From Somniosus microcephalus (taxonomy: Eukaryota), in assembly GCA_052327205.1 (NCBI GenBank), contig JBMRGM010000036.1:33046001-33110000 (forward strand): a stretch of DNA of 64,000 nt, written 5' to 3'. Shown here in pieces: positions 1-64,000 of the stretch. The notes beneath the pieces were generated by a model, which was given only the letters and a program-made list of their open reading frames with translations, made no database searches and had not been told where the DNA came from. Position numbers and translations under genes: made by a program. Each line of letters begins with the position of its first letter. Positions within the stretch are counted from its first letter, which is position 1.

Positions 1-789
1 AGACTGGTATCAGTGACGACACTGAGCAGTGAACCGAAGAACGTACATGATCTGAGCTGTCCAGGAATCGAGGCAGTAGGTTGCATATACCATAGACTGG
101 ATGAATGTTGCGTGCCCTTGTTGATACGTGAGATAATGCAGATTGTGAGTGTTTAGAAATTAAGGAATGTTTAGTTCGATGTAAAAATATTGGCAGGGAA
201 GGTGTTAGAAAGGCAGGGAGAGGCAGCCATGCTGTGAAGAGCAAAGGAGGAGAGGACTGGATGCACCGATTTGGATACGTTCACTAGAAATCTCTAGAGA
301 TCCACGCCTCCGGCAGTGGTTGAAACCAATCAGATGGTTCACTGAAAACAAAGGGCTGCTTTGATAGAGAATGGACGAAAACTCAAGGGCTTTAATTCCG
401 ACATCTTTGCTTTTATATATCAGTTAATTTCTTCCCGTGAGATTAGAAGTCGCTATTAATGATTCATTTATTCCGCGGTTTCCACTGGTGCTGTGCTGAG
501 GACGGATGATGATTGTTCTGCTAGTGGTATCTTATTCAATTATTCAATTCGATTCGTCTTGGCTTGGCCCGTGCAATCCTACAATTTGGGGTAATTGATC
601 AATTGATAGAACGCCCTCCATGGACGCTTTCATCAACTAGACTAAATCCATCCCCTGCAGAAATGCGGCCAATGGAATTCCCTTTAGACCGAGACGTTTC
701 GCTGTGAATTCACAGATTTTGTTTTAGGCCTCCAGGATGTTGATAGTTGCCGATTCGCCGATGGTAATGTCCTTAATTGTAAAGGGGAG

Positions 790-1036
790 GTGATGAGACT
801 CTTGTGGTGGAGTTGGTCATTGCCTGGCACTTGAGTTGCACGAAAGTTACTTGCCACTTATCCGGCCAAACCTGGATGTTTTCCAGTTATTGCTTCATAC
901 AGGGATGGATTCCTTCATTTATGGTGGAATTTGGAATGGAGCTGAACACTGTGCAATCATCAGAGTTCAGCCCCAATATGAGGGCTGGCCATTGAAGTAT
1001 CACTTAACGATAGTTGGCCCCAGGGTGCTGCCATGA
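790..1036 (-). mobile_element. Decayed CR1/L2-group LINE reverse-transcriptase fragment in the A-B intron (repeated in every unit, e.g. ~5190-5447, 9605-9862, 14020-14275, 18430-18690, 44780-45030, 51110-51347, 56445-56700, 63495-63748)
   Basis: The minus strand reads as a degraded QGSVLGPTIF...FADD...QAWADKWQV...CQAMTIS segment (here HGSTLGPTIV...KWQVTFVQLKCQAMT). The plus-strand ORFs here are its antisense. Confidence 0.65.
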
Positions 1037-1293
1037 AGCCAACATAGTTGTACCATAAGATGCTGTTCTCTTATTATTTAATGCATTAATTGAAAATCAT
1101 ACAGCAAATTAATTTATCACAGATGTATCTCAGAGCAGTACTTCAAATGTTTTTTACATGGGCATAGGACAGATTTTCAGCGTCACTATGGAATACTGCT
1201 TATATTGTTGGGTTGCTCAGAATAGAGTTAATCAAAATAGCCAATCGTATAACTCATTTAATATTATAAGACTCACCCATATATGTTGCATAC

Positions 1294-1454
1294 CTCATGA
1301 TCTGTTTCAGTAAAAACCTTTACATCAAAAAGCGTCTGACTAACATCCTCCAGGAATTCTTCAATTGAATGTTCTAGTCTCTGCCGGTCGCTCTCGATAA
1401 TTCTGCGCAGCTGGATATCCGGGTCTCTCTCCGGAATTGGTAAGGTTTCCGTAT
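1294..1454 (-). CDS. Exon A (N-half of CARD-like death-fold domain), copy A1
   Basis: tttacaatcag|AT...GAG|gtatgc; 161 nt, phase 1-0, open: DTETLPIPERDPDIQLRRIIESDRQRLEHSIEEFLEDVSQTLFDVKVFTETDHE. Confidence 0.75.
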
Positions 1455-2339
1455 CTGATTGTAAAGTCAAGTTGTAAATGAGAACAGACTAAAATACTGT
1501 GCTACTTTTGAAGCAATGTTTAGTTTGAATTAACTGCTAGAGCAACAGCGTTTTGTAAAGCTTTTCAATCAGTGACACTGCAAATGGCGCCTCACAGCGA
1601 GGAATTAAAAATTTACGCTATCACTTTTTGGCTTATTTAGGAGGAACGAAGCAGGCTTTGCAATCTTCGGAGGTATCTGAAGTAAGTAAGAAGTAGAAAG
1701 ATGGGGGCACTTAGGGACAGTGTCATTGGGATTGACATCTTTGCCTGGGGTGCGGAGTCGAAGAACCGATACAGTGGAGACCACAGCGAGGGAGAGGTGT
1801 TTAACAGAAATGATGTTAAGACTGTAAGGATAAGGTGGGCGGGGCCGTTGATTTGGTTAAAGTTTAATAGGACAATTTTTCATTATATCCGTTTCGGATA
1901 AGACAGGAATATATGTCAGTGACCAAACGGTTTACGGATAAGTGGAACATAGGGTGAATTATTGAATCAAGCAATAGAGCTGTGGACAAGCTGGAGATTA
2001 TAATGTGCTATGCCAGACGGTCCTTTGCGGATTCGAGTCTAAATCACACAAAAGCTTTGATAAAGTAGCAGCAAATATTCATATGGAAGGGCAAGTCCAG
2101 AAAAATAATGTATAATTGTTCCTGACGGTGATCTGAGACTCCAGGTTAGCTTTAATTCTTTGGAATCAGCAGATGCTGCTGATCAATTAGACATAGTCGT
2201 GACTTTCACATGTTTGCCCATGTAGAATTTCATCCTCACAGACAAAGTTAAAATAAGGTTTTCGCGATAAATAGTGAACATTATTTCTCTAACAGTAAAC
2301 ACGATCTTTAGCAAATTAAATTACTTTCTAAACCTGTAC

Positions 2340-2511
2340 CTCTGTTCTGTTTTTCTGAAAGAATCACTTTCTGTTGGTGTTTGATGTTCTGCAGTTCATG
2401 AAATATGCTCCAGATTTGTCTTTCCCCCCGAGCTCCCTTTTCTAGCACAGTATCGAAAATATATCGAGATGCATCTTTTCTGCAGTGTCTTTCAACAAGG
2501 GTTCTGATTGT
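2340..2511 (-). CDS. Exon B (C-half of CARD-like domain), copy B1
   Basis: tttttag|ACA...AGAG|gtacag; 172 nt, phase 0-1, open: TIRTLVERHCRKDASRYIFDTVLEKGARGERQIWSIFHELQNIKHQQKVILSEKQNR. The distal donor is removed by a 24-bp deletion. Confidence 0.7.
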
Positions 2512-2619
2512 CTAAAAAATGAAATCATATTGAGCCAAGTAACACAATAATCAGATAATGAACGTCGTTTCTCTTTCTCCCTCTCTTTGTGAGATGAATG
2601 AATAGAAAATCTCACAATC

Positions 2620-2810
2620 GTGTGACCAGAAGCTTGCTCAAAGTTGTCAGATTTAAGGAGCTTCTTAAAGGAGAGAATTAGTGAAGGGAGTTCAGAGCTT
2701 AGGGCCGAGACAGCTGAAGGCTCTGCTGCCAATGGTGAAGCGAAGAAAATCGGAGAGGAGCAAATGCCCAGAAATGGATGAGCACAGAGATCACAGAGAG
2801 TTGCAGAGAC
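2620..2810 (-). mobile_element. L2-type LINE 3' end fragment in the A-B intron (repeated in every unit)
   Basis: Minus strand GCCTTCAGCTG...CCCTAAGCTCTG...TCCTTTAAGAAGCTCCTTAAA...TTTGAGCAAGCTT matches the typical L2 ORF2 C-terminus (AFS...P.LWN.LP...SFK..LK..LF..AF). Confidence 0.6.
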
Positions 2811-5706
2811 AGAGAGATGCATTGTTCAGCTATTTAAGGAACCCCTTAACTACTCAGATGATAGATTCAAAAGGGTAAAGTTCTGAATAAAAGGGGGAAA
2901 GTTAATTTTGCAGGAATAGCATTCGAGAAAAACCAAGCATGATTGGTTGTTAATAAAAGTAATATTTTGGAAAGCTCACAACGTGGTTTCAGAAATTTAA
3001 ATTGCAGAAATTGAAAAACATAAATTTCTGCGTGAAATTGTTGGCCAGTAGCAGGAAAGGGGCTGATAGCACATCAGTGGCCCACTTTATACCGCGTCCG
3101 CTGTAATTCTATTTATTTCAATTAGTCTTTCATTCATTCCAAGTATCACCTTCATTTGTCGCAACAGCAGCAGAAGCTTATCAGTCACACCTTCATGCTC
3201 TATATGAACCATGTAGTTTTCATCTCTAAACTGCTATGTCCTTTGATTAATAGTTTTTTTAGGAGTTTATAAAATATGATAATTGTCTCTACTTCTGACA
3301 CCTGCCACTCATTCGTTTCATATATTTTGAACGTTTTAGATTCCATTTTATATTCTGCATGTTTCCTTGATTTGTTTTACTTAATCAGCCCTACTACACT
3401 ATATTTATTTTAAAATTTCATATTTAGTTCATTTGCTATGTACGACCAAGCAATTCTGGTTTGTGAATCACCTCTTTTATTCTCCTGAAATTTGTGTAAT
3501 GTCTATGGCAATCTCCTCCTATTTGGCAGATTCTTCTTGCTTCCCCGCGGCCTTTTCTTATCATTAACTTGCCAATATATTTGGGCTAGTACTTTAGTTT
3601 CGTTAAAGTTAGTTTTATTCTTGCAAAATTTCAATTGCTTTGATTGTCACGTTAACTATTAGAGTTTGTATGATTCCTAACGAGATCATATTTTCCTGGA
3701 TGTTCCCCTACCCTTAGATCATCTAATAGTCCCTCCCCGTTTCTAGAAATTGATCCAATATTCATTCCTTCCTTGTTGCCTAAAACCATAGTAATCTAAA
3801 CAACGTACCGGATAGGGTTCAAATACCATGCCCGTTCTCACCCACTTATGTTACTTCTATCCTTTGGATATTTAACGTCACCAACCTCTCTTTTACTGTT
3901 TTTGCTGCACTTTCTCCATTTTTTCTCTATTTATCTACGTCGATCCATTTCTGAATTTTCAATGGATTGTAATAGCTCCTTTATTATTCTGTAACCCCAA
4001 ACGTATAGATTAATTTTGCGAAGCATTCCTTGTATCAGTCCTGACTTTCCCTGCTGCAATTGAATCTTTTAATTATAACTTTTCCCACTTTTTTAAAAAC
4101 GTTATGCCCCATTAATGTTTACTAAAATGAAAATTTAGCTCCTAATTCTGTCCTTACATAAGCGAGATAGCTATTAATATCTGTACATCTAAATTTATAG
4201 CCTAACCCCAGAAAAGCTGCGCATTCAACTAAGCAGCTATATTCGGAATAATTTGTAAATACATGTGTGAGGTAATTGTAGAAGGTGATTTGGAAAAGCG
4301 AGCATATGTATATTATACATGCGTCTAGAGGTTGTTTTAAAGTAATGGGGAATTATGGCAGACTTGACGTCAGACGATGATGACTGGGGAGAGGCTAGTA
4401 TTATTGACGACACTGAGCAGTGAACCGAAGAATGTACATAATCTGAGCATCCGAGGAATCGAGGCGGTAGGTTGCATATACCATAGAATGGATGAATGTT
4501 GCGAGTCATTGGTGATACGAGAGATAATGCAGATTGTGAGTGTTTAGAAATTAAGGAAGTGTTTAGTTCGTTGTAAAAATAGTGGCAGGGAATGTGTTCG
4601 AAAGGCAGAGAGAGGCAGCCATGCTGTGAAGAGCGAAGGAGGAGAGGACTGGACGAACCGATTTGGATACGTTCACTAGAAATCTCTAGCGATCCACACC
4701 ACCAGCTGTGGTTGAAACCAATTAGATGGTTCACTGAAAACAAAGGGCTGCTTTGATAGAGAATGGACGGAAATTCAAGAGCATGAATTCCGACACGTTA
4801 GCTTTTAAAGATCAGTTAATTTCTTCACGTGAGATTAGAAGTATGTCGCTATAAATGTTTTCTTTATTCCGGGGTTTCCACTGCTGCTGTGCTGAGGACG
4901 GATGATGATTGTTCTGCTAGAGGTATCTTATTAACTTATTCATTTCGATTCGTCATGGCTTGGCCCGTGCAATCCTACAATTTGGGGTAATTGATCAATT
5001 GATAGAACGCCCTCCATGTGCGCTTTCAGAAACTAGACTAAACCCATCCCCTGCAGAAGTGCGGCCATTGGAATTCCCGTTAGACCGAGACGTTTCGCTG
5101 TGAATTCACAGATTTGGTTTTAGTCCTGACCTCCAGGATGTTGAGAGTTGCCGATTCGCCGATGGTAATGTCCTTAATTGTAAAGGGGAGGTGATGAGAC
5201 TCTGTCGTGGTGGAGATGGTCATTGCCTGGCACTTGAGTTGCACGAACGTTACTTGCCAGTTATCTGGTCAAACCTGGATTTTGTCCAGGTATTGCTTCA
5301 TACAGGGATGGATTACTTCATTTATGGTGGAATTTGGAATGGAGCTGAACACTGTGCAAACATCAGAGGTCAGCCCCAATACTGACATTATGAGGGCTGG
5401 CCCTTGATGTATCACTTAACGATAGTTGGGCCTAGGGCGCTGCCATGAAGCAAACATAGTTGTACCATAAGATGCTGTTCTGTTATTATTTAGTGCATTA
5501 ATTGATAATTATACAGAAAATTAATTTACCACAGAGGTATCTCAGAGGAGTTCTTCAAATGTTTTTTTACATGGGCATAGGACTGATTTTCAGGGTCACT
5601 ATGGACTACTGCTTATATTGATAGGTTTCTCGGAATGAAGTTAATCAAAATAGCCAATCATATAACTCATTTAATACTATAAGATTCACCCATATATGTT
5701 GCATAC

Positions 5707-5867
5707 CTCATGATCTCTTTCAGTTAACACCTGTACATCAAAAAGCGTCTGACTAACATCCTCCACGAATTCTTCAATTGCATGTTCTACTCTCTGCCGG
5801 TAGCACTCGATAAATCTCCGCAGCTGGATGTCCGGGTCGCTCTCCAGAATTGGTAGGGTTTCAGTAT
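5707..5867 (-). CDS. Exon A copy A2 (CARD-like N-half)
   Basis: ttcag|AT...GAG|gtatgc; 161 nt open: DTETLPILESDPDIQLRRFIECYRQRVEHAIEEFVEDVSQTLFDVQVLTERDHE. Confidence 0.75.
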
Positions 5868-6757
5868 CTGAATGTAAAGTCAAGTTGTAAATGAGAACAG
5901 ACTAAAATACTGTGCTACATTTGAAGCAATGTATAATTTGAATTAACTGTTAGAGCAAAAGCTTTTAGTGAAGCTTTTCAATCAGTCACACTGCATATGG
6001 CGTCTCACAGCGAGGAATTAAAAATCAACGCTATCTCTTTTTTGCTTATTTAGCAGGAACCACGCAGGCCTTGCAATATTCGGAGGTTTCTAATGTAAGT
6101 AAGAATTAGAAAGATGGGGCCCTTAGGGACAGTGTCGTTGAGATTGACATCTTTGACTGGGGTGTGGAGCAGAAGAACCGATACACTGGAGACCACATCG
6201 AGGGAGAGGTGTCCAACAGAAAAGATGCGACGACTTTAGGGATGAGGTGGGCATGCCCGTAGATTTGGTTAAATTTTAAGGACAATTTTTCATAATATCC
6301 GTTTCGGATCAGATAGGAATATATGTCCGTGACCAAAAGATTTATGGATAAGTGGAACAGAGGGTGAAATATTGATTCAAGCAATAGAGCTGTGGACAAG
6401 CTGGAGATTATAACGAGCTACGCCAAATGGTCATTTGTGGAATCGAGTCTAAATCACACAAAAGCATGGATAAATTAGCAGCAAATATTCATATGGAAGT
6501 GCAAGCCCAGAAAAATAACGTATAATTGGTCCTGACGGTGATCTGAAACTCCAGGTTAGACTTAATTCGTTGGAATCAGCAGATGCTGTTGAGCAATTAG
6601 ACATAGTCGTGACATTCACGTGTTTGAACATGTACAATTTCATCCTCACAGGTTTACGCGATAAATAGTGAACATTGTTTCTCCAACAGTAAACACGATC
6701 TTTTGCAAGTTAAATTTGGACACCACATGCCTTCCAAATTACTTTCTAACCCAGTAC

Positions 6758-6929
6758 CTCTGTTATGTATTTCTGAAAGAATCGCTTTCTGTTGGCGTTT
6801 GGTGTTCTGCAGTTCATGAAATATGCTCCAGATTTGTCTTTCCCCCCGAGCTCCCTTTTCCAGCACAGTATCGAAAATATATCGAGATGCATCTTTTTTG
6901 CAGTGGCTTTCAACAAGGGTTCTGATTGT
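6758..6929 (-). CDS. Exon B copy B2 (CARD-like C-half)
   Basis: tttttag|ACAATC...AGAG|gtactg; open: TIRTLVESHCKKDASRYIFDTVLEKGARGERQIWSIFHELQNTKRQQKAILSEIHNR. An alternative in-phase AAG|gcatgt site would end the exon at 6731. Confidence 0.7.
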
Positions 6930-9900
6930 CTAAAAAATGAAATCATTTTGAGCCAAGTAACACAATAATCAGATGGTGAACCTCGTTTCTCTTTCTCCCT
7001 CTCTTTGTGAGATGAATGAATAGAAAATCTTACAATCGTGTGACCAGAAGCTTGCTCAAAGTGGTCAGGTTTAAGGAGCTTCTTAAAGGAGAGAATTAGC
7101 GAAGGGATTTCAGAGCTTAGAGCTGAGACAGCTGAAGTCTCTGCTGCCAATGATGAGGCGAAGAAAATCGGAGAGGAGCAAATGCCCAGAAATGGATAAG
7201 CACAGGGATCACAGAGAGTTGCAGAGACAGAGAGGTGCATTGTTCAGCTATTTAAGGAACATCTTAACTACTCAGATGATAGATTGAAAAGGGTAAAGTT
7301 CTGAATAAAAGGGGGAAAGTCAATTTGGCAGGAATAGCATTCGAGAAAAAACAAGCATGATTGGTTGTTAATAAAAGTAATATTTTGGAAAGCTTACAAC
7401 GTGGTTTCAGAAACTTAAATTGCAGAACTTGAAAAACGTAAATTTCTGTGTAAAATTGTTGGCCAGTAGCAGTAAAGGGGATGATAGCGCATCGGTGGCC
7501 CACTTTATATCGCGTCCGATGTTCATTCTATTTACTTCAATGAGCCTTTCATTCATTCCAAGTATCACCTTCATTGGTCGCAACAGCAGCAAAAGCTTAT
7601 TTGTCACACCATCATGCTCTATATGAACCTTGCAGTTTTCATCTCTAAACTCCTATGTCCTTTGATTAATAGTTTTTTTAGGAGTTTATGAAATATGATA
7701 ATTGTCTCTACTTCTGACACCTGCAGCCATTCGTTTCATATATTTTGAACGGTTTCGATTGCAATTTATATTCTGCATGTTTCCTTGATTTGTTTTACTT
7801 AATCAGCCCTACTACACCATAATTATTTTAAAATTACATTTTTAGTTCATTTTCTATGCACGACGAAGCCATTCTCGTTTGTGCAGCACATCTTTTATTC
7901 TCCTGTAATTTGTGTACTTTCTATGGGAACCTTCTCCTATTTGGCAGATTCTTCTTGCTTCTCCGTGGCCTCTTATCATTAACGTGCCAATATATTTGGG
8001 CTAGTACTTTTGTTTCGTTAAAATTTGTTTTATTCTTTTAAAATGTAATTGCTTTGATTGTCACGTTTACTATTAGAGTTCGTATGAATCCTAATGACAT
8101 CATATTTTCCTGGACGTTCCCCTACCCTTATATCATCAAATAGTCCCTCCCCGTTTCTAGAAATTGATCCAATATTCATTCCTTCCTTGTTGCCTAAAAC
8201 TGTTGTAATCTAAACAACGTACCGGACAAGCTTCAAATACCATGCCCTTTCTCACCCACTTTTGTTAATTCTGTCCTTTGGAGAGTTAACGTCACCAATC
8301 TCTCTTTTACTGTTTTTGCTGCACTTTCTCAATTTTTTCTCTATTTATCTACGTCAATCAATTTCCCAATTTTCAATGGAATGTAATAGCTCCTTTATTA
8401 TTCTGTAACCTCAAACGTATAGAAATAATTTTGCGAAGCATTCCTTATATCAGTCCTGACTATCCCTGCTGCTGTTGAATCTTTTAATTATACCTTTTCC
8501 CTGTTTTCTTTAAAACTTTAGGCCCCATTAATGTTAAGTAAAATGACAATTTAGCTCCTAATTCTGTCCTTACATAAGCGAGATAGCTATTAATATCTGT
8601 ACATCTTAATTTATAGCCTATCCCCAGAAAAGCTGCGCATTCAACTAAGCAGCTATATTCGGAATACTTTGTATATACATGTGTGAGCTAATTGTAGAAG
8701 GTGATTTGGAAAAGCGAGCATATGGATATTATAGATGCGTCCTGAGATTGTTTTAAAGTAATGGGGAATTATGGCAGACTTGACGTCAGACGATGATGAC
8801 TGGGGAGAGGCTAGTATTATTGACGACACTGAGCAGTGAACCGAAGAACGTACATGATCTGATCTGGCCAGGAATCGAGGCAGTAGGCTGCATATACCAC
8901 AGAATGGATGATATTTGCGAGTCATTGGTGATACGAGAGATAATGCAGGTTGTGAGTGTTTAGAAATTAAGGAAGTGTTTAGTTCGATGTAAAAATAGTG
9001 GCAGGGAAGGTGTTGGAAAGGCAGAGAGAGGCAGCCATGCTGTGAAGAGCGAAGGAGGTGAGGACTGGACGAACCGATTTGGATACGTTCACTAGAAATC
9101 TCCAGAGATCCACACCACCGGCTGTGGTTGAAACCAATCAGATGGTTCACTGAAAACAAAGGGCTGCTTTGATAGAGAATGGACGGAAATTCAAGAGCTT
9201 GAATTCCGACACTTCAGCTTTTAAATATCAGTTAATTTCTTCACGTGAGATTAGAAGTATGTCGCTATAAATGATTTATTTATTCCGGGTTTCCACTGCT
9301 GCTGTGCTGAGGACGGATGATGATTGTTCTGCTAGAGGTATCTTATTAACTTATTCATTTCGATTCGTCACGGCTTGGCCCGTGCAATCCTACAATTTGG
9401 GGTAATTGATCAATTGATAGAACGCCCTTCACGTGCGCTTTCAGAAACTAGACTAAACACGTCCCCTGCAGAAGTGCGGCCATTGGAATTCCCGTTAGAC
9501 CGAGACGTTTCGCCGTGAATTCACAGGTTTGCTTTTAGTCCTGACCTCCAGGATGTTGAGAGTTGCTGATTCGCCGATGGTAATGTCCTTAATTGTAAAG
9601 GGAAGGTGATGAGACTCTCTCGTGGTGGAGATGCTCATTGCCTGGCACTTGAGTTGCACGAACTTTACTTGCCATTAATCTGGTCAAACCTGGATTTTGT
9701 CCAGATATTTCTTCATACAGGGATGGATTACTTCATTTATGGTGGAATTTGGAATGGAGCTGAACGCTGTGCAATCATCAGAGTTCAGCCACAATGCTGA
9801 CCTTATGAGGGCTGGCTATTGAAGTATCACTTAACGATAGTTGGGCCTAGGGCGCTGCCATGAAGCAAACATAGATGTACCATAAGGTGCTGTTCGCTTA

Positions 9901-10120
9901 TTATTTAATGCATTAATTGAAAATTATACAGCAAATTAATTTACCACAGATGTATCTCAGAGGAGTACTTTAAATGTTTTTTACATGGGCATAGGACTGA
10001 TTTCCCGCGTCACTATTGACTACTGCTTATATTGTTAGGTTGCTCGGAATAGAGTTAATCAAAATAGCCAATCGTATAACTCATTTAATACTATATGATT
10101 CACGCATATATGTTGCATAC

Positions 10121-10281
10121 CTCATGATCTGATTCAGTTAGCACCTTTACATCATAAAGCGTCTGACTAACATCCTCCACGAATTCTTCAATTGAATGTT
10201 CTAGTCTCTGCCGGTAGCACTCGATAAATCTCCGCAGCTGGACATCCGGGTCGCTCTCCAGAATTGGTAGGGGTTCAGTAT
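10121..10281 (-). CDS. Exon A copy A3 (CARD-like N-half)
   Basis: ttcag|AT...GAG|gtatgc; 161 nt open: DTEPLPILESDPDVQLRRFIECYRQRLEHSIEEFVEDVSQTLYDVKVLTESDHE (absent from the ORF track because it has no start codon). Confidence 0.75.
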
Positions 10282-11161
10282 CTGAATGTAAAGTCAGATT
10301 GTAAATGAGAACAGACTAAAATACGGTGCTACCTTTGAAGCAAAGTATAATTTGAATTAACTGCTCGAGCAACAGCGTTTAGTAAAGCTTTTCAATCAGT
10401 GACACTGCAAATGGCGCCACACAGTGAGGAATTAAAAATTAACGCTGTCTCTTTTTGGCTTATTTAGGAGGAACGACGCAGGCCTTGCAATATTCGGAGG
10501 TGTCTAATGTAAGTAAGAAGTAGAAAGATGGGGGCCCTTAGGGACAGTGTCATTGAGATTGACATCTTTGCCTGGTGTGCGGAGCAGGAGAACCGATACA
10601 CTGGAGACCACAGCGAGGGAGAGGTGTCTAACAGAAAAGATGTTAAGACTGTAGGGATAAGGTGGGCGGGGCCGTAGATTTGGTTAAAGTTTAAGGACAA
10701 TTTTTCATAATATCCGTTTCGGATAAGATAGGAATATATGTCAGTGACCAAATGGTTTACGGATAAGTGGAACAGCGGGTGAATTATTGAATCAAGCAAT
10801 AGAGCTGTGGAAAAGCTGGAGATTATAATGAGCTACGCCAAATGGTCGTTTGCGGAATCGAGTCTAATATAAACAAAAGCATGGATAAAGTAGCAGCTAA
10901 TATTCATATGGAAGTGCAATTCCAGAAAAATAACGTATAATTGTTCCTGACGGTGATCTGAGACTCCAGGTTAGACTTAATTCGTTGGAATCAGCAGATG
11001 GTGTTGAGCAATTAGACATAGTCGTGACTTTCACATGTTTGCCCATGTAGAACTTCATCCTCACAGACAAAGTTAAAATAAGGTTTTCGCGATAAATAGT
11101 GAACATTGTTTCTCCAGCAGTAAACACGATCTTTTGCAAGGTAAATTTGGACACCACATAC

Positions 11162-11360
11162 CTTCCAAATTACTTTCTAACCCAGTCCCTCTGTTATGTA
11201 TTTCTGAAAGAATTGCTTTCTGTTGGCGTTTGGTGTTCTGCAGTTCATGAAATATGCTCCAGATTTGATTTTCCCCCCGAGCTCCCTTTTCCAGCACAGT
11301 ATCGAAAATATATCGAGATGCATCTTTTCTGCAGTGTCTTTCAACAAAGGTTCTGATTGT
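11162..11360 (-). CDS. Exon B copy B3 (CARD-like C-half, long form)
   Basis: ttttag|ACAATC...GAAG|gtatgt; 199 nt, phase 0-1, open: TIRTFVERHCRKDASRYIFDTVLEKGARGENQIWSIFHELQNTKRQQKAILSEIHNRGTGLESNLE. Confidence 0.75.
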
Positions 11361-14300
11361 CTAAAACATGAAATCATATTGAGCCAACTAACACAATAAT
11401 CAGATAATGAACGTTGTTCAACTTTCTCCCTCTCTTTGTGAGATGATTGAATATAAAATCTCACAATCGTGTGACCAGAAGCTTGCTCAAAGTGGTCAGA
11501 TTTAAGGAGCTTCTTAAAGGAGAGAATTAGCGAAGGGATTTCAGAGCTTAAGGCCGAGACAGCTGAAGGCTCTGCAGCCAATGGTGAGGCGAAGAAAATC
11601 GGAGAGGAGCAAATGCCCAGAAATGGATGAGCACAGAGATCACAGAGAGTTGCAAAGACAGAGAGGTGAAATGTTCAGCTATTTAAGGAACCTCTTAACT
11701 ACTCAGATGATAGATTGAAAAGGGTAAAGTTCTGAATAAATGTGCGAAAGTCAATTTGGCAGGAAAAGCATTCGAGAAAAAACAAGTATTATTGGTTGTT
11801 AATAAAAGTAATATTTTTGAAAGCTCACAACGTGGTTTCAGAAACTTAAATTGCAGAAATTGAAAAACATAAATTTCTGTGAAATTGTTCGCCAGTAGCA
11901 GGAAAGGGGTTGATAGCGAATCGGTGGCCCATTTTATACCTGATGTTCAATCTATTTAGTTCAATGAGCCTTTCATTCATTCCAAGTAACACCTTCATTG
12001 GTCGCAACAGCAGCAAAAGCTTATCCGTCACACCTTCATGCTCTATATGAACCATGTAGTTTTCATCTCTAAACTGCTATGTCCTTTGATTAATAGTTTT
12101 TTTAGCAGTTTATGAAATATGATAATTGTCTCTACTTCTGACACCTGCCACTCATTCGTTTCATATATCTTGAACGATTTCGATTCCATTTTATATTCTG
12201 CATGTTTCCTGGATTTGTTTTAATTAATCCGCCCTACTACCCTATATTTATTTTAAAATTTCATTTTTAGTTCATTTTCTATGCACGACCAAGCAATTCT
12301 CGTTTGTGCAGCTCATCTTTTATTCTCCTGAAATTTGTGTCATTTCTATGGCAATCTTCTCCTATTTGGCAGATTCTTCTTGCTTCTCCGTGGCCTTTTT
12401 TTTTCATTAACGTGCCAATATATTTGGTCTAGTACTTTAGTTTCGTTAAAATTATTTTTATTCTTGTAAAATGTAATTTTTTTCCATTGTCACTTTAAGT
12501 ATTAGAGTTCGTATGATTCCTAACGAGATCATATTTTCCTGGATGTTCCCCTACCCTTAGATCATCTACTAGTCCCTCCCTGTTTCTATAAATTGATCAA
12601 ATATTCATTCCTTCCTTGTTGCCTAAAACCGTAGTAACCTAAACAAGGTACCAGACAGGCTTCAAATACCATGCCCTTTCTCACACACTTATGTTACTTC
12701 TATCCTTTGGAGAGTTAACGTCACCAATCTCTCTTTTACTGTTTTTGCTGCACTTTCTCCATTTTTTCTCTATTTATCTACGTCGATCCATTTCCCAATT
12801 TTCAATGGATTGTAAGAGCTCCATTATTATTCTGTATCCCTAAACGTATAGATTAATTTTGCGAAGCATTCCTTATATTAGTCCTGACTTTCCCTGCCGC
12901 AATTGAATCTTTTAATTATACCTTTTCCCTGTTTTCTTTAAACTTTATGCCCCATTAATGTTTAGCAAAATGACAGTTTAGCTCCTAATTCTGTCCTTAC
13001 ATAAGCGAGATAGCTATTAAAATCTGTACATCATAATTTATAGCCAATCCCCAGAAAAGCTGCGCATTTAAATAAGCAGCTATATTCGGAATGCTTTGTA
13101 TATCCATGTGTGAGGTAATTGTAGAAGGTGATTCGCAAATCGAGCATATGGATATTATAGATGCGTCCAGAGATTGTTTTAAAGTAATGGCGAATTATGG
13201 CAGTCTTGACGTCAGACGATGATGACTGGGGAGAGGCTAGTATTATTGACTACACTGAGCAGTGAACCGAAGAACATACATGGCCAGGAATCGAGGCAGT
13301 AGGCTGCATATACCATAGAATGGATGATATTTGCGAGTCATTGGTGATACGAGAGATAATGCAGATTGTGAGTGTTTAGAAATTAAGGAAGTGTTTAGTT
13401 CGATGAAAAATAGTGGCACGGAAGGTGTTGGAAAGGCAGAGAGAGGCAGTCATGCTGTGAAGAGCGAAGGAGGTGAGGACTGGATGCGCTAATTTGGATA
13501 CATTCACTCGAAATCTCTAGAGATCCACACCACCGGCAGTGGTTGAAACCAATCAGATGGTTGACTGAAAACAAAGGGCTGCTTTGATAGAGAATGGACG
13601 GAAACTCAAGGGCTTTAATTCCGACACTTTAGCTTTTAAATATCAGTTAATTTCTTCACGTGGGATTAGAAGTATGTCACTATAAATGTTTTTTATTCCG
13701 GGGTTTCCACTGCTGCTGTGCTGAGGACGGATGATGATTGTTCTGCTAGCGATATCTTATTAACTTATTCATTTCGATTCGTCTTGGCTAGGCCCGTGCA
13801 ATCCTACAATTTGGGGTAATTGATCAATTGATAGACGCCCTGCATGTGCGCTTTCAGAAACTAGACTAAACCCATTCACTGCAGAAATGCGGCCACTGGA
13901 ATTCCCTTTAGACCGAGACGTTTTGCTGTGAATTCACAGATTTGGTTTTAGTCCTGACCTCCAGGATGTTGAGAGTTCCCGATTCGCCGCTGGTAATGTC
14001 CTTATTTGTAAAGGGGAGTTGATGAGACTCTCTCGTGGTGGAGATGGTCATTGCCTGGCACTTGAGTTGCACGAACGTTACTTGCAACTTATCTGGTCAA
14101 ACATGAATTTCGTCCAGATATTGCTTCATACAGGGATGGATTACGTCATTTATGGTGGAATTTGGAATGCAGCTGATCACTGTGCAATCATCAGAGTTCA
14201 GCCCCAAGAATGACCTTATAAGGGCTGGTCATTGAATTATCACTTAACGATAGTTGGGCCTAGGGCGCTGCCATGAAGCAATCATAGATGTACCATAAGA

Positions 14301-14534
14301 TGCTGTTCTCTTATTATTTAATGCATTAATTGAAAATTGTACAGCAAATTAATGTACCACAGAGGTATCTCAGAGGAGTACTTCAAATGTTTATTTACAT
14401 GGTCATCGGTCTGATTTTCAGCGTCACGATGGACTACTGCTTATATGGTTAGGTTACTCGGAATAGAGTAAATCAAAGTAGCCAATCATATAACTCATTC
14501 AATACTATAAGATTCACCCATATATGTTGCATAC

Positions 14535-14695
14535 CTCATGATCTGTTTCAGTAAACATCTTTACGTCAAAAAGCGTCTGACTAACATCCTCCACGAATTC
14601 TTCAATTGAATGTTCTAGCCTCTGCCTGTAGCACTCGATAAATCTCCGCAGCTGGATATCCGGGTCGCTCTCCAGAATTGGTTGGGTTTCAGTAT
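14535..14695 (-). CDS. Exon A copy A4 (CARD-like N-half)
   Basis: ttcag|AT...GAG|gtatgc; open: DTETQPILESDPDIQLRRFIECYRQRLEHSIEEFVEDVSQTLFDVKMFTETDHE. Confidence 0.75.
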
Positions 14696-15584
14696 CTGAA
14701 TGTAAAGTCAAGTTGTAAATGAGAACAGACGAACATACTGTGCTACTTTTGAAGCAATGTTTAATTTGAATTAACTGCTAGAGCAAGAGCTTTTAGATAA
14801 GCTTTTCAATCAGTGACACTGCATATAGCGCCTCACAGCGAGCAATTAAATATTAACGCTATCTCTTTTTGGCTTATTTAGGAGGACCGATGCAGGCCTT
14901 GCAAAATTCGGAGGTGTCTAAAGTAAGTAAGAAGTAGAAAGATGGGGCCCTTAGGGAAAGTGTCATTGAGATTGACATCTTTGCCTTGGTTGTGGGGCAG
15001 CAGAACCGATACAGTGGAGACCACAGCGAGGGAGAGGTGTCTAACAGAAAAGATGTTAAGACTGTAGGGATAAGGTGGGGGGGCCGTAGGTTTGGTTAAA
15101 GTTTAAGGACAATTTTTCATAATATCAGTTTCGGATAAGATAGGAATATTTGTCAGTGGCCAAATGGTTTACGGAAAAGTGGAACATGGGGTGAATTATT
15201 GAATCAAGCAATAGAGCTGTGGACAAGCTGGAGATTATAATGAGCGACACCAAACGGTCGTTTGCGGAATCGAGTCTAAATCACACAAAAGCATGGATAA
15301 ATTAGCAGGAAATATTCATATGGAAGTGCAAGTCCAGAAAAATAACGTATAATTGGTCCTGATGGTGATCTGAGACTCCAGGTTAGACTTAATTCGTTGG
15401 AATCAGCAGATGCTGTTGAGCAATTAGGCATAGTCGTGACATTCACCTGTTTGCCCATGTACAATTTCATCCTCACAGGTTTACGCGATAAATAGTGAAC
15501 ATTGTTTCTCCAACAGTAAACACGATCTTTTGCAAGTTAAATTTGGACACCACATGCCTTCCAAATGACTTTCTAACCCAGTAC

Positions 15585-15756
15585 CTCTGTTATGTATTTC
15601 TGAAAGAATCGCTTTCTGTTGGCGTTTGGTGTTCTGCAGTTCATGAAATATGCTCCAGATTTGTCTTTCCCCCCGAGCTCCCTTTTCCAGCACAGTATCG
15701 AAAATATATCGAGATGCATCTTTTCTGCAGTGTCTTTCAACAAGGGTTCTGATTGT
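15585..15756 (-). CDS. Exon B copy B4 (CARD-like C-half)
   Basis: tttttag|ACAATC...AGAG|gtactg; open frame. An alternative in-phase AAG|gcatgt site would end the exon at 15558. Confidence 0.7.
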
Positions 15757-18700
15757 CTAAAAAATGAAATCATTTTGAGCCAAGTAACACAATAATCAGA
15801 TAGTGAACCTCGTTTCACTTTCTCCCTCTCTTTGTGAGATGAATGAATAGAAAATCTTACAATCGTGTGACCAGAAGCTTGCTCAAAGTGGTCAGATTTA
15901 AGGAGCTTCTTAAAGGAGAGAATTAGCGAAGGGATTTCAGAGCTTAGAGCTGAGACAGCTGAAGTCTCTGCTGCCAATGATGAGGCGAAGAAAATCGGAG
16001 AGGAGCAAATGCCCAGAAATGGATAAGCACAGGGATCACAGAGAGTTGCAGAGACAGAGAGGTGCATTGTTCAGCTATTTAAGGAACATCTTAACTACTC
16101 AGATGATAGATTGAAAAGGGTAAAGTTCTGAATAAAAGGGGGAAAGTCAATTTGGCAGGAATAGCATTCGAGAAAAAACATGCATGATTGGTTGTTAATA
16201 AAAGTAATATTTTGGAAAGCTTACAACGTGGTTTCAGAAACTTAAATTGCAGAACTTGAAAAACGTAAATTTCTGTGTAAAATTGTTGGCCAGTAGCAGT
16301 AATGGGGATGATAGCGCATCGGTGGCCCACTTTATATCGCGTTCGATGTTCATTCTATTTACTTCAATGAGCCTTTCATTCATTCCAAGTATCACCTTAT
16401 TTGTCGCAACAGCAGCAAAAGCTTATTTGTCACACCATCATGCTCTATATGAACCTTGCAGTTTTCATCTCTAAACTCCTATGTCCTTTGATTAATAGTT
16501 TTTTTAGAAGTTTATGAAATATGATAATTCTCTCTACTTCTGACACCTGCCAGCCATTCGTTTCATATATTTTGAACGGTTTCGATTCCATTTTATATTC
16601 TGCATGTTTCCTTGATTTGTTTTACTTAATCAGCCCTACTACACCAGAATTATTTTAAAATTTCATTTTTAGTTCATTTTCTATGCACGGCGAAGCAATT
16701 CTCGTTTGTGCAGCACATCTTTTGTTCTCCTGTAATTTGTGTAATTTCTATGGGAACCTTCTCCTATTTGACAGATTCTTCTTGCTTCTCCGTGGCCTCT
16801 TATCATTAACGTGCCAATATATTTGGGCTAGTACTTTTGTTTCCTTAAAATTTGTTTTATTCTTTTAAAATGTAATTGCTTTGAATGTCACGTTAACTAT
16901 TAGAGTTCATATGAATCCTAATGACATCATATTTTCCTGGATGTTCCCCTACCCTTATATCATCAAATAGTCCCTCCACGTTTCTAGAAATTGATCCAAT
17001 ATTCATTCCTTCCTTTTTACCTAAAACCGTTGTAATCTAAACAACGTACCGGACAGGCTTCAAATATCATGCCCTTTCTCACCCACTTTTGTTAATTCTG
17101 TCCTTTGGAGAGTTAACGTCACCAATCTCTCTTTTACTATTTTTGCTGCACTTTCTCAATTTTTTCTCTATTTATCTACGTCAATCAATTTCCCAATTTT
17201 CAATGGAATGTAATAGCTCCTTTATTATTCTGTAACCTCAAACGTATAGAAATAATTTTGCGAAGCATTCCTTATATCAGTCCTGACTATCCCTGCTGCT
17301 GTTGAATCTTTTAATTATAACTTTTCCCTGTTTTCTTTAAAATTTTATGCCCCATTAATGTTAAGTAAAATGACAATTTAGCTCCTAATTCTGTCCTTAC
17401 ATAACCGAGATAGCTATTAATATCTGCACATCATAATTTATAGCCTATCCCCAGAAAAGCTGCGCATTCAACTAAGCAGCTACATTCGGAATACTTTGTA
17501 TATACATGTGTGAGCTAATTGTAGAAGGTGATTTGGAAAAGCGAGCATATAGATATTATAGATGTGTCCTGAGATTGTTTTAAAGTAATGGGGAATTATG
17601 GCAGACTTGACGTCAGACGATGATGACTGGGGAGAGGCTAGTATTATTGACGACACTGAGCAGTGAACCGAAGAACGTACATGATCTGATCTGGCCAGGA
17701 ATCGAGGCAGTAGGCTGCATATACCATAGAATGGATGATATTTGCGAGTCATTGGTGATGCGAGAGATAATGCAGATTGTGAGTGTTTAGAAATTAAGGA
17801 AGTGTTTAGTTCGATGTAAAAATAGTGGCAGGGAAGGTGTTGGAAAGGCAGAGAGAGGCAGCCATGCTGTGAAGAGCGAAGGAGGTGAGGGCTGGACAAA
17901 CCGATTTGGATACGTTCACTAGAAATCTCCAGAGATCCACACCACCGACTGTGGTTGAAACCAATCAGATGGTTCACTGAAAACAAAGGGCTGCTTTGAT
18001 AGAGAATGGACGGAAACTCAAGAGCTTGAATTCCAACACTTTAGCTTTAAATATCAGTTAATTTCTTCACGTAAAATTAGAAGTATGTCGCTATTAATGT
18101 TTTATTTATTCCGGGGTTTCCACTGGTGCTGTGCTGAGGAAGGATGATGATTGTTCTGCTACAGGTATCTTATTAACTTATTCATTTCGATTCGTCTTGG
18201 CTTGGCCCGTGCAATCCAACAATTTGGGGTAATTGATCAATTGATAGAACGCCCTCCATGTGCGCTTTCAGAAACTAGACTAAACCCATCCCCTGCAGAA
18301 ATGCGGCCATTGCAATTCCCTTTAGACCGAGACGTTTCGCTGTGAATTCACAGATTTGATTTTAGTCCTGACCTCCAGGGTGTTGAGAGTTGCCGATTCG
18401 CCGATGGTAATGTCCTTAATTGTAAAGTGGAGGTGATGAGATTCACTCGTGGTGGAGATGCTCATTGCCTGGCACTTGTGTTGCACGAAAGTTACTTGCC
18501 ACTTACCTGGTCAAACCTGGAATTTGGCCAGGTATTGCTTCATACAGGGATGGATTACTTCATTTATGGTGGAATTTGGAATGGAGCTGAACACTGTGCA
18601 ATCATTCGAGTTCAGCCCCAATAGTGACCTTATGTGGGCTGGCCATTGAAGTATCACTTAACGATAGTTGGGCCTAGGGCGCTGCCATGAAGCAAACATA

Positions 18701-18946
18701 GTTGTACCATAAGATGCTGTTCTCTTATTATTTCTGCATTAATTGAAAATTATACAGCAAATTAATTTACCAAAGAGGTATCTGAGAGGATCGCTTCAAA
18801 TGTTTTTTACATGGGCATAGGAGTGATTTTCAGCGTCACTATGGACTACTGCTTATATTGTTAGGTTGCTCGGAATAGAGTTAATCAAAATAGCCGATCA
18901 TATAACTCTTTTAATACTATAAGTTTCACCCATATATGTTGCATAC

Positions 18947-19107
18947 CTCATGATCAGTTTCAGTAAGCACCTTTACATCAAAAAGCGTCTGACTAACATC
19001 CTCCACGAATTCTTCAATTGAATGTTCTAGTCTCTGCCGGTAGCACTCGATACTTGTCCGCAGCTGGACATCCGGGCCGCTCTCCAGAATTGGTCGGGTT
19101 TCAGGAC
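18947..19107 (-). CDS. Exon A copy A5 (CARD-like N-half; first cassette of the young array in transcription order)
   Basis: ttcag|GT CCT GAA...GAG|gtatgc; open: xPETRPILESGPDVQLRTSIECYRQRLEHSIEEFVEDVSQTLFDVKVLTETDHE. Confidence 0.75.
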
Positions 19108-20109
19108 CTGAATGTAAAGTCAAGTTGAAAATGAGTACAGACTAAAATACTGTGCTACTTTGAAGCAATGTATAATTAGAATTAACTACTAGAGCAACAG
19201 CGTTTAGTAAAGCTTTGCAATCAGTGACACTGCAAGTGGCGCCTCAGAGCGAGGAATTAAAAATTAACGCTATCTCTTTTTGGCTTATTTAGGAGGAACG
19301 GCGCAGGCCTTGCAATATTCGAAGGTGGCTAAAGTAAGATATAAGTAGAAAGATGGGGTTCCTTAGGGACAGTGTCATTGGGATTGACGTCTTTGCCTGG
19401 GGTGTGGAGCAGAAGAACCGATACACTTAAGACCACAGTGAGGGAGAGATGTGTAACAGAAAGGATGTTAAGACTGTAGGGATAAGGTGGGCGGGGCCGT
19501 AGATTTGGTTAAAGTTTAATGGGGCAATTTTTCAATATATCCGTTTTTGAATAAGATCGGAATATTTTTCAGTGACCAAATCGTTTACGGATAAGTGGAA
19601 CAGAGGGTGAATTATTGAATCAAGCAATACAGCTGTGGACAAGCTGGGGATTATAACGGGGTACGCCAAACGGTCATTTGCGGAATCGAGTCTAAATCAC
19701 ACAAAAGCATGGATACAGTAGCAGCAAATATTCATATGGAAGTGCAAGTCCAGAAAAATAACGTATAATTGTTCCCGACGTTGATCTGAGACTCCAGGTT
19801 AGATTTAATTCTTTGGAATCAGCAGATGCTGTGGAGCAATTAGACATAGTCGTGACTTTCACATGTTTGCCTGAAGAGCTAATAAATAATATACAGAGAT
19901 TAATAATATGAAACACTAAATGCAACTTCATTCGTGCTTCCATTTTCTTTTATTATTTCAAGGAAAACGAAATTGTGAGCAATCGTAATATTGTGAAGCC
20001 AAAAGCCAAATTTAAATGTAAGCGAGCATAAAACATCAAAGACACGGGGCGGGGATCATGTTGGAGTAATTGGTGAGAGGTAGCTCTACTAAATAAAGGC
20101 AATACCTCA

Positions 20110-20315
20110 TCAACAACAACAACACCTTTAATGTGAAAAAAATACTCCAAGGCACTTAAGGAAGTTTTAATGAGGCATGAACACGCACATGCTTGCCGAA
20201 GAAAGAGATTGTAAGATTTCAGGAAGACTTACATTAATTGTAGTCATAAAGTGGTTTTTAAGGGGACCCTTAAGGCTACTGAGGTGGCGTTCTTTAGGGA
20301 GGGAATAACATAGTG
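20110..20315 (-). mobile_element. Old L2-type LINE 3' end
   Basis: The plus strand shows the reverse complement of an L2 tail: (AAC)n, ccttta..., ccaaggcactt, ggttttaagg...cttaa, tttagggagggaat. Confidence 0.5.
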
Positions 20316-20404
20316 CGAGGCATCGACTATGTATCTCTCTTCTTCACTCTTTGTATTTCCTGCATTATTATTGCCTGGCCAAGAGCCAGCATTGTTCTCC
20401 TTAC

Positions 20405-20557
20405 TTCTCTGTGTGTAATCTTTTCCGCGATGATCTCTCCAGTTTGTCAACCAATAAGTTACAAAGACTGCTACTGCTCCCAACACTGTTGCAGCAATGC
20501 CTGTACATACGACGGGAATTATGTATTGTTCTTCCGTTATTGCTTTATCGCCAATCA
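20405..20557 (-). CDS. Candidate single-pass transmembrane exon (phase 1-1; alternatively a terminal exon reading to the stop at 20244)
   Basis: ttcattaatttacag|TG ATT GGC...AGA A|gtaagg; 153 nt open: (V)IGDKAITEEQYIIPVVCTGIAATVLGAVAVFVTYWLTNWRDHRGKDYTQR. 25-residue uncharged hydrophobic run with an acidic N-flank and a basic C-flank. Not part of any recognised TE. Confidence 0.5.
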
Positions 20558-20646
20558 CTGTAAATTAATGAACAAGTATCCAGCTGTTGTTATTCAAGTA
20601 TTCTTTGACAGTCCAAACAATCTAAACAAATTGGAAAAGCTGCAGG

Positions 20647-22207
20647 TGTGGCAAAGCCACCAAGGGACTCCTGTATAACTGTATAACTGCCTTTAACAGA
20701 GTGCTACAGCACCTAGGTTTGTTTACAGTATGTAAATAGCCCATTCTGGGTAAGTCCCAGAACCAGCGCGATGACGTCAACGCGTTGGTCACGTGACATC
20801 CCGAAAGGCGGGAAACGTGATGATGCTCTGACGTCAGACTGGGAGGTTCCCAGTTCAGACCTCTGTGAAGCCAGCATTAAGAAATACCTGTTGATTGTTT
20901 CTGCTGCATGCCATTGTTTGTTCTCTAGTTTACATTAAACTTCATTTTATTATCGGACTGACTCAACCTCAGTACTTCAGTTAGGGATCTGTCGATTCCT
21001 ACATTGGTGACCCCGAAGCTTCGCGGACGATTTTCGCGGAGGAAGCGCAGAACAAAATGATGGATGTTATTGCAGCGACCTTGAAGCTCCCTCAATTTTG
21101 GGAACAACAGGCGGCCTCCTGGTTCATCCAAGCGGAGGCTCAGTTCCAGCTTCAGAACATCGTGCTGGATCAGACCTGTTGTCTTTACTTGGTCTCTGCA
21201 CTGGACAGCTCACCGGCTTAGAGGATCATCAGTCTGCTAGAGACCCCACCCGTAGATAACAAGTATGATACGGTTAAGGCGCGACTAATGCAGCTTTTCA
21301 GCCTCACGAAAGCAGGGCGTGCACGACGTTTACTCATGCTGCCCGGGTTTGGCGATGCCAAGCCGTCTGAGTTGATGAGCCAGATGCTCATGCTCCTCGG
21401 TTCAGAGCCGCAGTGTTTTCTGTTTCGGGAGCTGTTCCTGAGCCAGCTCCCCGAGCAGGTGCAAGCAGCCCTCACCAGGTTGGAGGCTACGTAAGGTGTA
21501 GCGTTCGCGGCTGAAGCCGGCACCATTCATGCGATGATGCAGCAGCACTGCGCCACCTCGAAGCATCCCGCCCCGAAGAACCCTGCCTCGGCACCTCCAC
21601 CATCCGGTCTCTGCTACTGCCACTCCCGTTTTGGTCCAAAAGCCAGATGCTGCCGTCCTCCATGTAGTTTCGTGCCAAATGCACCAAGAAAGCAACAGCA
21701 CCGACTGCGTGAACAGAAGGACGACCCCGAGGTCAGTTTCGCATCTACGATGGCGGTTGGAGTTTCCGGGAATATTGGAGTTGTTCGAACAGGCTTGTCT
21801 GACCTCCTCTGCGATTGACTTTTGAGGTTAAAGACACTTCTGGGGGGGCACATGTGGCAAAGCCACCAAGGGACTCCTGTATAACTATATAACTGCCTTT
21901 AACAGAGTGCTACAGCACCTAGGTTTGTTTATTGTATGTAAATAGCCCATTCTGAGTAAGACCCAGAAACAGCGCGATGACGTCATCCCGTTGGTCCCTT
22001 GACGGCCCGAACGGCGGGAAACGTGATGACGTCATGACGTCAGACTGGGAGTTTCCCAGTTCAGACCTCGAAGCCAGCATTAAGAAAAGACCTGTTGATT
22101 GTTTCTCCTGCATGCCATTGTTTATCCTTCAGTTTACATTAAACTTCGTTTTATTATAGGACTAACTGGACCTCAGTACTTTACTTAGGGATCTGTCGAT
22201 TCCTATG
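20647..22207 (+). mobile_element. Non-autonomous Ty3/Gypsy LTR element (CsRN1/Boudicca-like lineage), gag only
   Basis: Two ~355-bp LTRs (20647-21003 TG...CA; 21853-22207); PBS TGGTGACCCCGA (21005-21016, complementary to the tRNA-Trp 3' end); G-run PPT 21842-21848; flanks CAGG/TAGG. Confidence 0.9.
21057..21700 (+). pseudogene. gag: Gypsy gag remnant
   Basis: One frame: LKLPQFW..ASWFIQAEAQF...KYDTVKARL...GDAKPSELMSQM...FLSQLP...LCYCHSRFGPKARCCRPPC (CHCC knuckle); in-frame stops at 21219 and 21492. Confidence 0.85.
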
Positions 22208-22714
22208 TAGGTGCATTAACTTCCATTTATCGTTTGTGTACCGCAATTTTCAGTTTACTTTTTAATATCCTCTGCTGTTTTTACAGTTTCTCTTTGTCAG
22301 ATAATCGCAATCTTGTGCATTTCTACACTTTGCCTAAAAAACGGGTTTATAAGTTTCCGGCTGGAGGTTTATCAGAAACGAATGCGAATTGTGGCTGAGT
22401 TTACTCTGCACTTATTTCCATCTATTAGTTCAAAGGTTAGCATTATTGTCACACAACAATGAACACTGTAATATATTCGAGCCAATACTTATTCAGATAT
22501 CGCCATTTAGTTCTTCTTTTGGGTTCTGACTCGTTTGGGATTTTCCAGTTATAATTGAAATCGAAACAATACTATAAGATTGGTCTGCTTAAAGGCAGAA
22601 GCTGCATTTTCCCAAGTTATATTCCTACAAGAGTAGGATGTACTTTTAGAGATATGCGCTTGCTCCAGATTCCCCACTAAAGACCCACTAATTCAAATTA
22701 ACATTATTATATAC

Positions 22715-22750
22715 CTGCTGGTTGAAATCTATGAACCATTGATTTAAAAA
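22715..22750 (-). CDS. Candidate 36-nt micro-exon (phase 1-1) with in-frame ATG
   Basis: gtttaattcag|TT TTT AAA TCA ATG GTT CAT AGA TTT CAA CCA GCA G|gtatat; in frame with the TM exon and with exon B. Supported by splice motifs only. Confidence 0.3.
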
Positions 22751-25700
22751 CTGAATTAAACGCAATCGGTTCTGAAATCGGCTATTAAAATGATGTCTCT
22801 TCAGTGACACTTGTAAATGTATCAATCTTTCGTGGTTTAGTTGTACATTTTTATTTTGTGACTAAATATACTATTATATTTAAATCCGCGGTTTTAGCAG
22901 CATTTTTACGAACTGTTCAGACGGCTAAACCTTGTTCATTCGATATCCCTACTACTTATGAATAAATATCCGTGTTTGAAATATACAAATTGAAATGTTA
23001 TCACAACAAACAACGCCGATCCTGTTAACAGCGAATGCAAGTTTGCAATACAATAACGGGAATAGTGTAATTGAGAGGAATGGGTGGAAGCTGAAGACGA
23101 TCGTTAAAATACATTGCAGATAAACACTCTAAAATAAAGAATTAATGTTGCAGATATGAATCATATTTAAATCAATTTGCTGTGTCAGGTACTTATTGGG
23201 AATCCTCATTGTTAGTTATTGCCTGAACCGGAATACAGAAAGTAGCATCCTTTCGAATCAGAGGCCACATTAGCCCTTACTACCTGCACGGTTATTCAGT
23301 CACTCCATTCAAGCTTCAACAACTTTTTCACCACTCAGGTTTTATGCAATAAACCACGCTCCTCCTTATCCCGTTTGTCTTTTCAATCCCACTCCCAGAT
23401 GATCAACGCCAACTTCACTCACAATTAGCTTCCCTTCCATACTCTGCTCCCTCCAGATTCCTGCCCACTTCATCTTATTTACTTTTTGACATCCCATGCT
23501 TCACTCCCTCCTTATAAGTCTCGGTGTTTTTGCTTTTCCCTCCTTTCTCAATGTCGGCACCGAAGCTTCCTCTTGACGTTCCTCACTTAACTGGGATCCT
23601 GCTGTGATTTAACTGAACTTAATTTGTCAGCTAATAAAAGCAATCTCTCCCTTTATTGATAGTAATGTTGCAGGGGCCGTCTACTGTGGCGGCCGAATCA
23701 ATATCCACCACTTGACAAATTTATGCGCATTATTTCCCCATACCGCCAAGATCAAGCAGGTGGCTAAAAAATAAAGTAAAACCATTTAACATCTAAATGA
23801 ATGAAGAAGAGGGTTAGCAAGTTGGATTGTGAACTTAACCAGCCTAAACTTGTCCGCAAAATTAGCCGATATCCGCTCGAAATTCCTTCCCATGTTGCCG
23901 CAAGTCTCTTGCTCAAACGGAAATTGGATTTGTTCATGTATCCCCTTGACTGTAGCCTTTTAATAGTGAGTGAACTGTGCCAGCACAAACTTTGGGTAAA
24001 TTTAGCACTTGCCGATCATTTAAGATGGGCGATAGTGACTCAGAGATAAACCTAACGATATTGCATATTATCCGTTTTAAACTAGATCCAAAAGCTGAAG
24101 ATACCACCAATAGTTATAGATAGATTCATCCCGTTATGAGAATTCACATGGGATGTTGAAAACGTGTCCTTAGAGACTGCGCCATCTGGAAATATGTAGC
24201 TTGATAGAATTTCAAAGCTATCGCAATGCTTTAGCATTCATGGAGAGACTCGGCTAACCATCAGCCTTGGTTTCCAGGTTTGCAAAATGATGGATCTCCA
24301 GAAATAGCAGTGGAGTGGTACTAATTGTCTTGCTCTTCCTTTAACTCAGCGGAGGAACGGTTGCTCGAAAGACCTCCTTCGATGTTAAGACTGTTTCCAG
24401 CGATTTAACGTCAATTTTGTAACTGGAGTAGGCATTTCAGAATCTCGTGCATGTTCCTCCATTCAATGAGGTCATGGTTATCTGTATCTTAACTCAATAA
24501 AATCGACGTTGTTCTCAATCCATTAATACCCTTGGCTCGCAAAAATCAATGGAACTCAGGTTTAGTATCAGGTCGTCTGTATTTCTGATTGGTCCATTGG
24601 AGTACAAGACCATATTTCTGATTGGTCACCTGGGAGGACAAACACACCCAGCAGTTTATCTGGAATTTGTAATTAGATCCTGCCTGCCAGAGTATTCAAC
24701 ATCTTTGCAATGTCTAATTGATCCATTCATTATGACAGTCCGGGTGCAGAGCGGACAGTGCTAACACTACTGTGTTCAATTAACAGACAGAGCTCTCCCT
24801 GCTGGGTTACGAGCTCTCACATCGTCCACACTGCCGATTTCAGAGAGGAAGGTTTGAAGCCATGGATGGAACTCAACATGAGTATGAGAATTTTAAAATC
24901 AACTTGTTGGTGGACCATAAGCCAATCAATGTTCCCGCTATTTTTGCAGTGCGCGGCTCCTTTAAGGGCATGAGCGGCCTTCGTGGGACATGCATATTGT
25001 GATCCAGGCCGAACTGTGGGCGGGAGAACAAGATTCATCTTCGCATTTGTATCACCTATTTGCTCTAATCCTCCATCTTTTGACCTGGATCAAATTCTTC
25101 ACCACCCTCACTGTTCTCACAGTGCTCCTCCCATCAAATTCTTGACCTTCCCAACCACTGTGATCTGCTGACCATCTCCCAGTTTACCTGAACTTCAGCC
25201 CCCCAACATGTTCCTGACATTCTCTCCGGCCGAATTCCTCCCCTTCTCTCCCCGGATTACTGAATCGAAACCACCTCCCGCCCATGCTTCTGACCTTTCC
25301 TCCTTGAGTTCCTGACATTCACAAGCCCACCATCCGATCTCTGAAGTTCTCCACAGGGAGCCGAGGGAAGCCTGCCTGCTGAGGTTGCATGCTGCAGCTG
25401 CCGCAAGGTCAGGTGCGCATGCATGGTTCTGGTGAGGCGGCGATTCCTTAATTCTGAATGAAGAGTCGTGTTTGTGTGAAGTCCGTTATTGGGGGGTGCA
25501 TGTGTGTGTCTCTCTAGGCTAGTTTGCCAGAAGCATCTTTACCACTTGAAATACTCGAATTGACGTGGTATCTTACTTTGAAATGGAATACGTTACACTT
25601 GAGTTTAACTAGAATAGACATCGTTCATAGGATATCTTAATTGTAGGTTTGCAACAATATAAAAATAAAGTTGTTCAAGTTTATTAACTTGTTGTGGTGC

Positions 25701-25865
25701 ACAAATATTCGTGTGGACTAAAATAGTACCATTAAACGAATTTGCATTTTAAGCACCATGCTTAAGATACAGTTTAATTGCTAATATTTATCAGTAACAC
25801 GGTTACATGTAAGTTAAATTTGGAATACGTGCAATGCACCTATTCATAACAGTTATAATATCTAA

Positions 25866-26586
25866 ACTAAGAGGAGACACCGAGGGACACACTCACTGGA
25901 AGTAAACACACCGCAGGACACACTCACTAGAAGGAGACACCGCGTGTCACTCCCATTGAAAGGAGATATGCTGTGGGACATATTCACCAGTAGGAGACAC
26001 CATGGGATACCATCACTGGAAGAAGTCACATGGCGGGATAAACTCACTAGAAGGAGACATTGCGGGACACACTTAATGGAAGGAGTCACCGTGGGACACA
26101 CTTATTGGAAGGAGACACGCTACGGGACACAGTCACTGGGAGGAGACACCGCGAGACACACTCACTGGAAGTAGATACGCCGCGGGACACACTAGCTAGA
26201 TGGAGGCACCGCGGGACACATTCACTATAAGGAGACACTGCAGGACACACTCACTGGAAGGAGACACACAACGGGACACCATCACTGGAAGGAGACACAC
26301 AACGGGACACACTCACTGGAAGGAGACACCACGGGACACACACACTGGAAGGAGACACACCACGGGACACACTCACTGGAAGGAGACACAGCGGGCCAAA
26401 CTCGTTGGAAGAAGACACACTGCAGGACACAGCGACTAGAAAGAGACACCGTGGTACACAGTCACTGGAAAGAGACACACTGCGGGACACAGCCACTAGA
26501 AGGAGACACCACAGGACCCAATCACTGGAAGGAGACACCACAGGACACACTCACTGGAAGGAGACAATGCGGGACACATTCACGGG
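25866..26586. repeat. Minisatellite, 29-31 bp unit (consensus ~CTCACTGGAAGGAGACAC(AC)CGCGGGACACA), roughly 24 copies
   Basis: Directly visible contiguous tandem units with no unique spacers. Confidence 0.92.
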
Positions 26587-26729
26587 ACTGAGGTCGAGGC
26601 CCTGGAGCGAGGACGATGCCCGGGGCTAGGAGGGGGTCTAGGAGAGAGGTCGGGACCCAGGAGCGAGGACGAGGCCCAGGAGCATGAACGAACCCAGCAG
26701 CGAGGTCGAGGCCCAGGAGTTGTGCAGCG

Positions 26730-28298
26730 TGGACCAGTAGTGGCGTCAGGAGTACCACACTGATGCCTATGAAACCAAGGGAAAGAGGACGTGTGGGAAA
26801 GAGGGAGGAAGACAGTCGGAGTTTGGTTGTGTGTGTGTGCCGATGTAGCAGAGCCTGGTCTCCAATCCTCTTGGATCCCCTTGCTGTTGGCTAAGACCTT
26901 GCTCTGTCTTGCCCGTGTGGTAGCTTGTGTGCAACGACCAATTCTCATTAAAATAATTCACGCACCGGAATCTTCCACCCTTTAAAATGAAGTTCAGGAA
27001 CTGGAAAGTCAGGACACTCATGGACAACCTCAAAAGTGAGAGACCAGAACACCGTACTGCGATCGTTGCCCGGGTGCTCAAACGTTTTGACATAGACATT
27101 GCCACCCTAAGCGAGACCTGGCGGGCAGCGGGAGGACAGCTCAAGCAGCAAGGCGATGGTTATACCTTCTTCTAGAAAGGCAAACCTGAAGAAGAATGCC
27201 GTCTCCATGGGGTAGGCTTCGCCATTAAAAATGAGTTAGTTGAACTTCTCAGAGACAACTCTTGTGCAATTAACGCACACCTCATCACTCTATGGCACAC
27301 ACTAGCCGAGAGCCAGTGCGCTATGGTCATCAGTGCGTACACCCCAAAACTGGAAGCCACAGATGCGACAAAAGAGGAATTCTACTCCAGCCTCGAACAA
27401 TCCCTGTCCTGAGTCCCAATGGGCGACAAGCTAATCGTCCTTGGCGACTTTAACGGCAGAGAAAGAAAAGGTCACAGACCTCTGGGGAGATATGATCGGC
27501 AGAGATGGGGCAGCGAAAGACAACTCCAACGGTACCCTCCTGCTGATGAAAGGCTTAGAACATGGCCTTGTCATAACAAACACCAAGTTCCATCAGAGAG
27601 ACAAGTACAAGGCTTCCTGGCAACAACCTCGCTCCAAGCACTGGCATCTGCTGGTTTACGTCATTATCCGAGCAAGAACCGCAAGTACATGTGCATCACC
27701 GTGCCATGACAAGAGCTGATGACTACTAGGCAGACCACCACCTAATCTGCTCTGTCATCTCCATCAATGTGGACCCAAAACAGCGGCGGCAACAGAAGCA
27801 GCGCCATAGGAAAATCAACATTGGAGCACTGAAAGGCTCTGCTAAGAAAGTCCTATACAGTCTGTGCCTCACCACCAAATTGACGACTCCCAGTGACTCA
27901 GAGACACAGAGTGTCCTCAGCGCCTGGTCTGCACTCAAGGCCTCCATAATCAGCACCTGTGAAGAAACACCCGGTCACTCGACCACGAAACACCAAGAGT
28001 GGTTCGACGAGAATGACAAGGAGATGTAAGAGCTAAGAAGCCACAAACGCAAGGCATTCCTGGTCTGGAAACAGCAACAGAACTCGAGAGCAAGAAAGCA
28101 GCTCTACAGACGCCTGAAGGCCGAGGTCCAACAAAAAACTGGCGACATAAAGAACAGATGGTGGGTGGAGAAATCGCAGAAGATCCAGCAGCTAGCCGAC
28201 AACCACGACATGCGTGGATTATTTAGTGCAGTCAAGACCACATAAGGCCCAAGCACCCAAGGTCCTACCCCACTATGAACCAAAAGCGGACAGGTACT
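26730..28298 (+). mobile_element. RTE-clade LINE, 5' part (UTR + AP endonuclease), decayed
   Basis: NWKVRTLMDN...ERPEHRTAIVARVLKRFDIDIATLSET...GYTFF; LIVLGDFN; KHQEWFDEND. Many stops and frameshifts; 5' boundary approximate. Confidence 0.9.
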
Positions 28299-30852
28299 CA
28301 TAAGAACATAAGAAATAGGAGCAGGAGTAGGCCTATCGTCCCCTCGAGCCTGCTCCACCATTCAATATGATCATGGCTGATCTGATCCTAACCGCCAATC
28401 TACTATCACAGAACCATCTCCCGAATCTAACAGAATTAGACACACAAAATAGGAGCAGGATCAGGCTACACGGCCCCTGGGCCCGCTCCGCTACGCACAG
28501 GGCCATATCCGATCCGAACCTAGACTCAAGTCCAAATTCCTGCCTGCTCCCCGTAACCTTTAATTCCCTTTACTTCTAGGAAACTGTCTATTTCTGTTTA
28601 AAATTTATGTAATGATGTAGCTTCTGCAGCTTTTTGGGGCAGCATATTCCATGGACCTACCACCCTCTGAGTGAAGTAGTTCCTCCTCATCTCAGTTTTG
28701 AAAGAGCAGCCCCTTTATTCTATGTCTATGCCCCCTAGTTCTAGTTTCACCCATCATCGGGAACATCCTCCCCGCATCCACCCGATCCAAACCCTTCACA
28801 ATCTTATATGTTTCAATAAGATCACCTCTCATTCTTCTGAACTCCAATGAGTAGAGTCCCAATCTACTCAACCTCTCCTCATATGTCCATCCCCTCATCC
28901 CCGGGATTAACCGAGTGAACCTTCTTTGTACTGACTCGAGAGCAAGTATGTCCTTTCTTAAGTCTGGACACCAAAACTGTATGCAGTATTCCAGTTGCGG
29001 TCTCACCAATACCTTGTACAACTGAAGCAATACCTCCCTATTTTTATATTCTATCCCCCTAGCAATGAAAGCCAACATTCCATTGGCCTTCTTAATCACT
29101 TGCTGCACCTGCATACTAACCTTTTGAGTTTCGTGCACCAGGACCCCCAGATCTCTTTGTACTTCAGTACTATCCAGTTTCTTCCCATTAACATAATAAC
29201 TTGCTCTACGATTTTTCCTGCCAAAGTGCATAACCTCACACTGTCCAGTATTGTATTCCATCTGCCAAATCTCTGCCTGTCTATGTCCCCTTGCAGGTTT
29301 TGTATGTCCTCCTCACTCACTACATTCCCTCCCATCTTAGTATCATCTGCAAACTTTGATATGTTACACTCGGTCCCCTCCTCCAAATCGTTAATATAGA
29401 TTGTAAAGAGTTGGGGACCCATCACTGACCCCTGCGGAACACCACTAGCTACTGATTGCCAGTCTGAGAATGAACCATTTATCCCAACTCTCTGCCTTCT
29501 GTTAGATAGCCAATCCTCTATTCATGCCAGAATATTACCCCCAATCCCGTGATTTTTTATCTTAAGCAATAATCTTTTGTGTGGCACCTTGTCAAATGCC
29601 TTTTGGAAGTCTAAATACAATACGTCCACTGGTTCCCCTTTATCCACCCTATATGTTACTTCCTCAAAGAACTCCAGCAAATTTGTCATACATGACTTCC
29701 CCTTCATAAAACCATGCTGACTTTGTCCTATTAAATTATGATTATCCAAATGTCCTGTTACTGTCTCCTTAATAATGGACTCCAAAATTTTACCTACCAC
29801 AGATGTTAGGCTAACTGGTCTATAGTTTCCAGCCTTCTGTCTACTGCCGCTTTTAAATAAGGGAGTTGCATTAGCAGTTTTCCAGTCTGGCAGGACTTTT
29901 GCTGAGTCCAGGGAGTTTTGGAAAATTATTACCAAAGCATCCACAATCCCTACCGCCACTTCCCTCAAGACCCTAGGATGTAAGCCATCAGGTCCAGGTG
30001 ATTTATCCGCCTTGAGTCCCATTATTTTACCGAGTACCACTTCCTTAGTGATTTTGATCGTGTTTAGCTCCTCCCCCCCTATAGGCCCCTGTTTGTCCAG
30101 TGTTGGGATATTCTTAGTATCTTCGACTGTAAAGACTGATATAAAATATTCATTCAGTGTTTTTACCATCTCCATATTTCCCACCATTAATTTCCCAGTC
30201 TCATCCTCTAAGGGACCAACATTTACTTTAGCCACGCTTTTTCTTTTTATATAACAATAAAAACTCTTACTATCTGTTTTGATATTTTTGTTAATTTACT
30301 TTCATAATCTATCTTCCCTTTCTTAATCAATCTTTTTCTTATTTTTTGCTGTCTTTTAAAGTTTTCCCAATCCTCTATCCTCCCACTAGATTTGGCTACC
30401 TTATATGCCCTTGTTTTTAGTCGATTACTATCCTTAATTTCTTTACTTAGCCAGGGATGGCTGTCTTTTGTTTTACACCCTTTTCTTCTCAGTGGAATAT
30501 ATATTTTTTCGAAGCTGTAAAATAACTCCTTAAATGTACACCACTGATCATGTTTCGTCTTACCCTTTAATCTATTTTCCCAATCCACTCTACTCAATTC
30601 TGCTCTCATACCTTCATAATCTCCTTTATTCAAGCTTAGCATGCTTGTTTGAGATCCAACCTTCTCACCCTCTAATTGAGTATGGAATTCAACCATGTTA
30701 TAGTCACTCATTCCAAGGGGATCCTTTACTAGGACATTTTTAATTAATCCTGTCTCGTTACACAGGACCAGATCTAAGGTTGCTTGCCCCCTGGTCGGTT
30801 CAGTTACATACTGCTCAAGAAACCCATCCCTAATACACTCAATGAACTCATC
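28299..30852 (-). mobile_element. 5'-truncated CR1 LINE nested in the RTE element
   Basis: ORF2 pieces: KSPGPDGLHPRVL, GNYRPVSLTSVVGK, SQHGF, YLDFQKAFDKVPH, KFADDTK, LVRPQLEYC; 3' tail TTCTTATGTTCTTA; few disruptions. Confidence 0.95.
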
Positions 30853-32712
30853 ATCAAGGGCAGAGAGGGAGTCAGCATCTCCTGGAAGGAGCACTTTGAA
30901 GAATTCCTTAACTGAGTCTCTGTCTTCGATGTGAGTGTCCTCAACTCCATCCCGCAGCAGGCTACCCGCCACCTCCTCAGCACAACCACAGCCAAGTGTA
31001 AGGTTGAAAATGCCATCTGACAACTGAAGAAGAACAAGGCCTCAGGAGCAGATGAAATACCCGCCGAGGCGCTAAAACATGTAGAAGAAGCAATATTGAC
31101 ACAAATACATGAACTCATTTCTCTTACTAGGAGCGAGGAGAGCATACTAGGGGATTTCACAGTGGTCGAAATCGTGTACATCTACAAGAATAGTGACAAG
31201 TCCGACTGCGGTAATTACAGAGGAGTCTCCCTGCTGCCTGCTACAGGGGAAGTCATTGCAAGAATCTCCTCAATCGCTTTTTCTCATTGGCTGAAGAGCT
31301 CCTCCCAGATTCGCAATGCAGATTCCGCCCACTAAGGTGCACGATGGACATGATCTTCACCACGCGTCAACTGTAAGGGGAATGCAGGGAGCAGCACCAA
31401 CTGCTGTACATGGCCTTCCTTGAACTCACCAAGGGCTCCGACACCATCAATTGTGAGGGATTATGGAGTGACTTCCTCAAATTCGGCTGCCCTCAAAAGT
31501 TTGTCACCATCCTCAGTCTGCTTCACTATGACCTGCAAGCCATGATCCTGACGAATGGATCCAACACAGACCCAATTCATTTACGGAATGGGGTTAAACA
31601 AGGCTGTGTCAGCGCACCAACACTCTTCACGCTGTTCTCACCCTCAGTAAGCTCCCGGCTGCAGTGGAGCTAGTGTACGGAACAAAGGGGAAACTGTTCA
31701 TCCTCTGTCAGCTCCATTCTAGATCCAAGGTAATTGCATCCTCTGTCATCGAATCGCAGTATGCATGCAATGCTTTCATCTGCACACACTCTGAGGTCGA
31801 ACTCCAAACCACCATCAACAACTTCACCAAAGCGTACTAGAGCATGGGCCTTAAACTAAACATCCGTAAGACAAAGGTCCTCTACCAACATACCCCCACC
31901 ACACATTGCTGCTCCTGATTATCAAAATCCTTGACGAGGCATTGGACAACGTGGACCACTTTCCATATCTCGGGAGCAGACTGTCAACAAGGGCAGACGT
32001 CGATGACGAACTCTTACACCGCGTTCAGTCTGCCATTGTAGCCTTCGGTCGCCTGAGGAAGAGAATGTTTGAAGAACAGGACCTCAAACCCAGCAACAAG
32101 CTGATGGTCTACAGAACAGTAGAGATACACGCCCCCCCTGTATAGTTTAGAGACATGGTCCATGTAGAGCAGGCACCGCAACGTACAGGAGAGGTACCAC
32201 CAACGCTGCCTCTGCAAGATCCTGCAAATCCACTGGCAGGATAGGCACACCAACATCAGTGTTCTCGCTCAGGCCAACATCCTCAGCATCGAACCTTTGA
32301 CCACGCTCTGGCAGCTCCATCGCCCGCATGCCCGATTTGAGACACCCAAAACTGGCGCTCAACTCGGAGCTCTGACATGGCAAGAGAGCCCCAGGTGGGC
32401 AGAGGAAACCCTTCAAGGACACCCTCAAAACCTATTCTGAAAAAGTGCAACATCCCCACCGACACCTGGGAATCCCTGGCCCAAGACCACACATAATGGA
32501 GAAGCATCCAGGAAGGCGCCGAACAGCTCGAGACTCTTCGCTGTGAGCAAGTGGAAGCCAAGCGCAAACAACGCAAGGAGCGCACGTCAATGCAAGCACC
32601 CCACGCACCCGCCACTTAAACCACCATCTGCCCCATTGGTGACAGAGACCGTAAGTCCCGCATTGGACTCATCAGTCATTTGAGAGCTCATTTTTAGTGT
32701 CAAAGCACGTCA
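30853..32712 (+). mobile_element. RTE-clade LINE, 3' part (RT + C-terminus), decayed
   Basis: DCGNYRGVSLL, GVKQGCVSAPTLF, VDHFPYLGS, terminal RIGLISHLRAH; resumes the RTE sequence broken at ~28300 (gtactcat...caagg). Confidence 0.9.
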
Positions 32713-32715
32713 TCT

Positions 32716-32960
32716 GGAATTTAACATAGAGGTACAGCAAGCAATTAGGAAAGCAACTGATATGTTGGCCTTTATTACAAGAGGATTTGTGTACAAGAGT
32801 AAAGGCGCCTTACTGGGGTTATATAGGCCCTTGGTGAGACCTCAACTGGAATATTGTGTACAGTTTCAGTCTCCTTACCTAAGGAAGTATACCATTGCCA
32901 TAGAGTGAGTGCAACAAAGGTTCACCAGACAGATTCTTGGGATGGGGGATTGTCCTTACG
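32716..32960 (+). mobile_element. CR1 LINE ORF2 fragment
   Basis: VQQAIRKA..MLAFITRGF.YKSK...LVRPQLEYCVQF...QQRFTR. Confidence 0.8.
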
Positions 32961-33249
32961 CTCCAGCAGGATCCCGCAGTGTCATGATTCAGCAACTTCC
33001 AGCACCCTTTAGCAGACTGAGTCTCAGGCTCATGCTTCAATCTCCAGGCTGGCTGAGGCTCAGCCTCCAGGTTGGGCAACGTGGTTCGGCAGACCCCACT
33101 TCCGCCTTCATAAATAGCACTGTCCATTCCCGATCGGATCGAGTGCGCATGTGAGACCGCATGCGCAATGATGAAATGGTGTGCATGCTCAGATGGAGTC
33201 TAAGACACCGTGGAAAAAATCACCCTGTCAAAGTTATTACTTCAATGAG

Positions 33250-33935
33250 CGACTAATGTTATTGGTGTGCGATAGTTCCACAATCCTACCATCCTTCACG
33301 TGAACTGTTTCCTAACTTCACTTCTTATTGCCTTGGCTCTGAATTTAAGGTTATGTACGCTTTTCCTAGACTGCCACACCAATGAAAAAAAGTTTCTCGC
33401 TCTCTACCGTATCAACCCCATCAGAAACCTAAAGACTTCAATCAAGTCACACCTTAACCTCCATATTTCAAGGTAAAGCAGCCTACATTATGCTTCTCTC
33501 ACCATAATCCAACCTTGGAAGCCTGGTAATATTCAGGTGAATCTGCACAGCACCCCTTCCACGTCAAAAATATCCTTCGTAATTTTTGGTGCCCGGAACT
33601 GTACACCATACTCCAAATGTGTTCTAAACAGGGCTTTCTTCCATTTATATTCTAGACTTCTATTCCATTCCTTTTGCATTTAAAAAATTGTTTTATACCT
33701 GACGACAACATTTTAATGATCTGTGTACATGGACCCCTAAATCTGTCTGGACCTCCACTTTGTTCCTAGCTTTTCACCATTTAAGTAATACTAGGATTTA
33801 TCATGCTTTATCGATCCTTCAGCGATTGAAAACTGTTTCCATTTATTTACTCTTTCTAAACGCTCCATGATTTGAAAGACCACTATCAAATCTTCTCTTA
33901 TTCTTCTCTGCTCCAAGGAGAACAACGCCAGCTTC
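33250..33935 (-). mobile_element. Decayed CR1 3' fragments
   Basis: Reverse complement of CR1 C-terminal motifs (cttcaatcaagtcac, gtgaatctg, actgtacacc, ggacccctaaatc). Confidence 0.6.
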
Positions 33936-33938
33936 TTT

Positions 33939-34190
33939 ATGTACCTTGGGGAAATTAAAAGCAGATTGGGTGACCAATTTGTGGAACACCTCCATTCAGT
34001 TCGTAAGAGTAACCCCGAGCTTCCGGTCGCCTGTCACTTTAATTCTCCACGCCACTCCCACTCTCAGATCTCTGTCCTCGGCCTCTTACACGTTTCCAAT
34101 GAAGCTCAACGTAAGCTCTAGGAAGGGCATTTCATTTTTCTATTAGGAACTCTACATTCTTCTGGACTCAAAATTGAGTTCCACAATTGC
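33939..34190 (+). mobile_element. Penelope-like element fragment (GIY-YIG endonuclease C-terminus)
   Basis: YLGEIKSRLGDQFVEHLHSV...PVACHFNS..HS...RKL*E.HFIFLLGTL...GL.IEF. Confidence 0.8.
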
Positions 34191-34349
34191 AGTCCATAAA
34201 CTCTGCCCCTGTTTTTTTCAAGCGGCAGCAGTTGATGCCTCTATTTGTGAAGCCCGGGATCCCATATGCATTATTACTTTCGTAGAAGTCCCGCATATCA
34301 CACTTCATACACTTAACCTGCAATGCCATTTCAAGTTGTTAACAGATAA

Positions 34350-34645
34350 TTATAGAATAATACAGCACACCATGCCTCTGCCGGCTCTTGATAGAGCTAT
34401 CCATTTAGTTCCACTGACCTGCTCTTTCTCCATAGCCCTGTAAAATCCCTGTAAGTATTTATCCAATTCCATTTTGGAAGTTAATATTGAATCTGTTTCT
34501 GCCACCATGTCAGGCAGTGCAGTGCAGATCAGAACAACTCACGGCATCAAAAGAAAGTTTCCTCATGTCGGCTGTGGTTCATTTTTCAATCATCTTAAAT
34601 ATGTGTTATCTGATGACCGACCCTGCTGGCACGAAAAGCTCTTTA
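34350..34645 (-). mobile_element. CR1 3' end fragment
   Basis: Reverse complement of the CR1 3' UTR and C-terminus (tttctccatagccctg, tatccaattcc, ccaccatgtcaggcagtgc). Confidence 0.6.
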
Positions 34646-34649
34646 TCAT

Positions 34650-35420
34650 TCTGTACCTGTTCTGAATCTATCCCATTTAACCCGCTTGCAGTACCACACA
34701 ACACGTTGGAGGGTGGCCTCAGTGTGAAGACGGGACTTCTTCTCCACAATGACTGTGTGGCCATCACTGCTACGAATGCTGTCATGGATAGATGCATCTG
34801 CGACAGGTAGTTTGGTGAGGTCGAAGTCAAGTAGGTTTCTCCCTCGTGTTGCTTCTCTCATCACCTGTCGCAGGCCCAGACTGGCAGTCATATCCTTCAT
34901 GACTCGGCCAGCTCGGTCAGTAGTGACGCTATGAGTCACTCCTGGTGATGGGCATTGAAGTCCCCCACCCAGTGTAAATTCTGTGTCCTTGCTCCACTCT
35001 GCTTCAAAGAGGTGTTCAACGTGGAGGAGTACTGATTCATCAGATGAGGGAAGGCGTTAGGTGGTAATCAGCTGCAGGTTTCCTTGCCCATGCTGGACCT
35101 GAAGCCATGAGGCTTCATGGGGCCAGGATTTAATGTTGAACACTCCCATGGCCACTCCTTCCAGACTGTATACCACTGTGCCGCCACACTTGGTTGGACT
35201 GTCCAACCTGTGGGAATGGCCATGCCCTGGAAGGGTGGTGGAGGATTTTGAGACTTTGGCTGAAATGTATTTTTTTTTGAAAATGACAATTGCTTGACTA
35301 GTGTGTTGGACAGCTCTCCAAATTTTGGCACAATCCGCCAGATATTTGTGAGCAGGAGTTTGCAGGATCGACAGGGCTAAGTGTGCTGTTGTCATGTCCG
35401 TAGCCAATGCCGAGTGGTCG
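34650..35420 (-). mobile_element. CR1/L2-group LINE AP-endonuclease fragment
   Basis: GGTVVYS...PHEASWLQVQHGQGNL.LITT; GDFN; TTDRAGRV.KD...GLRQVMREATRGRNLLD; VVWY.KR.KWDRFRT. Confidence 0.8.
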
Positions 35421-35449
35421 GTCCAGTTTTATTCCTAATATTCTTTGTA

Positions 35450-35765
35450 GCTCGCTAGGCCAATTCACAGGGCGGTTAAGTCAACCACATTGCTGTTTGG
35501 TCTAGAATCACATATAGGCCAGATCAGGTAAGGATGGCAGATTTAATTTCCTAAAGGACATTAGTGAATCAGATGGGTTTCTTTTAAGGAAACCCAATAG
35601 TTTAATGGTTACCATTACTGATACCGTCTTTTTCCCCAGATTTATTTAATTCACTGTATTAAAATTCCCCAGCTGCCATGCTGGGATTTGAACACACGTC
35701 TACCGGATCAGCCACCTGGTCCTGTGGGTTATTAGTCGAGTAACGTAACAACAATGCTACCATTC
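35450..35765 (-). mobile_element. tRNA-derived SINE or LINE head with a conserved central core (MetaSINE-like)
   Basis: Minus strand: A-box-like GGTAGCATTGTTG; B-box GTTCAAATCCC; core TTCACTAATGTCCTTTAGGAAA..AAATCTGCCATCCTTACCTGATCTGGCCTATATGTGATTCTAGACC...CAGCAATGTGGTTGAC. Family name assigned from memory. Confidence 0.6.
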
Positions 35766-36713
35766 CCGTGCCGAATGTGCATGAACATTTGCAGTGTATC
35801 AGGATCCTTTCAGATTTTTCTGGGGATAGAGTTTATTGTGATCCAGCCAGACGACTCTCGGAGTGTTACTGTAACAACATTTACCTAGGTGTGCACAGTG
35901 AATCACAGCCTAACATGCTACCGCCAGATACGTATGTGGATTCACAGTTTATCAGCTTTCTATCTGTATGGGAATTCACAGTGTATCAGCATACTGCCTT
36001 TTCAGTATGTAATTTCGAAATTTATTGGGTCCTGACCAGGTGTGTATGCTGGTTTACGTTGTAACGGGATTCTCCAGCTGGGCATATAAACCTATAAATA
36101 TATATTGCCACATATACCTGAAGATAAATGCATATATATGTTAATATATATATATATATATAATTATGAAAATAACGAAGTTGCCATATTTATGACTGCA
36201 ATGGAGCTGTGTTACACCCATGGAAAGCAGGAATGTGCTTGTTGAAACCTCCGCTTCAAATGGTTGAAGACATTATCGTACCAGAGCAGAACACAAACTG
36301 CACAAACTTCAATCCTCCCGCTATTCAGTTCTATTGAAGTCGATGGAAGGGCTCATCGTACCGAGCGCATAACGGACCCCAGAGAATAATAGAATGGTTA
36401 AAGCACAGAAGGAGGCCGTTTGGCCCATCGCGCCCATGCTGGACTTCAGCTAGTCCCAGTTCCCCGCCCTTCCTCCATAGCCCTGCACTTGTTTATTGGT
36501 TCAGGTACTTGCCCAATTCCCTTTTGAAATCCATGTTTGAGTCTTCCTCCACCACCCTATCAAGCGGCGCATTACAAATCCTAACCACTAGTTGCATATA
36601 AAATCTTTTCCCTCATGTCATCTTTGGTGCTTCTGCCCATCACCTTAAATCTGTGATATCTGGTTCGCCACCATTCTGCCAATGGGAACAGTTTCTCTCT
36701 ATCGACTCTGTCC

Positions 36714-39700
36714 AGACCCCTCTTGATTTTGAACAACTCTATCAAATCTCCTATCAAACGTCTCTTCTTTAAGGAGAACAACACCAGCTTCTCTCGTCAA
36801 TCCACATAACCAAATCCCCGGAACCATTATTTTAAACCTTTTCTCTCTAAGGCCTTCGCATTCTTCCTAATGAGTGGTGCACTGAATTGCATATAATGGT
36901 TCAGAAGTTCCAATTGGAGGCATTATGAGTGCAGATGCCTTCTATCGGGAAAAAATCTATGCCCTTGCCTGTGAGCTCTCGAGTTCCGGACTCTTCGGCT
37001 CCTGGGTCTCTCCTGATGCGCATACGCAGAGGCTCATGTATCCCAAGGGCATAGGCAGTTCGCAAGCTTCCCTGTAGACCTGTCAAAAGTATGAATGCGG
37101 ATCACTGAAAATGAAACTAAATCATTATATAAATATTTAAATCAAGTTTTTAAAATGAGATAAAATTACATTCAATTAAATGTTTTAAATAAAGATTATT
37201 TTTTTTGGAAAAAATAATTAAAGTTTGTTACGGTGCTAAAAATAAACTTACCATTTTTACAAGTATTTTTACATTAATAATGAGTAAAACTTCTTTCTTA
37301 CTTTTTTTAAACTCATGCTGGTAAAAGCAGGCCTTACGCATGCTGTTACCATGTGTATGATGTTTAAGGGATTTCAGTGGGCGGAGGTTCTGCAGAAAGT
37401 AAATCACTCCACCCGCAGAGGCCATTCTCCAGAGCAGGCATGCGACCTGTCAAGATCACATGCCTGAAACCGGCACTTGTGAGGTCCCTACAGGTGTGTA
37501 CACAGCTCGTACACACACGTAGGTGTAGGAAATTACGGGCCATTACTCCAGTTGAGGCCGAAGCAGTGTTTATTATAACTTACTTGCTTTTGCTCCCTAT
37601 TCCTCTATTTATGAAGACCAGTCTCCCTTATGCTTTTTAACCACTTTCTCAAACTGCCCTGATACCTTCAACGATTTGTGCAAATATACCAACACGCCTC
37701 TCTGATCATGAACCCTGTTTAGAATTGTACACTTTTGTTAATATTGCTTCTCCTTGTTCTTCCTACCAAAGTGTATCATTTCGCACATTTCTGCGTTAAA
37801 TTTCTTCTGCCACGTGTCCGCCCATTCCATCAGCCTGTCGATGTCCTCTTGAAGTCAATCACTTTTCTTCTCAATGTTCATTATATTTCTAAGTGTTGTT
37901 TCATCTGCAAATTTTGAAATTGTGCCCCGTACACCCAAGTTCAAATCATTATTATATATCCAGAAAAGCAGTGGTCCTAGTATCGACCCCTGGGGAACAC
38001 TGTCCTCCAGTCCAATAAACAACCGTTCCCCAATACTATCTGTTTCCTGTCACTTAGCCAATTAACGACCGATGCTGTCGCTGTCCCTTTTATTCTCTGG
38101 TTCAACATTGCTGTCAAACCTATTAAGTGGCACTTTATCAAACGTCTTTTGGAAGTCTACATACAACACATCAACGGTACTGCCCACACAACCCCCACCC
38201 ACCCTCTCTGTTATCGCATCAAAAAATCAATCAAGTTCCTCAAATCGATGAATAGAGATCAGTCCTAAAACATAAGTATAATTTGAAATAAATTAAAAAA
38301 GAAAAATTACTTTTTTAAATGACTATAAGTTACATAAATTAACTATTTTAAACAAAAATGTAAATTTTTGAAAAAAATAATTAAAGTATTTATCAGGGCG
38401 AAAAATAAACGTACCTTTCTTTAAAGTATTTCACGATGATAAATCTGTGGAAAAACATTTTTTTTACTTTCTTAAACTATTAGCCTGATAAAAGCAGGCC
38501 TTGCACCTGCTTTTATCAGGTGCAAGGCCTGCTTTTATCAGGCTAATAGTTTAGACCCCTCTTGATTTTGAACAACTCTATCAAATCTCCTATCAAACGT
38601 CTCTTCTTTAAGGAGAACAACACCAGCTTCTCTCGTCAATCCACATAACCAAATCCCTGGAACCATTATTTTAAACCTTTTCTCTCTAAGGCCTTCGCAT
38701 TCTTCCTAATGAGTGGTGCACTGAATTGCATATAATGGTTCAGAAGTTCCAATTGGAGGCATTATGAGTGCAGATGCCTTCTATCGGGAAAAAATCTATG
38801 CCCTTGCCTGTGAGCTCTCGAGTTCCGGACTCTTCGGCTCCTGGGTCTCTCCTGATGCGCATACGCAGAGGCTCATGTATCCCAAGGGCGTAGGCAGTTC
38901 GCAAGCTTCCCTGTAGACCTGTCAAAAGTATGAATGCGGATCACTGAAAATGAAACTAAATCATTATATAAATATTTAAATCAAGTTTTTAAAATGAGAT
39001 AAAATTACATTCAATTAAATGTTTTAAATAAAGATTATTTTTTTTGGAAAAAATAATTAAAGTTTGTTACGGTGCTAAAAATAAACTTACCATTTTTACA
39101 AGTATTTTTACATTAATAATGAGTAAAACTTCTTTCTTACTTTTTTTAAACTCATGCTGGTAAAAGCAGGCCTTACGCATGCTGTTACCATGTGTATGAT
39201 GTTTAAGGGATTTCAGTGGGCGGAGGTTCTGCAGAAAGTAAATCACTCCACCCGCAGAGGCCATTCTCCAGAGCAGGCATGCGACCTGTCAAGATCACAT
39301 GCCTGAAACCGGCACTTGTGAGGTCCCTACAGGTGTGTACACAGCTCGTACACACACGTAGGTGTAGGAAATTACGGGCCATTACTCCAGTTGAGGCCGA
39401 AGCAGTGTTTATTATAACTTACTTGCTTTTGCTCCCTATTCCTCTATTTATGAAGACCAGTCTCCCTTATGCTTTTTAACCACTTTCTCAAACTGCCCTG
39501 ATACCTTCAACGATTTGTGCAAATATACCAACACGCCTCTCTGATCATGAACCCTGTTTAGAATTGTACACTTTTGTTAATATTGCTTCTCCTTGTTCTT
39601 CCTACCAAAGTGTATCATTTCGCACATTTCTGCGTTAAATTTCTTCTGCCACGTGTCCGCCCATTCCATCAGCCTGTCGATGTCCTCTTGAAGTCAATCA

Positions 39701-40353
39701 CTTTTCTTCTCAATGTTCATTATATTTCTAAGTGTTGTTTCATCTGCAAATTTTGAAATTGTGCCCCGTACACCCAAGTTCAAATCATTATTATATATCC
39801 AGAAAAGCAGTGGTCCTAGTATCGACCCCTGGGGAACACTGTCCTCCAGTCCAATGAACAACCGTTCCCCAATACTATCTGTTTCCTGTCACTTAGCCAA
39901 TTAACGACCGATGCTGTCGCTGTCCCTTTTATTCTCTGGTTCAACATTGCTGTCAAACCTATTAAGTGGCACTTTATCAAACGTCTTTTGGAAGTCTACA
40001 TACAACACATCAACGGTACTGCCCACACAACCCCCACCCACCCTCTCTGTTATCGCATCAAAAAATCAATCAAGTTCCTCAAATCGATGAATAGAGATCA
40101 GTCCTAAAACATAAGTATAATTTGAAATAAATTAAAAAAGAAAAATTACTTTTTTAAATGACTATAAGTTACATAAATTAACTATTTTAAACAAAAATGT
40201 AAATTTTTGAAAAAAATAATTAAAGTATTTATCAGGGCGAAAAATAAACGTACCTTTCTTTAAAGTATTTCACGATGATAAATCTGTGGAAAAACATTTT
40301 TTTTACTTTCTTAAACTATTAGCCTGATAAAAGCAGGCCTTGCACCTGCTTTT
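36714..40353. repeat. Near-identical direct duplication (36714-38514 and 38553-40353; offset 1839)
   Basis: Identical or near-identical ORF pairs at offset 1839 (36901/38740, 37228/39067, 37377/39216, 37735/39574); only about three substitutions noticed. Confidence 0.95.
36898..37541. mobile_element. MITE-like non-autonomous element (duplicated at 38737-39380)
   Basis: Imperfect termini GGTTCAGAAGTTCC...GGAAATTACGGGCC, AT-rich centre, interrupts CR1 sequence; similar to 58561-59296. Confidence 0.6.
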
Positions 40354-43300
40354 CTAGGCGCAGCTCTTCCTGACTTGCCTCGACTAAAGCCAGTCTGAAA
40401 TAAACGGAATTTTGATATGTACGCGCTGCCTATCTGGCACAGGCGTTTGTGCTGGCAAGCCCGTTCTGCAGAGAACGGAAGAGCCGGTTTCCAGCGCATG
40501 CGCAGTGCAAGCGTAAAACCAGCACTTCCTTTGGCCCTACGGGTGAGTACACAATGTTTACACACCCGGAGGGAACGGAATTTCTACGGCATCAAACCGC
40601 ATGTTTCTGCGTTAAATTGCATCTGCCAGGTGTCCGCCCATTCCGCCAGCCTTTCTATGTCCTCTTGAAGTCTATCAGTTTTCTTTCCACTGTTCACTAT
40701 ACTTCCAAGTATTGTGTAATGTGAAAATGTTGAAATTGTGCACGGTACACCCATGTCCAAATCATAACTATATATCCAGAAAGCAGTGGTCCTAGTACCG
40801 ACCCCAGGGGAAAACCTTCTTCCAAACCTCAAAAGAAACGTTCCCCAGTACTATCTGTTTCCTCTCGCTTAGCCAATTTCATATCGATGCTGCCATTGTT
40901 CCTTTCAGTCCATAGGTTTCAACTTTGCTCTTTCGTCTATTAAGTGGCACCTTCTCAAACGTCTTTTGGAAATCCATGTGCACCACATCAACCGCATTGC
41001 TCACCAGCCCTTCCATCACCCACTCTGTTGTCGCATGAACAAATTAATGAAGTTAGTTAAACATGATTTGCCTTTGAAACATCTGTGCTTACTTTCCTTA
41101 ATCAATCCACAACTTTCTAAGTGACTTTTAATTCGTCTCGATTTATCGTATCTAAAAGCTTCCCCATTATCGAGGTAAAACTGACTGGTCTGTAGTTGTT
41201 GGGTTTTTCCTTAGAGCCTCTTTTGAACAGGGGTGTAACATTTGCAATGTTCCAGTCCTCTGGCACCACCCCCATATCTAAGGAAGCTGGGAAGATTATG
41301 TCCAGTAACTCCTCAATTTTCACCCTTACCTCCCTCACCATCGTAGGATTCATCCCATCCGGTCAGTCAGCGTTATTGTACCTCCTCTATATCAATTTTT
41401 AACCAATCCAGTATTGCAACTACCCCCTCTTTCACTACGGCGTTGACAACATCTTCTTCCTTGGTAAATTCAGATGCAGAATTCACATTTATTACCTCAG
41501 CCATGCCATCTGCCTGCATGAGTACGTCTCCTTTTCTGTCAGTTGTCAGCCCCAACCCATCACTTACTGCCTGTTTATTATTTACATGCATATAGAAGAC
41601 TTTTGGATTCCCTTTGATGTTAGCTGCCAATCAATTCTCATCCTCTCTCTTTGCCCCTCGTATATCATTTTTCACTTCGCCTCTTAAATTTCTATGTTCA
41701 GATGCAATATCGCCCGTTTTCGAAGAAGCCATACTACAGGACCTATTGCCTCGATCGCCTATTATACACTGCGCCTGAATAACCTTGAATAGATCTAAAT
41801 ACTGGGCGTGTTTTATAACGGTCGGCAAATACGAAGCCGCCTGTTTTGTTTACCCGTCCATTTCGAATTTTATCCTCACAGACGAACTTAAAATAAAGTC
41901 CTGCCGATAGATAATGAACGTTGTTACTCTTACCGTAAACACGATCTTTTGCAAGTTAGAGTTGAATACCACATACCTTCCAGGTTATTTTCTAACCATG
42001 TATCTCTATTCTGTATCTCTAAAATTATCTCTTTCAGCTGGGGTTTGGTGTTCTGCAGTTGAAGAAATATGTTCCAGATTGTTCTTGCTCCACGAGCTCT
42101 CTTTTCCAGCACAATATTGAAAATGTGTCTGGAAGCGTCGTATCTGCGCCGACTTTCAGCTGTAGATCTGATTGTCTAAAAAAAATTGCAATCATATTGA
42201 GCCAAGTAACACAATAATCAGATAATAAACGTTTTTTCTCTTTCTCCCTCTATTTATGAGACGAAATAATAGAGCATTTCACAATCGGATGAGCAGAAGC
42301 TTGTTCAAAGTGATAAGATTTAACGAGCTTCTTAAAGGAGAGGTTCGGCGAAGGAATGTCAGAGCTCAGGGCCGAGGCAGCTGAAAGCTCTGCTGTCAAT
42401 GGTGAGGCGAAGAAAATCGGGGATCAGCAAATGTCCAGGATTGAAGGAGCACAGAGATCACGGAGAGTTGCAGAGAAAGAGATGAACATCGTTGAGCCAT
42501 CCAGGGAAACTCTAAATTCTCACCAACAGATGGAAAATGATAAAGTGCTGAATAAAAGGGGGAAAGTTAAGATTGCAGGAATAGGATTCGACAAAAATCA
42601 AGCATTATTGGTTGTCAGTTACAGTACTTTTTCTTAAGCTCACAAAGTGGTTTCACAAACACAAATTGCCGAAATTGAAGACATAAAAATGTGCGTGATT
42701 TTTTTGTTGGCCAGTAGCACGAAAGGGGCTGATAGATAGTCGGTGGCCCACTTTATGCCGCATCAGATTATCAGTCAATTTACTTCAGTGAGCCTTTCAT
42801 TCAATCCAAGTATCACCTTCATTCATTGAAACAGTAGCAAATGGTTATCAGTCGGTTCTCCATGCACTTTATGAATCTTGTAGTTTATATCTCTAAACAG
42901 CTCTGTACTTTGATAAACTGTTTTTGAGGAGATTATGCAATATGATACTTGGCTCTAATGTTGACACCTGCCACTCATTCGTTTCATACATTTTGAATGA
43001 TTTCGCTTCTATTTTATATTCTCTATTTTTCCTTCATTTGTTTTTCTGTATCAGCCCTACTACCCTTTATATATTTTAAAATCTCATTTTTCGGTCATTT
43101 TCTATGCTCGCCGAAGTAATTCTAGTTTCTAAAGCACCTCTTTTATTCTGGTCTAATTTCTGTATCTTCTATGGCGCTCTTCTCCTATTTGGCAGATTCT
43201 TATTGTTTTTCCGCTGCATAATGTGCTCGTTAACGTGCCAATATATTTGGGCTGTATTTTACTAGCGTAAAAATTGGTTTTACTCCTGTAAAATGAATAT

Positions 43301-45284
43301 TACTTTCATTGCCCGTTATCTTTACGATTCATATGAATCCTAATGATATCATATTTTCCTGGATGTTAGATTACCACTAGATCACCTACTAGTCCATCCC
43401 CGTTTCTAGAAATGGATCCAATACTCATTCCTGTCTTGTTTTCCTAAAACCACACCATTCTAAACAACGTATCGTACAGGCTGCGAATGACATGCCGTAT
43501 CTCCAACACTTATGTTATTTTTATCTTTTGGATATATAAGTCGCCAATATTCATGTTACTGTTATTGCTGCAGGTTCTCATTTTTTCTTTATTGACCTTC
43601 TTCTATCCTTTTCCCACTATTCAATGCATTAAAATACCCCTTTATTATTCTGAAACCCCAAACTTATGGATTAATTTGGCGGAGCATTGTTTATATCAGT
43701 CATGAATTCCCGTGCTGCAAATGTATCTTTTAATAATACCTTCTTCCCCCTAATCCTGTCCCTTCCTAAGCCAGATAAGCTGTTAATATCTGTACATCAT
43801 AATTTATAGCATATCCCAACACAATCTGTTCTTTCAACTAACCAGCTATATTCACATTGCATTGTGTATGCATGGGTTCGGTAATTGTCGTAGATATTCG
43901 GAAAAGCGAGCAGGTGGATATTAAAGATGAGTTCAGTGATTATTTTTATCGAATGAGTCATTATGGCAGTCTTGACGTCAGAGGGCGATGACTGAGGAGA
44001 GGCCAGTATACTCAGCAGTGAGCCAAAGAATGGGCATGACATGAGCTGGTCTGGAATCAAAGCATTGGTAGCATGTCTCATAGACTGGATGAATATTGCG
44101 ATTCCTTGGTGATACGTGAGATAATGCAGGTTGTGTGAGGTTAGAAATTAAGCGTGTTTATTTCGATGTAAAATTGTGGCCGGGAACGTATTATAAAGGC
44201 AGAGAGAGGCAGTCATGCTGTGAAGTGCAAAGGAGCAGTGGAATCGAAGCAACGATTTAGATAATTTCTCTACAATTTTCTAGAGATCCGAGCCACAGGC
44301 ATTGGCTAAAACCAATCAGATGTTTCACTTGAGAAACACGGCTACTTTGATAGAGAATGGACGGAAACTCAGGGCCTTTAATTCCGACAGATTAGCTTTG
44401 AAATATCAGTTAATTTCTTCATGTGAAATTTGACGTATGTCGCTATTACAAGTTTCATCTGTCTCCATGTATTCCAGCGGGGCTATGCTGAGGACCTATG
44501 ATGGTAGTGCTGCTAGTGGTGTCTTATTAAATTATTAATTTCGATTAGTCTGCGTTGGACCGTGCAATCCTGTAATTTGGTGTAAATGATTAATTGAATG
44601 GATGCTCTCTATTTCCGCTTTCAGAAACTGCAGCAAATCCATCCCCTGCAGAAATGCGGTCACTAGAATTTCCTTAAAAGCCGCACATTTCACAGTGAAT
44701 TCACAGAGCTGGTTTGAGTCCTGTCCTCCAGGATTTTTTGTTGGCCGATTCGCCGTGTAAATATCAGGGAGAGATGACGTGACTCTCTCTTGGTGGAGAT
44801 GGTCATTGCCTGGAACTTGAGTTGCGCACATGTCACCTGTCACTTATCTGGCCAAACCTGGATGTTGTCCAGGTCTAGCTTCATATCGGGATGGACTACT
44901 TCATTTTTGGAGGAATTGCGAATGGAGCTTTACACTGTGCAATCATCAGTGACTTGCCTCAATTCTGACCTCGTGAGTGATGGCCATTGAAGAAGCACTT
45001 AACGAGAGTTGGGACACTGACGCTGCCATGAAACAAAGATAGTAAAACCATGAGACTCTGTCCTCTCATTATTTAATGCATTAATTGAAGAATAAGGAAC
45101 AAATTAACTTAACAGTGATATATCTCAGAGGAACAGTTATAATGTTGTTTACATTGGCATCGGACTCAATTGCAGAGGCACCATTGAGAACTGCTTATAT
45201 CGATCCATTGCACGGAATTCAGTGAATCTAACTTTGACTCATGACACTTTTAACGCTATGAGATTCCGCCATATTTGTTGCATA
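40083..45284. repeat. Segmental duplicate of 58788-64000 (offset ~18.71 kb)
   Basis: Near-identical ORFs 41930/60632, 41631/60339, 44790/63507, 43797/62558. Confidence 0.92.
41977..42175 (-). CDS. Exon B, older cluster (CARD-like C-half)
   Basis: ttttttag|ACAATC...GAAG|gtatgt; 199 nt open: TIRSTAESRRRYDASRHIFNIVLEKRARGARTIWNIFLQLQNTKPQLKEIILEIQNRDTWLENNLE. Confidence 0.75.
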
Positions 45285-45285
45285 C

Positions 45286-45446
45286 CTCATGGTCTGTTTC
45301 AGTAAACACGTTTACATCAAATAGCCTCTGACTAACATCCTCCACGAATTCTTCAATTGAATGTTCTAGAATCTGACGGTTGCACTCGATAATTCTCCGC
45401 AGCTGGATATCCGTGTAGCTCTTCATCATCAGTAACGTTTTAGCAT
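45286..45446 (-). CDS. Exon A, older cluster (CARD-like N-half)
   Basis: tattcag|AT...GAG|gtatgc; 161 nt open: DAKTLLMMKSYTDIQLRRIIECNRQILEHSIEEFVEDVSQRLFDVNVFTETDHE. Confidence 0.75.
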
Positions 45447-46489
45447 CTGAATATAATGTCAAAGCATAAATGAGAACAGCTTAAAATACTGCGCCCGCCA
45501 TAAAACAATTAATGCTCTGGGCCAACTGATGCAGCAACAGCGTCTATTACAACATTTCAAGCAATGATACTGCCAGTGGCGACTCACAGAAGAGGAATTA
45601 AAATTAATGCTGTCTCTTTTTCGTATAGTTAGGAGGAAGGACCCAGACCTTGCCAACTTCGGAGGCTGTTTCAAGTAATTAAGAAGGAGAAGGAGGGGCA
45701 TCCGTAGGAACGGAGTCAGTGGGATTGACATCTTTGCCTGGAGTGTGGTGCGGAAGAACCGATACAGCAGAGACCGAAGCCAGGTAGAGGTGTGCAACAG
45801 ATGGGATGTTAAGCAGACTGTAGGAATAACGTAGGTGGGGCCGTATATTAAGTTGAATATGAGTAGGACCATGTCACACATGATCAATTTGGGAAAAGAA
45901 GTAAATGTAAATCAGAGACCTAGTGGTTTACGGAAATCAGGGTCAATTTGAATTGAAGTAATAGAGCTGTGGACAAAATGGTGTTTATGATGGGCTAGGC
46001 CCAAAGGTCTTTTGAGGAATCGAGTCTAAATCTCACAAAAGCATGGACAAAGAACCAGGAAATATTCATATGGCCGTGAATGTCCAGAAATATAACCTAT
46101 AGTTCTTGCTGATGGCGATCAAGACTCCAGGCTTGATTATAATCCTGGGAATCAGCAGATGCTGGTGAGCAATTTTACATAGTCGTGACTTTCACATGTT
46201 TGCCTGAACAGCTAATAAATAATATACAGAGATAATAGTATGAAACACTAAATGCAACTTCATTCGTGCTTCCATTTTCCTTCCTTATTTAAAGGAAGAC
46301 TAAATTGTGAAACAGGAACTGAGAAATGGAAATAATGTGAAGCCCACAGGCCGTCACGCTAAGCTTTACAGATATCAATACATCGAGTACAGGAAACAAA
46401 AATTCGGGAAAATAGATTTAATTATCAATAGACAATAATCACACAAAAACAAATAATTTAGGTTAGACATGATTGTAGCTAGTACAGTT

Positions 46490-48010
46490 CCACAATTAAA
46501 TCTCCTCTCAAACTTCAGGCACTAAGGAGAACACAACCAGCTTGTGCAGTCAATGCACTTAACCAAAGTCCCTCATCCCTGGAACCGTTCTTGTAAATCG
46601 TATCTACACTCTCTCTAATGCCTTCACATTCTTCCTAAAGTGCAGTGCCCAGAGTTGGACACAATGCTCCAGTTGAGGTCGAGACAGTTTTTAAAAAGGG
46701 TTCATTTAAACTTCCTTGCTTTTGTCCTGTATTGCTCTATTTATGAAGCCCAATGTCCCGCACTCTTTGTAACCACGTTCTCAAATAGCCCTGATACCTT
46801 CAACGATTTGTGCACATATGCCCCAGCTCTCTGCTCATGCAGCCCGTTTAGAGTCGTACCCTTTGTTTTATATTGCCTCTCCTCGTTCTTCCTACCAAAA
46901 TATATCATTTCGCACGATTTTGCGTTAAATTTCTTCTGCCACGTATCCACCCATTCCACCAGCCTGTCTAGGTCCTATTGAAGTCTATCACTTTCCTTCT
47001 CACTGTTCATTATACTTCCAAGTATAATGTGACCTGCAAATTTTGAAATTTTACCCGATACACGCAAGCCCAAATCGTAACTATATATCGAGAATAGCAG
47101 TGGTCCTCGTACCGAGCCCCAGGGGAACAACTACCTCCTGTCTGGAAACAATTGTTCTCTGATATTATCTCTTTCCTGTCTCTTAGCAAATTTCGTATCG
47201 ATGCTGCCACTGTCCCTTTTATTTCGCGGGTTTCAACTTTGCTGTAAAGCCTATTAAGTGGCACTTTTTCAAACGTATTTTGGAAGGCCTTGTAAACCGC
47301 ACTGCCCCCACGACATCCACCCTCCCTGTTACCGCATCAATAAAATCACGAACATTAGTGAGACACGATTTACCGTTGAAAAATCCGTGCTGCCTTTCAT
47401 TAACCAATCCACACTTGTCCAAGTGTCTGTTAATTTTGTCCCGATTAATCGTTGCAAAATGCTTCTCCTTTCTCGAGGTTAAATTGGCTGGTCTGTGTTT
47501 GCTGGATTTATACTTACACCCTCTTTTGAACAAGGGAGTATAATTTGCAATGTTCCAGTCCTCTGGCAGCTGTCCCGTATCTAAGGATGAATGGAAGACT
47601 ATGGTCAGTACCTTCAATTTTCTACTAGCAATTTTCACCCTTACCTCCCTCAGCATCCTGTGATTTCTCCCATCCGGTCAGCCAGCCTTTCTGGTACCTC
47701 CTCTTTATCAATGCATATCCCATCTAGTATTGCAACTAACTTCTCTTTCTTTATGAAGTTGACAGCATCTTCTTCCTTGGTAAAGTCAGATGCAAAGCAC
47801 TCATTTATTACCACAGCCATGCCCTCTGCCTGCATACGTAGAACTATTTTTTGGTCCCTAGTCGGCCCAACTCTTCTCTTACAGCCTCCTTATTATTTAT
47901 ATGCCAATAGAAGACTTTTGGCTTGCCTTCTTTGTTAGCTGCAAGTCTATTTTCATCCTCTCTTTGCCTCTCTTATTTCCTTTTTCACTTTCCCTCTTAA
48001 ATTTCTATTT
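46490..48010 (-). mobile_element. Decayed 5'-truncated CR1 (copy of an insertion shared by the older units)
   Basis: EWVDTWQKKFN, LPEDWNIAN.TPLFKRG, QHGFFNGKSCLTN; same 5' truncation context as at ~41695, ~53385 and ~60405. Confidence 0.85.
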
Positions 48011-48291
48011 TGAGATGCGATGCCGCCCGTTTTTGGCGATGCTATACTACAGGCGGTATTGCATCGATCGCATATTTTACTTTGCGTCCGAATAACCTTG
48101 AATAAAACTGAATACCGGACGTGTTATATATAGCAGACGGCAAATGCAAATCCACCTGTTTTGTTTACTCGCCTATGTAGAAGTTCGTCCTCATAGAATA
48201 ACTTAAAACAAGGTTCTCGCCATAAACAACGAACATTGTTACTCTGACAGTAAACACGATCTTTTGCAAGTTAGATTTGGACACCACATAC

Positions 48292-48490
48292 CTTCCAGAT
48301 TATTATCTAACCATGCAACATTTTTCTGTATCTCTGAAAGTATCGCTTTCAGCTTGGGGTTGGTGCTCAGAAGTTCAAGAAATATGTTCCAGATTGTTCT
48401 TTCTCCCCGAGCTCCCTTTTCCAGCACAGTATCGAAAATATGTTTGGTGGCATCGTTTCTGCTCTGACTTTCAGCTAGAGATCTGATTTT
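48292..48490 (-). CDS. Exon B, older cluster
   Basis: gttttag|AAAATC...GAAG|gtatgt; 199 nt open: KIRSLAESQSRNDATKHIFDTVLEKGARGERTIWNIFLELLSTNPKLKAILSEIQKNVAWLDNNLE. Confidence 0.75.
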
Positions 48491-51400
48491 CTAAAACACA
48501 ATTGCAATCATTTTGTACCATGTAACACGATAATCAGATAATAAACATTTTTTCTATTTGTCCATCTCTTTTTAAGATGAATGAATAGAAAATCGCACAC
48601 TCGGATAACCAGAAGCTTGGTTAAAATGATAAGTCTTAAGAAGTTTATTAAAGGAGAGGACTAGCGAAGGAATTTTAGAGCTTTGGGCCGAGGCAGCTGA
48701 AGGCACTGCTGCCGATGGTGAGGCGGAGAATATGGGGGTGAAGCAAATGCCTAGAATTAAATGAGCACAGAGATCACGGAGAGTTGCAGAGAAAGAGAGG
48801 AGCATCGTTGAGCCATCCAGGGAAATTCTAAATTCTCATCAATAACGGAAAAGGATAAATTGCTGAATAAAAGAGCGAAAGTTAAGTTTGGAGGAACAGC
48901 GGAACAGGATTCGACCAAAATCAAGCATTATTGGTTGATAGGAACAGTACTTTTTCATAAGCTCACAAAGTGGTTTCAGAAAATCAAATTGCAGAAATTG
49001 AAAAACATAAAAATACGTGTGAATTTTTTGTAGGCCAGTAGCATGAAAGGTGCTGATAGAGATTAGATGGCCCACTTAATGCCGCGTCCGATTTTCATTC
49101 AATTTAATTAATTGAGCCTTTCATTCATTCCAAGTATCACCTTCATTCATCGAAGCAGTAGCAATATCTTACCGGTTACTTCTTCATGCTCTTTATGAAC
49201 CTTGTAGTTTTCATCTCTAAACAGCTCTGTCCTTTGATTAACTGATTATTTCGGAGTTTATGAAATATGATAATTGTCTCTAATTCTGAGACCTGCCAAT
49301 CATTCGTTTCTTAAATTTTGAACGTTTTCGTTTCTACTTTATATTCTCCATGTTTCCTTGATTTTGTTTACTTAATGAGCCCTACTACCCTATATTTAAT
49401 TTAAAATCTAATTTTTCGTTCATTTCCTATGCAGATCCGAGCAATTCTCGTTTGTGCTGCGAATCTTTTATTCTCGTGTTATTTGTGTATCCTCTATGGA
49501 AATCTTCTCGTATTTGGAGATTCTCATTGATTTTCCGCGGCTTTTTCTGCTCATTAACGTGCCAATATATTTAGGCCAGTATTATTGTTTCGTTAAAGTT
49601 AGTTTTATTCCTTTAAAATGTATATTGCTTTGATTGTCCCGTTATCCTGTACGATTCATATCGATCCTATTGATATCATATTTTCCTGGATGATAGACTA
49701 CCCCTAGAGCACCTACTAGTCACTCCCCATTTCTAGAAATTTATCCAATACTCATTCCTTCCTTGTTTTCGTAAAGCCATAACACTCTAATCAATGTACC
49801 GGACAGGCTGAGAATAACAAACCGTTTCTTCCACATTTATGTTACTTCTATCCATTGGATATTTAAAGTCACCAATATTCACGTTACTGTTAAAGCAGCA
49901 CTTTCTCAATTGTTCTCTATTGATCTTTTTCTATCCACTTCACACTATTCGATGCATGATAATCGCGCCTTTATTATTCTGAAACCCCAAACCTATGGGT
50001 TAATTTGGCATATAATTGATTATATCGGCCATGAGTTCCCGTGCTGCAATTGTGTCTTTTAATAATAACTTCTCCCTCATAATCCTGTCATTACCTAAGT
50101 CAGTTAAGCTATTAATGTTTGTATATCATAACTTATAGCATATCCCCAGACAATCTGTGCCTTCAATTACTCAGCTATATTCGGAATGCTTTGTAGATAC
50201 ATGTGTTGGTTAATTGTAGGAGCTATTCGGAAATGCGAGCATCTGGATATTTTAGATGAGTCCAGAGATTGTTTTTATGGAATGATTAATTATGTTAGTC
50301 TTGACGTCAGAAGATGATGACTGAGGAGAGGCCAGTATTAGTGATGACACTGAGCATTGAGTCGAAGAAGGGGTTAGGAATGAAGGCAATAGGTTGCATA
50401 TCCCATAGACTGGATGAAATTTGGTAGTCCTCGGCAATACGTGAGATAATGCAGATTGTGTGAGGTTAGAAATTAAGAAATGCTTATTTCGATGTAAACA
50501 TTCTGGCAGGGAAGGTCTTATAAAGGCAGAGAGAGGCAGCCATGCTGGGAAGTGCAAAGGAGCAGAGAAATCGAAGCAACTTTTTAGACACTTTCTCTAC
50601 AAATTTCTAGAGATCCGAGGGCAACGGCTGAAACCAATCAAATGGTTCACTGGAAATGCAGGGCTTCTTTGCTAGGGAATGGACAGAAACTTATGGCCTT
50701 GAATTCTGTCAGCTTAGCTTTTAAACGTCATTTAATTTCTTCATGTTATTTTAGAAGTATGTCGCTATTACAAGTTTTATCTTTCTCCAGGTTTTCCACT
50801 GGTGCTATGCTGAGGACGTATGATGGTAGAGCTGCTAGTGATGACTTATAAATTATTAATTTCGATTCGTCTGGGCTTGGCCCGTGCAATCCAGTAATTT
50901 GGGGTATTTGATCAATTGATAGGACGCCCTCTATGTCCGCTGTCAGAAACTGGAGTAAATCCATCCCCTGCAGAAATGCGGCCACTCGATATACCTTAAT
51001 AGCCACACGTGTCACAGTGAATTCACAGAGCTTGTTTTAGTCCTGCCATCCAGGATGTTGATGATGGTCGAATCGCCATTGGTAATTCCATTAAATATCA
51101 GCGAGAGATGATGAAATTCTCGCTTGGTGAAGATGGTCATTCCCTTGAACTTGCATTGCAAGAATATTACTTTTCACTTATCCGGCCAGGTCTAGCTTCA
51201 TATGGGGCTGGACTACTTCATTATTGAAGGAATTGCAAATGGAGCTGAACACTGGGCAATCATCAGTGACTAGCCCCAATTCTGACCTCATGAGGGATGT
51301 CAATTGAAGAAGCACTTACCGATAGTTGGGCTTCGGACGCTGCCATGAAGCAAACATAGTTAGACAATGAGATGCTATTCTCTCATTATTGAATGCATTA

Positions 51401-51596
51401 ATTGAAGATTAAAGAACAAATGAATTTACCAGAGGTATATCTCAGAGGAGCGCTTATGCTTTCTTTGACATCGGACTCAATTTCAGCGTCACTATTGAGA
51501 ACTGCTTATATCGTTGGGTTGCACGGAATACAATTAATCTAACTCTGACTCATGACTCATTTAACGCAATGAGATTCCACCATATTTGTTGCATAC

Positions 51597-51757
51597 CTCA
51601 TGATCTGTTTCAGTAAACACTTTTACATCAAAAAGTTTCCGACTGACAGCCTCCACGAATTCTTCAATTGAATGTTCTATTCCCTGACGGTAGAACCCGA
51701 TAATTTTCCGCAGCTGGATATCCGTGTAGCTGTTCAGCATCAGTAAGCTTTTAGCAT
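51597..51757 (-). CDS. Exon A, older cluster
   Basis: aattcag|AT...GAG|gtatgc; 161 nt open: DAKSLLMLNSYTDIQLRKIIGFYRQGIEHSIEEFVEAVSRKLFDVKVFTETDHE. Confidence 0.75.
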
Positions 51758-51943
51758 CTGAATTTAAAATCAGGAAGTAAATGAGAACAGATTAAAATAA
51801 TGTGCCCGCTATAAAACAATTAATACTCTGGACCAACTGATATAGCAACAGCGTTTCTTAAAGCCTTTCATGTAGTGATGCCGCCATTGGTGCCTCACAG
51901 AGGAAGAATTAAGATTTAATGCTATATTTTTTGGAATAGTTAG

Positions 51944-53385
51944 AACACATCCAGCTTCTCCAATCAATCCAAATAACCAAAGTCGCTTATCCCTGGATCC
52001 TTTCTTGTAAATCTTTTCTGGACTCTCTCTAATGCCTTCACATTCTTCCTAAAGTGCGGTACCTGATTGGGACACAATAAAACATTTGAGGTCGAGGAAG
52101 TGTTTAATAAATGTTCATTATTGCTTCCTTCCTGTTGACCTCTATTTCTCTATTTATGCAGCACCGCCTCTCATAAGCTTTTTAAGCTCTTTCTCAAACT
52201 GCCCTGATATCTTCAAGGCTTTGTGTATGTGTAGACCCAGGTCTCTCTGCTCATGCAGCTCGCTTACAATTGTACCCTTTATTTTCTATTGCTTCTCATC
52301 GTTCTTCCTTCCAAAACGTATCAGTTCGCACGTTTCTCCGTTAAATTCCTCCTACCACGTGTCCGCCCTGTCCACCAACCTGACTGTGTCCTCTTGAAGT
52401 GTATCACTTTTATTTTCCCTTTTCACTCTACTTCCAAATAACTTGTGATCTGCACATTTGGAATTTGTTCCCGGTGCACCCAAGTCCAAATTATAACTAT
52501 ATGTCCAAAAAGGCAGTGGTCCTAGTACTTACCCAAGGGGAACACCTTCCTCCTGTCCTAAAAACAACCGTTCCCCAATACTATCTGTTTCCTGTCACTT
52601 AGCCAATTTCGTATCGATTCTGCCACTGTCCGTTTTATTCCATGTGTTTCAACTTTGCTGTCAAGCCTATTAAGTGGCACTTTAACAAACGACTGTTTAA
52701 ATCCTTGTAAACTGCATCGACCACATTGCCCGCACCACCCAACCCTCTTTGTTACTGCAGCAGAAATATCAATCAAATTAGTTAAACATGATTTGCCTTT
52801 GAAATATCTGTGCTTACTTTCCTTAATCAATCCACAACTGTCCAAGTGACTGTTAATTTTGTCCCGATTTATCGTTTCTAAAAGCTTTCCCATTACCAAC
52901 GTTAAAATGACTGGTGTGTAATTGCTGAATGTAACCTTACACCATCTTTTGAACAAGGGTGCAACATTTACAAGATCCAATCCTCTGGCACCACCCGCAT
53001 ATCTAAGGATGATTGGAAGATTATGGCCAGTACCTGCACAATTTCCAACCTTATCTCCCTCAGCATCCTAGGATTCATCTAAACAGGTCAGCCAGCCTTT
53101 CTATCAATTTTTATCCAATCCAGCATTGCAACTGTCTCCTTTTCCCTATGATGTCGGCAAAATCTTCTTCTTTTGTTAAGTCAGATGCAAAGTCCTCAAT
53201 TATTACCTCAGCCATACACGCTGCCTCCATTCGTCGTCTCCTTTTTCGTCCCTAGTCGCCAACAGCCCTTCTCTTACTACCTGTTTATTATTTATGTGCC
53301 TTCGAAGACTTTTATATTCCCTTTAAAGTTAACTGTCAGTCTATTCTCTCACTCTCTCTTTTTCACTTCCCCTCTGAAATTTATA
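51944..53385 (-). mobile_element. Decayed CR1 (shared ancestral insertion)
   Basis: NVAPLFKR..NYTPVILTLVMGKLLETINRDKINSHL...GKSCLTNL...IRNWLSDRKQ. Confidence 0.85.
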
Positions 53386-53668
53386 AGTTCATGTGAGATA
53401 CCACCCATTTTTCGGCGAAGCCATACTACAGGCGCTATCACACCGATCGCCTATTGCACAATGCGCCCGAATAACATTGAATAGAACTGAATACCGGGCG
53501 TGTTTTTTAACGGTGAACAAATGTGAAGCACCCTGTTTTGTTTACACGCCCATAGAGAATTTCATCCTCACAGACTAACTTAATATATGATCCTCGCCAT
53601 TAATAAAGAACGTTGTTACTCTGACAGTAAACACGATATTTTGCAAGTTAGATTTGGACACCACGCAC

Positions 53669-53867
53669 CATTCAGGTCATCTTGTATCTCTGTACCATTG
53701 TTCTGTATCTCTGTCAATGTTGCTTTCAGCTTGGGTTCTGTATCCTGCCGTTGAAGAAATGTGTTCCACATTGTTCTTACTGTCCGAGCTCCCTTTTCTA
53801 CCACGGTATTGACAAGGTGTCGTGAAGCATCGCTTCTGTGCTGTTTATCAACAAGGGTTCTGATTCT
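53669..53867 (-). CDS. Exon B, older cluster
   Basis: tcttttag|AGAATC...AATG|gtgcgt; 199 nt open: RIRTLVDKQHRSDASRHLVNTVVEKGARTVRTMWNTFLQRQDTEPKLKATLTEIQNNGTEIQDDLN. Confidence 0.75.
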
Positions 53868-56800
53868 CTAAAAGAAATGCCATCACATTGAGCCAAGTAA
53901 CACAATGATCAGATAAGATACTTCTTTTCTCTTTCTCCATCTCTTTATGAGATGAATGATTAGAAAATCTCACAATCGGGTGACCAGAATCTTGGTCAAC
54001 GTGGTAAGATATAAGAAGCTTCTTAAAGGAGAGGATTAGAGAATAAATTTCAGAGCTCAGGGCCGAGGCCGCTAAAGGTACTTCTACTAATGGTGAAGCG
54101 AAGAAAATCGGGGAAGTGCAAGTGCCCAGAATATGGATGAACAAAGAGATCACGGCGAGTTGCAGAGATAGAGCGGAGCATCGTTGAGCCATCCTGGGTA
54201 ATTCTAAATTCTCAGCTAATAGATGGAAAAGGATAAACTGCTGAATGAAAGGGGGCAAGTTAAGTTTGTAGAAATAGGATTCGACCAAACTCAAGCATTA
54301 TTGGTTATTAGTAACAATAATACTTTGGAAAACTCGCAACGTGGTTTCAGAAAAGCAAACTGCAGAAATTGAAAAACACAAAAATGCGTGTGAATTTTTT
54401 GTTGGCCCGTAGCATTAACGGGGCTCAAAGAAAATTGGTGGCCCACTTTTTGCCTCATCCGATTTTCATCCTAGTTACTTCAATGAGCCTGTCATTCATT
54501 CCAAGTATCACCTTCATTCATCGCAGCAGTAGCAAAAGCTTATCAGTCACTTCGTCATGCTCTATATGAACCATGTAGCTTTCATCTCTAAACAGCTCTG
54601 CCCTTTGATTAACTGTTTTTTTAGGATTTCATGAAATATGATAATTGTCTCTAATTCTGACACCTGCCACTCATTCGTTTCATACAATTTGAACGTTTTC
54701 GCTTCTATTTTATGTTATCCATGTTCCCTTGATTTGTTTTACATAATCAGCCTTACTACCCTATATTTATTTTAAAATCACATATTATTTATTTTCTGTG
54801 CAAAGCCAAGCAATTATCCTTTATTCTCGTGTAATTTCTGTATCTTCTATGGCAATCTTCTCCTATTTGGCATATTCTTATTGCTTCTCCGCAGCTTTCT
54901 CTGCTCATTAACTTGCAATATATTTGGGCTAGCATTTTAGTTTCGCTAATATTATCCCATTATTTTTTATGATTCATATGAATCCTAATGATATAAAATT
55001 TTCCTGGCTATTCCACTACCTTTAGATCACCTACTAATCCCTCCGCTTTTCTAGAAATTTATCCAATACTCATTCCTTCCAAGTTTCCTAAAACCATACC
55101 AATCTAAACCACGTATCGGACAGGCTACAAATGTCTTGCCCTTTCTCCCACAATTAGGTTGCTTCTATCCTTTGGATATTTAAAGTCACCAACAACTGTC
55201 TTTCCATTATTGCTGCACTTTCTCAATGTTTCTGTATTTCTCTGCTTCTATCCTTCCCCACGATTAGATGTATGATAAAACTCCTTTAATATTCTGTAAA
55301 ATCAAACATATAGATTAATTTTGCGAAGCTTTCCTTATATCAGTCCTGAGTTCCCGTGCTGAATTGAATCTTTTAATAATACCTTCTCCCTCCTAATCCT
55401 GTCCTTACCTAAGCCAGATAAGCTATATACGTCCGTACATCATAATTTATACCATATCACCAGACAATCTGTGCCTTCAACTAACCAACTATATTCGGAA
55501 CACGTTGCATAGGCATGTGCTACGTAAAGGTAGGAGATATTCGGAAAAGCGAGCATGTGGACATAATAGATGGTTCCAGAGTTTTTTTTATGGAATGGGT
55601 AATTCTGTTAGCCTTGACGTCAGAGGATGATGACTGAGGAGAGGCCAGTATTAGTGACGACACTGAGCAGTGAACCGAAGGAGGGGCATGACCTGAGCTG
55701 GCCAGGAATCAAGGCAGTAGTTGGCATTTCACATAGATTGGATGAATGTTGCGAGTCCTCGGTGATGCGTGAGATAATGCAGATTGTGAGTGGTTAGATA
55801 TTAACAAAGTATTTATTTTGATGTAAAAATTGTGGCAGGGAATGTATTAGAAAGGCAGAGAGAGGCCGCCATGCTGTGGAGTGCAAAGCAGCAGAGAAAT
55901 CGAAGCAAAGATTTTGATACGTTCACTACACATTTCCAAAGGTCCGAGCCACCGTTAATGGTGCAAACCAATCAGATGGTTCACTGGAGAAAGAGCGCTC
56001 CTTTGATAGAGAATGGACGGAAACTCACGGCCTTTAATTCCAACAGCTTAGCTTTTAAACATCAGTTAATCTCTTCATGTGATATTAGAAGTACGTCGCT
56101 AATACAAGTTTTATCTTTCTCCAAGTTTTCCACTGGCGCTATGCTGAGGGCGCATGATGTTAGTTCTGCAAGTTATGTCTTAGTAAATTATTAATTTCGA
56201 TTAGTCTGGGTTTGGCCCGTGCAATCCTGCAATTCGGGGTAATTGATCAATTGATATGTCGCCCTCTATGTGCGCTTTCAGAAACTTGAGTAAATCCATC
56301 CCCTGCAGAAATGCGGCCATTGGAATTACCTTAACAGCCGCACATTTCACAGTGAATTCAAAAAGCTGGTTTTAGTTCCCTCCTCCAGGATGTTGATGGT
56401 GTCGGATTCGCCGATAATAATTCCATTAAATATCAGGGAGAGATGATGTGACTCTCTGTTGGTGGAGATGGTCATTGCCTGGAACTTGAGTTGCACGAAT
56501 GTTACTTGTCACATATCCAGCCAAACCTGGATATTGTCCAGGTCCAGCTTCATATGGGAATGGCCTACTTCATTACTGGAGGAATTGCAAATGGAGCTGA
56601 TCACTGCACAATCATCAGTGACTAGCCCCAATTCTGACCTCATGAGTGATGCCCATTGAAGTATCACTTAACGATTGTTGTGACTCGGACGCTGCCATGA
56701 AGCAAATATTTTTAAACCATGAGATGCTTTTCACTCGTTATTAATGCAATAATTGAAGATTGAAGAACAAGTTATGTTACCAGAGATATATCTCAGAGGA

Positions 56801-56952
56801 GCACTTAAAATGTTGTTTTCCTTTACATTTGACTTAATTTCAGAATCACTATTGAGTACTGATTATATCGAAAGGTTGCACGGAAGACAGTTAGTCTAAC
56901 TTTGACTCATGACTCATTTAACACTAGCGATTCCAGCATAATTGTTGCGTAC

Positions 56953-57113
56953 CTCATGATCTGCTTCAGTAATCAATTTTACATCAAAAAGTGTCTGACT
57001 AACTTCCTCCACGAATTCTTCAATTGAATGTTGTAGTTTCTGACTGTAGAGCCCGATAATTCTCCGCAGCTGGTTATCCGTGTAGCTCTTCAGCATCAAT
57101 AATGGTTTAGTAT
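56953..57113 (-). CDS. Exon A, older cluster
   Basis: aattcag|AT...GAG|gtacgc; 161 nt open: DTKPLLMLKSYTDNQLRRIIGLYSQKLQHSIEEFVEEVSQTLFDVKLITEADHE. Confidence 0.75.
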
Positions 57114-58134
57114 CTGAATTTACTGTCAAGGTGTAAATGAGAACAGATTAATATACTGTGCCCGCTATAAAACAATGAATAATCCGGACCAAATGATCTA
57201 GCAACAGACTTTATTAAAACCTTTCAACAGTGATACCGCCAGTGGCTCCTCAGAGAGGAGGAATTAATAATTAATGCTCTCTTTTTGATGTAGTTAGGAG
57301 GAACGACCCAGTATTTGCAATATTCGGAGGCTGGTTAATGTAAGTAAGAATTAGAAAGAGGTGGGCCCTTTGGAACGGAGTCAGTGGGATTGACATCATT
57401 GCATGGAGTGCGGAGCAGAAGAACCGATACACTGGAGACCACAGTGAGAGAGAGGTGTGTAACTGAGGGGATGTTAAGAAGAATGTAGGGATCAGAAGGA
57501 ATACAGGAAAATGTGTAATTCATTTCACACATGATCAATTTGGGATAAGAAGTGAATGTAATTCATTGACCAAGTTGTTCACGGAACTGAGGGTGAATTT
57601 GAATTCAAGAAATTGAGTTGTGGTCAAGATGGAGTTCATGATGGGCTAGACCCAAAGGTTGTTGGAGGAATCGAGTCTAAAGCTCACAAAAGCATGGATA
57701 AAGTACCAGCAGATATTCTAATTGGATTGCATTTCCAGAAAAAATACCCTATAATTGTTCCTGACGGTGATCTGAGACTACAGATTAGATTTAGTGCCTT
57801 GGAATCAGCAGATGCTGTTGAATAATTAGACATATTCTTAACTTTCACATGCTTGCCTGAATAGCTAATAAATAGCATAGAGGTTAATAGTATGAAACAG
57901 TAAATAACACTTAATTCGTGCTTCCATTTTCCATCTTTATTTTAAGGAAAACTATATTGTGAATCAGAAACTGACAAATGGAAATATTTTGAAGCCAACA
58001 GGTAGTCAAACTAAACTTTATGGATATCAATACACCGAGTACAGGAAACAAAACTTTGGGAAAAGAGATTTCATTATAAATAGAAAATAATCACACAAAG
58101 ACAAGTACTTTAGCTTAGACATGACTGCAGCTAA

Positions 58135-60405
58135 TACAGTTCCACAAGCACATCTCATCTCAACCTTTTCTGCTCTAAGGAGAATAGAATCAGCTTCTTC
58201 AGTCAATCCACATAACCAAATCCCTCATCCCTGGAACCAATCTTGTCAATTTTTTCTGCACCCTCTCTAATGCCTTCATATTATTCCTAAAGTGCCGTGC
58301 CCAGTATTGGACACAATACTCCAGTTGAGGTCGAGGCAGTGTTTAAAAAAAAGTCATTATATCTTCCTTGCTTTTGTACTCTATCACTCTATTTATGAAA
58401 CCAGTCCCCTGTAAGCTTTTTAACCACTTTCTCAACCAGCACTGATACATTCAACGATTTGCGCACATGTACCACCAGGTCTCTCTGATCATGCAGCCCG
58501 TTTATCATTGAACCCTTTATTTTATATTGCCTCTCCTCGGTCTTACAATCAAAATATATTGGCCCAGAAATTCCCATCGGAGGTGAAAGCTCCCGGCCTG
58601 CACAAACGAACTGCACCGATCGTAATGATCTGAGCCGGCGTACAGTTCTGCTCATGCGCCTCCTCAAACTGCCCGACACGTATCCCAGGGGCGCAACCAG
58701 TTTGCAGCGTCCCTGAGATCACATGGGCCATGGGGAGCCATTCGGAGCAGGGAATCTCCATTCATAAATTTGACAGGAAGACCTGTCAAATCTATGAATA
58801 GAGATCAGTCCTAAAACATAAGTAAAACTTCAAATAAATTAAAAAGAAAAATTACATTTTTAAAATGACTATAAATTACATAAATTAACTATTTTAAACA
58901 AAAATGTAAATTTTTCAAAAAAATAATTAAAGTATTTATCAGGGCTAACAATAAACGTACCTTTCTTTAAAGTATTTCACAATGATAAATCTGTGGAAAA
59001 ACATTTTTTTTACTTTCTTAAACTATTAACCTGCTAAAAGCAGGCCTTGCACCTGCATTTCTAGGCGCAGCTGTTCCCGACTTACCTGGACTCAAGCCAG
59101 TCTGAAAAAAACGGAATTTTGATATGTACGCGCTGCCTATCTGGCACAGGCGTTTGTCCTACAAGCCCGTTCTGCAGAGAACGGAAGAGCCGGTTTCCAG
59201 CGCATGCGCAGTGCAAGCGTAAAACCAGCACTTCCTTTGGCCCTATGGTTGAGTACATAGTACTTACACACCCGTAGGGAACGGAATTTCTATGCCATCA
59301 AACCGCACGCTTCTGCATTAAATTTCATCTGCCAGGTGTCCGCCCATTCCACCAGCCTTTCTATGTCCTCTTGAAGTCTATCAATTTTCTTTCCACTATT
59401 CACTATACTTCCAAGTATTGTGTGATGTGAAAATGTTGCAATTGTGCACGGTACACCCATGTCCAAATCATAACTATATATCCAGAAAAGCAGTGGCCCT
59501 AGTACCGACCCCAGGGGAAAACCTTCTTCCAAACCTCAAAAGAACCGTTCCCCAGTACTATCTGTTTCCTGTCGCTCAGCCAATTTCATATCGATGCTGC
59601 CATTGTTCCTTTCAGTCAATAGGTTTCAACTTTGCTCTTTCGTCTATTAAGTGGCACCTTATCAAACGTCTTTTGGAAGTCCATGTGCACCACATCAACC
59701 GCATTGCTCACCAGTCCTTACACCACCCACTCTCTTATCGCATGAGCAAAATTAATCAAGTTAGTTAAACATGATTTGCCTTTGAAACAACTGTGCTTAC
59801 TTTCCTTAATCAAACCACAACTGTCCAAGTGACTGATAATTTGTCCCGATTTATCCTATCTAAAATCTTCCCCATTATCGAGGTAAAACTGACTGGTCTG
59901 TAGTTGTTGGGTTTTTCCTTAGAGCCTCTTTTGAACAGGGGTGTAACATTTGCAATGTTCCAGTCCTCTGGCACCACCCCCGTATCTAAGGAAGCTGGGA
60001 AGATTATGTCCAGTAACTCCTCAATTTTCACCCTTACCTCCCTCACCATCGCAGGATTCATCCCATCCGGTCAGCCAGCCTTTATGTACCTCCTCTATAT
60101 CAATTTTTAACCAATCCAGTATTGCAACAACCCCCTCTTTCACTACGACGTTGACAACATCTTCTTCCTTGGTAAATTCAGATGCAGAATTCACATTTAG
60201 TACCTCAGCCATGCCATCTGCCTGCATGAGTACGTCTCCTTTTCAGTCAGTTTTCAGCCCCACCCCGTCTCTTACTGCCTGTTTATTATTTACATGCATA
60301 TAGAAGACTTTTGGATTCCCTTTGATGTTAGTTGCCAATCAATTCTCATCCTCTCTCTTTGCCCCTCGTATATCATTTTTCACTTCGCCTCCCAAATTTC
60401 TATGT
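58135..60405 (-). mobile_element. Decayed CR1 (shared ancestral insertion) interrupted by a MITE
   Basis: GFPLGSVLGPLLF, LQEDIERLVEWADTWQMKFNAE, VVPEDWNIANVTPLFKRG. Confidence 0.85.
58561..59296. mobile_element. MITE-like element with 14-bp terminal inverted repeats (left-truncated copy at ~40083-40590)
   Basis: GGCCCAGAAATTCC ... GGAATTTCTATGCC (12/14 inverted match); AT-rich centre; CR1 sequence resumes on both sides. Confidence 0.7.
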
Positions 60406-60684
60406 TCAGATGCAATATCGCCCGTTTTCGAAGAAGCCATACTACAGGACCTATTGCCTCGATCGCCTGTTATACACTGCGCCTGAATAACCTTGAATAG
60501 ATCTAAATACTGGGCGTGTTTTATAACGGTCGCCAAATGCGAAGCCGCCTGTTTTGTTTACCCGTCCATTTCGAATGTTATCCTCACAGACAAACTTAAA
60601 ATAAGGTCCTGCCGATAGATAATGAACGTTGTTACTCTGACCGTAAACACAATCTTTTGCAAGTTAGAGTTGAATACCACATAC

Positions 60685-60883
60685 CTTCCAGGTTATTTTC
60701 TAACCATGTATCTCTATTCTGTATCTCTAAAATTATCTCTTTCAGCTGGGGTTTGGTGTTCTGCAGTTGAAGAAATATGTTCCAGATTGTTCTTGCTCCA
60801 CGAGCTCTCTTTTCCAGCACAATATTGAAAATGTGTCTGGAAGCGTCGTATCTGCGCTGACTTTCAGCTGTAGATCTGATTGT
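60685..60883 (-). CDS. Exon B, older cluster (its exon A partner is expected to end at ~64003, just outside the window)
   Basis: ttttttag|ACAATC...GAAG|gtatgt; 199 nt open: TIRSTAESQRRYDASRHIFNIVLEKRARGARTIWNIFLQLQNTKPQLKEIILEIQNRDTWLENNLE. The window ends in ...tttgttgcat, the intron flank of the exon A donor. Confidence 0.75.
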
Positions 60884-63800
60884 CTAAAAAAAATTGCAAT
60901 CATATTGAGCCAAGTAACACAAGAATCAGATAATAAACGTTTTTTCTCTTTCTCCCTCTATTTATGAGATGAATGAATAGAATATTTCATAACCGGATCA
61001 GCAGAAGCTTGTTCAAAGTGATAAGATTTAACGAGCTTCTTAAAGGAGAGGTTCGGCGAAGGAATTTCAGAGCTCAGGGCCGAGGCAGCTGAAGGCTCTG
61101 CTGTCAATGGTGAGGCGAAGAAAATCGGGGATCAGCAAATGCCCAGGATTGAAAGAGCACAGAGATCACGGAGAGTTGCAGAGAAAGAGATGAGCATCGT
61201 TGAGCCATCCAGGGAAACTCTAAATTCTCACCAACAGATGGAAAATCATAAAGTGCTGAATAAAAGGGGGAAAGTTAAGATTGCAGTAATAGGATTCGAC
61301 CAAAATCAAGCATTATTGGTTGTCAGTTACAGTACTTTTCCTTAAGCTCACAAAGTGGTTTCACAAACACAAATTGCCGAAATTGAAAGACATAAAAATG
61401 TGCGTGATTTTTTTGTTGGCCAGTAGCACGAAAGGGGCTGATAGATAATCGGTGGCCCACTTTATGCCGCATCAGATTATCAGTCAATTTACTTCAGTGA
61501 TCCTTTCATTCAATCCAAGTATCACCTTCATTCATTGAAACAGTCGCAAACGCTTATCAGTCGGTTCTCCATGCACTTTATGAATCTTGTAGTTTATATC
61601 TCTAAACAGCTCTGTACTTTGATAAACTGTTTTTGAGGAGATTATGCAACATAATATGATAATTTACTCTAATTTTGACACCTGCCACTCATTCGTTTCA
61701 TAGATTTTGAATGATTTCGCTTCTATTTTATATTCTCTATTTTTCCTTCATTTGTTTTTCTGTATCAGCCCTAATACCCTTTGTGTATTTTAAAATTTCA
61801 TTTTTCGGTCATTTTCTATGATCGTCCAGGTAAATCTAGGTTGTACAGCACCTCTTTTATGCTGGTCTAATTTCTGTATCTTCTTTGGCACTCTTCTCCT
61901 ATTTGGCAGATTCTTATTGTTTTTCCGCTGCATTTTGTGCTCGTTCACGTGCCAATATATTTCGGCTGTATTTTACTAGCATTAAAATTGGTTTTACTCC
62001 TGTAAAATGAATATTACTTTAATTATCCGTTATCTTCTACGATTCATATGTATCCTAATGATATCATATTTTCCTGGATGTTAGATTACCACTAGATCAC
62101 CTACTAGTCCATCCCCGTTTCTAGAAATGGATCCAATACTCATTCCTGTCTTGTTTTCCTAAAACCACACCAATCTAAACAACGTATCGTACAGGCTGCG
62201 AATGACATGCCGTTTCTCCAACACTTATGTTATTTTAATCCTTTGGATATTTAATGTCGCCAATATTCATGTTACTGTTATTGCTGCTGTTTCTCATTTT
62301 TGCTTTATTGATCTTCTTCTATCCTTTTCCCACTATTCAATGCATTAAAATACTCCTTTATTATTCTGAAACCCCAAACTTATGGATTAGTTTGGCGGAG
62401 CATTGTTTATATCAGTCATGAGTTCCCGTGCTGCAAATGTATCTTTTAATAATACCTTTTTCCCCCTAATCCTCTCCTTTCCTAAGCCAGATAAGCTGTT
62501 AATATCTGTACATCATAATTTATAGCATATCCCAACACAATCTTTGCCTTCAACTAATCAGTTATATTCACATTGCATTGTGTCTGCATGGGTTCGGTAA
62601 TTGTCGTATATATTCGGAAAAGCGAGCAGGTGGATATTGAAGATGAGTTCAGTGATTCTTTTTATCGAATGGGTCATTATGGCGGTCTTGACGTCAGAGG
62701 ACGATGACTGAGGAGAGGCCAGTATACTCAGCAGTGAGCCAAAGAATGGGCATGACATGAGCTGGTCTGGAATCAAAGCATTGGTAGCATGTCTCATAGA
62801 CTGGATGAATATTGCGAGTCCTTGGTGATACGTGAGATAATGCAGATTGTGTGAGGTTAGAAATTAAGAAAGTGTTTATTTCGATGTAAAATTGTGGCCG
62901 GGAACGTATTATAAAGGCAGAGAGAGGCAGTCATGCTGTGAAGTGCAAAGGAGCAGTGGAATCGAAGCAACGATTTAGATAATTTCTCTAAAAAACTCTA
63001 GAGATCCGAGCCACAGGCATTGGCTAAAACCAATCAGATGTTTCACTTGAGAAACAGGGCGCCTTTGATAGAGAATGGACGGAAACTCAGGACTTTTAAT
63101 TCCGACAGATTAGCTTTTAAATGTCAGTTAAGTTCCTCATCTGATATTTGAGGTATGTCGCTATTACACGTTTCATCTGCCTCCAGGTCTTCCAGTGGGG
63201 CTATGCTGAGGACCTATGATGGTAGTGCTGCTAGTGGTGTCTCATTAAATTATTAATTTCGATTAGTCTGCGTTGGACCGTGCAATCCTGTAATTTGGGG
63301 TAAATGATTAATTGAATGGATGCTCTCTTTGTCCGCTTTCAGAAACTGCAGCAAATCCATCCCCTGCAGAAATGCGGTCATTGAATTTCCTTAAAAGCCG
63401 CACATTTCAAAGTGAATTCACAGAGCTGGTTTGAGTCCTGTCCTCCAGGATTTTTTGGTGGCCGCTTCGCCGTGTAAATATCAGGGAGAGATGACGTGAC
63501 CCTCTCTTGGTGGAGATGGTCATTGCCTGGAACTTGAGTTGCGCACATGTCACCTGTCACTTATCTGGCCAAACCTGGATGTTGTCCAGGTCTAGCTTCA
63601 TATCGGGATGGACTACTTCATTTTCGGAGGAATTGCGGATGGAGCTTTACACTGTGCAATCATCAGTGACTTGCCTCAATTCTGACCTCGTGAGTGATGG
63701 CCATTGAAGAAGCACTTAACGAGAGTTGGTACGCTGACGCTGCCATGAAACAAAGATAGTAAAACCATGAGACTCTGTTCTCTCATTATTTAATGCATTA

Positions 63801-64000
63801 ATTGAAGATTAAGGAACAAATTAACTTAACAGAGATATATCTCAGAGGAGCAGTTATAATGTTGTTTACATTGGCATCGGACTCAATTGCAGAGTCACCA
63901 TTGAGAACTGCTTATATCGATCCATTGCACGGAATTCAGTGAATCTAACTTTGACTCATGACTCATTTAACGCTATGAGATTCCGCCATATTTGTTGCAT

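Follow-up and report, generated by a model that had tools for sequence, protein, structure and literature searches.

A pair of small exons multiplied many times over in a shark genome raises the question of what kind of protein it builds: a long string of CARDs, as the first-pass annotation had proposed, or one part of a larger gene. The window, that is, the whole 64,000-nucleotide stretch of Somniosus microcephalus DNA analysed (assembly GCA_052327205.1, contig JBMRGM010000036.1, forward-strand positions 33,046,001 to 33,110,000), carries on its minus strand, from 60883 to 1294, eight copies of exon A and eight of exon B. The two alternate strictly, and all 16 exons proved free of stops and frameshifts, in agreement with that annotation. 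Exon A spans 161 nt between AG and GT with phases 1-0, and the A+B cassette starts and finishes in phase 1, a symmetry that had likewise been recognised at the outset. The array itself is real, and its size, given earlier as at least nine cassettes, becomes 11 once flanking contig DNA is added, with 11/11 open; the flanking exons lie, in extended window coordinates, at 64163, 70466 and 75769 (A) and at 67191, 72629 and -1875 (B). A phase 1-1 transmembrane (TM) exon at 20557-20405, absent from the first-pass annotation, divides the cassettes into six upstream (1-6) and five downstream (7-11). The features are as follows, with contig coordinates on JBMRGM010000036.1 for parts beyond the window:

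contig 33124129-33124281, minus strand: TM' exon, a weaker copy of the TM exon before cassette 1; 153 nt, phase 1-1
contig 33121609-33121769, minus strand: exon A, cassette 1
contig 33118431-33118629, minus strand: exon B, cassette 1
contig 33116306-33116466, minus strand: exon A, cassette 2
contig 33112993-33113191, minus strand: exon B, cassette 2
contig 33110003-33110163, minus strand: exon A, cassette 3
60685..60883, minus strand: exon B, cassette 3; 199 nt, donor GTATGT
56953..57113, minus strand: exon A, cassette 4
53669..53867, minus strand: exon B, cassette 4; 199 nt, donor GTGCGT, further GT at 172
51597..51757, minus strand: exon A, cassette 5
48292..48490, minus strand: exon B, cassette 5; 199 nt
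45286..45446, minus strand: exon A, cassette 6
41977..42175, minus strand: exon B, cassette 6; 199 nt, then a 21.4-kb repeat-rich gap up to the TM exon
20405..20557, minus strand: TM exon; 153 nt, phase 1-1, acceptor TTTACAG, donor GTAAG
18947..19107, minus strand: exon A, cassette 7
15558..15756, minus strand: exon B, cassette 7; 199-nt donor GC, weak GT at 172 nt
14535..14695, minus strand: exon A, cassette 8
11162..11360, minus strand: exon B, cassette 8; 199 nt, donor GTATGT
10121..10281, minus strand: exon A, cassette 9
6731..6929, minus strand: exon B, cassette 9; 199-nt donor GC, weak GT at 172 nt
5707..5867, minus strand: exon A, cassette 10
2340..2511, minus strand: exon B, cassette 10; 172 nt, donor at 199 nt deleted
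1294..1454, minus strand: exon A, cassette 11
contig 33043927-33044125, minus strand: exon B, cassette 11
contig 33030053-33031772, minus strand: NACHT exon; 1,720 nt, phase 1-2, open
within contig 33027656-33028527, minus strand: three LRR/terminal exons, 87 + 192 + 88 nt; open, TGA at end

The strong exon B donor, at 199 nt, is GTATGT in 7/11 copies and GTGCGT in 1/11. In the copies at 15756 and 6929 this donor reads GC, and a 24-nt deletion has taken it out of the copy at 2511, which leaves these three with a weak GT at 172 nt (score 3.5-4.0 versus 9.9). The earlier claim of an in-phase GT donor in every B exon thus stands to the extent that 0/11 copies have lost both donors, with the qualification that three donors are weak. 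Contigs built from the short reads of two DNA runs, one of which may be the assembly's own sample, cover 30/30 bins of window positions 1-20000, and this part of the array is therefore not an assembly artefact.

Structural modelling identifies the cassette as a CARD, of the type seen in shark NLRs. The AlphaFold model of a Cetorhinus homologue (XP_078390056; pLDDT 86-98 over residues 151-260), to which the exon peptides are 29-51% identical where aligned, has its best structural match among CARDs, with a Z of 11.3 and an rmsd of 1.9 over 96 residues, whereas death domains reach only Z 6-8. CARD-bearing chains make up 21 of its 23 best structural matches, the other two being a designed protein and an untitled entry; they also fill the first 14/14 rows of a Foldseek search, in which zero matches were obtained at E 0.001. 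When searched with a home-built CARD profile from outside the family, each of the 11 joined cassettes gave a match, with E between 4e-8 and 8e-4, and reversed controls stayed above E 4. Both the six-helix death fold and the resemblance to the N-terminal CARD-like domain of shark NLRs, as first suggested, are thereby upheld by concordant fold and profile matches. Searches of other kinds returned less: Pfam gave zero matches to single exons A and B and to both hydrophobic exons, and in the eight homologues scanned its CARD family scored above cut-off in two and below it in two more; a PDB sequence search from the alignment matched NACHT/LRR parts and no CARD; the ESM Atlas offered no usable match; a word-indexed search with exon B retained 0/12 candidates; and the homologue folded without an alignment reached a pLDDT of 41, which is not usable. 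A conserved Leu has been lost in cassettes 7-10 and a conserved Tyr in four cassettes.

The larger context of the array lies just outside the window, where an inspection of the flanks, also envisaged in the first-pass annotation, located a NACHT exon, which is intact, together with three LRR exons 12 kb beyond the last cassette. The array is thus probably not a stand-alone CARD chain but the front of an NLR gene. The NACHT exon matches the Pfam families NACHT (6e-32), NLRC4_HD2 (4e-11) and NOD2_WH (2e-10), each above cut-off, and its Walker A motif GAAGIGKS is intact; Walker B reads DDLDQ, with the second acidic residue missing, and the winged-helix His is replaced by Asp. The three open exons behind it match the LRR tails of relatives by tblastn and have canonical splice sites, forming a short LRR region. 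When the 11 cassettes, both hydrophobic exons, the NACHT exon and the three LRR exons are joined, they give 6,252 nt, or 2,084 codons, with a single terminal stop. The phases permit splicing from cassette to NACHT, and homologous models join N-terminal CARDs to NACHT; the one candidate for a small exon linking cassette 11 to NACHT was poor and was discarded. No NACHT match was detected in the interval from cassette 6 to the TM exon; the next one lies after cassette 11. CARD-only decoys of the COP, INCA and ICEBERG type are chains without NACHT or a catalytic part, and on paper cassettes 7-11 fall outside this class, as NACHT lies downstream in frame. Genome-wide, 75 NACHT matches were scored among 390 candidates, and the neighbouring paralogues are broken.

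Open frames far exceed the neutral expectation in both cassette groups. No gap occurs in the 333 counted exon bases (exon A plus the first 172 nt of B) in any of the 55 cassette pairs, whereas the introns contain 106 distinct indels; 9.8 exon indels were expected (P0 5.5e-5). Neutral simulations left all 11 cassettes stop-free in 0/4,000 runs and produced a stop in 9.5 of 11 copies on average, compared with 0/11 observed, and the first-pass annotation's concern that such open exons might be expected under neutrality is thereby answered. The upstream six alone remained stop-free in 6/4,000 simulations and the downstream five in 156/4,000, with no-frameshift chances of 0.005 and 0.059. Amino-acid constraint on the cassettes is weak, and the dN/dS signal looked for at the same time did not emerge: tree-based omega is 0.91, not significantly below 1 (p 0.28), conserved columns are not significantly better retained than others (0.84 versus 0.95, p 0.22), and identity between the two groups is 79.2% in exons versus 77.6% in introns. 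The cassette fold score exceeds the neutral one (P 0.001-0.004), and NACHT dN/dS relative to a sister gene is 0.38. Retention of frame while residues drift agrees with redundant modules arranged in series: any copy that gained a stop or frameshift would sever the NACHT-LRR part and be removed by selection, while residue changes would for the most part be tolerated owing to the redundancy of the copies. Such a pattern represents a clear case of modules constrained chiefly by the parts downstream of them.

Duplication appears to have shaped the two hydrophobic exons too. The sister gene, 94% identical and decaying, has a single cassette and the same order of parts as the main gene. The upstream block derives from an old duplication that took in a TM exon and ~5 kb of the DNA 5' to it; its introns are ~78% identical to those of the downstream group. 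An old duplication of TM exon and cassette may have been followed by unequal crossing-over from one to six cassettes, and a second amplification from one to five may have occurred after the split from the sister gene; unequal crossing-over could multiply the cassette because it starts and ends in phase 1. A single origin of shark pre-TM CARDs was rejected (p-AU 0.042), and sequence comparison suggests that those of the Somniosus array arose apart from those of catshark and basking shark.

The TM exon encodes a predicted membrane helix with basic residues behind it. Its GTAAG donor is conserved in 4/4 aligned paralogous copies, and the idea that a 16-nt deletion had abolished the donor was rejected, this upstream GTAAG being kept in all four. 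The TM' exon has a Met at codon 7 and is signal-peptide-like; the Met is kept in three of the copies, TM' among them, and has been lost from the TM exon at 20557. Skipping any cassette, or either hydrophobic exon, leaves the frame unchanged. Whatever the version, the five CARDs behind the TM exon are predicted to lie in the cytosol, whereas the first six would be luminal with the TM exon spliced in and cytosolic with it skipped. A type I membrane receptor displaying CARDs on either side of the membrane, in which TM' serves as signal peptide, six CARDs are luminal or extracellular, TM spans the membrane and five CARDs with NACHT-LRR are cytosolic, is put forward only tentatively. The assignment of TM' as a signal peptide draws on the kept Met, a gained Arg and a shortened hydrophobic core. 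N-glycosylation sequons occur in 3/6 upstream and 0/5 downstream cassettes, numbers too small and non-independent, and were dropped as a sign of luminal position, since a catshark post-TM CARD has two. If it exists, a two-faced receptor could catch CARD filaments or ASC specks from dying cells and relay the signal to a cytosolic CARD seed, a possible use of death-fold domains outside the cell, and skipping either 153-nt exon would move six CARDs to the other side of the membrane.

Related architectures occur in automatic models from other elasmobranchs: TM-CARDx3-NACHT-LRR in one chain in Mustelus asterias (XP_078087540.1), CARDx4-TM-CARD-NACHT-LRR in one chain in the catshark Scyliorhinus torazame (XP_072354261.1), and CARDx2-TM in the basking shark Cetorhinus maximus (XP_078390056.1). 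As in Somniosus, the CARD unit is repeated (3, 5 and 2 times, respectively) beside a comparable TM segment, the LRR tail is short and Walker B lacks the canonical GLDE; the Mustelus and Scyliorhinus NACHT domains are 48-49% identical to that of Somniosus. Somniosus differs in its eleven CARD copies and two TM-type exons. In catshark and basking shark the CARDs before the TM segment are orthologous between both species and would represent an older, independently made version of the two-faced arrangement. These models are unnamed predictions, for which the passages of literature consulted held no discussion. A search with catshark residues 50-625 returned only the self-match among 7,992 candidates, and the closest shark models had no Pfam Ig match; nor was an Ig exon recognised at the Somniosus locus, whose 5' end was not located.

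On balance, the locus is somewhat better explained than not by one membrane-anchored NLR gene, comprising a hydrophobic exon, six CARDs, the TM exon, five CARDs, NACHT and a short LRR region, whose CARD string would seed filaments. Exon order, phases, open frames, the homologue's predicted CARD fold and the intact NACHT and LRR exons are direct observations. NACHT domains would cluster at the membrane and make the CARD string a ready-made multivalent seed for adaptor or caspase CARD filaments, a role proposed by analogy with NOD2-RIP2 and RIG-I-MAVS. Several observations weigh against this reading. In two RNA runs from unspecified tissue, of which 24% and 31% were read, no exon was covered, NACHT and LRR included, a result confined to those samples; 12 and 3 reads fell on window positions 1-20000 with 0 splice joints, so that the A-B and B-A joins anticipated earlier did not appear, and no read covered the B11-NACHT junction. 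Neither a scan for ATG, hydrophobic stretch and donor in succession, nor tblastn with the N-termini of relatives, nor donors common with the sister gene yielded a convincing start or signal-peptide exon upstream. Furthermore, the B exons of cassettes 7, 9 and 10, out of the five downstream, have only weak or GC donors, omega is not significantly below 1, NACHT has the Walker B and winged-helix replacements, the supporting shark proteins are automatic models, and two hydrophobic exons per chain require one to be a signal peptide or skipped.

The upstream block also has its own 5' DNA, as a separate gene would, and its age and its own TM exon lend some credit to two adjacent genes, a possible but rather doubtful arrangement in which a membrane-bound CARD-only decoy or adaptor (TM' plus six CARDs, or six CARDs with the TM exon as tail anchor) precedes a TM-CARDx5-NACHT-LRR sensor. 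Several AATAAA in the 21.4-kb gap behind cassette 6, a stop ~50 codons into read-through of the TM donor, and a Cetorhinus model that stops after its TM agree with it; however, cassette 6 ends in a perfect donor with no terminal exon recognised, the TM exon at 20557 lacks the Met that the other three retain, a loss that would suit an internal exon, and catshark CARDs from either side of the TM exon are joined in two separate annotations. In a redundant chain made of CARDs alone, stops in the late copies should also be cheap, yet 0 are present. The same absence of decay makes it improbable that one or few phase 1-1 cassettes are chosen per transcript from a repertoire of alternative CARDs that have different partners or serve as pathogen baits: skippable copies should decay at times, and the Mustelus and Scyliorhinus models hold all their repeats in series, even though every cassette and hydrophobic exon can be skipped in frame, the weak donors of cassettes 7, 9 and 10 favour skipping, and an omega near 1 could mask diversifying selection. 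A gene that is silent or has died recently, its tandem array made by unequal crossing-over and its expression lost, would account for the missing RNA cover and start exon, the similar exon and intron identities and the broken neighbours; it is very improbable given the stop and indel counts, the NACHT dN/dS, and C-terminal exons and splice sites that are all intact, although a very recent death could fit.

Known receptors carry one or two CARDs, and the number that starts a filament is reached by oligomerising subunits. At this locus, exon-cassette amplification has apparently raised the per-chain number from one, as in the sister gene, to five or eleven, making CARD valency a natural variable that is testable against the signalling threshold. 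In NOD2 and RIG-I/MDA5, receptor CARDs, likewise in series, nucleate the adaptor CARD filament (PMC6168553, PMC11874512); as described in the portions consulted, these receptors have two CARDs and no membrane anchor, compared with 5 to 11 CARDs in Somniosus. The whale shark NACHT-LRR expansion, NLRP-related and proposed as a stand-in for NLRP inflammasome sensors, is a possible counterpart of the 75 NACHT matches scored in the Somniosus genome, and the sections consulted do not mention CARD strings or membrane anchors (PMC8455134). TM segments and NACHT also co-occur in sea cucumber AjNLRC4 and AjNLR-new (PMC13133943) and in anthozoan NLRs with 3-4 TM segments (PMC3879445), which, from the excerpts available, belong to another lineage and have Ig or multi-pass N-termini without a CARD string. 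In the literature searched, no description of a multi-CARD membrane-anchored NLR was found, nor of a shark NLR subfamily fixed to the membrane, as is suggested here. Shark Ig-TM-CARD-NACHT models (XP_041047653) form a separate, distant subfamily with 28% identity. The Arctic cod automatic model CAL8349490.1 has a different repeat unit and no Pfam NACHT match, and its eight Pfam CARD stretches indicate that long CARD strings occur in a teleost annotation too.

Both parts of the first-pass description of the locus, eight A and eight B exons alternating on the minus strand and at least nine cassettes (each an exon A plus an exon B, encoding one CARD), are borne out: translation of these exons is open throughout, and inclusion of 100 kb on each side brings the count to 11 A and 11 B. 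All 11 copies of exon A are 161 nt long and bounded by AG and GT, and exon B carries two donors in phase 1, one at 172 nt and one at 199 nt. At 199 nt, eight of 11 copies have GT, two have GC and one has lost the site by deletion; these last three retain at 172 a GT with a weak donor score, and no copy has lost both. Self-comparison reveals a repeat unit of ~4.4 kb, 90-93% identical within 1-19871 and ~76% identical to copies in 41858-64000. Window 1-20000 is covered in 30 of 30 bins by contigs from two DNA runs, with three listed indels, none exonic, and two exonic substitutions among the 40 displayed (70 in total), one silent and one missense. B-exon matches in the 6.4-Gb genome number 146 (from 222, of which 150 were scored), and the best 12 comprise the 11 cassettes plus that of a sister gene.

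Inspection of the flanks for NACHT or LRR exons, as the first-pass annotation had proposed, located both downstream of the array.

Exons of the proposed array gene (contig position = 33046000 + window position, extended along the contig below 1 and above 64000)
78281-78129: TM' exon, a copy of the TM exon ahead of cassette 1; carries Met; hydropathy 1.89, lower than the TM exon
75769 to 41977, minus strand: cassettes 1-6, six copies
20557-20405: TM exon, 153 nt, phase 1-1; hydrophobic helix
19107 to -2073, minus strand: cassettes 7-11, five copies
-14228 to -15947 (L009:4053-5772): NACHT exon, 1,720 nt, open, NACHT + WH + HD2; 12 kb past cassette 11
After the NACHT exon, stop at -18344: three LRR exons, open, with matching phase-2 borders

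Spliced on paper, the hydrophobic exons, 11 cassettes, NACHT and LRR exons would form a frame of 2,084 codons with one stop, and a search for a start exon found none. The TM helix has a mean hydropathy of 2.33, with a net charge of -2 ahead and +2 behind, and the donor of its exon is retained in four of four aligned copies. An LTR-type retroelement at 20647-22213 (364-bp direct repeats 89.6% alike, with a short gag-like frame between) is inserted ~90 nt 5' of the acceptor of the TM exon and is missing from the sister, as are retroelement frames, presumably Gypsy-type, within the intron that separates NACHT from cassette 11 (L010, ~-4100 to -9300). A minisatellite at 25872-26587 (24 units of ~30 bp, several with donor-like words) is common to the sister. 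There are also a broken minus-strand LINE at 28300-31050, which we take to be CR1-type, and, after cassette 6, a very recent 1.8-kb tandem duplication at 36714-40362 (99.7% identical).

The proposed death fold is predicted to be a CARD. Single A or B exons gave no Pfam match, and two of eight homologues scanned passed the Pfam CARD cut-off. With a profile built on 11 B exons, ten from cassettes and one from the sister, a search of 1.84 billion proteins retrieved 60 at E 0.001, and 11 of 11 joined cassettes matched a CARD profile based on proteins of cod and bat and on distant shark proteins. Since an intron separates the halves of each cassette, the protein folded, with AlphaFold, was the basking shark homologue P0038 (42-row alignment; pLDDT 86-98 over residues 151-260); CARD-bearing chains fill 21 of the 23 top structural ranks (best match Z 11.3, rmsd 1.9, 96 residues), with death domains ranking below.

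Neutral simulation, which the first-pass annotation had proposed, shows open frames in excess of neutral expectation: all copies stayed stop-free in 0 of 4,000 runs on the intron tree (upstream six, 6/4,000; downstream five, 156/4,000). The introns carry 106 distinct indels, 93 of them not multiples of three, and therefore 9.8 would be expected in 333 nt of exon; across exon A and the initial 172 nt of B, none of the 55 cassette pairs contains a gap, a count that excludes the 27-nt B extension, where the cassette-10 deletion sits. Several results count against simple purifying selection: exon identity is about equal to intron identity; in the suggested dN/dS check the mean pairwise ratio is 0.64 between groups and 0.78-0.89 within them; omega on the tree is 0.91 (p 0.28); and family-conserved columns were not retained significantly better than others. 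In a more sensitive profile test, whose parsimony root tilts somewhat toward the observed data, the copies match the family better than neutral simulations do (P 0.001-0.004); prolines are rarer than simulated (P about 0.01), and core polar residues are borderline (P 0.04-0.08). Taken together, these results show a reading frame protected strongly and residues protected weakly. Exon A of cassettes 7-11 has extra prolines and acidic residues in the pre-CARD segment, which is helical in the homologue's model; its net charge is -4 to -7 in these cassettes and -3 to +2 upstream.

The sister gene (L030-L033, C36:33.30-33.33 Mb, on the same contig), ~275 kb away, has a TM exon, one cassette and a 94% identical NACHT, and is decaying: Gly has changed to Cys in Walker A, LRR exon 2 is interrupted by a stop, and exon A has lost 6 nt. 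The intron tree groups cassettes 7-11 with the sister, so these multiplied after the split from it; cassettes 1-6 are older and arrived together with a duplicated TM exon and the DNA 5' of it. A third, broken paralogue (L036-L040, L054-L056) has its B-NACHT-LRR part duplicated 18.8 kb apart and an inverted copy at C36:33.90-33.93 Mb.

The best explanation of the locus is one membrane-anchored NLR gene, with two neighbouring genes as a rival. Inclusion of the TM exon, with TM' acting as a signal peptide, would make cassettes 1-6 luminal; skipping of the TM exon would leave all 11 cassettes cytosolic, and transcription that ends past cassette 6 or past the TM exon would yield two genes. DcR3 is a precedent of a secreted death fold (PMC11874512). 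The A-B and B-A joins sought in RNA did not appear: no RNA run was listed for the NACHT exon, and two runs chosen for their species label yielded 12 and 3 reads on window 1-20000, no splice joints and no reads on the NACHT and LRR exons. Receptor CARDs are known to start the CARD filaments of adaptors (PMC6168553, PMC11874512). For the single anchored gene, a membrane NACHT oligomer with at least five CARDs per chain would offer a seed when few copies are present. The TM-bearing shark subfamily lacks the canonical GLDE in Walker B (DD(L/F)x versus DGLDE in other relatives), and the NACHT of the array gene, like several subfamily members, lacks the winged-helix His, presumably equivalent to the one mutated in NLRC4. 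A His mutation of the NLRC4 winged helix causes autoinflammation (PMC8260849). These departures and the short LRR suggest a sensor turned on mainly through clustering and less by an LRR ligand.

The closest NLR relatives come from sharks and rays. In automatic models from a set of 36 long NACHT relatives, the architecture is TM-CARDx3-NACHT-LRR in Mustelus (XP_078087540) and hydrophobic leader-CARDx4-TM-CARD-NACHT-LRR in Scyliorhinus (XP_072354261); further automatic models give leader-CARDx2-TM in Cetorhinus (XP_078390056, from the B-profile search) and ectodomain-TM-CARD-NACHT in rays. In a CARD tree of 35 rows (Mustelus repeat 2 omitted), catshark and basking-shark pre-TM CARDs pair across species (support 100/99 and 98/88), cassettes 1-6 cluster with S. 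microcephalus post-TM copies and Mustelus (87/78, unstarred), and a single clade of pre-TM CARDs is rejected (p-AU 0.042). Tree and rejection point to CARDs ahead of the TM exon that are old in one lineage and were probably remade in S. microcephalus.

NLRs with CARDs are an already known kind; strings of CARDs in sharks and membrane-anchored NLRs of sharks turned up in no paper of the open-access search. An NLRP-related NLR expansion in sharks is reported from the whale shark (PMC8455134), and membrane NLRs are known in sea cucumber (PMC13133943) and anthozoans (PMC3879445). The present locus adds a TM exon that divides the cassettes 6+5, a one-cassette sister serving as control, and selection that acts on the frame more than on residues. 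Shark and reedfish models (P0027, P0029, P0019, P0020, P0025) combine Ig domains with NACHT, mostly with a hydrophobic segment between, and represent a predicted second kind of membrane-anchored vertebrate NLR. An Arctic cod model, P0043, has eight Pfam CARD stretches along with death-domain matches.

Follow-up and report, generated by a model that had tools for sequence, protein, structure and literature searches.

The transmembrane (TM) exon at 20405-20557 of the window (the whole 64,000-nt stretch of Somniosus microcephalus DNA analysed here) probably anchors a five-CARD NLR in the membrane, as the predicted opening helix of its gene. About 660 kb around the window were examined, and the unit containing the TM exon is named W. 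Exon order, strand, phase and family membership make TM-CARD5-NACHT-LRR the likely domain order of W, which would thus encode an NLR with a product of about 1,300 aa (the sum of the exon lengths).

The TM exon and its paralogues

The TM exon carries one open frame with a 25-residue hydrophobic stretch, in which acidic residues stand ahead of the helix and basic residues behind it. The acceptor ttaatttacag is at 20558, and past 20405 the donor reads GTAAGG after the exonic GAA. The open frame runs about 53 codons beyond this donor. Positions without a contig name are those of the window.

20405..20557, minus strand: TM exon, 153 nt, phase 1-1
20244..20404, minus strand: frame past the TM-exon donor to the stop, used only with intron retention
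20647..22213, no strand assigned: LTR-bounded element, inserted 90 nt ahead of the TM-exon acceptor; its two 364-bp repeats are 89.6% alike

The acceptor, the 153-nt exon, its peptide in an open frame and the phase-1 donor had all been described in the sequence-only reading and were re-found, and the exon shares the minus strand and phase 1-1 with the CARD cassettes, as that reading stated. Its span of 20244..20560 is right for the exon itself; the remainder is read-through of the donor to the stop. The sequence had also been called unique and non-TE. The second description holds, with five matches in the genome and a DNA depth beside the exon of 60 versus more than 14,000 over the adjoining repeats (run X1). 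The first does not, because the contig carries four paralogues of the TM exon that are 72-89% identical.

These five copies in the 6.4-Gb genome (W, P1, P2, P4 and P5) all lie within 0.85 Mb of contig C36. Each of them is followed by CARD exon A, 1.5-4.2 kb away, and each keeps the acceptor and an in-phase GTAAG donor, with no stop in any copy; the lengths are 153, 153, 153, 129 and 129 nt. The best 19-residue Kyte-Doolittle window of the TM exon scores 2.33, and among 1,396 stop-free 50-codon windows in the surrounding 264 kb, six reach a hydropathy of at least 2.4, a cut-off slightly above the score of the TM exon itself. A helix profile was built from 20 annotated shark and ray proteins only, with no sequence from this genome. 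When 16,266 ORF pieces were searched with it, P5, P4 and W took ranks 1-3 (E=0.04 for the TM exon of W, third), P2 ranked 9th and P1 fell outside the top 15.

The TM exon is a real exon and not a transposon. A chance hydrophobic frame or a transposon fragment is extremely improbable as an explanation: the exon is short, weakly conserved and adjoins the LTR element, but its only five genome matches all stand directly before CARD exons, the independent profile places it third with two paralogues first and second, and it is colinear with the Scyliorhinus torazame model P0008 described below. This reading is largely refuted. The neighbouring LTR-bounded element has a short internal part, and DNA contigs also carry the empty site (paralogue or allele).

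CARD, NACHT and LRR exons of the W unit

Each CARD is split between exon A (phase 1-0) and exon B (phase 0-1), which gives every cassette phase 1-1, like the TM exon. W holds five cassettes in 4.4-kb units that are about 90% alike, and all ten CARD exons are open. Exon B has two alternative phase-1 donors 27 nt apart, of which at least one is kept as GT in each W copy.

18947..19107, minus strand: CARD 1 exon A, 161 nt, phase 1-0
15585..15756, minus strand: CARD 1 exon B, phase 0-1, upstream GT donor
14535..14695, minus strand: CARD 2 exon A
11162..11360, minus strand: CARD 2 exon B, upstream donor lost, downstream GT kept, 27 nt longer
10121..10281, minus strand: CARD 3 exon A
6758..6929, minus strand: CARD 3 exon B
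5707..5867, minus strand: CARD 4 exon A
2340..2511, minus strand: CARD 4 exon B, downstream donor deleted, upstream kept
1294..1454, minus strand: CARD 5 exon A
C36:33044125: CARD 5 exon B, beyond the window's first base
C36 about 33031773-33030051, minus strand: NACHT exon, about 14 kb beyond the window's first base
C36:33028541-33027659: three LRR exons, open and ending in a stop, beyond the window's first base

The NACHT exon has an open frame of 585 codons with NACHT, WH and HD2 regions (Pfam NACHT, E 6.3e-32; NOD2_WH, 2e-10; NLRC4_HD2, 4.3e-11). The three LRR exons form a short array that matches the LRR ends of the annotated proteins P0005, P0008 and P0064. By homology, the cassettes are assigned to the death fold as CARD domains: CARD exon A alone gives a Pfam CARD E value of 0.084, exons A and B match P0008 at 46-48%, and the relative P0065 passes the Pfam CARD cut-off. 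An atlas match of middling-to-good score for CARD serves as a lead only. The phases are compatible from the TM exon through the CARDs and NACHT to the LRRs. The TM exon had been proposed to splice to five cytoplasmic CARDs. The order, the phases and the annotated parallels P0008 and P0064 agree with this proposal, but its product would be an NLR and not a CARD-only adaptor, because NACHT and LRR exons come next, outside the window.

Selection and turnover in the cluster

NACHT follows four of the TM-exon copies (W, P2, P4 and P5), and P2, P4 and P5 each have the TM exon, one CARD and NACHT. P2 carries a stop in an LRR exon, and the NACHT frames are split in P4, in the tandem copy of P4, in P5 and in a sixth remnant. 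W is the sole intact copy among its six closest NACHT matches. Turnover is therefore high, and W could be silent too. The NACHT exon of W is under purifying selection in comparison with P2 (dN/dS 0.40, p=0.002). For the TM exon, dN/dS lies at 1.0-2.5 and does not significantly exceed 1 (p 0.13-0.16 for the values above 1), so that positive selection was rejected. Its conservation is no higher than that of the flanks, and chance alone would leave the frame open in 21-43% of cases for each copy.

Several further features of the cluster were observed. CARD exon B at 15756 and its P2 counterpart (C36:33317291) differ by 22 non-synonymous changes and 1 synonymous change (p=0.018, one of five tests), and positive selection on the CARD surface is possible. 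In P4, exon B, NACHT and the LRR region are tandem-duplicated (C36:33369052 and 33387900) with about 99.96% identity over the 5 kb compared, and both NACHT frames are split at the identical place. An ordinary CARD-NACHT NLR outside the TM clade also lies inside the cluster (C36:33564296-33580026, minus strand), with no TM-exon match ahead of it. NACHT matches number at least 150 in the whole genome; most share about 60% identity with the query and are arranged in large arrays on contigs C35, C36, C40, C43 and others, which amounts to a very large NLR expansion.

Position of the helix relative to the CARDs

The sequence-only reading had offered a second model, in which the TM exon terminates the upstream CARD cluster and yields a C-anchored poly-CARD protein. 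MAVS and CARD19/BinCARD-2 combine one cytosolic CARD with one C-terminal helix and have neither NACHT nor LRR. W resembles them in pairing CARDs, probably cytosolic, with a single helix, but its helix precedes five CARDs, and NACHT-LRR follow. A MAVS-like protein of this kind, made from the CARDs of the upstream block and ended by the stop at 20244 after donor read-through, is very unlikely, even though about 53 codons are open past the donor and the phase fits. In every copy the CARD exons come after the TM exon, and the GTAAG donor is kept in all five, while in three of them the tail beyond it has an early stop or a frameshift. P2, P4 and P5 have no CARD exon between the end of the previous gene and the TM exon, and the upstream block has a TM-exon copy of its own. 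In addition, a CARD-only protein with a C-terminal helix is absent among 126 new representatives, which were retrieved with a NACHT-bearing query.

The upstream six-CARD block

The upstream block, P1, comprises a weaker TM-exon copy followed by six open CARD cassettes (12 exons) and no NACHT.

41977..42175, minus strand: last exon B of P1, phase-1 donor at 41977; no NACHT between P1 and the TM exon
45286..60883, minus strand: further P1 exons (starts: A 45446, B 48490, A 51757, B 53867, A 57113, B 60883), all open
C36:33124281: P1 TM-exon copy, beyond the window's end, as are the first exons of P1

The P1 copy of the TM exon is the least TM-like of the five, with a Kyte-Doolittle score of 1.89 and a Glu in mid-helix. 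The donor at 41977 is in phase with both the TM exon (20557) and CARD 1 exon A (19107). At 36714-40362 of the window, two tandem 1,811-bp copies, 99.7% identical, consist of intron-like DNA of the upstream CARD units and contain no exons; they are a very recent duplication or an assembly artefact.

The DNA upstream of P2 consists of the DNA upstream of P1 (89-92% identity) joined to that of W (85-92%). Repeats at this joint are uninterrupted at the P1-W locus, whose two sites are bridged by five and one other copies; in P2 they are cut, and no other copy bridges the joint. P2 is therefore read as a 51-kb deletion of an older P1-W tandem, from which it follows that P1 and W may be one gene formed by internal duplication. 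Since the P1 block has no NACHT of its own, the proposed junction 41977-20557 is possible within such a longer gene. The product would be a type I protein with CARD arrays on both sides of the membrane. The weaker upstream TM-exon copy would act as its signal peptide and the TM exon of W as its true membrane-spanning segment, with six CARDs exposed to the cell exterior or the lumen and the other five on the inner side together with NACHT and LRR. The catshark model P0065 (CARD4-TM-CARD-NACHT-LRR after a signal-like start) has the same layout. Such an arrangement of P1 and W is unlikely. It draws on the lack of a NACHT in a block whose 12 exons are all open, on the phase of donor 41977, on a tandem order older than P2 with a shared upstream element present only ahead of P1, on the poorly TM-like upstream copy and on the P0065 model. 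Against it, the P1 CARDs group with the W CARDs in the CARD tree and not with the upstream CARDs of S. torazame, so that the tree gives no sign of an inherited layout; the P0065 model has a single member, and torazame P0242 joins the same CARDs without a TM segment; and the RNA mapping, over 15480-25800, gives no support. Shared ancestry of the pre-helix CARDs in this genome and torazame was accordingly dropped. N-glycosylation sequons were rejected as a sign of extracellular CARDs, as they do not separate the CARDs of P1 from those of W (2/6 vs 0/5) and are common in cytosolic CARDs. If the arrangement were true, the outer CARDs could catch filaments or specks from dying cells and relay them across the membrane to the NLR.

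It is likewise unlikely that the TM exon is a skipped or silent leftover of duplication, with the upstream copy as the anchor and splicing from 41977 to 19107 placing up to 11 CARDs before NACHT-LRR, or that the locus is unexpressed. The in-exon ATG is lost in W and kept in the four paralogues, the LTR element lies 90 nt upstream of the acceptor, purifying selection on the TM exon is absent, 41977 and 19107 are phase-compatible, and the P0242 gene model shows skipping. However, the W helix is the strongest of the five by hydropathy, its splice sites are intact and an in-phase ATG exon lies upstream; a Met is dispensable where the exon is internal, and only 9 of 19 relatives have one in the 15 residues ahead of the helix; and P2 dropped the upstream block but retained the TM exon.

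The 5´ end and RNA coverage

The reading in which the TM exon opens W leaves two routes for the start of translation. In P1, P2, P4 and P5, an ATG in good context stands seven codons into the exon, and W has ACG at this place (20537). A candidate first coding exon lies further upstream.

22715..22770, minus strand: candidate first coding exon, ATG 22739, 8 codons, phase-1 donor

The acceptor of this element is kept in four copies and its donor in W only, and the element is absent from the upstream block. A start through 22739-22715 would leave a 20-residue outer tail in W. Of the partner junctions proposed earlier for the TM exon, 22715 has a donor that is not conserved in the closest paralogue, and at 19870 no phase-preserving GT donor was seen, for which reason the 19870 element was discarded as a micro-exon. 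A signal-peptide exon ahead of the TM exon was not found by TBLASTN with the N-termini of 14 relatives or with a profile of 19 signal peptides. Three other upstream elements were set aside: a signal-peptide candidate at 36437 starts within a dispersed repeat with thousands of candidates, a conserved upstream block (C36:33134k) considered as an Ig exon has stops in all frames, and CCAAT-like boxes near 24600 sit in a high-copy repeat. Both kinds of start occur among the relatives. P0096 (in the P0008 cluster) and P0029 start at the matching in-exon Met, and P0008 and P0115 have an upstream signal peptide. In the internal helices of 19 relatives, a Met lies at most 15 residues before the helix in nine, where about 27% would be expected (the rows are related).

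Two same-species RNA runs (24% and 31% read; tissue unstated) and two contig sets were mapped to 15480-25800. The depth is 0 over the CARD 1 exons and below 0.2 in the bin of the TM exon, with reads mainly on repeats, which does not imply silence. For the splice junctions put forward at the TM exon, none is listed in the two RNA runs over this stretch at the fractions read.

A shark and ray clade of NLRs with a predicted N-terminal helix

A query with the NACHT exon retrieved 59 and 34 proteins, all of them computed gene models. The best NACHT relatives are Heterodontus models (57%), and many relatives carry a hydrophobic segment ahead of NACHT. P0008 (S. torazame, XP_072354258.1) contains a signal peptide, about 55 residues, a helix, CARD, NACHT and LRR, and aligns with the TM exon, exon A and exon B in the same order. 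P0064 (Mustelus asterias, XP_078087540.1) has the order TM-CARD3-NACHT-LRR. A Mobula gene has nine listed isoforms, and the one examined, P0132, reads signal peptide-TM-CARD-NACHT-LRR. The relatives' models thus unite TM, CARD, NACHT and LRR on one transcript. RefSeq lists multiple isoforms on RNA support, and the many isoforms of some relatives (8, 15 and 9 members) therefore suggest RNA backing. Direct BLASTP matches of the TM exon to the relatives are weak (E 0.004-0.05 in a small set), and a word-index search with residues 70-250 of P0008 returned the self-match only.

The NACHT tree has 88 rows, made up of 85 of the 93 homologues together with W, P2 and P4 (P0054, P0056, P0061, P0068, P0088, P0089, P0092 and P0093 were left out). 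It contains a clade of 48 rows, all sharks and rays and including W (FastTree SH 100), which was recovered by IQ-TREE with 32 rows at 100/100. In these trees, which have no invertebrate rows, the nearest neighbours of the clade are other vertebrate NLRs. The tree holds two whale shark proteins, one inside the clade and one outside. With a cut-off of 1.85 hydropathy, and a label that covers signal peptides as well as helices, an N-terminal hydrophobic segment is present in 20 of the 45 annotated clade rows versus 0 of 40 outside, where 33 have long N-termini. Among the other annotated clade rows, 12 have a long N-terminus that stays below the cut-off, narrowly so in P0080, and 13 are too short for a call. 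In a second sample of 126 proteins, the segment occurs in 2 of 4 in-clade rows with a long N-terminus versus 2 of 77 such rows out of the clade; these two outside rows are bichir and sturgeon models. One model outside the shark clade, P0220 (Polypterus senegalus, XP_039601942.1), has an Ig-like N-terminus (read as butyrophilin-like), a helix, CARD and NACHT; being a single model, it may represent two fused genes or a distinct membrane NLR.

The charge is more positive after the helix than before it in 18 of 19 relatives, as for N-out/C-in insertion. The N-out/C-in topology stated in the sequence-only reading agrees with this bias and with the basic residues behind the helix in W, and membrane insertion itself stands as a prediction. 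The outer parts of the relatives range from about 10 to more than 400 residues, and no Ig-type or other established ectodomain family was found by Pfam ahead of the helix in the seven helix-bearing clade members scanned. W carries five CARDs behind the helix versus at most three in the relatives examined. In P0004, P0011, P0016, P0060 and P0136, a helix-bearing block is repeated two to four times before NACHT; such repeats in several members indicate that internal duplication of the TM exon is common in the family.

The Walker B motif of the clade

Most NLRs have an extended Walker B of the form hhhhD[GAS]hDE and lack the second acidic residue of Apaf-1, as stated in the available text of PMC2323615. 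The Walker B of W, IFDDLDQ, departs from this form. Clade rows have the second Asp in 46 of 48 cases and the final Glu in 7 of 48, while the 40 rows outside never have the former and always have the latter. The WH histidine, which is missing in W, is present in 27 of 48 clade rows versus 38 of 40 outside. The Walker B change points to altered nucleotide handling, and being clade-wide it can serve as a sequence marker.

A model for a membrane-anchored poly-CARD NLR

Given the architecture TM-CARD5-NACHT-LRR, we give roughly an even chance to the following mechanism, which combines membrane location, NACHT oligomerisation and CARD seeding by analogy with known systems. The protein would insert N-out/C-in. 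Its start would come from a signal-peptide exon further upstream or, with the helix acting as a signal anchor, from a point just ahead of the helix itself. From the homologues and the charge distribution, the CARDs, NACHT and LRR would face the cytosol. The helix would hard-wire the membrane location that NOD1/NOD2 gain by S-acylation, and NACHT would oligomerise in the plane of the membrane upon a ligand or membrane damage. Five CARDs could raise the valency, such that few receptors seed a CARD filament of the caspase-1/ASC or RIPK2 type. The varied outer parts and the absence of a Pfam ectodomain in the seven members scanned make an outer ligand-binding domain unlikely and sensing at the inner face likelier. 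Alternatively, the protein may be a regulator or decoy, or its fast-evolving juxtamembrane part may be cleaved to release it.

Comparison with known NLRs

Vertebrate NLRs are treated as soluble cytosolic receptors. By this usual definition they have no membrane helix, whereas W has a predicted helix before its CARDs. The closest parallels are the RefSeq models P0064 and P0008, which belong to the same NACHT clade and share the order TM-CARD(n)-NACHT-short LRR with a homologous helix and homologous CARD halves. They differ in having at most three CARDs, and W has five and no signal-peptide exon found by the searches above. The RefSeq names of such models, 'NACHT, LRR and PYD domains-containing protein 3-like' or '12-like', mention neither helix nor CARD. 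NLRP3 is the nearest solved structure, as the best PDB match of P0064 (E 3.5e-45), and shares the NACHT-WH-HD2-LRR core; however, it has a pyrin domain, and the W clade has CARDs, a predicted membrane helix, few LRRs and a different Walker B.

NOD1 and NOD2 are soluble, carry one or two CARDs and attach to membranes through reversible lipid anchors. They have the order CARD(s)-NACHT-LRR in common with W, in which a permanent predicted helix and five CARDs take the place of the reversible anchor and one or two CARDs. According to the accessible parts of the reports, NOD1/NOD2 must be at membranes to signal, and their attachment is S-acylation by ZDHHC5 (PMC12005342, PMC13286793).

Membrane-integral NACHT proteins have been described in sea cucumber. 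AjNLRC4, in the available text of PMC8699970, has an Ig ectodomain, two helices and an intracellular NACHT with no CARD or LRR, and AjNLR-new is likewise described as membrane-integral in the part available of PMC13133943. The resemblance to W lies in membrane integration. The Ig ectodomain, the second helix and the absence of CARD and LRR set AjNLRC4 apart, as no Ig-type domain occurs in the seven clade members scanned. The anthozoan transmembrane NLRs form one clade with three to five N-terminal helices and were suggested to be an anthozoan-specific innovation, as far as the available sections report (PMC3879445, PMC5094078). The W clade is similar in its N-terminal membrane segment and in forming one clade, but it is vertebrate and would have one helix followed by CARDs.

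In the accessible text of a teleost review, NLRs are intracellular, with two predicted helices in trout NLRX1 (PMC9680067). The whale shark study of Tan et al. (2021) describes an expanded NLRP-related family, and its main text, in the form available, never connects NLRs with 'transmembrane' or 'membrane' (PMC8455134). No shark or ray transmembrane NLR was found in the literature searched, where most subscription papers fell outside the scope and some sources were available in part, and the shark-and-ray clade of membrane NLRs is apparently undescribed.

Membrane-integral NLRs have so far been reported as an invertebrate feature. If the present reading is true, vertebrates would have reached a membrane NLR by a path of their own in this clade, whose members would combine a signal peptide and a single helix with zero to five CARDs, NACHT and a short LRR and would have sat unremarked in public gene models. 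The locus adds the highest CARD count behind a helix among the proteins examined, paralogues with one CARD and the clade-wide Walker B change. The clade would offer a natural test of how permanent tethering affects NLR activation, in comparison with the acylation of NOD1/NOD2, and near-identical paralogues with one or five CARDs would allow a test of whether CARD number sets the signalling threshold.
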